Source: an uncultured virus (IMG/VR IMGVR_UViG_3300046536_000804)
Taxonomy: Duplodnaviria > Heunggongvirae > Uroviricota > Caudoviricetes
Reading direction: 5' to 3' (one strand)
DNA length: 35,470 bases
Virus record (IMG/VR): IMGVR_UViG_3300046536_000804
Part shown: piece after piece, positions 1 to 35,470 of the stretch
How positions within the stretch are numbered: the stretch's first letter is position 1
How the letters are laid out: every line of letters begins with the position of its first letter
The notes under the pieces: model-generated
What the model saw: the letters and a program-made list of their open reading frames with translations, nothing else
What the model was told of the DNA's origin: nothing
The model's database searches: none
Translations under genes and position numbers: made by a program

Positions 1-18
1 GACGAAGAGGGTCGTTGG

Positions 19-228
19 TTAATGATCTCGTCCGTTCGGATAGTGGGGCTTCTCCTTGAACTTTGCAGTGCTATCCGACGGGACGACACGGTAGGAAGTG
101 CGAGACCCGCGAACGCCTTTGCGTTGCGAGTCTCGCAGCCGTTTTGCATAGCCGAGAGCTTTCGCTCGTTCACCAGTAAAGGCGACGTGCTCTTTCCCTC
201 GGCTGGTTTTGATGACATCGTAGAGCAC
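19..228 (-). CDS. hypothetical basic protein
   Basis: 69-aa ORF with GGAG SD; stop followed by a partial pseudoknot element at 1-13. Confidence 0.6.
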   Translation of the reverse strand: MLYDVIKTSRGKEHVAFTGERAKALGYAKRLRDSQRKGVRGSRTSYRVVPSDSTAKFKEKPHYPNGRDH

Positions 229-240
229 GAGTCTCCTCAG

Positions 241-690
241 TTACGCAGCCTTGGTCGTGGCGGCCGTGGCCTCGATCTCCATTTCCACCAGATCCAGGTA
301 TTGTTTCATGTTCTCGAGGCCACCCACGCGGGTGACCATATCGCGGACCTCGAAGAACGTTACCACCTCGTGGAGCCGTAGCGGGGCTATCTTCTTGTCC
401 TGAGGGGCGGGGTCGGCCTGAATGGCTGCAGGCATGTGCTTGCCATTGCTGGCGGCGCCGTTGGCTGGCGTGGTCGCTGCGGTCTTCTTCGAAGTCGCCT
501 TCTTCTTGGCTCTGACCGCCCTGGTATTGTAGACCAGGCCGGCGCTGGTCTCCAGGCCGGTCAAGCGTTCTGTTTCGTCGGCAACGGCCTTCGCCGCTGC
601 GTCATTAACGCGATCGAGGACCTCGTTAATTACGGCCGTACGGGACAGGCCGATAACGTCTTTGCTGGTCAAGTTCGTCAGGTGTGCCAT
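241..690 (-). CDS. hypothetical protein with Lys/Ala-rich linker
   Basis: start re-assigned to MAHLT (AAGGAG SD upstream) within ORF 241..894. Confidence 0.7.
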   Translation of the reverse strand: MAHLTNLTSKDVIGLSRTAVINEVLDRVNDAAAKAVADETERLTGLETSAGLVYNTRAVRAKKKATSKKTAATTPANGAASNGKHMPAAIQADPAPQDKKIAPLRLHEVVTFFEVRDMVTRVGGLENMKQYLDLVEMEIEATAATTKAA

Positions 691-751
691 CTGAAATTCT
701 CCTTCGAGTAATGATGTTGGGGATAGGGCGAGACAGAAAACGTTTTGATTG

Positions 752-1195
752 TTACTTCTTCTTTTCGACCGGTGCCGGACGACTGAATCGCCCGGCTTCG
801 AGAATGGGCAGGCCGCCTTCCGTCGGCACGTAGATGATTTCACGACCAGTGTTTTCACTGATCCCATGGATCCACAAATACAACAAGTATTCATGGTTGT
901 CCTTCAGGCCCTCGCCGATGATCCGATTGGCTTCGGCGACGCCTTTGGCACGTTCAATCTCCGCCGCGGCAAGATCCTTGGCGGCTTCACGCTTGGCATG
1001 AGCTTCCTGCATCATGATCTGCTTGCTGCTCTCAGCCTCCTTGAGCTTGGCCATGCCGGCCATCTCTTGCTGATAGACGTGGTAGTGCGGACAGCCCCAC
1101 ATCGGCAGGACGACCATCCCGATTAGAGCGGCCGGGATAATGAGCATGAGGCAACCGATCAGGCCGACCGAAATCTTATCGTCAGAGCTGGACAT
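752..1195 (-). CDS. membrane protein, SPFH/prohibitin-related phage type
   Basis: N-terminal TM helix, coiled coil AEIERAKGVAEANRIIG, EYLLYLWI and C-terminal IIYVPTEGGLPILEAGR. Confidence 0.7.
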   Translation of the reverse strand: MSSSDDKISVGLIGCLMLIIPAALIGMVVLPMWGCPHYHVYQQEMAGMAKLKEAESSKQIMMQEAHAKREAAKDLAAAEIERAKGVAEANRIIGEGLKDNHEYLLYLWIHGISENTGREIIYVPTEGGLPILEAGRFSRPAPVEKKK

Positions 1196-1457
1196 TCAAA
1201 TCTCCCTCAGGTTGTTGTAAAGATCGAAGCACGCCGTCACAACCGATGTGAACGGCATCGTGGACGCAAGGGTGTTCGTCCCATGGACAAAGACAGTCCG
1301 GACAAGGTGCAGAACTGAGACAAGTCAGGCCCACCGGCAGCTTGCCGTGGTCAATCAGGTTGCCCAGATTGGCCACCAGCGCACGCAGTTGATGGGTAAA
1401 GTTTGATAGCTCAATGTGCGGCATACCTTGGAGACATCGCATGGGACGGTCCCTCAC
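1182..1457 (-). CDS. hypothetical protein (Cys/His-rich)
   Basis: ORF coupled to neighbours by overlap. Confidence 0.45.
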   Translation of the reverse strand: MRDRPMRCLQGMPHIELSNFTHQLRALVANLGNLIDHGKLPVGLTCLSSAPCPDCLCPWDEHPCVHDAVHIGCDGVLRSLQQPEGDLNVQL

Positions 1458-1807
1458 TTGGTGACATCAAGAAACGTGATCTGATAGAGATCGAGCGAGC
1501 AATAATCTACCCTACCGTCATCGGTCTCGACTAGGGCATAAGTTGTCGAAGAGTTATATCGCCTGATCCAGGCGTGCCAGTAACAATCAAACGCCTGCTG
1601 ATTACCACTGACATGGCATCGCCGCCGACCGGTGACGGCTGACACCAGCGGCGGTGCTGGCGGAGCGGCCAGCATCTCGCGGTAACGTTGAAGCATACGG
1701 ATGAGCCGAGGTTGCGGCAGAGGGTCATTGCTGACCATCACAAGCATCTGATTGACCTCTTCGAGCAGATGCTCTCGTTCAGTGACATCTTCCATGTCTG
1801 GTCTCAT
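1454..1807 (-). CDS. hypothetical protein
   Basis: start re-assigned to MRPDMED (ATGA overlap with upstream small ORF). Confidence 0.55.
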   Translation of the reverse strand: MRPDMEDVTEREHLLEEVNQMLVMVSNDPLPQPRLIRMLQRYREMLAAPPAPPLVSAVTGRRRCHVSGNQQAFDCYWHAWIRRYNSSTTYALVETDDGRVDYCSLDLYQITFLDVTK

Positions 1808-1968
1808 TTCATTGCAAGGGGTGAAAAAAGCAGCAGCCAGAAAATAAAGCCAGCAAGAGGGAAGAACGAAATGCCGAAACCCCAGCAGAACCCCTTCAGC
1901 CACCCGTAGTTGAAGCCGTTGATGTGGGCCAGCACTTCATCGCTGGTTGCGTACTGATAGCGTTTCAC
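1804..1968 (-). CDS. small membrane protein (54 aa, not in ORF track)
   Basis: GTG start with AAGGAG SD overlapping stop of 1965..2243; hydrophobic C-terminus GISFFPLAGFIFWLLLF. Confidence 0.5.
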   Translation of the reverse strand: MKRYQYATSDEVLAHINGFNYGWLKGFCWGFGISFFPLAGFIFWLLLFSPLAMK

Positions 1969-2243
1969 GGTTTCTCCTTTGGGTGCAGAGTTTTGTTGTG
2001 GTAGGTACCATCAGGGTTCAAGCCGATACGAGCGAGGACCGTGTTGCGCAACAGTTTCGCAGCAGATACCTGAAACGGAGTATCGAACGCCGGCCCGTCT
2101 GCGGCCAGCTTTGCCAAGACCTGACTATCGAAGTCGTACTTCGTGAGCAGGACCAAGAGCTCTTTCCGCTGCTTTCGCAGTTCGCGCACCAGACGCTGGG
2201 CGCTGACCAGACTCTTCGCCTTGTACAGTTTCTCTTGTGCCAT
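1965..2243 (-). CDS. hypothetical protein
   Basis: ORF with AAGGAG SD. Confidence 0.6.
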   Translation of the reverse strand: MAQEKLYKAKSLVSAQRLVRELRKQRKELLVLLTKYDFDSQVLAKLAADGPAFDTPFQVSAAKLLRNTVLARIGLNPDGTYHNKTLHPKEKP

Positions 2244-2658
2244 AAGACTCCTTCGGATTAAGCGGCACGAGCCACATCAGGTGCGACGCCTCGAGCAGAA
2301 ACGTCCCGTCGGGATGAGGATCGTGCAAGTATTCCCACTGCACACCGCCATAGATCGTTCTGCCGATCACGGCGTGCAATCGAGTTGGGTGTCGATTGGT
2401 CTTGCCGGTGACGATCAGCAGCATACCGACCGGCAACGGATAAAGACAGACGACCTCCGTATCGATTACCACCTCGACAGTGCCTAGATTCATGGGAGCC
2501 AACCATTCGTTGGTCAATTCACGCCAGTCATCGTGCTCCATCACGTGCGGAACCTGATCGATCTCAAGTTCAAGTAACGATGCGAGGCAAGCTGCAAAAC
2601 AGTTGCCTCGCATCGGGTTGTCCTCATCGGCAAGGATCGTTTGCGTGACGGGTTTCAT
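2125..2658 (-). CDS. conserved phage-type hypothetical protein (possible Cys-His peptidase fold)
   Basis: motifs QT...GNCFAACLASLLEL, HAVI, HDPHP. Confidence 0.6.
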   Translation of the reverse strand: MKPVTQTILADEDNPMRGNCFAACLASLLELEIDQVPHVMEHDDWRELTNEWLAPMNLGTVEVVIDTEVVCLYPLPVGMLLIVTGKTNRHPTRLHAVIGRTIYGGVQWEYLHDPHPDGTFLLEASHLMWLVPLNPKESYGTRETVQGEESGQRPASGARTAKAAERALGPAHEVRLR

Positions 2659-3017
2659 GGTTCGGCATCTCCGTCGTCCTCTGAATGCTCATACGACGGC
2701 ACCGACGCGATACCGAGACGTTGACAGAAGCAACTGAGGCACAGATAGATGCCAAGATCGCGGATGCGACCTTGGCTGGGGGTTCCATGATGCCCGCAAT
2801 CGTGACAGCGATGGAGCAACGAAGAGATCCAGTCCCACGCTTCCCGGCGAGTGCTGCCGAGATTAGTTATCGGCCGGTGACCGATCCACTCATAAACCGG
2901 GTGCGGTTTGTAGATCCAGTATTCACCGTAGAAGAGTATCACGAACAGGTCTTCGCGGTTCTTGCGGAGCTTCCTGGTCATCCGCCGTGTGGTCCGCGTG
3001 ACGCGAATAGGTTTCAT
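2655..3017 (-). CDS. hypothetical protein with CxxC pairs
   Basis: start MKPIRV; CHDC and CLSC. Confidence 0.5.
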   Translation of the reverse strand: MKPIRVTRTTRRMTRKLRKNREDLFVILFYGEYWIYKPHPVYEWIGHRPITNLGSTRREAWDWISSLLHRCHDCGHHGTPSQGRIRDLGIYLCLSCFCQRLGIASVPSYEHSEDDGDAEP

Positions 3018-3280
3018 GAACAGATCTCCTGGTAAGCAACCGGCTTCAACCTGTACTCCGCTGCAATCCAGGCCAGCCACTCTTCGTTACTCACCTTGCG
3101 ATACCTCGGCATGCCTTTCTTGCGAATCTTTTGATAGGCAGCATTGAGCGTGACGACATGCTTGTAGAAGTCTCTCCTCGCTGCCTCAAGATCGCAACCA
3201 GCCGGTCCTCGCAAAACTGCGACAGTGACCTCCTGATAGGAGTCGTAATCGCCTTCGCCAACGCGGAAGATGTAAATCAC
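3014..3280 (-). CDS. hypothetical protein
   Basis: GTGA/ATGA-coupled ORF. Confidence 0.55.
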   Translation of the reverse strand: MIYIFRVGEGDYDSYQEVTVAVLRGPAGCDLEAARRDFYKHVVTLNAAYQKIRKKGMPRYRKVSNEEWLAWIAAEYRLKPVAYQEICS

Positions 3281-3639
3281 GGCGCCGATCCTTTCTTATT
3301 CCACGGCACCGCTGCCGCGGGGATGCCCTGGATGACCGCGTCCCAGTCACCTTCAAAGCGGAAGCCGCGATCGTCAACAACGACGATGTGCGGCGGCTTG
3401 TCGTTCGTCACGCTGTCGACCACGATGCCGTGGAGTTGCAGCCACTGTTCGATCGCAAAAATGCCACCCGGTTGGTGGCAACGGCTCGACACGATCACAA
3501 CGGTGTACGTTTCTCGCAACTTGGCGATGGCCTCCTTGGCGCCTCGAGTCGGCCGGTCCGGGATGACATCGGCTCCGCACCAACCGGATTCGTACGAGTG
3601 CACCACGCCATCGAAGTCGAGAACGATTGTTTGCTTCAC
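3277..3639 (-). CDS. HAD-superfamily phosphatase-like protein
   Basis: motif I IVLDFDGV, motif II SSR, KP...VVDDR motif III/IV. Confidence 0.8.
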   Translation of the reverse strand: MKQTIVLDFDGVVHSYESGWCGADVIPDRPTRGAKEAIAKLRETYTVVIVSSRCHQPGGIFAIEQWLQLHGIVVDSVTNDKPPHIVVVDDRGFRFEGDWDAVIQGIPAAAVPWNKKGSAP

Positions 3640-3654
3640 AGATACTCCTTTGGG

Positions 3655-3930
3655 TTAGTTCAGATCGGTCGGACGGTAACACTGTCGGACGCTGCCTCCT
3701 CCCTCAGCCGACAATTTTTTGATCAACTGATCGCAGTACGATCGAATCGTTTCTTGCCACCTTGCAAATAGCAGCGGCGTGTCCACCTGTAATCCAGTGC
3801 AGATGGTACCGAGAAGGTAGTCCTCCGAGTCGCCGCCCGCAGCCTCGGCATGCAGAATGGCTTCTATGTAGTTGCCGGTTTCGGGATCGCCGACCGGTAC
3901 GAAGGACAGAGTGAACTTGACGTCGACCAT
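3655..3930 (-). CDS. hypothetical protein, 'LGT...W' paralog family
   Basis: pattern shared with 3945, 4912 and 31225 ORFs. Confidence 0.6.
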   Translation of the reverse strand: MVDVKFTLSFVPVGDPETGNYIEAILHAEAAGGDSEDYLLGTICTGLQVDTPLLFARWQETIRSYCDQLIKKLSAEGGGSVRQCYRPTDLN

Positions 3931-3944
3931 TCTAGCTCCTCGAG

Positions 3945-4223
3945 TTAGTTGTCTTCTGCGGGTGTCGACCGCATCAAGATCTTACCGCCAGTCTGCTTGA
4001 GTAGCTGCTGAATTTCGTCTTCAGCGTAGGCTCGCATCGCCTTACGCCACACTGCCAAGGCGTGCGGGCTTTCATCGGTGATGGCCGACGGCACGGTACC
4101 GAGAATCTTAAACCTAACACCGTGAACGGGATCCGTCAGCTTCACGGTGGCAACTAGCCACTGACCGGTCTCTTCGACGGTGATCAAGACCTCGACTTTC
4201 GCTGTGGTCATTTCCTCAGCCAT
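3945..4223 (-). CDS. hypothetical protein, 'LGT...W' paralog family
   Basis: start MAEEMTT with AGGAG SD. Confidence 0.6.
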   Translation of the reverse strand: MAEEMTTAKVEVLITVEETGQWLVATVKLTDPVHGVRFKILGTVPSAITDESPHALAVWRKAMRAYAEDEIQQLLKQTGGKILMRSTPAEDN

Positions 4224-4261
4224 GGTCACTCCTGTGTAATGGTTGTCGATACCCGGATATC

Positions 4262-4885
4262 CTAGGCCGAACCAGCCACGGGAGGAGACCCGGCTTCCCA
4301 CTCCAGAACTTCGCGGATCAGCCCTTTGTCTGAGTTGCCGATCTCGCAGATGGCGCCAGCCTCAACGCTGGTCTTGGTACGCACGAAAAAGGTCTCGCCG
4401 TCTGCGTTAACGGCAATCACCGCCCACGGCTTCAGACCGACCGTGTCCATCTTGACCCTGCGAAAGGTGAACCGCATGAACGTGATGTTGTCTGAGGATA
4501 GAGTCAGTTCTTGCTCGACCGTCTGATCCCGGCAGAACTTGCACCGGGTAAAGTGCGTCGCCAGTGCTTCCGGGCTGTAAGCGTCGCCACACCCTGGGCA
4601 CCGGTAGTCGCCCAACTTGAGCTTCCTGGATGCCGCCTTGTTCTTGTCCACCTCGAACTCCCTTTTTGCGTCCTGCCGGCCCGTGGTCCGGTCCTGACTG
4701 GTGGCAGTCTCGAGCAGAGTGCCACCGCACTTGTTGCACCGCGGGCGGGCAGCTCGTGAGCATTCCCGCTTGGTGCGGTAAGTGAGCTTGTCGCATTCGC
4801 GACAACGAAAGGAGAGCAGGTTCTCCTTTACCATCTTGACCGTGTGCGTTTTGTTACCACCGTGATCACTGATTCTCGGCGCCAT
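4262..4885 (-). CDS. multi zinc-ribbon protein
   Basis: CREC, CNKC, CPGC, CKFC. Confidence 0.65.
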   Translation of the reverse strand: MAPRISDHGGNKTHTVKMVKENLLSFRCRECDKLTYRTKRECSRAARPRCNKCGGTLLETATSQDRTTGRQDAKREFEVDKNKAASRKLKLGDYRCPGCGDAYSPEALATHFTRCKFCRDQTVEQELTLSSDNITFMRFTFRRVKMDTVGLKPWAVIAVNADGETFFVRTKTSVEAGAICEIGNSDKGLIREVLEWEAGSPPVAGSA

Positions 4886-4911
4886 GATCGTTCCTCTGAA
4901 ACAAGCTGAGG

Positions 4912-5211
4912 TTAGTTATCCGCCGTCTTGACGGGATTGACAATTAGCTTGGGAGCACCAGGGATACCGGTGTCGACAATCGCCATCTTGGTGTCGGCAA
5001 CGGAAAGCGCAAGAAGCCGATGAAAGTAGTTCTTCATCACCGCGGTCCACTCGTCCAGGATATCGTCGTGATACGCACCGCCAAGGCTTAGCGTACCGAG
5101 TACCAGCAACGGTTTGGCGAGCTCGCCATTTTTGTCCAGCATCGCGAGGTTGGCGACAATTTCCTCTTCGCCCCTGGTAATGGCGAAGGCGATCTTCATG
5201 TCGGAATTCAC
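4912..5211 (-). CDS. hypothetical protein, 'LGT...W' paralog family
   Basis: LVLGTL...EWTAVMKNY. Confidence 0.6.
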   Translation of the reverse strand: MNSDMKIAFAITRGEEEIVANLAMLDKNGELAKPLLVLGTLSLGGAYHDDILDEWTAVMKNYFHRLLALSVADTKMAIVDTGIPGAPKLIVNPVKTADN

Positions 5212-5648
5212 GGAGTCTCCTTTTCAACAGTTGGGTTGTTCATCTCCTTGATCGCGATGATCACGTTGTGAAAGTTTTCGGCGTCGGTGAAGGCGGGGCG
5301 ATCGCCATCCCACTTCGGGCTGCACTGACTTTCCAAGAATTTCTGAATCCGTTGATAGTCAACAACTTCGGACATGGCGTACCAGAAGAGGACGATCCGG
5401 TCGTTGATCTTGTCCCACCGCAGGGATACCGCGATGGGTCGTCCGTCGAGTTCACCGACTGTGGCAGAGTACGAGGCAACCCAGTCCCAAGCGAGAGGCC
5501 CGTTGGTACCGTTGTAGCGTTCCCAGAGGGCCTGGTGCTCAAAGCTGTTCGCTTCGACCACGAACATAGTCTGCTCGAAGCGACGTTTCGCACAGATGTT
5601 CACGCTGGCTCCTTTGGTCGTTTGAAGATTAACCGCCATATAGCCCAC
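5208..5648 (-). CDS. hypothetical phage-type protein
   Basis: ORF with VVEANSFE and TDAENFHN motifs; true start may be slightly downstream. Confidence 0.6.
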   Translation of the reverse strand: MGYMAVNLQTTKGASVNICAKRRFEQTMFVVEANSFEHQALWERYNGTNGPLAWDWVASYSATVGELDGRPIAVSLRWDKINDRIVLFWYAMSEVVDYQRIQKFLESQCSPKWDGDRPAFTDAENFHNVIIAIKEMNNPTVEKETP

Positions 5649-5971
5649 TTATCATCAGTTGCCGAACGATAGTCGGTGGAGACTAGCTCCCACGAGTCGA
5701 GGCTGCACCTGTCGAGTGCCTCTTGAAGAAGTCTATCCGGGTCAAACTCGTAAGGAGGCACTGCTACTTTGACCAGATTGTATTCCCACACATTAACCTC
5801 CTTCACCGCCCAGGTCGTAGAAGAGACCAAGGGCATCAGGTTCGAGATTCTCATCGCTGAAGTAGTGATCAGCGCACTGATCTGAGCAAAAGCTCAGACC
5901 TTGACGGTCAACGTGTTCGCCGAGCGACGGAACGATGTCGCCGGCGCAGTTGTTGCAAAGAGTCAGGTTGT

Positions 5972-6202
5972 TCATTGGTTTATAAGTCCCTCGATGACCA
6001 GGTCCAGCACTTGCTCCGAGGCCTTCCAGTCGTTGTAGGCCTTGAGCAGTGCAGGACACTTGTTGCAAGCCTCCTCGAAATAATCCGTTCGAGATGGATC
6101 TCCTTTGTCTCGCCACGCCCAGGAGACTGCGTGTGCTAATTGGTGGGACAGGATTCGACCGTCGTCGGTTCCGTCGTTTTCGGTGTCGAGTTGGTTGGCC
6201 AC
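5972..6202 (-). CDS. hypothetical protein
   Basis: ORF with GGAGG SD. Confidence 0.5.
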   Translation of the reverse strand: MANQLDTENDGTDDGRILSHQLAHAVSWAWRDKGDPSRTDYFEEACNKCPALLKAYNDWKASEQVLDLVIEGLINQ

Positions 6203-6576
6203 GGGTTACCCTCCACGATTGTTGCAATACCTGGAAAGGCGATGTCAGCCTTATGAACCGCATCGGCCCAAGATTCATGCCTATCTTGTCGTTGTTGTAC
6301 GACAGAGCACCACGACAAGGCGGGCGAGGGCGGCACGTCGATCCGACTCTCGATGAGGCCGCTGTCGATGATAACCCCGACAATTGAAGTAGTGCCCGTG
6401 ACAGAGTGCCCGAGGGCGTTGAGCGCCTGACCGAAGATGCACCCGACGGAACCGTTGTCGCAGCTACCTTTGTCGTAACTACACCGGGTTTCCGTCGGAT
6501 CCTTCTTGTAGTGGTTGTTGGGATGAGCTGCGGCCAGCTTCCTGACGGCCAGGATTAAGTCTCGGATGGTGGACAT
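6136..6576 (-). CDS. GSVGCIFGQ family paralog 1
   Basis: CSYDKGSCDNGSVGCIFGQAL...WCSVVQQRQD...W. Confidence 0.8.
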   Translation of the reverse strand: MSTIRDLILAVRKLAAAHPNNHYKKDPTETRCSYDKGSCDNGSVGCIFGQALNALGHSVTGTTSIVGVIIDSGLIESRIDVPPSPALSWCSVVQQRQDRHESWADAVHKADIAFPGIATIVEGNPWPTNSTPKTTEPTTVESCPTN

Positions 6577-6947
6577 GAAACGGTCTCCTTTTGATTTAAC
6601 GCGGCGACGGAAAAGATCTTCCCGGCGTCTGCATACTCGACAGCTCGTGCCCAGGTGAACCCCTCGTCCTGCCAGTCTTGAACGTAGCTGCACCATAAGC
6701 CGGCAGGTCGGTCCCTTGCCAGGCCCAACTGCTCACGGTTGAACAAGATGCTGTTGATGGTGTAGGTACCGCTCGCAGGGTGACCAAGACGAGCCAACGC
6801 TTGACCGAAGATGCACCCGACTGATCCGTCGGTGCACACGCCGGCATCGTAACAACACTGCTTACCACCTGGTCTCGTGTACGTGTTGTCTGGCTTCTCG
6901 GCGGCCAGCTTGCGTACCTCTGCAATCACATCGTTGACGGTTATCAC
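6555..6947 (-). CDS. GSVGCIFGQ family paralog 2
   Basis: CYDAGVCTDGSVGCIFGQAL...WCSYVQDWQD. Confidence 0.85.
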   Translation of the reverse strand: MITVNDVIAEVRKLAAEKPDNTYTRPGGKQCCYDAGVCTDGSVGCIFGQALARLGHPASGTYTINSILFNREQLGLARDRPAGLWCSYVQDWQDEGFTWARAVEYADAGKIFSVAALNQKETVSCPPSET

Positions 6948-7315
6948 GTAACGGTCTCCGTAGTAGAAGGAAGAGGGTAAAGACGATTTGCACTCTCGAC
7001 TGCCTTACCCCATGACAGATTTGCATCCTGATACTGCTGCACCAGTTTGCACCACTCCACTTCATTGTCCAGATCGATCGTCAGTGGTTCGAACCAACGA
7101 GAATCGCACAGCGCCTGTGTAATGCTGCCACAGCCGGTAATTGGCCGACCTAGACGTTGCAACGCTTGACCGAAGATGCAGCCAACTGAGCCGTCTGTGC
7201 ACTGCCCCTTGTCGTAACAGCATCCACCCCACGCGTCCGTCGGGACGTAGCAGTTGTCCGGCTTCTCGGCGGCCAGCTTTCTGACTTCTGCAATCACGTT
7301 ATGGACGGTTATCAC
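6944..7315 (-). CDS. GSVGCIFGQ family paralog 3
   Basis: CYDKGQCTDGSVGCIFGQAL...WCKLVQQYQD. Confidence 0.85.
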   Translation of the reverse strand: MITVHNVIAEVRKLAAEKPDNCYVPTDAWGGCCYDKGQCTDGSVGCIFGQALQRLGRPITGCGSITQALCDSRWFEPLTIDLDNEVEWCKLVQQYQDANLSWGKAVESANRLYPLPSTTETVT

Positions 7316-7662
7316 GGTACGATCTCCTTCAAATCGGGGTAATCTTCATCAGCGCAGCTCACCGCCTCACCCCAGGTTTTTGAGGCGTCCTGGGCAGTCT
7401 GCACCGCTTGACACCAGTCGCGAGTCAGCCGGTCTGCATCAGAGAACAGTTCGTTACTGACCACGTAGATCTCGCGAGATCCGGTCACAAGGATGTCGAG
7501 ACCAACCAACGCTTGACCGAAGATGCAGCCAACTGAGCCGTCGGTACACCACCCTTTGTCGTAAAAGCACTGCTTGCCGAGTAGCGACGGCTGGTAGATG
7601 TTATCGGGATGGGCCTTGGCTAGGTTCCTCACTGCGACGATCAGGTCTCGGATGGTTGGCAT
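7312..7662 (-). CDS. GSVGCIFGQ family paralog 4
   Basis: start MPTIRD; CFYDKGWCTDGSVGCIFGQAL...WCQAVQTAQD. Confidence 0.85.
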   Translation of the reverse strand: MPTIRDLIVAVRNLAKAHPDNIYQPSLLGKQCFYDKGWCTDGSVGCIFGQALVGLDILVTGSREIYVVSNELFSDADRLTRDWCQAVQTAQDASKTWGEAVSCADEDYPDLKEIVP

Positions 7663-8021
7663 GTTGCCTCCTTTGGCAGCTCTTGAACAATAGGCCACTT
7701 GGTATTGGCCGATATAATGGCATCACCCCAGGAAAGACCGCCATCTTGAACATTTTGCACTTCACGGCACCAGGCGAGAATGACTAAACAATTACCAACA
7801 AAACGACTCCTTGCAATGATGTCGATTGAAGCGGTCCCGGTTACAGGATAGCCAAGGTTATTGAGCGCCTGCCCGAAGATGCAACCGACCGAGCCGTCGG
7901 TACACTCACCTTTTTCGTAGAAACATCCGCAAGACGTGCTCGGTTGTCGATAGACAGTATCGGGACGTTCGGCAGCTATCCGCCTGACCTCGGCAATCAA
8001 CTCTTTCACGTGCCGCTGCAT
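7641..8021 (-). CDS. GSVGCIFGQ family paralog 5
   Basis: CFYEKGECTDGSVGCIFGQAL...WCREVQNVQD. Confidence 0.85.
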   Translation of the reverse strand: MQRHVKELIAEVRRIAAERPDTVYRQPSTSCGCFYEKGECTDGSVGCIFGQALNNLGYPVTGTASIDIIARSRFVGNCLVILAWCREVQNVQDGGLSWGDAIISANTKWPIVQELPKEATCQPSET

Positions 8022-8407
8022 GGTTCCTCCTTAGGTTCAAAAGGTATTTCCATGTCGCTACCAGTGAGGACTGGGCAACTCTTACTTGCGTGCGACACAG
8101 CTTCGTACCAGGCATAACCAGAATCCTGCAAACGCTGCACAGTTTGACACCAGACCAGTGCCCTGCAGTTGGCCTTGAGCGCACCATAATCAAAACCAAG
8201 AACCTGGGGGATGCCTTCTCCACCATAGCCGTGAGGTGGATGCCCAAGATTCTCCAACGCTTGGCCGAAGATGCAGCCGACCGAGCCGTCGGCGCATTCG
8301 CCAGCGTCGTATTCGCAATTCTTCGACCCTGGCGAGCGGTAGTAACGATTGTCCGGACTGTTGGCGGCCAGCCTTTTCACCTCATCGATCAGATCTCGCA
8401 ACTTCAT
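8006..8407 (-). CDS. GSVGCIFGQ family paralog 6
   Basis: start MKLRD with GGAGG SD; CEYDAGECADGSVGCIFGQAL. Confidence 0.85.
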   Translation of the reverse strand: MKLRDLIDEVKRLAANSPDNRYYRSPGSKNCEYDAGECADGSVGCIFGQALENLGHPPHGYGGEGIPQVLGFDYGALKANCRALVWCQTVQRLQDSGYAWYEAVSHASKSCPVLTGSDMEIPFEPKEEPCSGT

Positions 8408-8498
8408 ACGTTGGGCCTCCGTTATGCGCGGCACAGCCACGCGACCACGATGCTAAGAAAAAGCAACAGGGTGACGCCCCACATGATGTATTCCGGTT

Positions 8499-8732
8499 TC
8501 AAGGCTCGGTCTCCTGTTGCCACGGTTGCTTCATGTACTCGATCATTTCATTTTCTCGGCGTTCCTTTTCCTTCTGGATGCCGTCCTCGACGCCCCACTT
8601 GTAGTTCCGCGTTTGCACACGTTTGAGCGACTCGGAGTACAGGGCTCGCTCGTTGGTCAGAATGTGCAGAAGGACGGCGACAACGGCACACATGGCTACG
8701 AGCATCAGGCACATCAGACAGTTCGTTTTCAC
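8499..8732 (-). CDS. small single-TM protein (paralog of 8729..8962)
   Basis: TM helix plus ESLKRV...WG...YMKQPWQ.ETEP. Confidence 0.7.
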   Translation of the reverse strand: MKTNCLMCLMLVAMCAVVAVLLHILTNERALYSESLKRVQTRNYKWGVEDGIQKEKERRENEMIEYMKQPWQQETEP

Positions 8733-8962
8733 GGTTCGGTCTCCGGCTGCCACGGTTGCTTCATGTAGTCGAGCATCTCCTGCTCGCGACGATCTTTCTC
8801 ATGTTTGACGCCTTCGTCGAAGCCCCATTGCTTCGACCAGGTTCTCACACGCTTGAGAGACTCATGGTACCTGTCCCGCTCGACGTGTCTTATCGCCGTC
8901 AGTCCGGCCAAGCTGATGACCAAGAATATAACCACCACGCCCAAGAATCGCTCGTTACTCAT
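8729..8962 (-). CDS. small single-TM protein (paralog of 8499..8732)
   Basis: start MSNERF; same C-terminal motif. Confidence 0.7.
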   Translation of the reverse strand: MSNERFLGVVVIFLVISLAGLTAIRHVERDRYHESLKRVRTWSKQWGFDEGVKHEKDRREQEMLDYMKQPWQPETEP

Positions 8963-9351
8963 GCAACAGTCTCCTTCTTGCCGGTGGCATAACGAAGCAC
9001 AGCCGGCGTTATTTCTGGATGCGGATGTGAGCCACTGGCCCGCTTGACTGCATCGCCCCACTCCATGCCGCTGTCTTGATACTTTTGCACGTCCTGGCAC
9101 CAGTCCGACGCCTCGTCGAAGAGATCGAGGCCCATCATGCTCAGCATGTGAGCGATACCGCCGTCACCGCCGATCGGATGACCTAACCGAACTAACACCT
9201 GACCGAAGATGCAGCCGACCGAGCCGTCGGTGCACCGCCCCCTGTGGTATGAGCAGATCATCGCAACCCCAGGCGGTTTGTGGTACTTGTTCATCGGCTT
9301 CTCAGCCGCGAGCTTCTTGACCTCTTTGACGACATCACACATCTGCAACAT
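8959..9351 (-). CDS. GSVGCIFGQ family paralog 7
   Basis: CSYHRGRCTDGSVGCIFGQVL...WCQDVQKYQD. Confidence 0.85.
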   Translation of the reverse strand: MLQMCDVVKEVKKLAAEKPMNKYHKPPGVAMICSYHRGRCTDGSVGCIFGQVLVRLGHPIGGDGGIAHMLSMMGLDLFDEASDWCQDVQKYQDSGMEWGDAVKRASGSHPHPEITPAVLRYATGKKETVA

Positions 9352-9557
9352 TACTTTTTCTCCTTTTTACGAATGACGCAGGCGAAGGTCGACACAAACT
9401 TCAGCTCCATGACCGAACGCCATTCACTGAGACCGTGCTGGGTCGTATCGATAAGGGCGAGATCGCCGTTACGGGTGTAGCCGTTGCTGACCCGGTGGTA
9501 ACCGGCAGGGGCGTCAATCTTGACGACCCTGCCATCGACTTTCAATGAGACTTTCAC
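9351..9557 (-). CDS. hypothetical protein
   Basis: overlap-coupled ORF. Confidence 0.55.
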   Translation of the reverse strand: MKVSLKVDGRVVKIDAPAGYHRVSNGYTRNGDLALIDTTQHGLSEWRSVMELKFVSTFACVIRKKEKK

Positions 9558-10096
9558 GCTTTGACCGCCTCCCCGGTTGCTTGCTTGATGACACCGAGGA
9601 GACCGTCCAGTTCAACCGCGGTGAACGACTTGTTGAGCTTCATCATCGTGATGAGCGTGGCGAGATCTTTCATCCCAGTAAGCATTCGCAGAAGCACGTC
9701 TGCGGGGATAAGAACCGGGCAGACGAGGCTTTCCAGAGCGTCGGTGCCGTCGCCTTGCCACGACCAGTAGTCACCGAGGGATTTATCAATGTGGCGGGAA
9801 TTCTCGGCCTTCAGCTTGGTCACTTGCAATTGCAGCGAGGTGTGGGCGTCCAGGAGGTTTTTGACAACAGCGATCGGCACGGCGCCAAGGCGTTGTTCTT
9901 CCCAGGGCTTGCTGTTGAACGGCCACAGGAAGTTGAACACCTCGAGACCGGTGTTCAGGATACCCAGATATTCACGGCACACCTCCGCGGCACCTGTAAG
10001 GGCGTCGGCTTTCGCCGGCAACATGGGAACCAACGATTGCCTCAAGTCGTCGGCAGCAGACAGAAGTTCAGCCTTCTCTCGGATGGTTGTCGTCAT
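9554..10096 (-). CDS. hypothetical protein
   Basis: 180-aa ORF, AAGGAG SD, motif WSWQGDGTD.LESL.CPV. Confidence 0.65.
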   Translation of the reverse strand: MTTTIREKAELLSAADDLRQSLVPMLPAKADALTGAAEVCREYLGILNTGLEVFNFLWPFNSKPWEEQRLGAVPIAVVKNLLDAHTSLQLQVTKLKAENSRHIDKSLGDYWSWQGDGTDALESLVCPVLIPADVLLRMLTGMKDLATLITMMKLNKSFTAVELDGLLGVIKQATGEAVKA

Positions 10097-10352
10097 CAGT
10101 TAACTCCTTAACGTATTCAGGATCGTGCAGCGGTGCGTCTTCCACCCCAGATGCATAGCCTTCCTGATAGGCCGACAGCAATGCCTTCGAAATGTCGGCA
10201 TGCAGTTGGGCAAGTTTCAACAGTCTCGCCGATCGATCGTTAGCGAGGGGTAACCAATCGTCGAAGGCGGTCGGAAGTGATTTCGCAATGATCTGGTCGG
10301 CTTCGTCGCCGCAAAAGTCGATTGCCTCGGCCTCGTCGACTTCGTCGTACAT
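10068..10352 (-). CDS. hypothetical acidic protein (paralog of 10372..10620)
   Basis: start MYDEVD; II..SLP...I..AL..AY..GY shared. Confidence 0.6.
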   Translation of the reverse strand: MYDEVDEAEAIDFCGDEADQIIAKSLPTAFDDWLPLANDRSARLLKLAQLHADISKALLSAYQEGYASGVEDAPLHDPEYVKELTDDDNHPREG

Positions 10353-10371
10353 GTTTTGAGCTCCTCTGGGT

Positions 10372-10620
10372 TTAACCACCGCCGCCGTCGTTGTCGTTTT
10401 GGCCTGCCGCGTAGCCATCCCAGTAAGCATCCCGCAACGCCCGGGCGATACGGTCTCGCAGCCGGATGGATTTCCTGGTGCGTACACGGCTTTCGCGATT
10501 CGACTCGCTCTCTCGTTCGATATCGCCGGGCGGCAGGGATGTGACGATGATCGTTTCAGCTTTCTCGGCCCAGTGTTCGGCTTCAGAATCTGGGTCTTCG
10601 TCGTCGAAGTCTTCACTCAT
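10372..10620 (-). CDS. hypothetical acidic protein (paralog of 10068..10352)
   Basis: II..SLP...I..AL..AY..GY shared. Confidence 0.6.
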   Translation of the reverse strand: MSEDFDDEDPDSEAEHWAEKAETIIVTSLPPGDIERESESNRESRVRTRKSIRLRDRIARALRDAYWDGYAAGQNDNDGGGG

Positions 10621-11123
10621 GTCACCGATCCTCCAAGCTGTACAAATTGATCACACTCGACTTCCACCGAACCAATTCCTCTCACGCAAGATCGACGAGC
10701 GGCATACTCGGCTTTCGCGGTTTCTAGTTTCGTACATCGACCGCACAGTCCGACAGCCCATTGGCGTACAACCTTGAGTTGAATCTGGTTTTTCAATTCC
10801 AGAACAGCTTCCCGCCATTTATCAGGCCACAACCCTGGAATCGTCACGACGTCAATTTGCTTGTGAACCCACGACTTCTCGTGACAGTTTGAACACTCGG
10901 TTATCACCGATACATGTCCGGCCTTCGGGTAGTAGGGATTAAGCACAAGAATACTCGCCGCCTCCTCCCAGTCGTTCGGGTGGGCAACGAACTGACAATG
11001 GGGACAAGTCTCAAAGTCAGTTCGATGCCCCATTCCCTGCTCCGGACCGTCATTGACGACCCTTCTGTGCCTGCTCACGTTGCCGGTCCTCCAGGGGTCC
11101 ACGATCGGTGGCATTTCGAACAA
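10617..11123 (-). CDS. zinc-ribbon protein
   Basis: CPHC, CSNC, CGRC; start uncertain. Confidence 0.55.
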   Translation of the reverse strand: MFEMPPIVDPWRTGNVSRHRRVVNDGPEQGMGHRTDFETCPHCQFVAHPNDWEEAASILVLNPYYPKAGHVSVITECSNCHEKSWVHKQIDVVTIPGLWPDKWREAVLELKNQIQLKVVRQWAVGLCGRCTKLETAKAEYAARRSCVRGIGSVEVECDQFVQLGGSVT

Positions 11124-11358
11124 CGGGTGATTGGGGCGCCGGAGATTCCTTCAGGACCGGCGTCGATCAGGAAGAAGATGCAGCCGACCTGGAAGCAGAA
11201 CCGACACGGTTCATTCTCGAGGAAGCCCCACTCGCCTTGGTGAACAGGCCAGGACGGATAACTGTCGCACACGGCCGACACGATGATTGGCGTGTGAAAT
11301 ACATCGAGCTTAGACGGGACATTAGAGCCGGTTTGATCGGCAAGAAGTTCTTCAGCGT

Positions 11359-11709
11359 TCATGGTCCCTCCTCTGGGATTTCCTGGCTTGAATCACGACC
11401 AGGCTTGGCGCCGTGACGGCGTGCTTCATGGTAGCGACCGTGCTGCACGCCGACCATGTAAACCTCGTAGCACGATTCGCAGTAGACACGATCGTCGTCG
11501 TGAGGCTCATTGATCGAGACGGCCACCCGGTGATGCGCAGTGGCCTCACACGAGTCGCAGAACAGGACCTCATCGTTGTCGTCGAGAAGGTTGCCCTCGT
11601 CGTCGAAGACATCCTCAGGGATTGAGTTTTCGCTGGTCACGGATGTTTGTCCTCCGATTCGAGCTTCAGCAGGGTCCAGACGCCATCGGCGAACCCGTAG
11701 CGATGACAC
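11359..11709 (-). CDS. acidic zinc-finger-like protein
   Basis: CDSC...CESC; start uncertain. Confidence 0.5.
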   Translation of the reverse strand: MSSLRVRRWRLDPAEARIGGQTSVTSENSIPEDVFDDEGNLLDDNDEVLFCDSCEATAHHRVAVSINEPHDDDRVYCESCYEVYMVGVQHGRYHEARRHGAKPGRDSSQEIPEEGP

Positions 11710-12716
11710 TCACCGCCACAGACGTTGGGGACGCCGAGCATCTCGATCTCGCTGTCTGCTATAAAGGTCGGCGTCCCCCCACTGAATACCGAATCGCGTA
11801 AGCTGGGTCGACGAGACCATATCTCGACACCGTTAGGCACTTGACTATCGGGACCGTCTCGCGATACCCAGCGAATCACCTGCGAAGGTTGCTGACTGTC
11901 TCGATGCTCCTCGGCCTTGGTCAGATCGTTGAAGCCTGCGTCGAGCTTGTCGCCGCAGTAGACGAGGTAACGGAAGTCGCCCGTACTGTCTTCCACGTGC
12001 CACTTCTGCTTACCCGTCATCATCTTGTGGATCGTCTCGGCGTACTGATCCGAAAGAGCCTGAAGCTTGGCAATCTCTTGCTTGTCGATCGACTGCCCAG
12101 CATAAAGGCCTTGAATCCTTTCTTCGTACTTGCTACCGAGCTCGCGGAGACGAGCGATCTCGTCGTCCTTCGCAAGGCCGCCATTCAAGCGATTGACGAC
12201 CTCGCGGTTCAGAAGTGAACAGCTAGGGCTCAAGCGGATGAAGGAAGTATCGTCAGGACTATCTGTGTAGACTCTTACAGATAAAGCGTTTGCAGGCACT
12301 GGTTGACTCCCTTGACTGGTTAGTGGTTGCCTCGTCAACTCCTGAAGCAGCTCGTCATACCGATCCGTCATGGCTTTGAACCTTTCAAGCTCCTTCTTGT
12401 CAGCCGGTCCAGGAAGACCTTCAATTCGCTGCTTCTGCTTCTCGATAACCGCGTCGAGACGAAGGAGCTCGAAGACCTTGGCCATGTTGAGGTTCATCTG
12501 GTCGACGATCTGGGCGTTGGTGAGAAAGCAATCCAGGCTGTTACTTCGTACGAAGATGTCGGATCGCTTCTGGGCCAAATTTGTGGACACCTTATCGGTC
12601 AAGATGCCATAAGGCACGGTGATTCTCCTTATTTCGGTGGTGTTACAAAGACGTGCCACACTTTGTCGTCGTACTTGACTGTGCCGACGTAATCCTCTGC
12701 ATTGACGTAATCGCAC
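11637..12716 (-). CDS. hypothetical protein with short helical repeats
   Basis: three copies of (D)K.EI.RL..L..KYE-like segment; true start probably near 12617. Confidence 0.6.
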   Translation of the reverse strand: MRLRQCRGLRRHSQVRRQSVARLCNTTEIRRITVPYGILTDKVSTNLAQKRSDIFVRSNSLDCFLTNAQIVDQMNLNMAKVFELLRLDAVIEKQKQRIEGLPGPADKKELERFKAMTDRYDELLQELTRQPLTSQGSQPVPANALSVRVYTDSPDDTSFIRLSPSCSLLNREVVNRLNGGLAKDDEIARLRELGSKYEERIQGLYAGQSIDKQEIAKLQALSDQYAETIHKMMTGKQKWHVEDSTGDFRYLVYCGDKLDAGFNDLTKAEEHRDSQQPSQVIRWVSRDGPDSQVPNGVEIWSRRPSLRDSVFSGGTPTFIADSEIEMLGVPNVCGGECHRYGFADGVWTLLKLESEDKHP

Positions 12717-12901
12717 GGATTGCCGGTGCCGACAACGTGCACGGTGGCGTAATCATACGGTTGGATCGTGTCCACCATCGCCCACAACCAGATACAGCCG
12801 GTCTCATCGTCACCGGTCACTGCAAGTGCAACGGCGCCCTTGGCCATCGGTAATTTCTGCTCATCGGTAGTGATGATTGGATACTTGTGAATCTTCTTCA
12901 C
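12629..12901 (-). CDS. conserved small phage-type protein
   Basis: IHKY...WA.VD...GTG...YVGTV...VWHVF pattern. Confidence 0.7.
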   Translation of the reverse strand: MKKIHKYPIITTDEQKLPMAKGAVALAVTGDDETGCIWLWAMVDTIQPYDYATVHVVGTGNPCDYVNAEDYVGTVKYDDKVWHVFVTPPK

Positions 12902-12971
12902 TGTCAGTCCTTTCGTTGGTCAATGCGGACTTGTTTGGCTTCTTTGACCCGAAGCAAAGGGTTGTTGCCCG

Positions 12972-13364
12972 TCAGGGCAGTTGGTCGATCCCAACCGACG
13001 TACCGATGCCGTGCAGCTCTTTGCTGACCTGCTTGAGGCGGATCTTGGCAAAGACGTCCGGCAGGTTAATGCGATCCAGTTCAGTGTCGATAGCGGTCTC
13101 CGCATCGATACCCATTGCACCAGCCAGGGTCAGCACCGTAACGAGTGTGCCGGCCACTTCTTGCCAGGCGTCGCCGACCGGGCGGCTGAACACGTAATCC
13201 ACCAGTTGGTGGCAATCTTCCTTCGTCAGACCGGCCGCCTGACCGAGTTCGCAGGCTTCCTCGACCACGCGTCGGCCACGCTCTCGCGTATCCTTGACGA
13301 TCTGCTCGCCAAAGCAACGCGTGGCCCAGTTGAAGCACTCCGACTGAATCTCGTGCAGATGCAT
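12972..13364 (-). CDS. MazG-like (all-alpha NTP pyrophosphohydrolase) protein
   Basis: W...FG...ER..R..EEA.EL...QEVAG pattern. Confidence 0.65.
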   Translation of the reverse strand: MHLHEIQSECFNWATRCFGEQIVKDTRERGRRVVEEACELGQAAGLTKEDCHQLVDYVFSRPVGDAWQEVAGTLVTVLTLAGAMGIDAETAIDTELDRINLPDVFAKIRLKQVSKELHGIGTSVGIDQLP

Positions 13365-13423
13365 GATTCCTCCTGGTTGCTAGTCTCTATCCTCATTGAC
13401 CCGAGGGAGAGGGTTGTTAAACG

Positions 13424-13630
13424 CTACTCGTTGTCATCGAAGTACCAGTTGTTCTCGTTTTCTGGGCACTCCTCTCGCATCAAAGCTAAGCATCGCTTGA
13501 TACTCGGCTCGTCTGTGCCGTACGACTCTGTTTCGTGATAACAGCGCTGGCATACGGCTTGAACGCTAGGAATCAACAGGCCACTGTCGTTTTCGAGTTC
13601 AACATCAGAAATCTCAACTGGAACCCGCAT
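13424..13630 (-). CDS. small Cys-containing protein bracketed by 28-bp direct repeats
   Basis: GGAGG SD; CQRC...C...ECP. Confidence 0.7.
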   Translation of the reverse strand: MRVPVEISDVELENDSGLLIPSVQAVCQRCYHETESYGTDEPSIKRCLALMREECPENENNWYFDDNE

Positions 13631-13662
13631 AAAGCCTCCTCAGGGATATTTCCCGGCTGACC

Positions 13663-14286
13663 TCATTGACCCGAGGGAGAGGGTTGTTTTGCCTGGAGAC
13701 GACGCAGACGATCGATCTCTGCCGCAATCAGGGCGCCGGCGATGGTGAGCTTCTTGATATCGTCGAACGGGTACTTATCAGCGACGTGCGTGGCCCGCGC
13801 GGACGGCCACTGAGAGTCAGGCCATTCCTTGGCATAAGCTGCCGGCGTACCTTGATAACCATCAAGGATGAGCTGAGCACACAACCGCAACTGACCGGCC
13901 GTCTGCAGATCGTCACTGATCTCGGTGTAGCCCTTCTCCCAGATCTGTCGCATTCTCTCGGCCGAGATGAGATGAGTGCCGGATCGAAACGTGAGCACCG
14001 GCTTGTCGAGGAACGGCAGGTACGAGCGAATGATCGCCTGGTACGCCTTGACGACTGACTCGAAGGTGAGTGCATCGTCTTCAACGTCTTCGCAGTCGCC
14101 ATAACCGCTCTCGGAGTCCCAGACGACCGTGTCGTCGATGCTCATAGTGTCGGTGTAGCAGGAAGAAGTGACGTGGCAGACTGGCGTGGCCGGCTGGCCG
14201 CCTCGTTCGTCGAGCCAGGCCTGGACCTGGCTTTGTACCTCAGCGATCGTCTTTGACCGACCGCTTTCGTTTTCTGGCTTTGTCAT
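13663..14286 (-). CDS. phage-type protein with AER.RQ...AGALIAAEIDRL domain
   Basis: start MTKPEN; C-terminal domain pattern common in phage accessory genes. Confidence 0.65.
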   Translation of the reverse strand: MTKPENESGRSKTIAEVQSQVQAWLDERGGQPATPVCHVTSSCYTDTMSIDDTVVWDSESGYGDCEDVEDDALTFESVVKAYQAIIRSYLPFLDKPVLTFRSGTHLISAERMRQIWEKGYTEISDDLQTAGQLRLCAQLILDGYQGTPAAYAKEWPDSQWPSARATHVADKYPFDDIKKLTIAGALIAAEIDRLRRLQAKQPSPSGQ

Positions 14287-14689
14287 GGTATTTCCCTGTG
14301 TCTTCTCCAGACCACAAGAACTGCTTCTCGAACGCTCGAAGCAGCATCCGACCAATGACGGCTGCAGTCTTCTTGGGTTGCCGGAGGTGGTGTCGCATGA
14401 ATTCAATGGGCGACGCGAACACGAGTTCGCGATCCGCGGGCAGTTTCAGATCCGGGCTGCTTTTGGCCACGTTGGCCCGGTAGATCGCAGCACCGGCACA
14501 GAGGACAGGTTCGCCATCGCACAGCTTGGTATGGCACTCGATGTGAGTTTCAGAATGGAGCATGTTGCAGTATTCGGCCGGCGTCATATCTGCCAGCCAG
14601 CCTGGAAGCGCCTTGCGACGCATTGGACAGTCTTCGCAGGCTTTGGTGATCTGCTTGCCGACCTCGTTCGCCTCGTTGTAGGTTTTCAT
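14240..14689 (-). CDS. Cys-rich protein (DUF6283-like pattern)
   Basis: C..CP.R...CH...CAG. Confidence 0.55.
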   Translation of the reverse strand: MKTYNEANEVGKQITKACEDCPMRRKALPGWLADMTPAEYCNMLHSETHIECHTKLCDGEPVLCAGAAIYRANVAKSSPDLKLPADRELVFASPIEFMRHHLRQPKKTAAVIGRMLLRAFEKQFLWSGEDTGKYHDKARKRKRSVKDDR

Positions 14690-15045
14690 TCTGCATATTC
14701 CCTCTCGTCCAGGAGGCCCTCAATCTGGCCGTTGCAGTTATCACGGATCTCTGTAATGACCTCCAGGGCTTGAGGATCATCGAGATCCTTGATCAGCTCG
14801 TGGATCGCCCGGTAAACGGGCTCGGCGCTGATCTTGACCGGAACCGGGTTGGGCTTCTTTTTTGCCATCGGTGGGTATCCCATCATGTAACGAGTAAAGT
14901 CACAAACCGCGTCCGTCGCGGCTTTAACCATCGGATCTTCCTCATTGAGAAATGCAAAGATACCATCATGGAATTTCTTTTCGAAGTGGCTCGTCGCGAT
15001 ATACGCCGGCTGTCGCCTAGCTGGCCGTTTCTTCTTCTTCGCCAC
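14686..15045 (-). CDS. hypothetical protein
   Basis: ORF with AAGGAG SD. Confidence 0.55.
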   Translation of the reverse strand: MAKKKKRPARRQPAYIATSHFEKKFHDGIFAFLNEEDPMVKAATDAVCDFTRYMMGYPPMAKKKPNPVPVKISAEPVYRAIHELIKDLDDPQALEVITEIRDNCNGQIEGLLDEREYAE

Positions 15046-15054
15046 GTGTGCTCC

Positions 15055-15537
15055 TTATTTGCCAGGCCAGATAGGTAGAGCGACACCAACAGGAACATCA
15101 CGTGTCACTGCCTGACACTCGGCGGCAAGATCACGCCAGCAAGGCGACGCAGAAGCGAGAGCCACGGCTGTCTCCAGGTCTCGACGAAACTGATCGACCA
15201 ACTCATCCACCGTACCGAACGCCAACTGATGCTTGATAGGAATCTCATCTGGGTAGTAGCTTTGCTTACCTTCCAGATCGGTGGCCATCAGACTGAGACG
15301 CGACGAAGCCTCATCGGTCAGCGAGCATATTGCCGGCTTAACGAATAGAGCAGCGCCGATCGCCAGATAAACCCGCGGACCTGCCGACGTGGTTGTTGGT
15401 TTCGTAGCGTCGTTTGGTTCAGCAATGCCCAAAATTTCACGCATGTTCTTCCGAGACATTTCGGTCATAGCATCATCTGGATGCCTGGGCAGCTTCTCCA
15501 AAGCGTCGAAGAGCTCTTTGTTGATTTCATGGTTCAC
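15055..15537 (-). CDS. hypothetical protein
   Basis: 160-aa ORF. Confidence 0.6.
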   Translation of the reverse strand: MNHEINKELFDALEKLPRHPDDAMTEMSRKNMREILGIAEPNDATKPTTTSAGPRVYLAIGAALFVKPAICSLTDEASSRLSLMATDLEGKQSYYPDEIPIKHQLAFGTVDELVDQFRRDLETAVALASASPCWRDLAAECQAVTRDVPVGVALPIWPGK

Positions 15538-15584
15538 GGCTGGTGGATCCTTTCTTTTTGGCTTATTTCACCAGAAGCGAGGAG

Positions 15585-15920
15585 TTAGGCTAGTTCGGCT
15601 GACGTTGCAGGGCGACACCGGACCCGATGATGACAACTCGGGTCAAACACCGAATCCGCCTCCGCCACATCAGGATGTTCCCACCGAATAAACCTGCCGT
15701 CCTCACTCTCAGCCAGGCGAAACACATCGCCCTTCTTGATGTCGAGGAACTCCGCCTTGCGCCACACACGGCCACGGCGGATCTGAACGTCACGCATGCG
15801 GATCGGCGAGCCGAGTCGACTGTCGGCCGATGAAGGCGAGCAACACGTGGCGAGCCAGCACATGAAAGTGACTGGTGCACTCATCATCACAAGCAGGGCG
15901 AGAAAGATTCGTCGTGACAT
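15585..15920 (-). CDS. hypothetical protein with N-terminal hydrophobic helix
   Basis: start MSRRIFL with AGGAGG SD. Confidence 0.55.
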   Translation of the reverse strand: MSRRIFLALLVMMSAPVTFMCWLATCCSPSSADSRLGSPIRMRDVQIRRGRVWRKAEFLDIKKGDVFRLAESEDGRFIRWEHPDVAEADSVFDPSCHHRVRCRPATSAELA

Positions 15921-15963
15921 CGTGACCTCCTGATAGTTGGCCTCTTTCACCCGAGGCAAAGGG

Positions 15964-16203
15964 TCAGTCTTTCATGTACGGCTCTACCGCCACACTCAAC
16001 GCTTCATAGAAGGTGGCGAACGGGCCGAACCGATTCTCTTCGTCGCCTCGGTTATGCCAGTACCAGCCTTCCTCTCTCCACTCTCTCGGCTGCCCACCCC
16101 AGTACCAGCCAGAGCATTTGGCTCGCGTGAACTCTTTCTTCGTGTCCTCAGCAATGAGCATCATACGCTCAAGCTGAGTAAACACGACCGCAATGTTCGG
16201 CAT
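15964..16203 (-). CDS. hypothetical Trp-rich protein
   Basis: GWYW...GPF; stop overlaps pseudoknot element. Confidence 0.65.
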   Translation of the reverse strand: MPNIAVVFTQLERMMLIAEDTKKEFTRAKCSGWYWGGQPREWREEGWYWHNRGDEENRFGPFATFYEALSVAVEPYMKD

Positions 16204-16297
16204 TGGTCGCTCCCCTCTAGTTGGCCTCTTCGCGGAAAAAGAAACAGAGTTACCCTACAAAACATGATGCCGCACATTCGGCGTCATTTTAGCAAAG

Positions 16298-16507
16298 TCA
16301 TTGCCCGCCCGGCACATGGTGCCGGGCAACGAGAAAGTCGAGAACTCGATTGATCTGATCGTTCTCAAGTTCGTCGAGGATTGCATCGATCTTCTGCAGA
16401 GCCGCGATGTCCACAGCAACTTGCTTGCGCTTTCGCGGCTTCTGTTCACCAGGGGCGTCGGCCTCGTCCTCGACAGGCTCGACGACATTGACGGGTTCTT
16501 CAGGCAC
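16298..16507 (-). CDS. hypothetical protein
   Basis: AGGAG SD. Confidence 0.55.
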   Translation of the reverse strand: MPEEPVNVVEPVEDEADAPGEQKPRKRKQVAVDIAALQKIDAILDELENDQINRVLDFLVARHHVPGGQ

Positions 16508-16559
16508 GTGAAACTCCTAGGGTTAGATCATTGACCGGATCAACACGGATTGGACACAA

Positions 16560-16742
16560 TCAAGAAGCAGGCTGGTCTGGTAACTGAACGCGTTCTTGCA
16601 TGGCCTCGGTATGGCAGGCGATAGTGATTTCAGCCTTGACCAGTTCGACTGCGGCCGACAACTGCTCCGATTGATTGGTCAGCGGGTACAACTCCTTGAC
16701 GATGTTGGTACAGTCCTTGAAGAAGTCGACTGCGGTTTTCAT
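16560..16742 (-). CDS. hypothetical protein
   Basis: start MKTAVD with GAGGAG SD. Confidence 0.55.
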   Translation of the reverse strand: MKTAVDFFKDCTNIVKELYPLTNQSEQLSAAVELVKAEITIACHTEAMQERVQLPDQPAS

Positions 16743-16806
16743 GGCGTCTCCTCGGGTTAGGTGGAAAGTGGTTTTTTGGCGTCGCTGTTTTCGCCCAGCG
16801 GCAGGC

Positions 16807-17376
16807 TCAAGCACTATCGTGGTCCAGGAACTTCTGTTTGCCAGTTGGCGACAGGGCAATACGACTGCTCTCGTTGAGCAGAAACCAGTCACACTGAGCG
16901 ACTGCGGCCTCGGCTCGTCTAATGTCGCACTCAATTGCGAGGCACACCTCAACGAAGACATCTGAGCGGACGCCTTGCGTTTCAAGACGGTTGGCGAGGT
17001 GCCGACCGATGGCAACCGCCAATTGCTCGGGCGTACGGTTGTCCTCCTCCTTTTCCCGGCTCTTCTTCACCGGCGGGGACTTGGACATGGCTTTCGTCTT
17101 CTTACCCGACGAAGAGGGTTTAGTTACTTCCAGTTCGGAATCGTCGTCATCATCCTCACCATTGAGGACCGGCAGAGGTCTGCCGCGACGATCGAGGCAT
17201 TCCTCCTCAACTGGCTCCGATATCGGGGTATTCAACAACTGCTGTTCAATCATCGTCAGCGCGCTATCAACAAGCTCCACGTTCAACTTGATCATCTCGA
17301 TCGACGCACGCAGCGACTGGATCGCAATTCTGACACTGATGGCTGACTCATTGACCGGACGATTACACTTCGGCAT
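16807..17376 (-). CDS. hypothetical protein (coiled coil, acidic/basic linker, possible wHTH C-terminus)
   Basis: 189-aa ORF; carries an internal pseudoknot element at ~17091-17120. Confidence 0.65.
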   Translation of the reverse strand: MPKCNRPVNESAISVRIAIQSLRASIEMIKLNVELVDSALTMIEQQLLNTPISEPVEEECLDRRGRPLPVLNGEDDDDDSELEVTKPSSSGKKTKAMSKSPPVKKSREKEEDNRTPEQLAVAIGRHLANRLETQGVRSDVFVEVCLAIECDIRRAEAAVAQCDWFLLNESSRIALSPTGKQKFLDHDSA

Positions 17377-18067
17377 GGGGGTCTTCCTCGGGTTTGATTG
17401 GCCTGGCAGTTATCTGCCCGGCAGGGTTGACGAACCAGTGGGAGTCCCAATACTTGTTCGGGAACGAGCAAAAGCGGACCTCCACTGGTTTCCCTTTCCA
17501 GACGCCGAGAATGATCAACGACGGGCCATCCTCGGCAACGATATCGGCACCCGTGCAGAAGTCGATGAACGTTCGATCCTCTGTATCGGGCGGCCAAGCA
17601 TTCAAGACCTTGTGGGCGTTTATCGCATCGATTGCATAACCGAAATAGGCCTGCGTGCCGTCACTGGCGCCGCCGACAAACTCAACGACACCTGGCCTGA
17701 TGATGAGGATCGCCTCTTCGGTAGTTGCTTCACCGCTCCAGTCGACCGGAAAACCGGCGTCGATGGATCCTTCCATGAGGGCGCCGAAGAGACTACCGAG
17801 ATACTCCTCGTCATCGATTGGCTGCCCGTCCAGAACAGGGTAGTGGCAGCCCTCTTCGTCGCCACAGCCGTCCTCGTCCTCATACTCCTCGTCGTCTTCA
17901 CGATCCTGTTCGGCTGAGGCCTGCCGTTCGGGCAAGCCAGGATCGTGAGGACAGCCGCCACAGGTACGCGGCTTGGTGCTGAAGCGAAAGCTTACCGCAT
18001 GCGGATCTACCGAGCAACAGTCGTTGCCAAAAAGTCGACGCAGCCAACCCCAGATGGTCCTCATCAT
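17363..18067 (-). CDS. hypothetical acidic protein
   Basis: 234-aa ORF. Confidence 0.6.
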   Translation of the reverse strand: MMRTIWGWLRRLFGNDCCSVDPHAVSFRFSTKPRTCGGCPHDPGLPERQASAEQDREDDEEYEDEDGCGDEEGCHYPVLDGQPIDDEEYLGSLFGALMEGSIDAGFPVDWSGEATTEEAILIIRPGVVEFVGGASDGTQAYFGYAIDAINAHKVLNAWPPDTEDRTFIDFCTGADIVAEDGPSLIILGVWKGKPVEVRFCSFPNKYWDSHWFVNPAGQITARPIKPEEDPHAEV

Positions 18068-18147
18068 CGTGACTCCGGAAGAAAGGTGGTGTCCACGTAT
18101 CGTACAGAAAAGCCAGGTCAGCGACCGGGTCAGTTTTTCGACACCGG

Positions 18148-18594
18148 TTAGTCGAACAGATCACTGCTGCTGCCAAAGTTTAGCCTTCCCAAGAAGGTTG
18201 TGGTCAGTGCGGCCACGTTGAGCGCGGGCGTCACCAGGCCCATCGTGGATGAGAACGGAAGGTAGAGAGATTCCGACGTGTCGGACGGTGGCACTACCCG
18301 ACTGCCCCACTTCGCCACCGGGATGACATAGACCTCGAAGTTCGCGTCTGGATCGATGGATCGAATTCTGCAACCGAGCTTGAACAGGATCTCCCTGTCG
18401 AAGACCGGTTGATTGTCCCGGTATAAACCGAAGTCGATGACGACGGTCGATTCCTTGCCTGGAAGCGACACCTTCGAAGTGCGGCCAATGCTGAGCTGGT
18501 AGGTCTTTCCAGACAGCAGCGTCATGGCCTTGATCAGCGGGGCAACCCGCACGTCGAACAACCGCGTAACACGAACGGTGGCGAACTCTTGCAT
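18148..18594 (-). CDS. hypothetical protein
   Basis: AGGAG SD. Confidence 0.6.
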   Translation of the reverse strand: MQEFATVRVTRLFDVRVAPLIKAMTLLSGKTYQLSIGRTSKVSLPGKESTVVIDFGLYRDNQPVFDREILFKLGCRIRSIDPDANFEVYVIPVAKWGSRVVPPSDTSESLYLPFSSTMGLVTPALNVAALTTTFLGRLNFGSSSDLFD

Positions 18595-18631
18595 TCAAAT
18601 CTCCTGGGAATGGATGACATCGCTGGCGCCT

Positions 18632-19096
18632 TTAACCCGGCGCAGGGGGTTGGAGTTGTTGCTCGAGCGATAACAGAGCTTCAATAGGCAGATCATCGAC
18701 ATGGTCAGCCCTGAACTGCCCATAACGAATCTCGTAGAACTGAATCTGCCCAGTCTTCCAGATGTACTTGATGACCCCGCAGATCGGAAGACAAATGTTG
18801 GCGTACCGCTGCTCGTCCTCCTGTTTGGCCAGAAGAGCCTTAACGCTAACGATCAGATCCTTACGCAGCAAGGCAATTATCATCCCTGGCACGTCAGCGT
18901 CCGGACTGTCGAGCGGGATCGTGCTGTTGACCTCATTGAGACGGACAACTTCAACCCCCTCTTTCTCACTGACGTTCTTGAGACTGCCGACAGTAGCTTT
19001 CGCCTCAGCTATGACGGCTGCATCGGGACCGTCCGGCACCTGAACAACGATCTGGTGCGTAACGATTTGGAAGTCGGCAAAGTAAAACGTTCGCAT
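18632..19096 (-). CDS. hypothetical protein bracketed by ~30-bp direct repeats
   Basis: AAGGAG SD; stop lies inside pseudoknot element. Confidence 0.65.
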   Translation of the reverse strand: MRTFYFADFQIVTHQIVVQVPDGPDAAVIAEAKATVGSLKNVSEKEGVEVVRLNEVNSTIPLDSPDADVPGMIIALLRKDLIVSVKALLAKQEDEQRYANICLPICGVIKYIWKTGQIQFYEIRYGQFRADHVDDLPIEALLSLEQQLQPPAPG

Positions 19097-19163
19097 GGTT
19101 CTCCTTTGGTTGAAAGGATGGGATTCGCTGGCGCCTTTGACCCGACGCAGGGGGGATGATGAT

Positions 19164-19745
19164 TTACCGAGCCCTGGGAGGGTTTTTGTACTTGTGCGCC
19201 ACGTGTTGCATCAAGATCTTCGCCGCACCGACTGCCCCCTCCAGGGATGTAATGCTGACCTTGCCATCCACCATCCGATGAAGGCCGTCACTGTGCTTTA
19301 TCAGGGCGATCGCACTCCAGTCGTAATCGGTATTGTCGAGAAGGATGGTACCGATGACTCGTTCGCCTGGCAACGCTAGCCACACCTTCTCCGTCACGAA
19401 CTTTTTGGCAAGAGGACTGGCGGTTTTCGCCACGTAACGCGCGAAACTCTCTTGCGTGATAACGTACGGATCACTCTGCTCCGTGTCGCCGGCCGCTGGA
19501 GCCATTTTGGCCAGGATAGCCGCCACTTCCTTGCGGTTCTTGACGGCATCACTTAAAGTTGCGGCTACTGCCGAGCCTTCCACCGGAGGATCATCACCGA
19601 GTATAAAGGTCAGATACTCTTTCACCGCCAGCATCGACAGAGACCACTCCTTTATCTCCGGAGCAGTGTTGGCCGAGGTAGGCCATATGTCTAGTAAAAA
19701 GGTCGCATCATCGAGATGCTTCTGTATTTCCTCTTTGGACTTCAC
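19164..19745 (-). CDS. hypothetical protein
   Basis: AAGGAG SD. Confidence 0.65.
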   Translation of the reverse strand: MKSKEEIQKHLDDATFLLDIWPTSANTAPEIKEWSLSMLAVKEYLTFILGDDPPVEGSAVAATLSDAVKNRKEVAAILAKMAPAAGDTEQSDPYVITQESFARYVAKTASPLAKKFVTEKVWLALPGERVIGTILLDNTDYDWSAIALIKHSDGLHRMVDGKVSITSLEGAVGAAKILMQHVAHKYKNPPRAR

Positions 19746-19767
19746 GGTACTTCTCCTTAGATATTGG

Positions 19768-20310
19768 TTAGAACTGGACGCTACGCACCTCGTTGATCGA
19801 CTGATCCATGGTCCGACACCGCTCGACGGTCAGGTAACCGTCCGGGTTGATCGTCAGGGTGATGCAGGTCATTGAGTCCTGATGGTCGAAGACCTTCACC
19901 ACCCACACACCGCTCTCCTTGATCTCCAGGCTCAGCTCGGTGCCGAACCTCGGTCCGACGATGCTACGAATGGCCTCGCATTCCTCCTTGCGAGACAGGT
20001 CGTACTTGCTGCTGGCGATCGTTATGATCAGCTCCCACAGGTTGACGTACGCCTCCTTCACCTGCTTCGGTGGTGGAGGTTCTGGAGATGGTGAAGCAGG
20101 CGGGACGGCCGCCATGACGGCCTTGCGCGTCACCACCTCGACACTGACCTCCATGACGAATTCGTACTCGCATTGCGGGCACTTGGTCAGGAAAGCCCTC
20201 AAGCTTGCGTCGTTGTCCTCGTGGCTCCAGTCTGCAACGTTCAACAAGGCATTGCAATAGGGACACGCGAACTCGGACTTGCCCGGGTCCGCAAGTTTAA
20301 CCTGAACCAT
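19768..20310 (-). CDS. zinc-ribbon protein
   Basis: CPYC...V.DW...CPQC. Confidence 0.65.
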   Translation of the reverse strand: MVQVKLADPGKSEFACPYCNALLNVADWSHEDNDASLRAFLTKCPQCEYEFVMEVSVEVVTRKAVMAAVPPASPSPEPPPPKQVKEAYVNLWELIITIASSKYDLSRKEECEAIRSIVGPRFGTELSLEIKESGVWVVKVFDHQDSMTCITLTINPDGYLTVERCRTMDQSINEVRSVQF

Positions 20311-20319
20311 TGAAGCTCC

Positions 20320-20502
20320 TTATTTAGACGATGTGATCGACAATTGCACATTGATGCAGAAAATCTTGTGGCACTCCGGACATCGGACTTCCGAACTGCC
20401 AAGCATCGGGTGGTTGTATTCGGTGAACCAGTCACGAACCCACCACATGGAATTACAGTGCGGACACGGGAAGCCACTGCTGTCTGCTTCAAGATCTGGC
20501 AT
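20320..20502 (-). CDS. small zinc-ribbon protein (similar to N-terminus of 19768..20310)
   Basis: CPHC...V.DW...CPEC; start MPDLEAD. Confidence 0.6.
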   Translation of the reverse strand: MPDLEADSSGFPCPHCNSMWWVRDWFTEYNHPMLGSSEVRCPECHKIFCINVQLSITSSK

Positions 20503-20560
20503 GTGATCTCCTTGGTGATTGGTCTTCATTCCGCTGTCGTCTTTGACCCGACGCAGAGGG

Positions 20561-22357
20561 TTATTTGATATCGGGAATACTGCCAATCGGGACTGCTGGT
20601 GGTTGCGTCGGAGCACAGTTGCCGCGAAGGGCACTCGCCAGTTGCTCGAGCATTTCGATCGGCACTGTCAGGACGATTTTGGATTCACGGTCCGTCGTTA
20701 CGGAGATCGTGAAAGGCTCGGGTGCGTCTGCGTAGATCGGCAGGATTCGCGTGATCGGCATGCTCTGAAGCAGCATCTGCATCACCGGCCGAACGGAGTC
20801 TCTCGATACCGAGATATCGAACACGGCATGCCACTCACCGTCCAGATGACCGTGGGTGACCTTGGCCATCGGGATCATGTCGATCGCCTTGGCCAGGCCG
20901 CTCAACGAGCCTTTGACGGCCGGCTTCTTCTCGACCTTCGGTTCCTCGACCTCTGGAGTCTTCTCGACAATGGGCGCCTCGATCACTGGGCTGACCGGAG
21001 GCTTGGCGAAAGGAATAGAGATCGCCGGCGGTTCAGCAACCGCCGTTTCGAGAATCGGCGGTTTCGTCTCTATCGGCACCGGCTTCGGTAGCGCCTCTGG
21101 GAACTTCATCTTCACCTTCGTCGCATAGTGGATTGCCTCGGCCGCGGAGCCGAGATCGCGTAACTTGGCCGTGAAGCCGACCTGGTGCGGTTCCTGTTTG
21201 ATAATTCGCTTCACAGCCTCACGAGAGAGCAACGACGGCTGCCTGGCGATAGCCAACGTGATGATCTGTTCGTTCAGCGTTGGCATGGTGGTGGAGAACA
21301 CCACATCGTAGTCACCACCACAAGACGTCGTCTGGATCAGATTGGATTCGACGCCAGGCATGCCGAGCACTGCCTCACGTAACAGACTCTTGCACTTGAG
21401 TGATGCGATCGCCTGCGTCCCGTTGATGGTCAACGTGATGGCTTCGATGAACGTTGTCTGCATCGCATGGGTGAGAAGCAGCTCCCAGCGATCTTCCTGG
21501 GCTCGAAACGTACAACCCGGCAACAGCTTGATCGCCTCGAGCATCTTGGTAGCTGTGATCACCGCGTTCGTGCCGACGCGGATGAATACCCGCACGTTGG
21601 GCTCGTCCGGTGCGTTGCCTGGCGTCTCGACCAGGTAGACCACACGCAGACCGACCAGATCCTCCAACGCCTTGACCAGCGTTGAATATTTGATCCGTGC
21701 TCCCATGATCCCGAACGCCGAATCGAGGTTTGCATTTGCTTCTGGCGTAAAGGTTTGCGACCCGAACTGAGTAAGCATATGCTGAAACGGCGCCGCCGAT
21801 CCGAACGGCATCCTCAACGAGAACTGCCTGGTGCTGTTCGGGATCATGGTGAACTTCACGTAATGGAAGAACGACGAGACGTCCTTGATAAAGTTCAGAA
21901 GCTTGACGTCGTCTTCCGGCACCTGGCAGTGCGCGTCGATGTAAACCTTTTCCTCGGAGATGATGTCCGCAGCACACCGAATCACCGTCAGACGCGGCAG
22001 GGTGAGTAGCGACGCTCGCAGACCGTCTATGGTGTTCTGCGCCCGCTTATCAGTTACACGGTAAGCGAGCAGCCTGGTCATCTCCGCCATCCTGTCGTAT
22101 GGCACGATGACCCAGATGCCGATCGTCATGAGCTTGCCAATCTCGACCTGCAGACCGAGCTTGGTCAGAACGCCGATGAGATCGAGGTCGGTCAGCAGCG
22201 TGTGCTCGGTTCGCTGCAATTGGATGAGCGCATTGTCGGGATTGATGTGGTTCTTCACGACGAACATGGCCTTGGTCGTCAGCTCGCGATTGAGCAAGAT
22301 CAAGGCCGCCAGATCCGCCTTGGCGTGGCCGTAGCCGGTGGTGAATGGTCCGTACAT
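20561..22357 (-). CDS. large hypothetical multi-domain protein
   Basis: 598-aa ORF; N-terminus MYGPF..GY resembles MYDPF..GY of 23089..24486. Confidence 0.75.
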   Translation of the reverse strand: MYGPFTTGYGHAKADLAALILLNRELTTKAMFVVKNHINPDNALIQLQRTEHTLLTDLDLIGVLTKLGLQVEIGKLMTIGIWVIVPYDRMAEMTRLLAYRVTDKRAQNTIDGLRASLLTLPRLTVIRCAADIISEEKVYIDAHCQVPEDDVKLLNFIKDVSSFFHYVKFTMIPNSTRQFSLRMPFGSAAPFQHMLTQFGSQTFTPEANANLDSAFGIMGARIKYSTLVKALEDLVGLRVVYLVETPGNAPDEPNVRVFIRVGTNAVITATKMLEAIKLLPGCTFRAQEDRWELLLTHAMQTTFIEAITLTINGTQAIASLKCKSLLREAVLGMPGVESNLIQTTSCGGDYDVVFSTTMPTLNEQIITLAIARQPSLLSREAVKRIIKQEPHQVGFTAKLRDLGSAAEAIHYATKVKMKFPEALPKPVPIETKPPILETAVAEPPAISIPFAKPPVSPVIEAPIVEKTPEVEEPKVEKKPAVKGSLSGLAKAIDMIPMAKVTHGHLDGEWHAVFDISVSRDSVRPVMQMLLQSMPITRILPIYADAPEPFTISVTTDRESKIVLTVPIEMLEQLASALRGNCAPTQPPAVPIGSIPDIK

Positions 22358-22435
22358 AGATGGTCCTCAGGTGGTGATGGAATTGAGAGAGAGCAGATCG
22401 CCGGCGTCTTTGACCCGACGAGGAGGGTTGGACTC

Positions 22436-22990
22436 TTATTTCTGTGCGGCCGCTTTGCCAAGAATTCTACGTTCAGAGGGAGCTAAATCCGTGAACACAC
22501 GCACCTTGGTAAGAACGGTAGCAACCTCTGTCAGTGAGATCTGAATCTCGAACAAGGTCACGTAAGGTGAATCCATGCAGACCAGTAGACCGGCCTCGTC
22601 TCGAGGTAACGTAGAAACACCACCTTGTGACCTTATATCCCTCAGAAGAGATTTCACGGCCCGGTAGTCTTCGTTCAAGATGCCATCAAGAGGCCTGATC
22701 CTAACAGACAGGTTCAACTTGAGTTTGTCGACCTGGCCGTCGATCCATACCAGCCCAGGCGCTTGATTGATTGCCAACCTCAACGAGGTGAGTTGTTCGT
22801 CCGGGTCTATCGTAGTAACTGCTTTCGTCGGTGCATTCCTTAGCACGGTGACTATCGACTGCATCGCCGCGACTGCATGTAACAATGGTGGCGAGAAAGA
22901 CGACAGATCTCGCAGAAGCATTTGCTGCCGATCCGCGAGACTGATCAGCACTGACGATTGCTCATCAGACAATTCAACGATCTTCGTCAT
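22436..22990 (-). CDS. hypothetical protein (paralog of 24501..25013)
   Basis: start MTKIVEL with GGAGG SD. Confidence 0.7.
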   Translation of the reverse strand: MTKIVELSDEQSSVLISLADRQQMLLRDLSSFSPPLLHAVAAMQSIVTVLRNAPTKAVTTIDPDEQLTSLRLAINQAPGLVWIDGQVDKLKLNLSVRIRPLDGILNEDYRAVKSLLRDIRSQGGVSTLPRDEAGLLVCMDSPYVTLFEIQISLTEVATVLTKVRVFTDLAPSERRILGKAAAQK

Positions 22991-23088
22991 GGGACCTCCG
23001 TTCATTCGTTTTGAAGTTTGAATATCGGGATATCTTGCCGGCCACACGTCTTCATCTTTGACCCGATGAGAAGGGTTATCGAACACGA

Positions 23089-24486
23089 TCAGTATCGCTC
23101 TTTCGACCACGAATCATCGGCACGATGATCCTCTAGCTCGTACAGGGCAGCCGTCAGCAGGACCAGCATCTTGGTCGAGAGTCGAATGGAGAACTTCTCC
23201 GGAAACAGGTGGCAACTGGCCGACAGTTGCTCCAGGCTGGCATTACTCTGCCTGTCCATCACCGCAGTCAAAGCGTTGAAGATGGTCGACCAGCCATGCT
23301 GATCCACCTTGATCGTTACGTCAAGGATCTGCGTGCCGGGATCGAAGTCGTACATCTCGACATGCAGGCGAGGCCTGGAATTGACGGTGGCAACGAAGCG
23401 ATTGACGATCTGTAACGGATCGTCCCCCTTGACGATTGCAGGGATAACCACCGGTGGGTACGCCTTGGCGTGCTCGATCACCAGAATCTCGGCCAGGGTG
23501 ACCGCCACATCCTCTCGATACTTGGCCGTTATCTCCAGCTTGAAACTGTTGCCGACCGGCCTGTCCCAGCAAACTTTGCCGATCAAGGTGGGCGACCGTA
23601 TCGCTTTCCTGAGAAGCTCTTCGACCACCAGTGGCACTGTTGTCCAGAACTCAACCACGAGCTCGCTGTGGGCGTTGAGTTTCGTTTTCAGATCCTGAGC
23701 CATCAGTGTTTTTGTGAGTGCCTTCGTCAGTAACGAAACCTTTTCAGAGGGAATTGTATCGAACACAGGAACGTGGTCCGGAATGAACGGGCTCATCATC
23801 TTGTGATGCACGACGATCAGAGTATCGACCAGATCACGAACGTGGCTGAACGCAATGGTCATACAGAAGCGGGCCTGGATTACCTCGACCTGCCAGTTGA
23901 ACACGAACGAATTGAGATTGGTCGCTTCGATTGGCACACCCCTGAGAATCGTATCGACGATGAACGGCAGCTTGGAGACAAATTCCGCGGTCAGGCTGCC
24001 GCCATCCTCGAAGATCTTGACCTCGCCTTCAGGCGCCATCGTCTGGATGATCACCTTCCGAAGCTCGTCGATGACTGGCTGCAGACTTCGCTCTCGCACA
24101 GTAGTTTTCTGAACGGGCGGATCTTCTACGGTCGTCGTCTCGCGATGCGCAATGACCAGGTTCTCGCACAGCTCTCGAATGTAGCCGAGCTCGATCTGCA
24201 GCTCGAAGCCGCTATTGAGACCACGCCAGCCGAACACCCTGTCCAACGACGGTGCATTCGTTCGCACCTTTTTCAGAATGACCTTGGCGATTCCCGGCGT
24301 CGTGGAGTGGAACGTTGCGATGAGCTTGTTGTCACGCTCTTCGGTCTCGATGCCAAACCTGGGCGACAGGGTCAGATTGATGGCACTAGCGAGATCGTTG
24401 ATGAATGGTTTCAGCTCTCTCTGGTGCTGCTCTTCGAGCTTGGTCTGGGCTGTGTAACCAAACTGAATAGGAAACGGATCGTACAC
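23089..24486 (-). CDS. hypothetical protein with ~100-aa internal repeats
   Basis: three aligned units L..EF.S..P.I...IL....W...F...I...R.L...L. Confidence 0.75.
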   Translation of the reverse strand: MYDPFPIQFGYTAQTKLEEQHQRELKPFINDLASAINLTLSPRFGIETEERDNKLIATFHSTTPGIAKVILKKVRTNAPSLDRVFGWRGLNSGFELQIELGYIRELCENLVIAHRETTTVEDPPVQKTTVRERSLQPVIDELRKVIIQTMAPEGEVKIFEDGGSLTAEFVSKLPFIVDTILRGVPIEATNLNSFVFNWQVEVIQARFCMTIAFSHVRDLVDTLIVVHHKMMSPFIPDHVPVFDTIPSEKVSLLTKALTKTLMAQDLKTKLNAHSELVVEFWTTVPLVVEELLRKAIRSPTLIGKVCWDRPVGNSFKLEITAKYREDVAVTLAEILVIEHAKAYPPVVIPAIVKGDDPLQIVNRFVATVNSRPRLHVEMYDFDPGTQILDVTIKVDQHGWSTIFNALTAVMDRQSNASLEQLSASCHLFPEKFSIRLSTKMLVLLTAALYELEDHRADDSWSKERY

Positions 24487-24500
24487 GTGATTCTCCTTTG

Positions 24501-25013
24501 TTAACCGCGGCCGTAATGGGATTTTCTGAACGATTTGATTACTCGATCCAGGCTGGCGATCGAGACACCGAGAATGATCGAATCGACCCAGGGGCTGTCG
24601 ATGTCGATCAGAAACTCCTCCTTGTCGATCGGATCGACGTAGACGCCGTGGATCGAGCTGAGATGCTTCAACGCCGCCTTGGCGTTATAGTGCTCGCCCT
24701 CGGTGAGTCCGTCCGCAAACTTGATCTCCGCCACGAGGCGGTACCGCTGGACCTCGCCAGCTACGTACAACAGCCACGGCACTTGGCAGATCGCGGTCTG
24801 CAGCGACTCCATACAGAGCTTGGGATCCGGCTGCGGCGCCGGCCCGAGAGGTTCATGACGCAGCAGTGCCAGCACTGCTCGAAGTTCAGTCGCGTTCTCT
24901 GTCAGATGCGGATACCCTTTGGTGACCAGCATCTGCACATACTTCTCCTCACGGTCGACGAGGTTGTTGAGGAATGCAGCCTGACGGTCCGTGAGTTCGA
25001 TCATTCTTGACAT
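24501..25013 (-). CDS. hypothetical protein (paralog of 22436..22990)
   Basis: start MSRMIEL; DP....SL..AI.Q.P.L...G.V and DSP(W/Y)V shared. Confidence 0.7.
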   Translation of the reverse strand: MSRMIELTDRQAAFLNNLVDREEKYVQMLVTKGYPHLTENATELRAVLALLRHEPLGPAPQPDPKLCMESLQTAICQVPWLLYVAGEVQRYRLVAEIKFADGLTEGEHYNAKAALKHLSSIHGVYVDPIDKEEFLIDIDSPWVDSIILGVSIASLDRVIKSFRKSHYGRG

Positions 25014-25044
25014 AACTTCTCCAGGTGATGAAACATTCGACAAA

Positions 25045-25389
25045 CTACGACTCGGCACGACCAAGGTAATCCAACCGGCCCGGTACGCTTTTGAAGGGTG
25101 TCTTCTCCTCGGTCGTCAACTCGACGTGGAACAACGGCAGCATTTGCCGCAACTCGTGGGCTAGCTCGGCCAGGTGAGGGTATCCCCTGGCAACCTCGCT
25201 CTGCAGAAACTTCTGACCGAAGTCAATGGCGTGGTGAAGAAGCATCTTCTGCTGCTCGTTGGGCATCATTGCCTTCAACCGCTCGATCTCGGCCCAGAGC
25301 AGCATCTCGCACTCAGTGGCTTCGGTTTCCGCCACGTTGTTGTTCGGCAGAATTAACTGCTTCATCTCTCCGACAATCTTGTACTTCAT
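25045..25389 (-). CDS. hypothetical protein
   Basis: shares GYPHL.E.A.ELR with 24501..25013. Confidence 0.6.
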   Translation of the reverse strand: MKYKIVGEMKQLILPNNNVAETEATECEMLLWAEIERLKAMMPNEQQKMLLHHAIDFGQKFLQSEVARGYPHLAELAHELRQMLPLFHVELTTEEKTPFKSVPGRLDYLGRAES

Positions 25390-25403
25390 CTTTTGTGCCT
25401 TTC

Positions 25404-25790
25404 CTAGTGATTGCTCGGTCGTGGCCTGATGTGCCAAGGGGCTGCGAGCGGTGTTTCCAGTAATGCTGCAACTATTCTCTCTGTCAGCGAGGTTGAAAAC
25501 CTGAAGTCAATGTGGTTGTCAGGCGTCACGACAAGCCTGAACTGGATAAGTTCTTTGAGCTCAAATCCTCCCTTCTTCAGCATCGCTCGAGCGACGATGT
25601 CAGTAAAGAGTGCCGCCGTTGGTGCTACCCCAGCGAATACCGAGATATCGAGGACAGCGCACCTCGACTTCAGCTCGAGATCGGCGCTGTGCATCGTCAT
25701 ACTAGGGAAGCACACGTCGAGCACTTGGCATAACTCATTAAGCTTCTCGCACTCTTTTTCCTCCCACCTTTCATCTGTCGAATTTGCCAT
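25404..25790 (-). CDS. hypothetical protein
   Basis: GAGGAGGAG SD. Confidence 0.65.
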   Translation of the reverse strand: MANSTDERWEEKECEKLNELCQVLDVCFPSMTMHSADLELKSRCAVLDISVFAGVAPTAALFTDIVARAMLKKGGFELKELIQFRLVVTPDNHIDFRFSTSLTERIVAALLETPLAAPWHIRPRPSNH

Positions 25791-25818
25791 AGCTCCTCCT
25801 CAAGAGTGGTTTTGTAAA

Positions 25819-25952
25819 AGCGACTGATTGGATTTGAACCAACATCCAGGGCTTGCGGCCCCGTCACCGAGATTTTCGTTGCACTTACTCACCTCGGTTA
25901 GTCTGACGGCTTGTGAGGCCATTCGACAGCTTTGCCATTAAGCTACAGCCGC
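25819..25952 (-). tRNA. atypical tRNA-like RNA (134 nt) with expanded central region
   Basis: acceptor GCGGCTG/CAGTCGC, D arm GCTT-AATGGCA-AAGC, T arm GTTGG-TTCAAAT-CCAAT; no encoded CCA; ~85 nt between D and T arms. Confidence 0.7.
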
Positions 25953-25956
25953 GCAC

Positions 25957-25995
25957 CAACAGAAAAGGCAGGCACGATGATATCGTGGCTGCCTT
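25957..25995 (-). terminator. probable intrinsic terminator or processing hairpin
   Basis: AAGGCAG-CACGAT / ATCGTG-CTGCCTT inverted repeat (13 bp, one mismatch) followed by TTTTCTGTT on the minus strand. Confidence 0.5.
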
Positions 25996-26010
25996 GATGC
26001 AATCCGTAAT

Positions 26011-26177
26011 TCTGTCTCTTTGACCCGAGACGAAGGGTTTACCTGGATCGAGTAATCGTTCGTCTTTCACCCGACGACGAGGGTCGAACCCGGCCATGTG
26101 GGCTTCACCATTGACCCGGTGAGCGGGGTTAACGGCACCCTCCGTAGCGTTCGTCTTTCGCCCGACGACGAGGGTTA
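26011..26177 (-). repeat. array of 4 pseudoknot elements (period 46/45/46)
   Basis: (A/G)CCC-N8-GGGT cores at 26023, 26069, 26114, 26160. Confidence 0.9.
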
Positions 26178-26411
26178 GATGTCTGGCGCCTGGTGCGCCC
26201 GCTCACGCAGATACCGGCTGACCCGGTTATGCGAAAGCTGCTTGGCCAGCAGCTCCAGACCGCTCACCACGAGGCGATCTTCGGCCGGGCTCTCGACGCC
26301 GCCGCGGCGTAGGATCTCCTCGAGACGGTCCTGCTTGGTCGCAAAAGAGTCCCATTCCTGGCGAAGACGTTCGTCCTCTTCCAGCACGTTCAGTTCGATG
26401 AGCTGACTCAT
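26175..26411 (-). CDS. hypothetical protein
   Basis: start MSQLIEL with GGAGG SD; TAA overlaps pseudoknot element. Confidence 0.65.
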   Translation of the reverse strand: MSQLIELNVLEEDERLRQEWDSFATKQDRLEEILRRGGVESPAEDRLVVSGLELLAKQLSHNRVSRYLRERAHQAPDI

Positions 26412-26538
26412 GGTGCACCTCCACCTGTTGCCTTTCCGGGGCGATGGGCGACGTAAGTAAGACGTGGTGATAATGTACAGGTTCACCCAGAAATGACGCA
26501 AGGGCAATCTGGAAAGGATCTTCCGAGAAGCGCTTTAG

Positions 26539-26712
26539 CTGCACTGATTGAGTCCAGGCAGAGACTTAAGTCGGCAGAATCAACGGTCCACGTCGCTCTG
26601 TTTTAGCCCAGGCGAAGGCTTGAAGAACCAGTCACTCTGGCCGAGATTACCGCGACTCCGTAGTTCACCAACGTATACGCCGTCTTCGTCTTTCACCCGA
26701 CGAGAAGGGTTA
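26539..26712 (-). repeat. cluster of 3 pseudoknot elements
   Basis: cores AGTC-N8-GACT 26551, AGCC-N8-GGCT 26605, ACCC-N8-GGGT 26695. Confidence 0.85.
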
Positions 26713-26789
26713 GATGTCCGGCGACTGCCGATGAGTTACATCACTCCAACGGCCTTCTGCGTTTCTGTCAACGCCGCAGAACGACTGGT

Positions 26790-27743
26790 TCAATTAACCA
26801 AACCTCGAAATGCCTTCAAGGCACGCACCTGAATCTGCCGCACTCGCTCACGTGAAATGCCCATCTCTTCACTGGCTTCTCGCAGGTTTTGCCTGGGACG
26901 ACCGTTGAGGCCGTAACGTCGCTCCAGCACCTCGCGATACCGGCTATCGAGGTATTGCAACAGGTCTTTGAGCAGGTTGAGGTGTTCTTCGTTCTCTAGC
27001 GAGTCGTCGATTTGCAAGGTTGGGATTTCATCCATGAAATTGCCCAGATTGTTGTGCTCGATCTCACTGACGTTCTTACAAGTGAGCACCAGGCAAGCAT
27101 TCTCCAGCAGCGCCAGGCGTTTCTTTTTGATCGGTTTGCCCTCTACCATCAGGCCTTGCAGGACTTCCTCGCGTGTCTTGCCGGTCATCTCGGCTTCCTG
27201 CATACGACGATTCAGCGTGTAAACCAGCGCGCTGATATGCGATGGTATCCGGATTCTGCGGCCGTGATCAACAAGGCCCTGACGAATGAAGTGCTTGATC
27301 CAGTACGTAGCGTAGGTGATGAACTTGATCTTCCGACTGGTGTCGAACTTTTCCACCGCTCGGATGAGGCCCATAACACCCTCTTGAATCAGATCCTCGA
27401 ACTCCAACCCACGCTTACGGTATTTCTTGGCAATGCTGACGACCAACCGAAGGTTGGCCTGAACGAGTTGATTCTTCGCGTCCTTACCGTCCTGGATGAC
27501 TGGGCCTAGACTGTCGGCCTCCGCGACGGCTTTCTTTCCTGGTCTTCGTTTCGACAACAGCTCTTTCTTACGAGCCATTGCGGCCTCACCAGCTTTGAAC
27601 CGCTGGAATAGGGCGATCTCTTCCGCCCTGTCAAGCAGGGGAATCTCGGAAAATCGGTAATCCATGGGCACCGACCTTGAATGACGGGCGATCCTATCGG
27701 CCGCAACCACACCTTCCTCCGGGCGGGTAGATGATGCTACCAC
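26790..27743 (-). CDS. sigma70-family RNA polymerase sigma factor (RpoD/RpoS-like, lacking region 1.1)
   Basis: region 1.2 IPLL..EEI.L; region 2 NLRLVVSIAKKY...DLIQEG.MGLIRAVEKFD...F.TYATYWI; region 4 YGL...L.E...MGISRERVRQI; start may be 27710 or 27665. Confidence 0.93.
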   Translation of the reverse strand: MVASSTRPEEGVVAADRIARHSRSVPMDYRFSEIPLLDRAEEIALFQRFKAGEAAMARKKELLSKRRPGKKAVAEADSLGPVIQDGKDAKNQLVQANLRLVVSIAKKYRKRGLEFEDLIQEGVMGLIRAVEKFDTSRKIKFITYATYWIKHFIRQGLVDHGRRIRIPSHISALVYTLNRRMQEAEMTGKTREEVLQGLMVEGKPIKKKRLALLENACLVLTCKNVSEIEHNNLGNFMDEIPTLQIDDSLENEEHLNLLKDLLQYLDSRYREVLERRYGLNGRPRQNLREASEEMGISRERVRQIQVRALKAFRGLVN

Positions 27744-27783
27744 ACCACGCGCATCGTGCCAATAACGAGATCAAGTAACGCAT
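27694..27783 (-). CDS. 29-aa Cys-rich upstream ORF (not in ORF track)
   Basis: AAGGAG SD at 27791-27796; MRYLISLLARCAWCGSIIYPPGGRCGCGR. Confidence 0.45.
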   Translation of the reverse strand: MRYLISLLARCAWCGSIIYPPGGRCGCGR

Positions 27784-27825
27784 GTGAATTCTCCTTCGTC
27801 GCTCTGTTTTAGCCCAGGCGAAGGC

Positions 27826-30648
27826 TTAGCTGCCCAGCAACCTACCGAACCGAGATCGCTGGCCTTCGATGTCGATGCCCGATGCGGCCGCTCCGGCACG
27901 TTGAAACATCGACGGTTGGTATTCCTGGACCTGTTTGAGGAACGCACGTCGGCGCTCTGGGGTGAGCTGACTGATCACCGGCTTGATCTCCTGATCGGAG
28001 GCTCGGATCAGCGCCTGGATGTTGGGATGGCCTGATGTATCTACAAACCGGTTGGCGGTTCTCTCGACCGGTCCTTTCGGTCTTAACGCATTCTGAATGG
28101 CTGGCATGATCCGGCCAGGTTGACCACCGGATAGACCGTAGGCCGCGGTGCCCAGACCGCCGACGCCAACGCCGAGATTGAGAGCGGTCGAGCTCTCCGG
28201 CCGGGTCTGATTGAGTGCGGCCAGCAGGGCTGCAGTGCCTCCACCGATCGCCATCGCTTTGTGCTTGGGCTCCAGGCCGTGCCAGTGGTTGGTGAAGTCG
28301 TCCAGGACGCCGGACATCTTGACAGCCGCACCAGCCCAATGCTTGAGTTTATTCAGTGTTGAGGGCTGCTCGTAGCTCGTCGGGCCGAACACGCGTTTCT
28401 GTGTGAGGCTGCCACCGCCGTAACCAAGACCTGCACCCAGGACGGCGCCGCCTAACTCGGCAACAGGACGAGCATGTAAGCCTAGGTTCTTTCGTAGATA
28501 AGACAGTCGTCCAACATCGTGAAATGCTCGGCCTGTACGACCACCGAGGAAAGCTCCACCACCGGCAATCACGCCCTTGTAAAGGCCACGCAAAGCACCT
28601 TCACGAGCTCCACGCTTTGGGTTTTCCGTGTCGTTCTGCTTGCCACCAGCCGCATTGGCCAAAGTGCTCAGGCCAGCCATGTAGGCCGCATCGCCTGGCC
28701 CGGTCACGTTGGCTATGTAATTGCGGCTGGCTGTTGGGTCGTAATATCGCTCACCCGGGATGACTTTGACCTTCGGACTGACATGCCGAGGATGGTGCAC
28801 CATCGCCTTGCTAGGAGCCTTGGCAACCTTCCCGAACAACCGCTCCCGCCACGTGGGCTCTGGCTTCTTCGTCAGAGCGTTGGCAGCCATCATTCCTCCA
28901 ACGCCCAGACCAGCACCGCCAAGGCCTGCCATCGCAAAGCCTGGGGCTCGCGACAGCATCGAGACCGGTTGGGCGATCGGGATCGCTGACTGTGGCTTCG
29001 GCGATACCGCGGTATCGGCAAGTCCCGGCATGGTTGCCTGAGCTGGACCGCCACGTCCGGCCAGCATCGTTTGCTGACCCGGCAGGGCTGCAGTCGGGTA
29101 ATCAAGCTCGAATGGGCTCGGAGACGGCGGCCGCACCTTACTCTTGGGCATCATCAGTGTCTCTGCCTCGGCCGGCGGAGGCGAGAACGGCTTGCTCTTG
29201 AGAATCGGGCTCTTGGCCTTCATCGGCCTCTTGGGCGCCGTGGCCGCACCTTTCACCTTGCCAAGCAACGGTTCGATGTGGAAGGCCTGATGCTCGAAGC
29301 TCTGCGGTTGCGGGGGTTGCTCGCCACCGTACAGTCCACCGCCCGGCAGGGCCATCGGCAACACCATGCTGGCGCCGGTTAAGCCGCCAAGCACGCCGAG
29401 CTGACCGCCCATGCCACCGCTGCTCCAGAACGGGGTAGGTTGGCCGTGGATGGCGTTGTGATGCACGAAGGCCTCACCCACGTTCTTGTTGGGCGTGGCG
29501 TTGATGGCGTCCATTGCCTGGGTACGACCACCAAAACGACCGAGAGCTGCAGAAGCATCAGCTCGGGCGGTTCCTGGCACCCTGTTCATGATGTGCTGTA
29601 CGTCCATGCCAGCCCGCCTCGCTTGATTGGCAGCCTGCTGAGCAACCTGTTGAGCGGGGCGTTGCATGGCCGTGCCGGCCTCGGCAACGGCACCGCTCAC
29701 GCGTCCACCGAACAACGAGGGCACCTTGCTGGCAATACCGGTCAAGGCCTTGCCACCCCAGTTGAGTAATGGCCGAACGATCGGCGCCTTGGCAAGGGCC
29801 GGCAGTATCCTCGTAGCGGCTGCAATGGTCGGGCCGACCCAGGCTTCTTTGGCGATGCTCGCGTCCGCTCGTTTTAGCCCGAGGGAAGGCTTAGTGAGGA
29901 GTCCTTCGGGAAGGATGAAGGATGCGGTGACTTCTTTGCCGACCTGCAGGCCGACGTGACCACCGAGGCCTCCGAGCAGCCCACCACCCAACAGGGCTGC
30001 GTTCTGATGCATCACTTTATCTCCGTGACCCAGCGGCATGTCAAGGTGACCACCCTTGCTGAGCTTCTTCACACCTTTATGGCCACCGACGGCACCGATA
30101 CCAAGGCCCAGGCCAGCCAAGGCGCCACGAGTAGCACCGCCTCGTTCACCGCGGTAACGACCAACAGCCTCACCGATCAGGCCGCCACCGATCGTGGTAG
30201 CGGCCGGGATCGCAAGCATGCCGGCACCGGCGGTCTTCGTTGCTGATTGCCGTTCCGCATCTTTGACCCGATGGGAAGGGTTTATGCGACCGACATGGGC
30301 TGCCTCTTTGACCCGAGGAGCAAGGTTTTCCTCCTCTACGCTGGCAGCATCATTAACCCGATGAGCAGGGTTCGCGTTATCGATCTCTGCTGCCTCTTTG
30401 ACCTGAGGAGCAAGGTTGACCTGAGTCGCTTTGGACGAACAGGCTGCATCATTCACCCGATGAGCAGGGTTTGCCGCGCATCTCAAGGCCGCTTCTTTGA
30501 CCCGAAGGGCAGGGTCGGCACCCACGAACTCGTCGGCCAGCTCGGGGAATAGAGCACAGGCGGATTTGACCGCCTGCGTGAGCTGAGCTGCCGACAGATT
30601 GCGTTCTTCGCAGCGAGCCAGGAACGCAGTGACCATTGGTGTGTTCAT
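27826..30648 (-). CDS. large Gly-zipper/low-complexity protein (possible virion-internal polyprotein)
   Basis: open frame >900 aa; probable start MNTPMV; Gly-zipper hydrophobic segments; contains 7 pseudoknot elements. Confidence 0.7.
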   Translation of the reverse strand: MNTPMVTAFLARCEERNLSAAQLTQAVKSACALFPELADEFVGADPALRVKEAALRCAANPAHRVNDAACSSKATQVNLAPQVKEAAEIDNANPAHRVNDAASVEEENLAPRVKEAAHVGRINPSHRVKDAERQSATKTAGAGMLAIPAATTIGGGLIGEAVGRYRGERGGATRGALAGLGLGIGAVGGHKGVKKLSKGGHLDMPLGHGDKVMHQNAALLGGGLLGGLGGHVGLQVGKEVTASFILPEGLLTKPSLGLKRADASIAKEAWVGPTIAAATRILPALAKAPIVRPLLNWGGKALTGIASKVPSLFGGRVSGAVAEAGTAMQRPAQQVAQQAANQARRAGMDVQHIMNRVPGTARADASAALGRFGGRTQAMDAINATPNKNVGEAFVHHNAIHGQPTPFWSSGGMGGQLGVLGGLTGASMVLPMALPGGGLYGGEQPPQPQSFEHQAFHIEPLLGKVKGAATAPKRPMKAKSPILKSKPFSPPPAEAETLMMPKSKVRPPSPSPFELDYPTAALPGQQTMLAGRGGPAQATMPGLADTAVSPKPQSAIPIAQPVSMLSRAPGFAMAGLGGAGLGVGGMMAANALTKKPEPTWRERLFGKVAKAPSKAMVHHPRHVSPKVKVIPGERYYDPTASRNYIANVTGPGDAAYMAGLSTLANAAGGKQNDTENPKRGAREGALRGLYKGVIAGGGAFLGGRTGRAFHDVGRLSYLRKNLGLHARPVAELGGAVLGAGLGYGGGSLTQKRVFGPTSYEQPSTLNKLKHWAGAAVKMSGVLDDFTNHWHGLEPKHKAMAIGGGTAALLAALNQTRPESSTALNLGVGVGGLGTAAYGLSGGQPGRIMPAIQNALRPKGPVERTANRFVDTSGHPNIQALIRASDQEIKPVISQLTPERRRAFLKQVQEYQPSMFQRAGAAASGIDIEGQRSRFGRLLGS
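30254..30517 (-). repeat. in-frame array of 6 pseudoknot elements (period 45,45,45,54,45)
   Basis: cores at 30266, 30311, 30356, 30401, 30455, 30500; translate as NP.HRV(K/N)(D/E)A-type repeats. Confidence 0.9.
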
Positions 30649-30664
30649 AGAAGTGTCCCATGTA

Positions 30665-30867
30665 CCTTCGTCATTCACCCGACGAGGAGGGTTAAGGTGG
30701 CAATCATTTTTCTGTGATCTTTGACCCGATCCAGAGGGTTCACATAGAAAAATGTACTGCAAGATGCGTTACATCACGATCCCCGGCGTGGTAGTAGGCA
30801 GAGCTTGCAGCACTTGGTTTGCGGATGGTCAGCACCGGCCTCGTCATTCACCCGACGGGCAGGGTTG
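30665..30867 (-). repeat. 3 pseudoknot elements upstream of the large ORF
   Basis: cores at 30677, 30724, 30850. Confidence 0.85.
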
Positions 30868-30899
30868 GTTCGCCAAGGGTATCATCCCGCCTTGAGGCA

Positions 30900-31055
30900 T
30901 CACAACATTGGCGGTCTGTCACGCCAGGTTTCGACCTTCAACATCTTCTCGATTTCTTCGCGAACATATTGAATTCGCTTGTCAGCCTTTGCCTGGTCTG
31001 CGACAGGAAGGCGATCTCTTTCTTCAATCAGTAAGTCAATGTAAAATTCGGCCAT
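30900..31055 (-). CDS. 51-aa hypothetical protein (not in ORF track)
   Basis: AGGAGG SD; MAEFYIDLLIEERDRLPVADQAKADKRIQYVREEIEKMLKVETWRDRPPML. Confidence 0.55.
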   Translation of the reverse strand: MAEFYIDLLIEERDRLPVADQAKADKRIQYVREEIEKMLKVETWRDRPPML

Positions 31056-31070
31056 ACTTCCTCCTGTGCA

Positions 31071-31197
31071 CCTACGTCTTTCGCCCGACGAGGAGGGTTG
31101 TAGTTACGTCTCGCCATCACGGTCCTCATCTTTAACCCGATGGGCAGGGTTAGACGATGCCATGGCTTCTTCGTCTTTAACCCGACGAGAAGGGTCA
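31071..31197 (-). repeat. array of 3 pseudoknot elements
   Basis: cores at 31083, 31135, 31180. Confidence 0.88.
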
Positions 31198-31224
31198 TGC
31201 ACAGCTTACGGCACGCAATTAAGC

Positions 31225-31500
31225 CTAATTCGCGTCGCTTCGATCAATCGTCGGTAATAAAGGCTTGCCGGTCTCTTTGAGGATGGTTTCAGCGTGCTCT
31301 CTCATGAGATCCCTCCAGGCACTAACGATTCTCTTTTGGGCATCACCAACCATGAAAAGAACGCCAATTGTAAACGGTTGGTCATTCACCGTTATGATAG
31401 CTTCGTAGCACAACTTAGCTCGATCAATGTTGATGTGAAAGCCAACATTGAAGCAGTCGTCGTTCGGGACCGACTCGGGTGTACCCGATTCTGCAGCCAT
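31225..31500 (-). CDS. hypothetical protein, 'LGT...W' paralog family (distant copy)
   Basis: start MAAESG with AAGGAG SD; YEAII...IGVL...AWRDLMREH. Confidence 0.6.
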   Translation of the reverse strand: MAAESGTPESVPNDDCFNVGFHINIDRAKLCYEAIITVNDQPFTIGVLFMVGDAQKRIVSAWRDLMREHAETILKETGKPLLPTIDRSDAN

Positions 31501-31523
31501 ACTTCTCCTTGTTTTTAGCCACC

Positions 31524-33485
31524 TCACCCCGCCGGGGCTGGTGGCGGTGTCGGGCTCGGCATTACCCCAGGATTGGGTGCCGGATTGGTTGCCCCTGCAT
31601 TCGTCGGCGGTGCTGGCGACCAAGGCGTTGCACCACCGGCGCCGCTACCGAAGATCGGCGATACGTTGGTCGGAGACGGTGCCGGGCTGCCCCCTGGAGC
31701 ACCACCAGGCTGGACACCGAACATCTGACCCATAGCCTGAGTCCGCATCCGAGCTTCCGCGATGTTCTGTTGCCGACGCAGTTGACGATCTTCCTCGTTC
31801 TCCGCAGCGTACCTCGGCAGTTGGGCCTCGAGCTGTTGCTCGCGTTGACTGCCGATACCTGTGCGCTGCGCCATTTGACGTTGCTGGCCAGCCCACTGGT
31901 GATACGCAGTCGCGTCGCGGTTGTAACGGTCGCGGGCCATGCGATATTGACGCCACTGGTCAGAGGTATTCCACCCAAGACCGAACACACCACCCTCGCC
32001 AGAACCTAGCTGGCGATCACCGAAGCTGATCGGGGTGCTTTGCCCGGTTCGTGGATCCAGAACACTGTCAGTTGCACCACCTTCTCTTGAGGTGTTGTTG
32101 GCCAGTTGCTGAAGCTCGTGGAACCGTCGTTCGAGGTCAGGTGCGGACACCGGAGCCCCGATGCCCGACGTAATAGCGTTCTGCCGCTGCTCGGATCGCT
32201 CCCGTAGTTGATTGAGTTCCTGACGCGTGCGGTCTTCGTCCGATCGAGCTTCGGTGCCGAACACCGGGCTGACACCAGACAATGGCGACATGCCGCCACC
32301 GAAACCGTAGCGAGCGCCAGGGAACATCCCCATGCCGCCCATCATGCTCGGGTGCATGCCGGGGTACATTCCCATGCCGATACCAGGGTATCCACCACGA
32401 CCGACGTACGGATTGCCACGCGGGGATGACCGAGGCATGACGCCACCGCCACCACTCGACGGATCGTGCTGCCGAAGCATCTGCAGGGCGCGACTGGTAG
32501 TAGTGTCCAGGCTGTTGCGCCGGGCGGCAATCTGCGCCGGGCTGCCGCCAGAGCCTTCGATACGAGCAACTTCTTGGTCGTAGCGGGCACGCAGTTGGTC
32601 CTCGGTCATTGGCATCTGGGACATGCCGCCACCCATGCCACCCATGTGCTGAGCCGGGAACTGCATCGGAGGGTAGCCCATGCCGCCCATGCCGTATTGG
32701 GCCAGGTGCGGCGCCATGAGCATGCCAGGGCCTCCATAGTTGCCCATTGCTCGGGCGTAGGGGTTGGCCTGCTTCTCTGCTACCGGATTGGTTCGGATCG
32801 TGGTGGTTTTGTGCATCTTCTTGATGCGATCCAGGAGCGTTGGCTGCTTGTTCTCGAGATCGAGTGAAGTCGGCATCACGCCCATCGCAGACGACTGCTT
32901 CATCGCCAGCGGGGCGCCCATCGCCGCCGGTGGCCTCGAAGAGGCTTTGGCGGACAGCGGCTTCTGCGGCTGGTTGTTCGTGGTGACCAATGGCTTGGCC
33001 GGCGGTGCCAGGTTGGCTGGCATCGGGTTCGGACCAACCGTTGGGGATGCAGATGCTGGGGGAGTGGGCTGAGCCGTGTTGGGAGCCTGAGTCGGCATCA
33101 CGCCGTCGAAGGCGAGCTTGTGGCTGCGGTGAAGCCAGGTGCGATTGCGTGCAATGCGATCGTCCTCTTCTTCTTTCCAGGACGGCTGTCCCATCAGCTT
33201 CTTGGTGCCTTTGAAACCTGCATAACCACCGACGCCAACCCCACCGAGAGTCGCCAGGAGGGTCAGAATCTTCGCCTTGTCGGACGCTGGGTTCATACCA
33301 AGGGCGCCGAGGCCAGCCTGGGCACCCATGTGACCGGCAACCCAGCCGCCGATCATACCCAGGTCGGTGCCAAGACCGGCAGCCAAACCACGACCGGCAC
33401 CTTCCATACGATGACCTGAAGGCGCCCGAGCGGCGCCAATGATCGGACCGGCAATGGTGCCAAGATCTGCTTGTTTGATCGTCAT
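31524..33485 (-). CDS. large Gly-zipper plus G/M/P/Q low-complexity protein
   Basis: start MTIKQAD with AGGAG SD; N-terminal Gly-zipper helices. Confidence 0.75.
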   Translation of the reverse strand: MTIKQADLGTIAGPIIGAARAPSGHRMEGAGRGLAAGLGTDLGMIGGWVAGHMGAQAGLGALGMNPASDKAKILTLLATLGGVGVGGYAGFKGTKKLMGQPSWKEEEDDRIARNRTWLHRSHKLAFDGVMPTQAPNTAQPTPPASASPTVGPNPMPANLAPPAKPLVTTNNQPQKPLSAKASSRPPAAMGAPLAMKQSSAMGVMPTSLDLENKQPTLLDRIKKMHKTTTIRTNPVAEKQANPYARAMGNYGGPGMLMAPHLAQYGMGGMGYPPMQFPAQHMGGMGGGMSQMPMTEDQLRARYDQEVARIEGSGGSPAQIAARRNSLDTTTSRALQMLRQHDPSSGGGGVMPRSSPRGNPYVGRGGYPGIGMGMYPGMHPSMMGGMGMFPGARYGFGGGMSPLSGVSPVFGTEARSDEDRTRQELNQLRERSEQRQNAITSGIGAPVSAPDLERRFHELQQLANNTSREGGATDSVLDPRTGQSTPISFGDRQLGSGEGGVFGLGWNTSDQWRQYRMARDRYNRDATAYHQWAGQQRQMAQRTGIGSQREQQLEAQLPRYAAENEEDRQLRRQQNIAEARMRTQAMGQMFGVQPGGAPGGSPAPSPTNVSPIFGSGAGGATPWSPAPPTNAGATNPAPNPGVMPSPTPPPAPAG

Positions 33486-33513
33486 TTCGTTCTCCTGGGG
33501 GATGATGATCCAG

Positions 33514-33741
33514 TCGTCCTGTATAAGCCCAGGCGAAGGCATTGCTTAATTGTATCGATCCAGCGTGTCGTCGCACCGTTTGAGCCCGGTGGAGGGCATT
33601 GAGTCTGTCACCTTCTCGTCGCACTGTATAAGCCCAGGCGAAGGCTCGGTGAATCGTCGTGCTGTCTCATCGTTTGAGCCCGATGGAAGGCTTTGGCGAA
33701 TCGTTGCTCTGTCGTCCTGTATCAGCCCAGGCGAAGGCTTA
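33514..33741 (-). repeat. array of 5 pseudoknot elements (AGCC/GGC type; period 57,48,46,47)
   Basis: cores at 33526, 33583, 33631, 33677, 33724. Confidence 0.9.
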
Positions 33742-34179
33742 GGCATTACCCGTGTGGCAGACGCTGAAGATCTCGCCACCCAGAATGTCGATCGTCTGAC
33801 CCGGCGAGAGGCTACCGTCCATGTTGGTCGTCTTGTTCCGCCACACGATCGTAGGCTCGCCCTTCATCTCGGCAGCCACCACGACCTCGTTGTAGTTGGT
33901 GCTGCCATTCATCATCTCGACCTGCTTACCGTTGATCGTGACCATCACCGAAGTTCGCGGCATCCTGGTCATGAAGTAATCGGATGCTTCAACGTGCCAG
34001 GGGCACGCTTCGTAGTAGATCGGCTGGGCTGGAGTGTCGAACTCCTGCTCGAACGGCTTCTTGAGAACGAACACCTGACTGCCCCACATGCACACCTCGG
34101 GCATCAGTCGGAACGGCAACATGATGAACTCGTGGACGAGTTGGCCATCACGGGTCAGTAGTTTGGCGTTGGGTTGCAT
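33739..34179 (-). CDS. protein with C-terminal multi-ubiquitin-like (beta-grasp) domain
   Basis: V.VTINGK......NYNEVV.AA...T.V.W.....GSL.PGQT..I..G.IF.V..TGNA-stop, resembling bacterial Multi_ubiq domains. Confidence 0.6.
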   Translation of the reverse strand: MQPNAKLLTRDGQLVHEFIMLPFRLMPEVCMWGSQVFVLKKPFEQEFDTPAQPIYYEACPWHVEASDYFMTRMPRTSVMVTINGKQVEMMNGSTNYNEVVVAAEMKGEPTIVWRNKTTNMDGSLSPGQTIDILGGEIFSVCHTGNA

Positions 34180-34194
34180 GGTGTCTCCCCCTGG

Positions 34195-34269
34195 TTGTCC
34201 TGTTTAAGCCCAGGCAAAGGCTCGGTAGAACTACTTTGGCTGCACTGTATTAGCCCAGGCAGAGGCTTA
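34195..34269 (-). repeat. pair of pseudoknot elements (period 45)
   Basis: cores at 34207 and 34252. Confidence 0.88.
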
Positions 34270-35470
34270 GGACGTCGGGATCATCGTCTCCGGCTTCGAA
34301 CCGGTTGACGCTACAGCCGGCGATGCAGACGCGACACCCTTGAAGTCAGGCGTCGCTGCTGGTGTTGCCGGCGGGGTTGCCGCAGGAGGCGGTTCAGGTG
34401 CCGCTGGCTTCGGTGTCTCTTCAGCAGGTGCTGGCGTTGCAGCAGTCGGCGCCTTGAAGTTCTGATCGGCCGGCACAGCGGTCGGCGTTGGGGCCTGTGC
34501 CACCTGACCACCGCCTGCTCGGGCAGCTTGCTGTGTCGGGCTAAAGTGCTGCTGATACTGGGCTTGCGTCTGCTGCCACTGTTGAGGATTGACCACCAGA
34601 CCGGCGATTCGATCAGCACGTTGCCTAAGCGGATCACTGAGAGGCATCGACGAATGAAGCTGAAAAACAGGATCATTCTGCAACTGGGCTGCAGTCATCC
34701 GATACGGATTCCCTTCTCGGTATCTGTTCTCCAACTGGGTCAATTGCACCTGAGCGGTGTTGTCGCCGCCCTGCGCAGCGGCACGCAGCCTCATGTACTC
34801 CGGATTGTTCGCAATTCCTGCCAGCGACGGATCTTGGAAACGAGGATTCTGCAGTTGCATCGAGTTCAACTCGCCCTGCACCCGCGGATCTTGAGCACCA
34901 ACCTGGGATAACGGGATATTCGCTGAAGGCGATTGCGGGTTGAACGGTGTGGTTTGGTTCCTCGTCAGGACGTTCCAGATGTTCATCGCTGCACGCGGAT
35001 CTTGTTGGTGCAATTGGGTTAACGTCAAATTACGGTTGATCGGGCTCATCGACGCGCGCCGAACACGGTCCAACGACTGCTGCGAGAAGTTGGCCAGTTG
35101 CTGCTGCGTCTCAAGCCCGTGTTGATAGGCCTCCTGAATCGAGGTAAGTTGTGCTGGCGTAGGTGGTTGCGGCACAGCGGGCGTTCTCGGCGTCCAGGCT
35201 GGGCCAGTCCCCCGAGGAGGCACACGGTCAAACAGGTGCGGTTGGGCCGAATCCGCCTCCGGCGGCACCGGCCCCGTCCGCTGCTGTGGCCGTTGATTTT
35301 GGCGTCTTGGATCACCAAAGGTGGCTCCGGTGACCGAAGAGCCTCCGGTGCCCGTAAACAACGAAGGAGAGCCCGGGGATTGGAACCGGCTCATCGCCTG
35401 TTGCATCGGGAAATAGGGATAGTTGCTACGGTTCATCATCATCTGCCGTTGCCAGCCAGACTGCATCATC
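34267..35470 (-). CDS. Q/P/A-rich low-complexity protein, 5' end probably outside window
   Basis: open frame to window edge; TAA overlaps pseudoknot element. Confidence 0.7.
   Translation of the reverse strand, partial: MMQSGWQRQMMMNRSNYPYFPMQQAMSRFQSPGSPSLFTGTGGSSVTGATFGDPRRQNQRPQQRTGPVPPEADSAQPHLFDRVPPRGTGPAWTPRTPAVPQPPTPAQLTSIQEAYQHGLETQQQLANFSQQSLDRVRRASMSPINRNLTLTQLHQQDPRAAMNIWNVLTRNQTTPFNPQSPSANIPLSQVGAQDPRVQGELNSMQLQNPRFQDPSLAGIANNPEYMRLRAAAQGGDNTAQVQLTQLENRYREGNPYRMTAAQLQNDPVFQLHSSMPLSDPLRQRADRIAGLVVNPQQWQQTQAQYQQHFSPTQQAARAGGGQVAQAPTPTAVPADQNFKAPTAATPAPAEETPKPAAPEPPPAATPPATPAATPDFKGVASASPAVASTGSKPETMIPTS

Follow-up and report, generated by a model that had tools for sequence, protein, structure and literature searches.

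The 35,470-nt window (the whole stretch of viral DNA that was analysed) carries a dispersed, same-orientation family of 41 pseudoknot repeats with two interleaved, covarying helices, a family that is apparently undescribed so far. An earlier sequence-only reading had listed about 41 copies of a common pattern, and all 41 listed starts show it on the minus (coding) strand: an A is followed by the 4-nt strand S1, 1 nt, a 7-nt loop strand, the 4-nt strand S1', NAAW and an 8-nt tail that is complementary to the loop strand with one base bulged (Table 1). The layout is that of an H-type pseudoknot of 28-32 nt with a GC-rich 4-bp S1, a 1-nt L1, a variable 7-bp S2, no L2 and a 4-nt, A-rich L3 whose second base is A in 41/41 copies. 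The bulged base is conserved in position only (A15, C14, G9, U3), and the copies fall into two regionally clustered subtypes, ACCC and AGCC, told apart by coupled positions. In a gap-free MAFFT alignment of the 41 copies (37 columns) conservation is confined to the block from -3 to +28 relative to S1, to which no promoter or terminator was found attached. A covariance model built from this alignment and run with filters off scores the copies at 24-46 bits; they match it by construction, and what is informative is the gap to the next match (10.7 bits) and that neither the plus strand nor 14-12900 yields any match. The common facing of all copies is thus borne out by 41 minus-strand against 0 plus-strand matches, whereas a structure-only descriptor returned 63 on the minus and 69 on the plus strand over a background of ~30 per strand, topology alone not being significant. 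No Rfam family was matched by the element, in agreement with the earlier failure to recognise it as a described one, and no relatives were found; the contig is an orphan. The partial copy proposed at the window edge is plausible.

Table 1. Pseudoknot copies and associated features of the window (past, downstream of; ahead of, upstream of).
Feature	Position	Strand	Score (bits)	Context
Probable partial copy, cut by window edge	1..13	-		13 bases match loop complement and S1 complement of e17104
e12947, ACCC	12935..12963	-	43.1	10 nt past stop of ORF 12972-13364
e13399, ACCC	13387..13415	-	37.2	10 nt past stop of ORF 13424-13630; one S2 mismatch
e13669, ACCC	13657..13685	-	38.1	contains stop of ORF 13663-14406
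e15570, degenerate variant	15558..15586	-	26.6	TAA of upstream 129-codon ORF ends at S1 base 1
e15949, ACCC	15937..15965	-	42.3	TGA of upstream 97-codon ORF ends at S1 base 1
e16534, variant, compensated S1 CCG/CGG	16522..16550	-	27.6	
e16792, irregular AGCC-like variant	16780..16808	-	24.1	TGA of 201-codon ORF ends at S1 base 1
e17104, ACCC, 5-nt L3	17091..17120	-	33.3	inside ORF 16807-17376
e18635, ACCC	18623..18651	-	40.1	contains stop of ORF 18632-19096
e19140, ACCC	19128..19156	-	32.8	9 nt past stop of ORF 19164-19745; first S1 pair broken, one U.G in S2
e20546, ACCC	20534..20562	-	45.3	TAA of 598-aa ORF ends at S1 base 1
e22413, ACCC	22401..22429	-	41.6	8 nt past stop of ORF 22436-23110
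e23061, ACCC	23049..23077	-	43.7	13 nt past stop of ORF 23089-24486
tRNA gene	25819..25952	-	39.4	79-nt insert; not called by ARAGORN
e26023	26011..26039	-	36.6	last of four-copy array before tRNA gene
e26069	26057..26085	-	36.4	array copy
e26114	26102..26130	-	38.8	array copy
e26160	26148..26176	-	38.9	first of four-copy array; TAA of ORF 26175-26507 ends at S1 base 1
e26551, AGCC, compensated S1 AGTC/GACT	26539..26567	-	30.7	
e26605, AGCC	26593..26621	-	36.7	31 nt identical to e27811
e26695, ACCC	26683..26711	-	45.6	80 nt past sigma-factor gene
e27811, AGCC	27799..27827	-	39.9	TAA of 940-aa ORF ends at S1 base 1
940-aa ORF	27826..30648	-		7 in-frame copies
e29876, AGCC	29864..29892	-	37.3	in frame within 940-aa ORF
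e30266	30254..30282	-	41.0	intragenic array copy
e30311, S1 U.G	30299..30327	-	40.4	intragenic array copy
e30356	30344..30372	-	35.5	intragenic array copy
e30401, compensated S1 ACCT/AGGT	30389..30417	-	36.7	intragenic array copy
e30455	30443..30471	-	40.6	intragenic array copy
e30500	30488..30516	-	40.8	first intragenic array copy; directly after conserved N-terminal domain
e30677	30665..30693	-	39.1	17 nt ahead of 940-aa ORF start
e30724, ACCC	30712..30740	-	39.8	
e30850, ACCC	30838..30866	-	40.9	35 nt past 48-codon ORF
e31083	31071..31099	-	34.5	15 nt ahead of AGGAGG-ATG start
e31135	31123..31151	-	38.7	array copy
e31180	31168..31196	-	39.6	30 nt past stop of ORF 31225-31623
e33526, AGCC, S1 first pair T.T	33514..33542	-	35.4	last of five-copy array; 28 nt ahead of SD-ATG
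e33583, AGCC	33571..33599	-	30.2	
e33631, AGCC	33619..33647	-	34.3	
e33677, AGCC	33665..33693	-	33.2	
e33724, AGCC	33712..33740	-	39.6	first of five-copy array; TAA of 146-aa ORF ends at S1 base 1
e34207, AGCC	34195..34223	-	39.7	15 nt ahead of ATG
e34252, AGCC	34240..34268	-	37.2	TAA of 400-aa ORF ends at S1 base 1

Over the whole alignment 93.3% of 451 cells are standard pairs compared to 67.1% in 500 shuffles, none of which reaches the observed value, and pairing drops to 30-40% if the partners are slid by 1-3 columns. Both helices covary as had been claimed: S1 is paired in 95.1% of cells versus 82.8% after shuffling and S2 in 92.3% versus 58.2% (0/500 shuffles in each case), and changes on both sides are seen in 3/4 S1 pairs and 7/7 S2 pairs. 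Counted along a minimum spanning similarity tree from which 3 irregular copies had been dropped, leaving 38, S2 shows 34 double (compensatory), 1 wobble, 9 pair-breaking and 4 unpaired-to-unpaired changes, and S1 shows 3 double changes, 2 wobbles and 7 breaks, while mismatched S1 cells lie mostly at the terminal A-U pair. The 41 copies contain 28 distinct loop strands, each with a matching tail, which implies continued selection for pairing at each site. Since both interleaved helices covary, the element is better regarded as a folded single strand (RNA or ssDNA) than as a duplex protein site, as proposed earlier. The accompanying argument from G-U pairs is not decisive, because once register artefacts are removed 3 genuine U.G cells face 4 genuine C.A/A.C cells, which would be wobbles on the other strand. 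Loop geometry and base composition nevertheless favour the sense (minus) strand: by established pseudoknot geometry a single loop nucleotide is enough to cross the deep groove when stem 2 has 6-7 bp, whereas the shallow groove of a stem with 7 bp cannot be bridged in this way, which leaves the minus-sense version as the only sterically feasible one. Pyrimidines make up 77% of the 5' strand of S2 and purines 73% of the tail, and no such asymmetry would be required of a duplex site. Minor-groove triplex pseudoknots also have an A-rich L3.

That the repeat is instead a protein-coding one (an NPxxRVxD-like peptide) or a chance resemblance is hardly credible. Every copy is stop-free in one frame, and translation of the six-copy array within the 940-aa ORF gives peptide repeats whose periods are 45, 45, 45, 54 and 45 nt, yet most copies lie outside ORFs and covarying partners fall in different codons while the amino acid changes freely. 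This explanation is contradicted by the neighbouring ORFs, which pass or abut copies in all three frames, by the shuffle test and by the compensatory changes along the tree.

The elements are found mainly at gene boundaries, 33/41 copies being intergenic (1-5 per spacer) and 8/41 in frame inside ORFs. At 16/19 junctions the upstream stop codon falls between 13 nt before S1 and 21 nt inside the element, and at 8 of these S1 starts on the final base of that stop; the fixed register is that with the upstream stop and not with the downstream start. The last copies end 14-43 nt ahead of the next strong SD-ATG, several copies precede the largest genes, and one four-copy array is followed after 58 nt by a tRNA gene. 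All 41 copies are in gene orientation; as the genes of the window all share a strand, a link of orientation to transcription is not separable from one to replication. The spacers within tandem arrays resemble one another, which shows duplication of units of ~46 nt.

Starting from the observed existence, helices, orientation, placement and duplication history of the elements, we tentatively prefer, as a possible reading, a REP-like RNA barrier at gene boundaries that spreads by duplication. On this reading a large uncultured rhizosphere (soil) phage would carry the elements in the sense strand of its long same-strand messages, where the knots would act as gene-end punctuation and a physical barrier on the RNA. 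If a message were cut in a spacer or at the neighbouring tRNA, one or more knots would lie at the new 3' end and could slow exonucleases, the upstream cistron would be stabilised or insulated as a result, and copy number might tune the effect. The family would spread by local and tandem duplication and sometimes land in tolerant in-frame positions of ORFs. Transcription of the region as RNA, folding of the knot in vivo, the barrier role and the direction of the block are what we infer. REP/SMAG units of ~35 nt, single or clustered, stabilise upstream transcripts (PMC3184786); the likeness to these bacterial hairpins lies in the stabilisation of the upstream message, proposed here for pseudoknots. 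In favour of the barrier, the mean energies of the single helices (S1 -4.4 kcal/mol, S2 -6.3) make each stable alone. Several observations count against an end barrier. The single hairpins, with z-scores of -0.2 to -2.2 versus shuffles, are not unusually stable, which makes the barrier strength doubtful. Where the stop codon overlaps S1, each terminating ribosome must unfold the knot. Moreover, two junctions with spacers of 51-80 nt have no copy, the covariance model finds none in 12.9 kb of similar small genes in the window, and the eight copies inside ORFs keep their pairing where an end barrier would make no sense.

The proximity to downstream starts would also fit a translational operator regulon, an explanation that we consider unlikely, in which an RNA-binding protein of the phage would nucleate or bind at the knot and then occlude the RBS 14-43 nt downstream, an arrangement multiplied over ~20 junctions, with ACCC and AGCC corresponding to two proteins or two temporal classes. 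T4 gp32 occludes the RBS of its own message, and the T4/T2 gene 32 knot has a 1-nt L1, a 7-bp S2 and no L2. The sequence-only reading had drawn this likeness, which holds for size and position. The T4 gene 32 operator is a pseudoknot of ~28 nt that lies 5' of the RBS region, serves as nucleation site and overlaps the upstream ORF with its 5' part (PMC535899). Further points in favour of an operator are the strong SD-ATG after each last copy, the copies ahead of the largest genes, the regionally clustered subtypes with their coupled differences, and the combination of a stem that varies, a loop that is conserved and a bulge fixed only in its position, which is typical of protein-read hairpins. 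Against it, the register is fixed to the upstream stop, the four-copy array precedes a tRNA gene and no ORF, the intragenic copies are distant from any start, the spacers do not contain the UUAAA/UAAA repeats known from the gene 32 operator, and a scan of ~65 ORFs revealed none that was recognisable as coding for an RNA-binding or SSB-like protein.

The copies within genes bear on a DNA-level origin. Intragenic copies occupy at least three separate places (e17104, e29876 and the array 30266-30500), all in stop-free frames, and the ORF containing e17104 occurs as one 189-aa protein in a protein collection. Homologs of the 940-aa ORF match it over ~45 residues at the N-terminus and ~160 at the C-terminus but have no repeat array, and by this sequence comparison the six-copy array is an insertion relative to the homologous proteins. 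Such placements would fit a DNA-level or selfish element, either a miniature repeat that moves or duplicates or a site acted on by a nicking, recombination or replication enzyme. The element would have to fold as ssDNA in order to be copied or recognised, its structure would be kept for its own propagation, and effects on RNA would be secondary; we regard this explanation as doubtful. The ~46-nt unit duplications with similar spacers, the regional distribution with its 12.9-kb desert, the identical 31-nt copies (e26605 and e27811) on either side of the sigma-factor gene, and the T at -2, which gives a built-in T[AG]A in 16/41 copies of which only 8 close real genes, are all consistent with it. 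Uniform orientation is likewise expected from insertion into one replication strand, as for IS200/IS605. REP families, by contrast, keep their stem sequence, while the 28 loop strands with matching tails would need selection site by site. An RNA tertiary structure accounts better for the purine/pyrimidine asymmetry and the A-rich L3, a search of the window (35 kb of the 159-kb contig) gave no transposase, HUH or recombinase domain, and the family occurs in no host genome among ~185,000 species representatives. In favour of a DNA-level element, small repeats fused to or inside ORFs have a precedent (PMC3184786).

If the knot does act as a barrier, the block could also face the other way. In this quite improbable case the knot would be the bacterial analogue of viral pseudoknots of the exoribonuclease-resistant or frameshift type, halting RNase J-type enzymes, or slowing ribosomes or helicases, that come from upstream, and it would protect or insulate the downstream cistron. 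A similar layout is seen in the Watson-Crick coremin variant, where the loop of a short S1 hairpin pairs with a spacer downstream, S2 is preceded by an obligatory bridging nucleotide and S1 is followed by A-rich sequence (PMC10321173, PMC6546385); the coremin motif also halts scanning ribosomes and promotes frameshifting (PMC10321173). However, the features that define coremin are missing from the elements, namely the YGAD tetraloop or a 3-bp S2 together with a conserved spacer of 10 nt, and no conserved slippery sequence lies upstream of them. Coremin in addition requires a second hairpin.

The interpretation given in the sequence-only reading is, overall, partly supported. Its genome-wide signal, the protein that would read it and the bulge as a putative recognition or cleavage point are conjectural, the window covering 35 kb of the contig with no copy in 12.9 kb of it; the gene-boundary placement, stop-codon overlap, duplicated tandem arrays, regional subtypes and eight in-frame copies had escaped it. 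As a minor observation, a break point in the assembly of the source run falls at e26605.

The element recurs 41 times on the minus strand, and its copies form a gap-free alignment with a constant layout: 5' to 3', an A, the first strand of helix S1 (ACCC or AGCC), one base forming loop L1 (36 U, 5 C), a loop strand of 7 nt, the complementary S1' (GGGU or GGCU), a linker of 4 nt with an invariant A (41 of 41 copies) at its second position, and a tail of 8 nt, which forms helix S2 with the 7-nt strand, one base being bulged. Conservation begins 3 nt ahead of S1, ends 1 nt past the tail and is absent from the flanks. The pattern is present on the minus strand at every start listed by the sequence-only reading, whose account of the pattern, the family and the strand (41 of 41 minus) stands; the placement of the copies between genes was overlooked there. 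Two subtypes, ACCC and AGCC, show coupled differences in S1 and at the closing pair of S2 and are regionally clustered.

Covariation had been claimed for both helices, and each is indeed paired more completely than in 500 of 500 shuffled alignments. Of the 451 cells of the whole pseudoknot, 93.3% are paired, compared with 67.1% in 500 shuffles (0/500 reach the observed value) and 30-40% when the partners are slid; for S1 alone the values are 95.1% versus 82.8% (0/500) and for S2 alone 92.3% versus 58.2% (0/500). Two-sided changes occur at all seven S2 pairs, one of which is realized by four Watson-Crick types (CG 16, GC 11, AU 8, UA 5) with a single unpaired cell, and 28 distinct loop strands are found in the 41 copies. 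In S1, the switch from ACCC/GGGU to AGCC/GGCU covers 12 copies and may be one event, while the rarer S1 variants that had been put forward as compensated proved to be so: AGTC/GACT, CCG/CGG and ACCT/AGGT, for the last of which the copy next to it has a U.G intermediate. Since the copies are related, changes were also counted along a minimum spanning tree of 38 copies, leaving out e15570, e16792 and e17104 (copies are named by their plus-strand core start), which have register problems. Along this tree, S2 undergoes 34 double, 1 wobble and 9 pair-breaking changes, and 4 more lead from one unpaired state to another; S1 undergoes 3 double changes, 2 wobbles and 7 breaks, its mismatched cells lying mostly at the terminal A-U pair. 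The 41 natural variants already show which positions of the element can change.

A covariance model of the alignment, run on both strands of the window with filters off, scores the 41 copies at 24-46 bits and the next match at no more than 10.7 bits; as the copies match their own model by construction, it is the score gap and the absence of other matches that are informative. This model has no match anywhere on the plus strand, nor any between 14 and 12900 or between 34272 and 35470, so that the comparison of strand frequencies comes out at 41 copies against none. The first 13 bases of the window resemble a cut copy, as the sequence-only reading had noticed. A descriptor of the topology alone was rejected as evidence: it matches 63 times on the minus and 69 times on the plus strand, about 30 of the matches on each strand being unrelated, and with such a background the case has to be made by the conserved frame together with the covariation and not by the fold pattern alone. 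In nested folding the S2 hairpin is found again, bulge included, at unremarkable energies of -6 to -11 kcal/mol (z-scores from -0.2 to -2.2), the means being -4.4 kcal/mol for S1 and -6.3 for S2 taken alone.

Which strand folds is a separate matter. The argument from G-U pairs in favour of the minus strand fails: once register artefacts are removed, 3 genuine U.G cells face 4 genuine C.A/A.C cells, which would pair as wobbles if the other strand were folded. Composition and loop geometry nevertheless favour the minus sense. The 5' strand of S2 is 77% pyrimidine and the tail 73% purine; by established pseudoknot geometry, a loop of one nucleotide is long enough to bridge the deep groove of a second stem with 6-7 bp, and an A-rich loop of 4 nt the shallow groove of a first stem with 4 bp. 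A version on the complementary strand would need a 1-nt loop over the shallow groove of a 7-bp stem, which by this geometry does not work. Because all visible genes lie on the minus strand, orientation by itself cannot separate RNA from one particular DNA strand; function as RNA is what we infer.

Thirty-three of the 41 copies are intergenic, at one to five per spacer. At 19 junctions the first copy comes after a gene of 48 codons or more. The stop codon of this gene is positioned from 13 nt ahead of S1 to 21 nt into the element at 16 of these junctions, and at 8 of the 16 TAA or TGA shares its last base with S1, as the first A of that strand; the remaining three gaps between stop and element measure 30, 35 and 80 nt. 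A T[AG]A in the register overlapping S1 is present in 16 of 41 copies and closes a real gene in only 8 of these, so the stop codon looks like a part of the element's own consensus. Downstream, the distance from the last copy of a spacer to the next start is 14-43 nt, and most of these starts have their own strong Shine-Dalgarno sequence. The roughly 12 copy-free junctions in the same half of the window mostly join overlapping or abutting genes, but two contain spacers, 51 and 80 nt long. Repeat periods in the non-coding arrays are 46, 45, 46, 57, 48, 46, 47, 52, 45, 47, 45 and 54 nt, and the likeness among neighbouring copies and among the spacers inside arrays shows that units of about 46 nt were duplicated. 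One array of four copies leads not to an ORF but to a tRNA gene that begins 58 nt after it. This tRNA gene carries 79 nt in place of the 17-nt anticodon-arm region and is not called by ARAGORN; it could be intron-bearing or degenerate.

The model that we place first, tentatively, is that the element would act at gene ends as a barrier or punctuation mark protecting or insulating the upstream cistron. It fits the tight link to the stop codon, the clusters and the array ahead of the tRNA gene, and it fits poorly with the modest stability of the fold and with the well-kept copies inside genes. A role as promoter or terminator was rejected: promoter-like sites are at shuffle level in a scan of the window (6 versus a mean of 6.7), terminator-like sites exceed it by less than two standard deviations (25 versus a mean of 17.0, s.d. 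4.5), and the flanks are not conserved. Stimulation of programmed frameshifting was likewise dismissed, there being no conserved slippery sequence at -4 to -12.

One reading frame of the element is free of stops in every copy, and this frame is used by the seven copies within the 940-aa ORF, the longest in the window; e17104 is read in another frame within a 189-aa ORF. Both ORFs are stored as single proteins in the protein collection. The six-copy array of the 940-aa ORF reads as peptide repeats. A HMMER search of 1.84 billion representatives returned three homologous proteins (P0005, P0006 and P0007) that match the first ~45 and the last ~160 residues and have unrelated sequence at the site of the array, which places the array within a genuine gene, in a variable linker right after a conserved N-terminal domain. 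This N-terminal module is kept in homologs that are otherwise alike only in the C-terminal ~160 residues, and it occurs elsewhere as a stand-alone protein of 62 aa with 64% identity (P0038/P0041). Pairing within the gene equals that of the other copies, and differences between copies are compensated there too (e30500 versus e30455). That the family is a peptide repeat, or a product of chance, is most improbable, and the peptide reading was rejected as an account of the family, since the neighbouring ORFs use all three frames and the covarying partners lie in separate codons whose amino acid changes freely. The intragenic array is an example of the element invading a gene and becoming a peptide repeat in a variable linker, a concrete route by which an RNA structure, selfish or regulatory, can give rise to new protein sequence.

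The family is real, strongly covarying, uniform in strand and tied to gene boundaries; it spreads through duplication, and copies are tolerated in frame within genes. A reading as a DNA-level or selfish element fits the insertions, the 12.9-kb stretch devoid of copies and the built-in stop; we consider it unlikely as the explanation of the family. Spreading and function are, moreover, separate questions, so that a duplicating element may also have gained a use.

Several known systems resemble the element in part. REPs that lie less than 15 nt from a stop codon stall ribosomes and lower the expression of the upstream gene. REP, BIME and SMAG repeats are transcribed, ~35 nt long, single or clustered, influence through their copy number the stability of the upstream transcript and are in some cases fused to ORFs (PMC3184786). 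They share with the element that they are short (~30-35 nt), GC-rich, folded, intercistronic and situated just downstream of genes; however, they are plain palindromes with a conserved stem (PMC3184786), whereas the element is an interleaved pseudoknot whose stem varies with compensation. The element agrees with them as a short, GC-rich, folded intergenic repeat that is single or clustered, and differs in its single orientation, without inverted pairs, conserved palindrome or a GTAG-type 5' tetranucleotide, while REP and BIME occur in mixed orientation and are linked to RAYT. Neither a transposase domain nor a RAYT was found in the window. Unlike REP, BIME and SMAG, the element is carried by a phage, and no bacterial genome among ~185,000 species representatives contains the family.

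The gene 32 pseudoknot has, like the element, a 1-nt L1 over a 7-bp S2. The operator of T4, T2 and RB69 gene 32 holds a ~28-nt pseudoknot 5' of the region of the ribosome-binding site (RBS) that serves as nucleation site and overlaps the upstream ORF with its 5' part (PMC535899), its two stems are coaxial (PMC535899, PMC3014915), and a review regards it as possibly the only viral pseudoknot in translational autoregulation (PMC3014915). The element matches it in size and position: both are compact two-stem knots of ~28 nt, intercistronic, 5' of an RBS and overlapping the upstream ORF. In contrast, gene 32 has one copy of fixed sequence and an unstructured, UUAAA/UAAA-rich operator of more than 40 nt bound by gp32 (PMC535899), while the element has 41 copies with variable S2, and its spacers of 14-43 nt are neither conserved nor rich in A/U repeats. 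No SSB-like domain or gp32 homolog was found among the ~65 scanned ORFs of the 35,470-base window, which belongs to a contig of 159,470 bases. The view that the copies form a regulon of gene-32-like operators can point to the downstream ribosome-binding sites, the conserved position of the bulge and the two subtypes, but it has to do without a UUAAA-rich operator, a single copy or a link to gp32, and we judge it unlikely.

A second viral parallel concerns the exonuclease-resistant RNAs coremin (xrRNA-C) and its Watson-Crick variant xrRNA-WCC of plant and picorna-like RNA viruses, which act as directional roadblocks (PMC6546385, PMC10321173). Coremin is like the element a very small knot with a 3-4-bp hairpin, a loop pairing to the 3' side, one bridging nucleotide and an A-rich stretch. 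It depends on a YGAD tetraloop, or else on a 4-nt loop that makes an S2 of 3 bp, and further on a conserved spacer of 10 nt and on another hairpin directly downstream (PMC6546385, PMC10321173). The element has an S1 of 4 bp, a loop of 8 nt, an S2 of 7 bp and a loop L3 of 4 nt; in place of the 10-nt spacer with its essential A16-A20 only the 4-nt NAAW linker is conserved, and at the sequence level nothing is conserved 3' of the tail. The hosts of coremin are eukaryotic and the enzyme is Xrn1 (PMC6546385, PMC10321173), whereas the carrier of the element is a phage. That the element is a roadblock to 5'-3' decay is distinctly unlikely.

In T4-like phages, PeSL cassettes combine a plain stem-loop with a sigma-70-type promoter (-35/N17/-10), lie among orphan genes and are associated with gene shuffling (PMC4122927). 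Like the element, they recur in the spacers between small orphan genes of a large phage and form direct repeats around genes, in the case of the element a sigma-factor gene; PeSL is nevertheless a stem-loop with a promoter (PMC4122927) and the element a pseudoknot lacking a promoter consensus. No conserved -35/-10 was found in the 40 nt ahead of S1 or in the 80 nt downstream of it.

Two further candidates were set aside. Type III antitoxin (ToxI-like) arrays consist of tandem pseudoknot units of ~36-45 nt, and phage mimics of them are known; their repeats are near-identical and adjoin a ToxN/AbiQ-type toxin gene. Tandem pseudoknot units are common to both, but those of the element are diverged and most are solitary and dispersed, and PADLOC found no ToxN, AbiQ, CptN or TenpN gene among 32 ORFs in 11.6-35.5 kb. 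Integron attC sites are much longer than the element, and by eye a heptamer like their core site follows only a few copies.

The dispersed structured repeats known at bacterial gene ends, such as REP and SMAG, are plain hairpins, and in phages cassettes of promoter and stem-loop are known; a pseudoknot employed as a dispersed gene-end repeat was not found in Rfam or in a full-text literature search. A bolder reading, which we regard as doubtful, is a dedicated punctuation code in RNA: a minimal pseudoknot in two subtypes, placed at gene boundaries and read by a phage protein or nuclease or acting as a bacterial analogue of exonuclease-resistant viral RNAs, would cut, shield or silence single cistrons of long messages while propagating itself and seeding peptide repeats within genes. 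If the fold is read in vivo, the element would be a very small, portable module that sets the fate of single cistrons in polycistronic messages.

The comparison with Rfam proposed earlier was made: no Rfam 15 family matches the element, the gathering-level scan of the whole window returns only the tRNA, and at E<=5 no match falls on any element in 12000-35470. Neither IMG/VR nor the ~185,000 species-representative genomes (GTDB) contain a true match to the consensus. In viral contigs the pattern gives one chance match, inside a low-GC coding region; in genome contigs, the two-copy tandem pattern has no match and the strict single-copy pattern 10 scattered single ones in several phyla. Metagenome contigs yield at least 121 loci, none of which has more than one descriptor match among the matches listed; a perfect S2 is found, again among the matches listed, in three loci (two distinct sequences), against ~6 expected by chance. 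These three (L006, L033 and L090) fit the full pseudoknot as single copies within the chance number, and L033 appears eukaryote-like. The two-copy tandem pattern also gave one locus in a giant-virus MAG, L123, whose three tandem 21-nt units bear a string like S1' and linker; it lacks the fold and was judged unrelated.

The window has a G+C content of ~56%, with the coding signal on the minus strand, closely packed genes and a majority of orphan ORFs, several ORFs belonging to PHROG families of function unknown. A 598-aa protein encoded on the 159,470-base contig occurs a single time in 5.8 billion clusters; it and the 189-aa protein have no homolog in the protein collection except themselves, and a protein-based search for relatives gave no loci in viral contigs, phages or plasmids. 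The carrier is read as a large, uncultured, orphan phage, and the case is limited to this single contig, known from its DNA sequence alone.

Positions of features in the window and, for loci L006 to L123, on their own contigs
Feature	Position	Strand	Remarks
phrog_572 tandem paralogs (n = 7)	6136-9351	-	E 1e-17 to 1e-22; packed without spacers and without any element
193-aa ORF	19164-19745	-	residues 96-185 match PADLOC model PD-T7-1, E 3e-12
tRNA gene	25819-25952	-	Rfam 39.4 bits
Element copy e26605	26593-26621	-	31 nt identical to e27811
Sigma-70-family factor	26790-27743	-	
29-codon ORF	27694-27783	-	strong AAGGAG-ATG start
Element copy e27811	27799-27827	-	31 nt identical to e26605
940-aa ORF	27826-30648	-	seven copies in frame
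Six-copy array (core starts)	30266-30500	-	periods 45, 45, 45, 54, 45 nt
First ~45 residues of 940-aa protein	30513-30648	-	
L006	1272-1300	+	perfect 7-bp S2 with bulge
L033	1542-1570	+	perfect 7-bp S2 with bulge
L090			perfect 7-bp S2 with bulge
L123	~5000-5060	+	

A rhizosphere DNA metagenome, the probable source, is the one run in which this DNA occurs, and no RNA data set is listed for the stretch. Contigs from this run were aligned to 14350-34300. Of the 25 records that aligned, 20 did so partially; nine joints connect one element position with another, and loose ends at element positions have unrelated flanks. The joints and loose ends indicate more copies in other contigs of the sample, which could belong to the rest of the carrier genome or to relatives. 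The assembly also breaks at e26605 and e27811, the identical copies around the sigma-factor gene. These two copies form direct repeats around the sigma-70-like gene and a small upstream ORF, a layout that would allow cassette-like gain or loss by recombination. An ORF of 29 codons lies between e27811 and the sigma-factor gene, whose listed start it overlaps. Elsewhere in the window, the 193-aa ORF places a domain of a defence system in a phage gene.

What the first reader, a model, noticed from the sequence alone, without database searches (positions are those of the whole stretch)
25819..25952. tRNA-like RNA with three hairpins, and two candidate anticodon loops, between D and T arms
SEEN: canonical 7-bp acceptor stem (G4-U wobble), U8A9, D arm with GG, and T arm with TTCAAAT loop, but ~85 nt between them instead of ~22. 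Hairpin 1 (25906-25922) is ATGGC-CTCACAA-GCCGT, a textbook CU-NNN-AA loop with anticodon CAC (Val), extended by a GTC/GAC helix. Hairpin 2 (25867-25897) is CCGAGGT/ATCTCGG with a 17-nt loop. Hairpin 3 (25847-25863) is CGGGG-CCGCAAG-CCCTG (GCA, Cys), and the discriminator is U, a known tRNA-Cys identity element. It is too short for tmRNA or a group I intron. INFERRED: a tRNA mimic or decoy (e.g. against anticodon nucleases), an unusual intron-containing tRNA, or a fused or degenerate tRNA.
Basis: partly seen in the sequence, partly recalled or inferred. Interest (0 to 1): 0.8.

Follow-up and report, generated by a model that had tools for sequence, protein, structure and literature searches.

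The report
Oversized cysteine-tRNA-like gene in phage
A soil phage carries a 134-base gene that has every part of a cysteine tRNA plus an extra 64-base, two-hairpin module wedged between two of its arms, making it one more of the poorly understood oversized tRNA look-alikes of phages.

Summary
The gene lies on the minus strand (25952 to 25819). Rfam's tRNA model matches end to end (39.4 bits, cut-off 29), with 79 nt where 17 are expected. The three hairpins are exactly as described and very stable.

I found no relative of the RNA or of its phage, so covariation could not be tested and no RNA data exist.

My best reading is a tRNA-Cys(GCA) frame with a single 64-nt insert (25864-25927) between the D arm and the anticodon arm. 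Hairpin 3 carries the loop CCGCAAG. That loop is the anticodon loop of 8 distinct normal-sized phage tRNA-Cys genes in IMG/VR, 6 of them with U73. The same loop also caps variable arms of phage tRNA-Ser.

ARAGORN with introns allowed prefers a 45-nt anticodon-loop intron. That stem costs 15 kcal/mol in the precursor and leaves a pyrimidine at position 37. There is no BHB motif.

Whether the insert is excised or kept is open. I lean towards a full-length, non-decoding stable RNA like phage T5 RNA1 and RNA2.

In passing I found a 22-copy covarying hairpin motif in the phage's leader regions.

The parts
25819..25952 (-). whole tRNA-like gene, 134 nt
   Evidence: Rfam RF00005 scores 39.4 bits against GA 29, covering model positions 1-71.
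25946..25952 (-). acceptor stem, 5' strand GCGGCUG
   Evidence: 7 of 7 pairs with 25820-25826, including G4-U69.
25929..25943 (-). D arm GCUU-AAUGGCA-AAGC, class I type, with A14, A15, G18, G19 and A21
   Evidence: cmscan alignment; fold.
25864..25927 (-). 64-nt module between the D arm and hairpin 3. It holds stalk GUC/GAC, hairpin 1, UA, hairpin 2 and GA. In my best reading this is the insert.
   Evidence: Removing it in a script leaves a 70-nt sequence that ARAGORN calls tRNA-Cys(GCA) at 110% of its thresholds.
25906..25922 (-). hairpin 1, AUGGC-CUCACAA-GCCGU (a Val-type CAC loop), on stalk 25925-25927 / 25901-25903
   Evidence: Pair probabilities are 0.95-1.0 for the hairpin and 0.97-0.99 for the stalk.
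25866..25898 (-). hairpin 2, ACCGAGGU / AUCUCGGU, with the 17-nt loop GAGUAAGUGCAACGAAA
   Evidence: Pair probabilities are 0.93-1.0. Its 3' strand is what ARAGORN uses as the anticodon-stem 3' strand.
25872..25916 (-). the 45-nt 'intron' of ARAGORN's alternative model (a rival reading)
   Evidence: Forcing that anticodon stem costs 15.4 kcal/mol.
25847..25863 (-). hairpin 3, CGGGG-CCGCAAG-CCCUG. It is either a Cys-type anticodon arm (best reading) or a class II variable arm (rival).
   Evidence: Pair probabilities are 0.95-1.0. The same loop occurs in phage tRNA-Cys anticodon arms and in tRNA-Ser variable arms.
25844..25846 (-). GAU linker (variable loop of 3 nt; U48 opposite A15)
   Evidence: Sequence.
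25827..25843 (-). T arm GUUGG-UUCAAAU-CCAAU
   Evidence: cmscan alignment.
25819..25826 (-). acceptor 3' strand CAGUCGC and discriminator U. No CCA is encoded.
25965..25995 (-). 14-bp hairpin followed by UUUUCUGUU, terminator-like, ending 13 nt before the RNA's 5' end
   Evidence: Inverted repeat I1, 93% complementary. The terminator scan reports its inner 6-pair core, 25973-25987.
26004..26179 (-). three copies of the phage's repeated leader hairpin motif (26141-26179, 26050-26088, 26004-26042) upstream of the gene
25404..25790 (-). next ORF (128 aa, an orphan). Its GAGGAGGAG Shine-Dalgarno sequence and ATG begin 28 nt after the RNA's 3' end.

Best explanation
This is a phage gene for a 134-nt tRNA-shaped RNA built on a cysteine-tRNA frame.

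It holds a complete set of tRNA-Cys(GCA) parts:
- acceptor stem with discriminator U73
- a class I D arm
- an anticodon arm with the phage-type loop CCGCAAG (hairpin 3)
- a 3-nt variable loop
- a T arm

One 64-nt module, made of an extended Val-like hairpin and a second hairpin, is inserted between the D arm and the anticodon arm.

Shown: the parts, their stability, and the match of hairpin 3 to real phage tRNA-Cys genes.

Inferred:
- The transcript is trimmed like a tRNA (RNase P at the 5' end, 3' trimming and CCA addition), because the whole upper half is canonical.
- As made, it cannot decode, because the insert sits at the hinge between the D stem and the anticodon stem and turns the four-way junction into a six-way one.
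- Most likely it persists at full length as a non-decoding, tRNA-like stable RNA, like T5 RNA1 and RNA2. It may still be recognised by enzymes that read U73, the GCA loop or the tRNA elbow, and so act as a competitor or decoy.

The less likely alternative is that the 64 nt are cut out to give a 70-nt tRNA-Cys.
For: tRNA frame:
- Rfam tRNA scores 39.4 bits over the full model, and the tertiary-contact bases are intact (sequence).

Stable fold:
- The three hairpins and the stalk have pair probabilities of 0.93-1.0. Fold z is -3.30 for the whole RNA and -2.74 for the middle part.

Cys reading:
- In a scan of 938 single-deletion variants, removing 64 nt (start at RNA 25 or 26) gives a 70-nt tRNA-Cys(GCA) that passes ARAGORN at 110% of its thresholds.
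- The pattern CCGCAAG-N10-14-GGTTCRAATCC gave 78 IMG/VR loci. In 12 loci (8 distinct sequences) ARAGORN calls a normal-sized tRNA-Cys(GCA) with CCGCAAG as its anticodon loop. Of the 8, 6 have U73.
- Further 68-70-nt tRNAs (L175, L179, L246, L243, L240) carry the same capped arm at the anticodon position. L175, L179, L246 and L243 have the same 11-nt distance to the T loop as here; L240 has 12.
- One insertion event suffices for this reading. The other readings need several.

Inserts at the same place elsewhere:
- Other oversized tRNAs in phage and metagenome contigs also carry about 50-nt inserts between the D arm and a canonical anticodon arm.

Precedent for full-length stable tRNA-like RNAs:
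- T5 RNA1 (144 nt) and RNA2 (125 nt) are annotated 'tRNA-like stable RNA with unknown functions'. RNA1 matches the tRNA model at 24 bits over 131 nt.

Weak support:
- Cys makes up 2.35% of 9195 codons in the window's ORFs. From memory this is about twice a typical bacterial proteome.
Against: - No homologue was found, so no covariation supports any hairpin, and the insert boundaries are inferred from one sequence.
- There is no expression data.
- CCGCAAG hairpins at this distance from the T loop are about as often variable arms of class II tRNAs (6 tRNA-Ser loci, five 88-nt 'Met' loci and one 'Asn' locus), with gaps of 10-11 nt like the 11 nt here. Most tRNA-Cys have gaps of 12-14.
- The Cys reading needs a 3-nt variable loop, C33 instead of U33, and a possible C32-G38 pair.
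- At the strictest ARAGORN threshold (115%) only six variants survive, all 45-nt deletions with start RNA 31-39: Ala 3, Phe 2, Ser 1.
- Whole-sequence similarity of the 70-nt core to 255 tRNAs from my loci shows no isotype preference. The best hit is a Thr and the second a Cys.
- 'Stable and unspliced' rests on analogy with T5 alone.
Confidence: 0.35

Rival explanations
1. The frame is the same tRNA-Cys, but the 64-nt module is an intervening sequence. It is cut out at the D/anticodon junction and the halves are ligated, giving a working 70-nt tRNA-Cys(GCA) for a cysteine-rich phage proteome.
For: - The 70-nt product passes ARAGORN at 110% of its thresholds.
- The CCGCAAG loop with U73 matches real phage tRNA-Cys genes.
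- Both insert ends lie in single-stranded linkers of the central junction in the MFE fold.
- A conserved group of about 50-nt inserts occupies the same region (positions 26-30) in tRNAs of several isotypes that keep canonical anticodon arms.
- 'Enigmatic' introns have been reported in Lak megaphage tRNAs (PMC6784885, passages read).
- Cys is 2.35% of codons.
Against: - From memory, no bacterial or phage machinery is known for such an excision.
- There is no BHB motif.
- No RNA ligase or endonuclease family was found among 62 ORFs scanned.
- The insert lacks the conserved end motifs of the other insert groups.
- No insert-free variant appears in the one run that holds the contig.
Confidence: 0.2
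2. Hairpin 1 is the working arm. The RNA is a tRNA mimic with a double-length anticodon arm ending in a perfect Val-type loop (CUCACAA) and two 'variable' arms (hairpins 2 and 3). It offers anticodon-loop look-alikes to host enzymes, for example tRNA-cutting defence nucleases.
For: - The stalk follows position 26 directly, as an anticodon stem should. GUC-GA-AUGGC / GCCGU-CA-GAC forms a 10-layer helix.
- The loop has C32, U33, A37 and A38 (sequence).
- 335 of 938 deletion variants are called tRNA-Val(CAC) at default thresholds.
- Hairpin 3 matches tRNA-Ser variable arms.
- T5 RNA1 has a long hairpin in place of the anticodon arm, plus a side arm.
Against: - The Val variants mostly fail at 110% of thresholds; only 2 are left.
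- The discriminator is U, not the A73 of tRNA-Val (recalled identity rule).
- This reading needs several insertions rather than one.
- Nothing in the window links the gene to a nuclease or a defence system.
Confidence: 0.15
3. ARAGORN's model is right. The gene is a class II tRNA (89 nt, long variable arm formed by hairpin 3) with a 45-nt intron after position 37 of the anticodon loop (25872-25916). ARAGORN calls it tRNA-Ala(GGC).
For: -: anticodon stem GUCGA/UCGGU sits exactly after position 26 and exactly two bases before the variable arm.
- At 115% of thresholds the only six surviving variants are 45-nt deletions.
- The CCGCAAG hairpin at a 10-11-nt gap is typical of tRNA-Ser variable arms.
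Against: - The anticodon stem has pair probability 0.0 in the precursor, and forcing it costs 15.4 kcal/mol (-34.0 against -49.4).
- Every 45-nt junction in that scan leaves a pyrimidine at position 37: AUGGCCC, AUGGAUC, AUGAAUC (and the sequence).
- There is no G3:U70 and no A73 for Ala, and no G73 for Ser (recalled identity rules).
- The D arm is class I type.
- There is no BHB motif and no group I signature.
Confidence: 0.1
4. It is a tRNA gene inactivated by an insertion and now decaying, with no function.
For: - It is the only tRNA-like gene in 35 kb.
- It has no relatives.
- It has a non-canonical anticodon region.
- It sits directly behind a terminator-like hairpin, and the scan found no sigma-70-type promoter.
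Against: - All 16 stem pairs of the acceptor, D and T arms are intact, as are all the tertiary-contact bases.
- The insert forms three mismatch-free hairpins.
- Phage genomes rarely keep dead DNA (general knowledge).
Confidence: 0.15

Closest known systems
Phage T5 RNA1 (144 nt) and RNA2 (125 nt), annotated in NC_005859 as 'tRNA-like stable RNA with unknown functions'
   Same: Phage-encoded RNAs of 125-144 nt with tRNA acceptor and T arms and an enlarged, non-canonical lower body. Function is unknown.
   Different: - No sequence or insert similarity.
- T5 RNA1 scores only 24 bits on the tRNA model, against 39.4 here.
- The T5 RNAs lie in a large tRNA cluster, whereas this gene stands alone.
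- This RNA keeps a regular Cys-type anticodon hairpin.
- The stability of the T5 RNAs is taken from the record's wording. I read no paper on it.
Normal-sized phage tRNA-Cys(GCA) genes with the anticodon loop CCGCAAG (IMG/VR loci L186, L188, L207, L216, L219, L239 and others)
   Same: An identical 7-nt loop, the position of the arm next to the T arm, and U73 in 6 of 8 distinct sequences.
   Different: - They are 70-75 nt long and have no insert.
- The variable loop is mostly 4-6 nt (gap 12-14) against 3 nt here.
- No overall sequence affinity was detected.
'Enigmatic' introns in tRNA genes of Lak megaphages (Devoto et al. 2019, PMC6784885; passages read)
   Same: Oversized tRNA genes in large phages, with short inserts that match no Rfam family and have no known splicing route.
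   Different: - The Lak inserts were placed in or next to the anticodon loop by tRNAscan's eukaryotic mode.
- Variants with and without the insert exist there, but none was found here.
- Their sequences were not compared with this one. The supplement was not opened.
Phage T4 species 1 RNA (rnaC, 139 nt)
   Same: A stable small phage RNA with an acceptor-like stem and a T arm, and no known function.
   Different: - Only 17.5 bits, and to the tRNA-Sec model.
- There is no D arm match.
- It is not similar in sequence.
Archaeal tRNA introns at non-canonical positions (bulge-helix-bulge type)
   Same: An insert outside the anticodon loop of a tRNA gene.
   Different: - A brute-force search found no usable BHB. 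It gave 5 hits with 2-3-bp flanking helices, all of which clash with the tRNA core.
- The phage encodes a sigma-70 family factor, so its host is bacterial.
Class II tRNAs (tRNA-Ser) with a long variable arm
   Same: The hairpin with loop CCGCAAG/CGCAA lies 10-11 nt before the T loop, as in 6 phage tRNA-Ser loci.
   Different: - The D arm is class I type.
- The discriminator is U.
- No canonical anticodon arm precedes the hairpin unless 45 nt are removed.

Membership tests
tRNA (Rfam RF00005) | Score at or above the curated gathering threshold over the full model | tested here: met
   39.4 bits against GA 29, covering model positions 1-71.
tRNA (Rfam RF00005) | A 5-bp anticodon stem with a 7-nt loop directly between position 26 and the variable loop | tested here: not met
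   79 nt replace 17 model positions. Default ARAGORN finds no gene.
tRNA-Cys | GCA anticodon in a hairpin next to the variable loop and T arm | tested here: met
   Hairpin 3 has the loop CCGCAAG, and ARAGORN calls the 64-nt deletion variant Cys(GCA). The same loop occurs in 8 distinct phage tRNA-Cys genes.
tRNA-Cys | Discriminator U73 (recalled identity element) | tested here: met
   U at 25819. 6 of 8 comparison tRNA-Cys genes also have U73.
tRNA-Cys | Canonical anticodon loop (U33, unpaired 32/38) and a variable loop of 4-5 nt | tested here: not met
   The loop has C33, a possible C32-G38 pair, and a 3-nt variable loop. C33 is shared with the phage tRNA-Cys set.
tRNA-Cys | Charging by CysRS and decoding of UGY codons | not testable with these tools
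   This needs aminoacylation and translation assays.
Archaeal/eukaryal-type tRNA intron | Bulge-helix-bulge motif at the exon-intron borders | tested here: not met
Group I intron in tRNA | Ribozyme core of about 200 nt or more, with a match to the Rfam intron models | tested here: not met
   The insert is 45-64 nt, and Rfam gives no hit at E up to 10.
tmRNA / Y RNA-like (YrlA) | Match to the family models; a tag reading frame or a Ro-binding stem | tested here: not met
   ARAGORN finds no tmRNA. No Rfam match at E up to 10. No TROVE protein by Pfam.
Phage tRNA-like stable RNAs (T5 RNA1/RNA2 kind) | A tRNA upper half with an enlarged non-decoding lower body | tested here: met
   for this RNA. 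for T5.
Phage tRNA-like stable RNAs (T5 RNA1/RNA2 kind) | Accumulates as a stable full-length RNA | not testable with these tools
   No RNA run holds the sequence.
Phage tRNA-like stable RNAs (T5 RNA1/RNA2 kind) | Sequence or structural homology to T5 RNA1/RNA2 | tested here: not met
   The covariance model of the insert finds nothing in the T5 or T4 loci.

The most novel reading that the evidence does not exclude
The 64-nt module marks a so far undescribed way of interrupting tRNAs in phages of bacteria. One possibility is a protein-dependent intervening sequence at the D/anticodon hinge (positions 26/27), released to give tRNA-Cys plus a small two-hairpin RNA. The other is a retained extra domain on a tRNA that CysRS can still charge, making a cysteinyl-tRNA look-alike that stays out of the ribosome and acts as a decoy or donor. 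The conserved about-50-nt inserts I saw at the same hinge in other phage and metagenome tRNAs would then be the main body of this class.
Probability: 0.2. Interest if true: 0.8.

Novelty: new variant of a known kind. Interest (0 to 1): 0.5.

Why it matters
Oversized tRNA look-alikes have been annotated in phages T4 and T5 (records read) and noted again in Lak megaphages, yet none has a known function or processing route.

This example is unusually readable. The tRNA frame is intact, its isotype can be guessed (Cys), and the extra RNA forms a discrete 64-nt block at a defined place. That makes three outcomes directly testable: the block is spliced out, it is kept, or it makes the RNA a decoy.

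If the hinge insert is excised, bacteria or their phages would have a tRNA-splicing route that is not described. If it is kept and the RNA is charged, this would be a natural tRNA mimic aimed at a synthetase or a tRNA-targeting defence.

On present evidence it is a single orphan sequence, so its weight is moderate.

Tried and rejected
Relatives of the RNA:
- blastn of 1201 nt against 50,697 phage records gave no match.
- blastn of the 134 nt at E up to 10 gave only 19-34-nt matches to arms of tRNAs of five isotypes in 15 records.
- Three IMG/VR pattern scans specific to this RNA gave 0 hits, 6 chance hits inside coding DNA, and 1 unrelated contig.
- A covariance model of the insert, built from the one sequence entered twice, found only itself across 243 sources: the window and 242 loci.

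Relatives of the phage:
- The search for related loci with the sigma factor and the 128-aa neighbour found none.
- The 128-aa and 978-aa proteins are singletons among 5.8 billion proteins. The search is word-indexed, so distant relatives can be missed.
- tblastn of the 978-aa protein against phages gave nothing.
- The repeated leader motif gave 0 hits in IMG/VR and 3 single chance hits in GTDB genomes.
- No whole genome is held for this window.

Expression:
- No RNA holder is listed. The one run holding the DNA is a rhizosphere metagenome and may be the source.
- Laying that run's contigs confirmed the stretch at depth 12 with no variant or joint. This is not independent evidence.

Structure and family ideas:
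- BHB motif: none.
- Ribozyme, riboswitch, YrlA and tmRNA families: none in Rfam.
- The hairpin 2 loop has a 12-bp match to 12821-12834 inside an ORF, at -20.7 kcal/mol. Shuffled loops reach -21.0, so it is not significant.
- A 5-nt complementarity between the hairpin 1 loop (CUCAC) and GUGAG in hairpin 2 was seen by eye and not tested.

Neighbours:
- Pfam, PHROGs and NCBIfam give no RNA-processing enzyme.
- One sub-threshold hit to a HAD domain of RNA-repair proteins lies at 3277-3639 (21.5 bits against a cut-off of 27.5).
- The ESM Atlas was uninformative for the 128-aa and 465-aa proteins.

Isotype by similarity:
- Inconclusive.

Literature:
- Seven full-text searches found no paper on short inserts between the D and anticodon arms of phage tRNAs, and none on tRNA-like decoys of this build.
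- Subscription journals are not covered by these searches.

Full report
**What is there.** On the minus strand, 25952 to 25819, lies a 134-nt sequence that Rfam's tRNA model matches from its first to its last position. The score is 39.4 bits against a gathering score of 29, with E 4.6e-5 for the whole window. It is the only Rfam match in 35 kb. The alignment keeps the acceptor stem, D arm, variable-loop end and T arm at high posterior probability, and it skips 17 model positions (the anticodon arm) against 79 nt of sequence. Default ARAGORN finds nothing in the window. A permissive Rfam search of 25300-26700 adds only a chance microRNA hit (E 9.3), so no tmRNA, Y RNA, ribozyme, riboswitch or intron family is involved.

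The predicted fold is acceptor, D arm, a 3-bp stalk with hairpin 1, hairpin 2, hairpin 3, then T arm. It has -49.4 kcal/mol, z = -3.30, and 0 of 200 shuffles fold as well. The middle 85 nt alone give z = -2.74. Every pair of the three hairpins and the stalk has probability 0.93-1.0.

**Where it sits.** The genes I take as real all run on the minus strand. Of 62 ORFs scanned, only a sigma-70 family factor (26790-27743) has a Pfam or NCBIfam name. PHROGs adds several families of unknown function, among them seven tandem paralogues of phrog_572 at 6136-9351, which marks the DNA as phage. The 128-aa and 978-aa neighbours occur only on this one contig of 159,470 bases among 5.8 billion proteins.

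The RNA follows a 14-bp hairpin with a U run that ends 13 nt before its 5' end. It precedes a strong Shine-Dalgarno sequence and ATG by 28 nt. No CCA is encoded. The consensus scan found no sigma-70-type promoter.

**Search for relatives.** This would have been the decisive test, and it failed.
- There is no DNA similarity in 50,697 phage records beyond 19-34-nt matches to generic tRNA arms.
- RNA-specific patterns found no homologue in IMG/VR.
- Neighbouring proteins found no related locus.
- The phage's own repeated motif found no related contig.
- The only sequencing run holding the DNA is a rhizosphere metagenome that may be its source. Its contigs show the stretch unchanged, with no insert-free variant.

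So there is no covariation, no expression evidence, and no natural variant to fix the insert's borders.

**Three ways to read the body.**

The anticodon stem is GUCGA/UCGGU and hairpin 3 is the long variable arm. The stem lies in perfect register: directly after position 26 and two bases before the variable arm. In a scan of 938 single-deletion variants, the only six that pass 115% of ARAGORN's thresholds are 45-nt deletions.

Against this, the stem competes with hairpin 2. Its pair probability in the precursor is 0.0, and forcing it costs 15.4 kcal/mol. Every 45-nt junction in that scan leaves a pyrimidine at position 37. The D arm is class I type. Neither the Ala nor the Ser identity elements (recalled) are present. 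No bulge-helix-bulge motif exists.

(b) Hairpin 1 has a textbook loop (C32 U33 CAC A37 A38), but it stands on a 10-layer helix (GUC, a GA/CA internal loop, then AUGGC). Hairpins 2 and 3 would then be two variable arms. 335 of the 938 variants are called tRNA-Val(CAC) at default thresholds, but only 2 at 110%.

(c) Hairpin 3 is the anticodon arm of a tRNA-Cys(GCA), and the 64 nt between it and the D arm (25864-25927) are one insert. The 70-nt remainder passes ARAGORN at 110%.

**Test of reading (c).** I scanned IMG/VR for CCGCAAG 10-14 nt before a T loop and got 78 loci.
- In 12 loci (8 distinct sequences), ARAGORN calls a normal 70-75-nt tRNA-Cys(GCA) whose anticodon loop is exactly CCGCAAG, C33 included. 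Six of the 8 have U73.
- Four further 69-70-nt tRNAs (L175, L179, L246, L243) have the same capped arm at the anticodon position, the same 11-nt distance to the T loop as here, and a similar D arm. L240 (68 nt, gap 12) also carries this arm.
- The same motif is also the loop of variable arms in 6 tRNA-Ser loci, five 88-nt 'Met' loci and one 'Asn' locus, with gaps of 10-11 nt.

So the motif alone does not decide. What tips the balance to (c):
- the U discriminator
- the class I D arm
- the lack of any canonical anticodon arm in reading (a)
- parsimony, since one insertion into an ordinary phage tRNA-Cys explains everything

Weak extra support is that Cys makes up 2.35% of 9195 codons in the window's ORFs, which from memory is about twice the usual figure. 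Against (c) stand the 3-nt variable loop, C33, a possible C32-G38 pair, and the absence of isotype affinity in overall similarity.

**Is the insert removed?** I cannot tell.

For a stable, unspliced RNA:
- The T5 record annotates RNA1 (144 nt) and RNA2 (125 nt) as 'tRNA-like stable RNA with unknown functions'.
- RNA1 matches the tRNA model at 24 bits over 131 nt and folds with a long hairpin in place of the anticodon arm.
- T4 rnaC is a weaker parallel.
- Earlier notes of this scan list several similar phage RNAs. I checked only the T5 lead.

For excision:
- Lak megaphage tRNAs carry 'enigmatic' introns (PMC6784885, passages read).
- Oversized tRNAs are common. In my pattern scans, 24 of 38 IMG/VR loci had a 113-137-nt tRNA with 6-7 acceptor pairs. 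The viral and metagenome loci together gave 91 such sequences.
- That set is mixed. It holds archaeal-type tRNA-Tyr (C1:G72) with long introns, partial duplications next to complete tRNAs, and two groups with inserts of about 50 nt between the D arm and a canonical anticodon arm.
- One group is flanked by C(U/G)AAAA and UUAC(A/U)UC, with a covarying helix, in 7 tRNAs with different anticodon loops.
- This RNA has neither group's motifs.

An insert at the hinge would probably clash with the ribosome (inference from tRNA-ribosome structures, recalled). So as transcribed this RNA should not decode.

**Verdict.** The gene is real and tRNA-shaped. It is most likely a tRNA-Cys frame with a 64-nt two-hairpin insert at the D/anticodon hinge. 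Its function is untested.

I put 0.35 on a full-length, non-decoding tRNA-like RNA processed by the tRNA end-maturation enzymes. The rivals are:
- 0.20 that the insert is excised to give tRNA-Cys
- 0.15 that it is a mimic using hairpin 1
- 0.10 that ARAGORN's anticodon-loop intron is right
- 0.15 that it is a dead gene

It is a new variant of a known but unexplained kind of phage RNA.

Noticed in passing
window, minus strand: 31161-31199, 31116-31154, 31064-31102, 30831-30869, 30705-30743, 30658-30696, 30481-30519, 30436-30474, 30337-30375, 30292-30330, 30247-30285, 26676-26714, 26141-26179, 26050-26088, 26004-26042, 23042-23080, 22394-22432, 20527-20565, 15930-15968, 13650-13688, 13380-13418, 12928-12966: There are 22 copies of a roughly 30-nt motif, all in the sense of the genes. 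It consists of AACCCU, a 7-bp stem with a 1-nt bulge, and the invariant loop GGGUNAAA. The stem covaries strongly: 96.7% of cells are paired against 80% in shuffles (0 of 500 reach it), 5 of 7 pairs show compensatory changes, and slid controls give 30-40% (15 copies against 0.41 expected). ACCC could pair with the loop's GGGU as a pseudoknot, but both are invariant. Copies sit 5-35 nt before Shine-Dalgarno sequences and start codons. Eleven lie between 30247 and 31199, seven of them (30247-30743) about 45 nt apart. The motif is not in Rfam, IMG/VR or, beyond chance, GTDB genomes. It may be a leader RNA element or protein-binding site of this phage.
   Followed up: partly
window 30247-30762: The 978-aa ORF (27826-30762), and the 936-aa gene call on record for it, both run through seven copies of the leader motif. 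The true start is probably downstream of about 30247.
   Followed up: no
loci L047:995-1124, L063:412-533, L066:995-1124, L067:995-1118, L097:990-1115(-), L126:2-122(-), L136:295-417: These seven oversized tRNAs have different anticodon loops. Each carries a 45-55-nt insert in the 5' strand of the anticodon stem or just before it (positions 26-30). The insert starts with (C/G)UAAAA, ends with UUAC(A/U)U, and has a covarying helix. A canonical anticodon arm follows. My seven literature searches found no description of it.
   Followed up: partly
loci L008, L009, L012, L021, L035, L036, L084, L110, L138 (and the variants L027, L033, L040, L043, L132): A second group of oversized tRNAs has a hairpin followed by CAGCAAU(U) between the D arm and a canonical anticodon arm. 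The arms include one with the loop CUUUAAA, anticodon UUA.
   Followed up: no
loci L186, L188, L207, L208, L216, L219, L239, L247 (IMG/VR): These normal-sized phage tRNA-Cys(GCA) genes have C33 instead of the near-universal U33 (loop CCGCAAG). Several come from contigs of 200-480 kb.
   Followed up: partly
window 6136-9351, minus strand: Seven tandem paralogues of PHROG family 572 (unknown function), each about 125-185 aa.
   Followed up: no
window 12821-12834 (minus strand) against the hairpin 2 loop: A 12-bp complementarity (11 Watson-Crick pairs and 1 G-U) between the 17-nt loop of hairpin 2 and a site inside a 90-aa ORF. It is within the range of shuffled controls.
   Followed up: yes
loci L051, L073, L120, L122, L125, L140, L147, L154 (metagenome contigs): These tRNA-Tyr(GUA) genes have an archaeal-type C1:G72 pair and 49-67-nt introns. 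The intron's 3' part can pair with the anticodon-stem 5' strand, and the introns share AUGA and UGA boxes that look like a kink-turn or C/D motif (that label is recalled, not tested).
   Followed up: no
window, 43 minus-strand ORFs: Cysteine is 2.35% of 9195 codons (UGC 140, UGU 76), which is high for a bacterial virus by my recollection.
   Followed up: no
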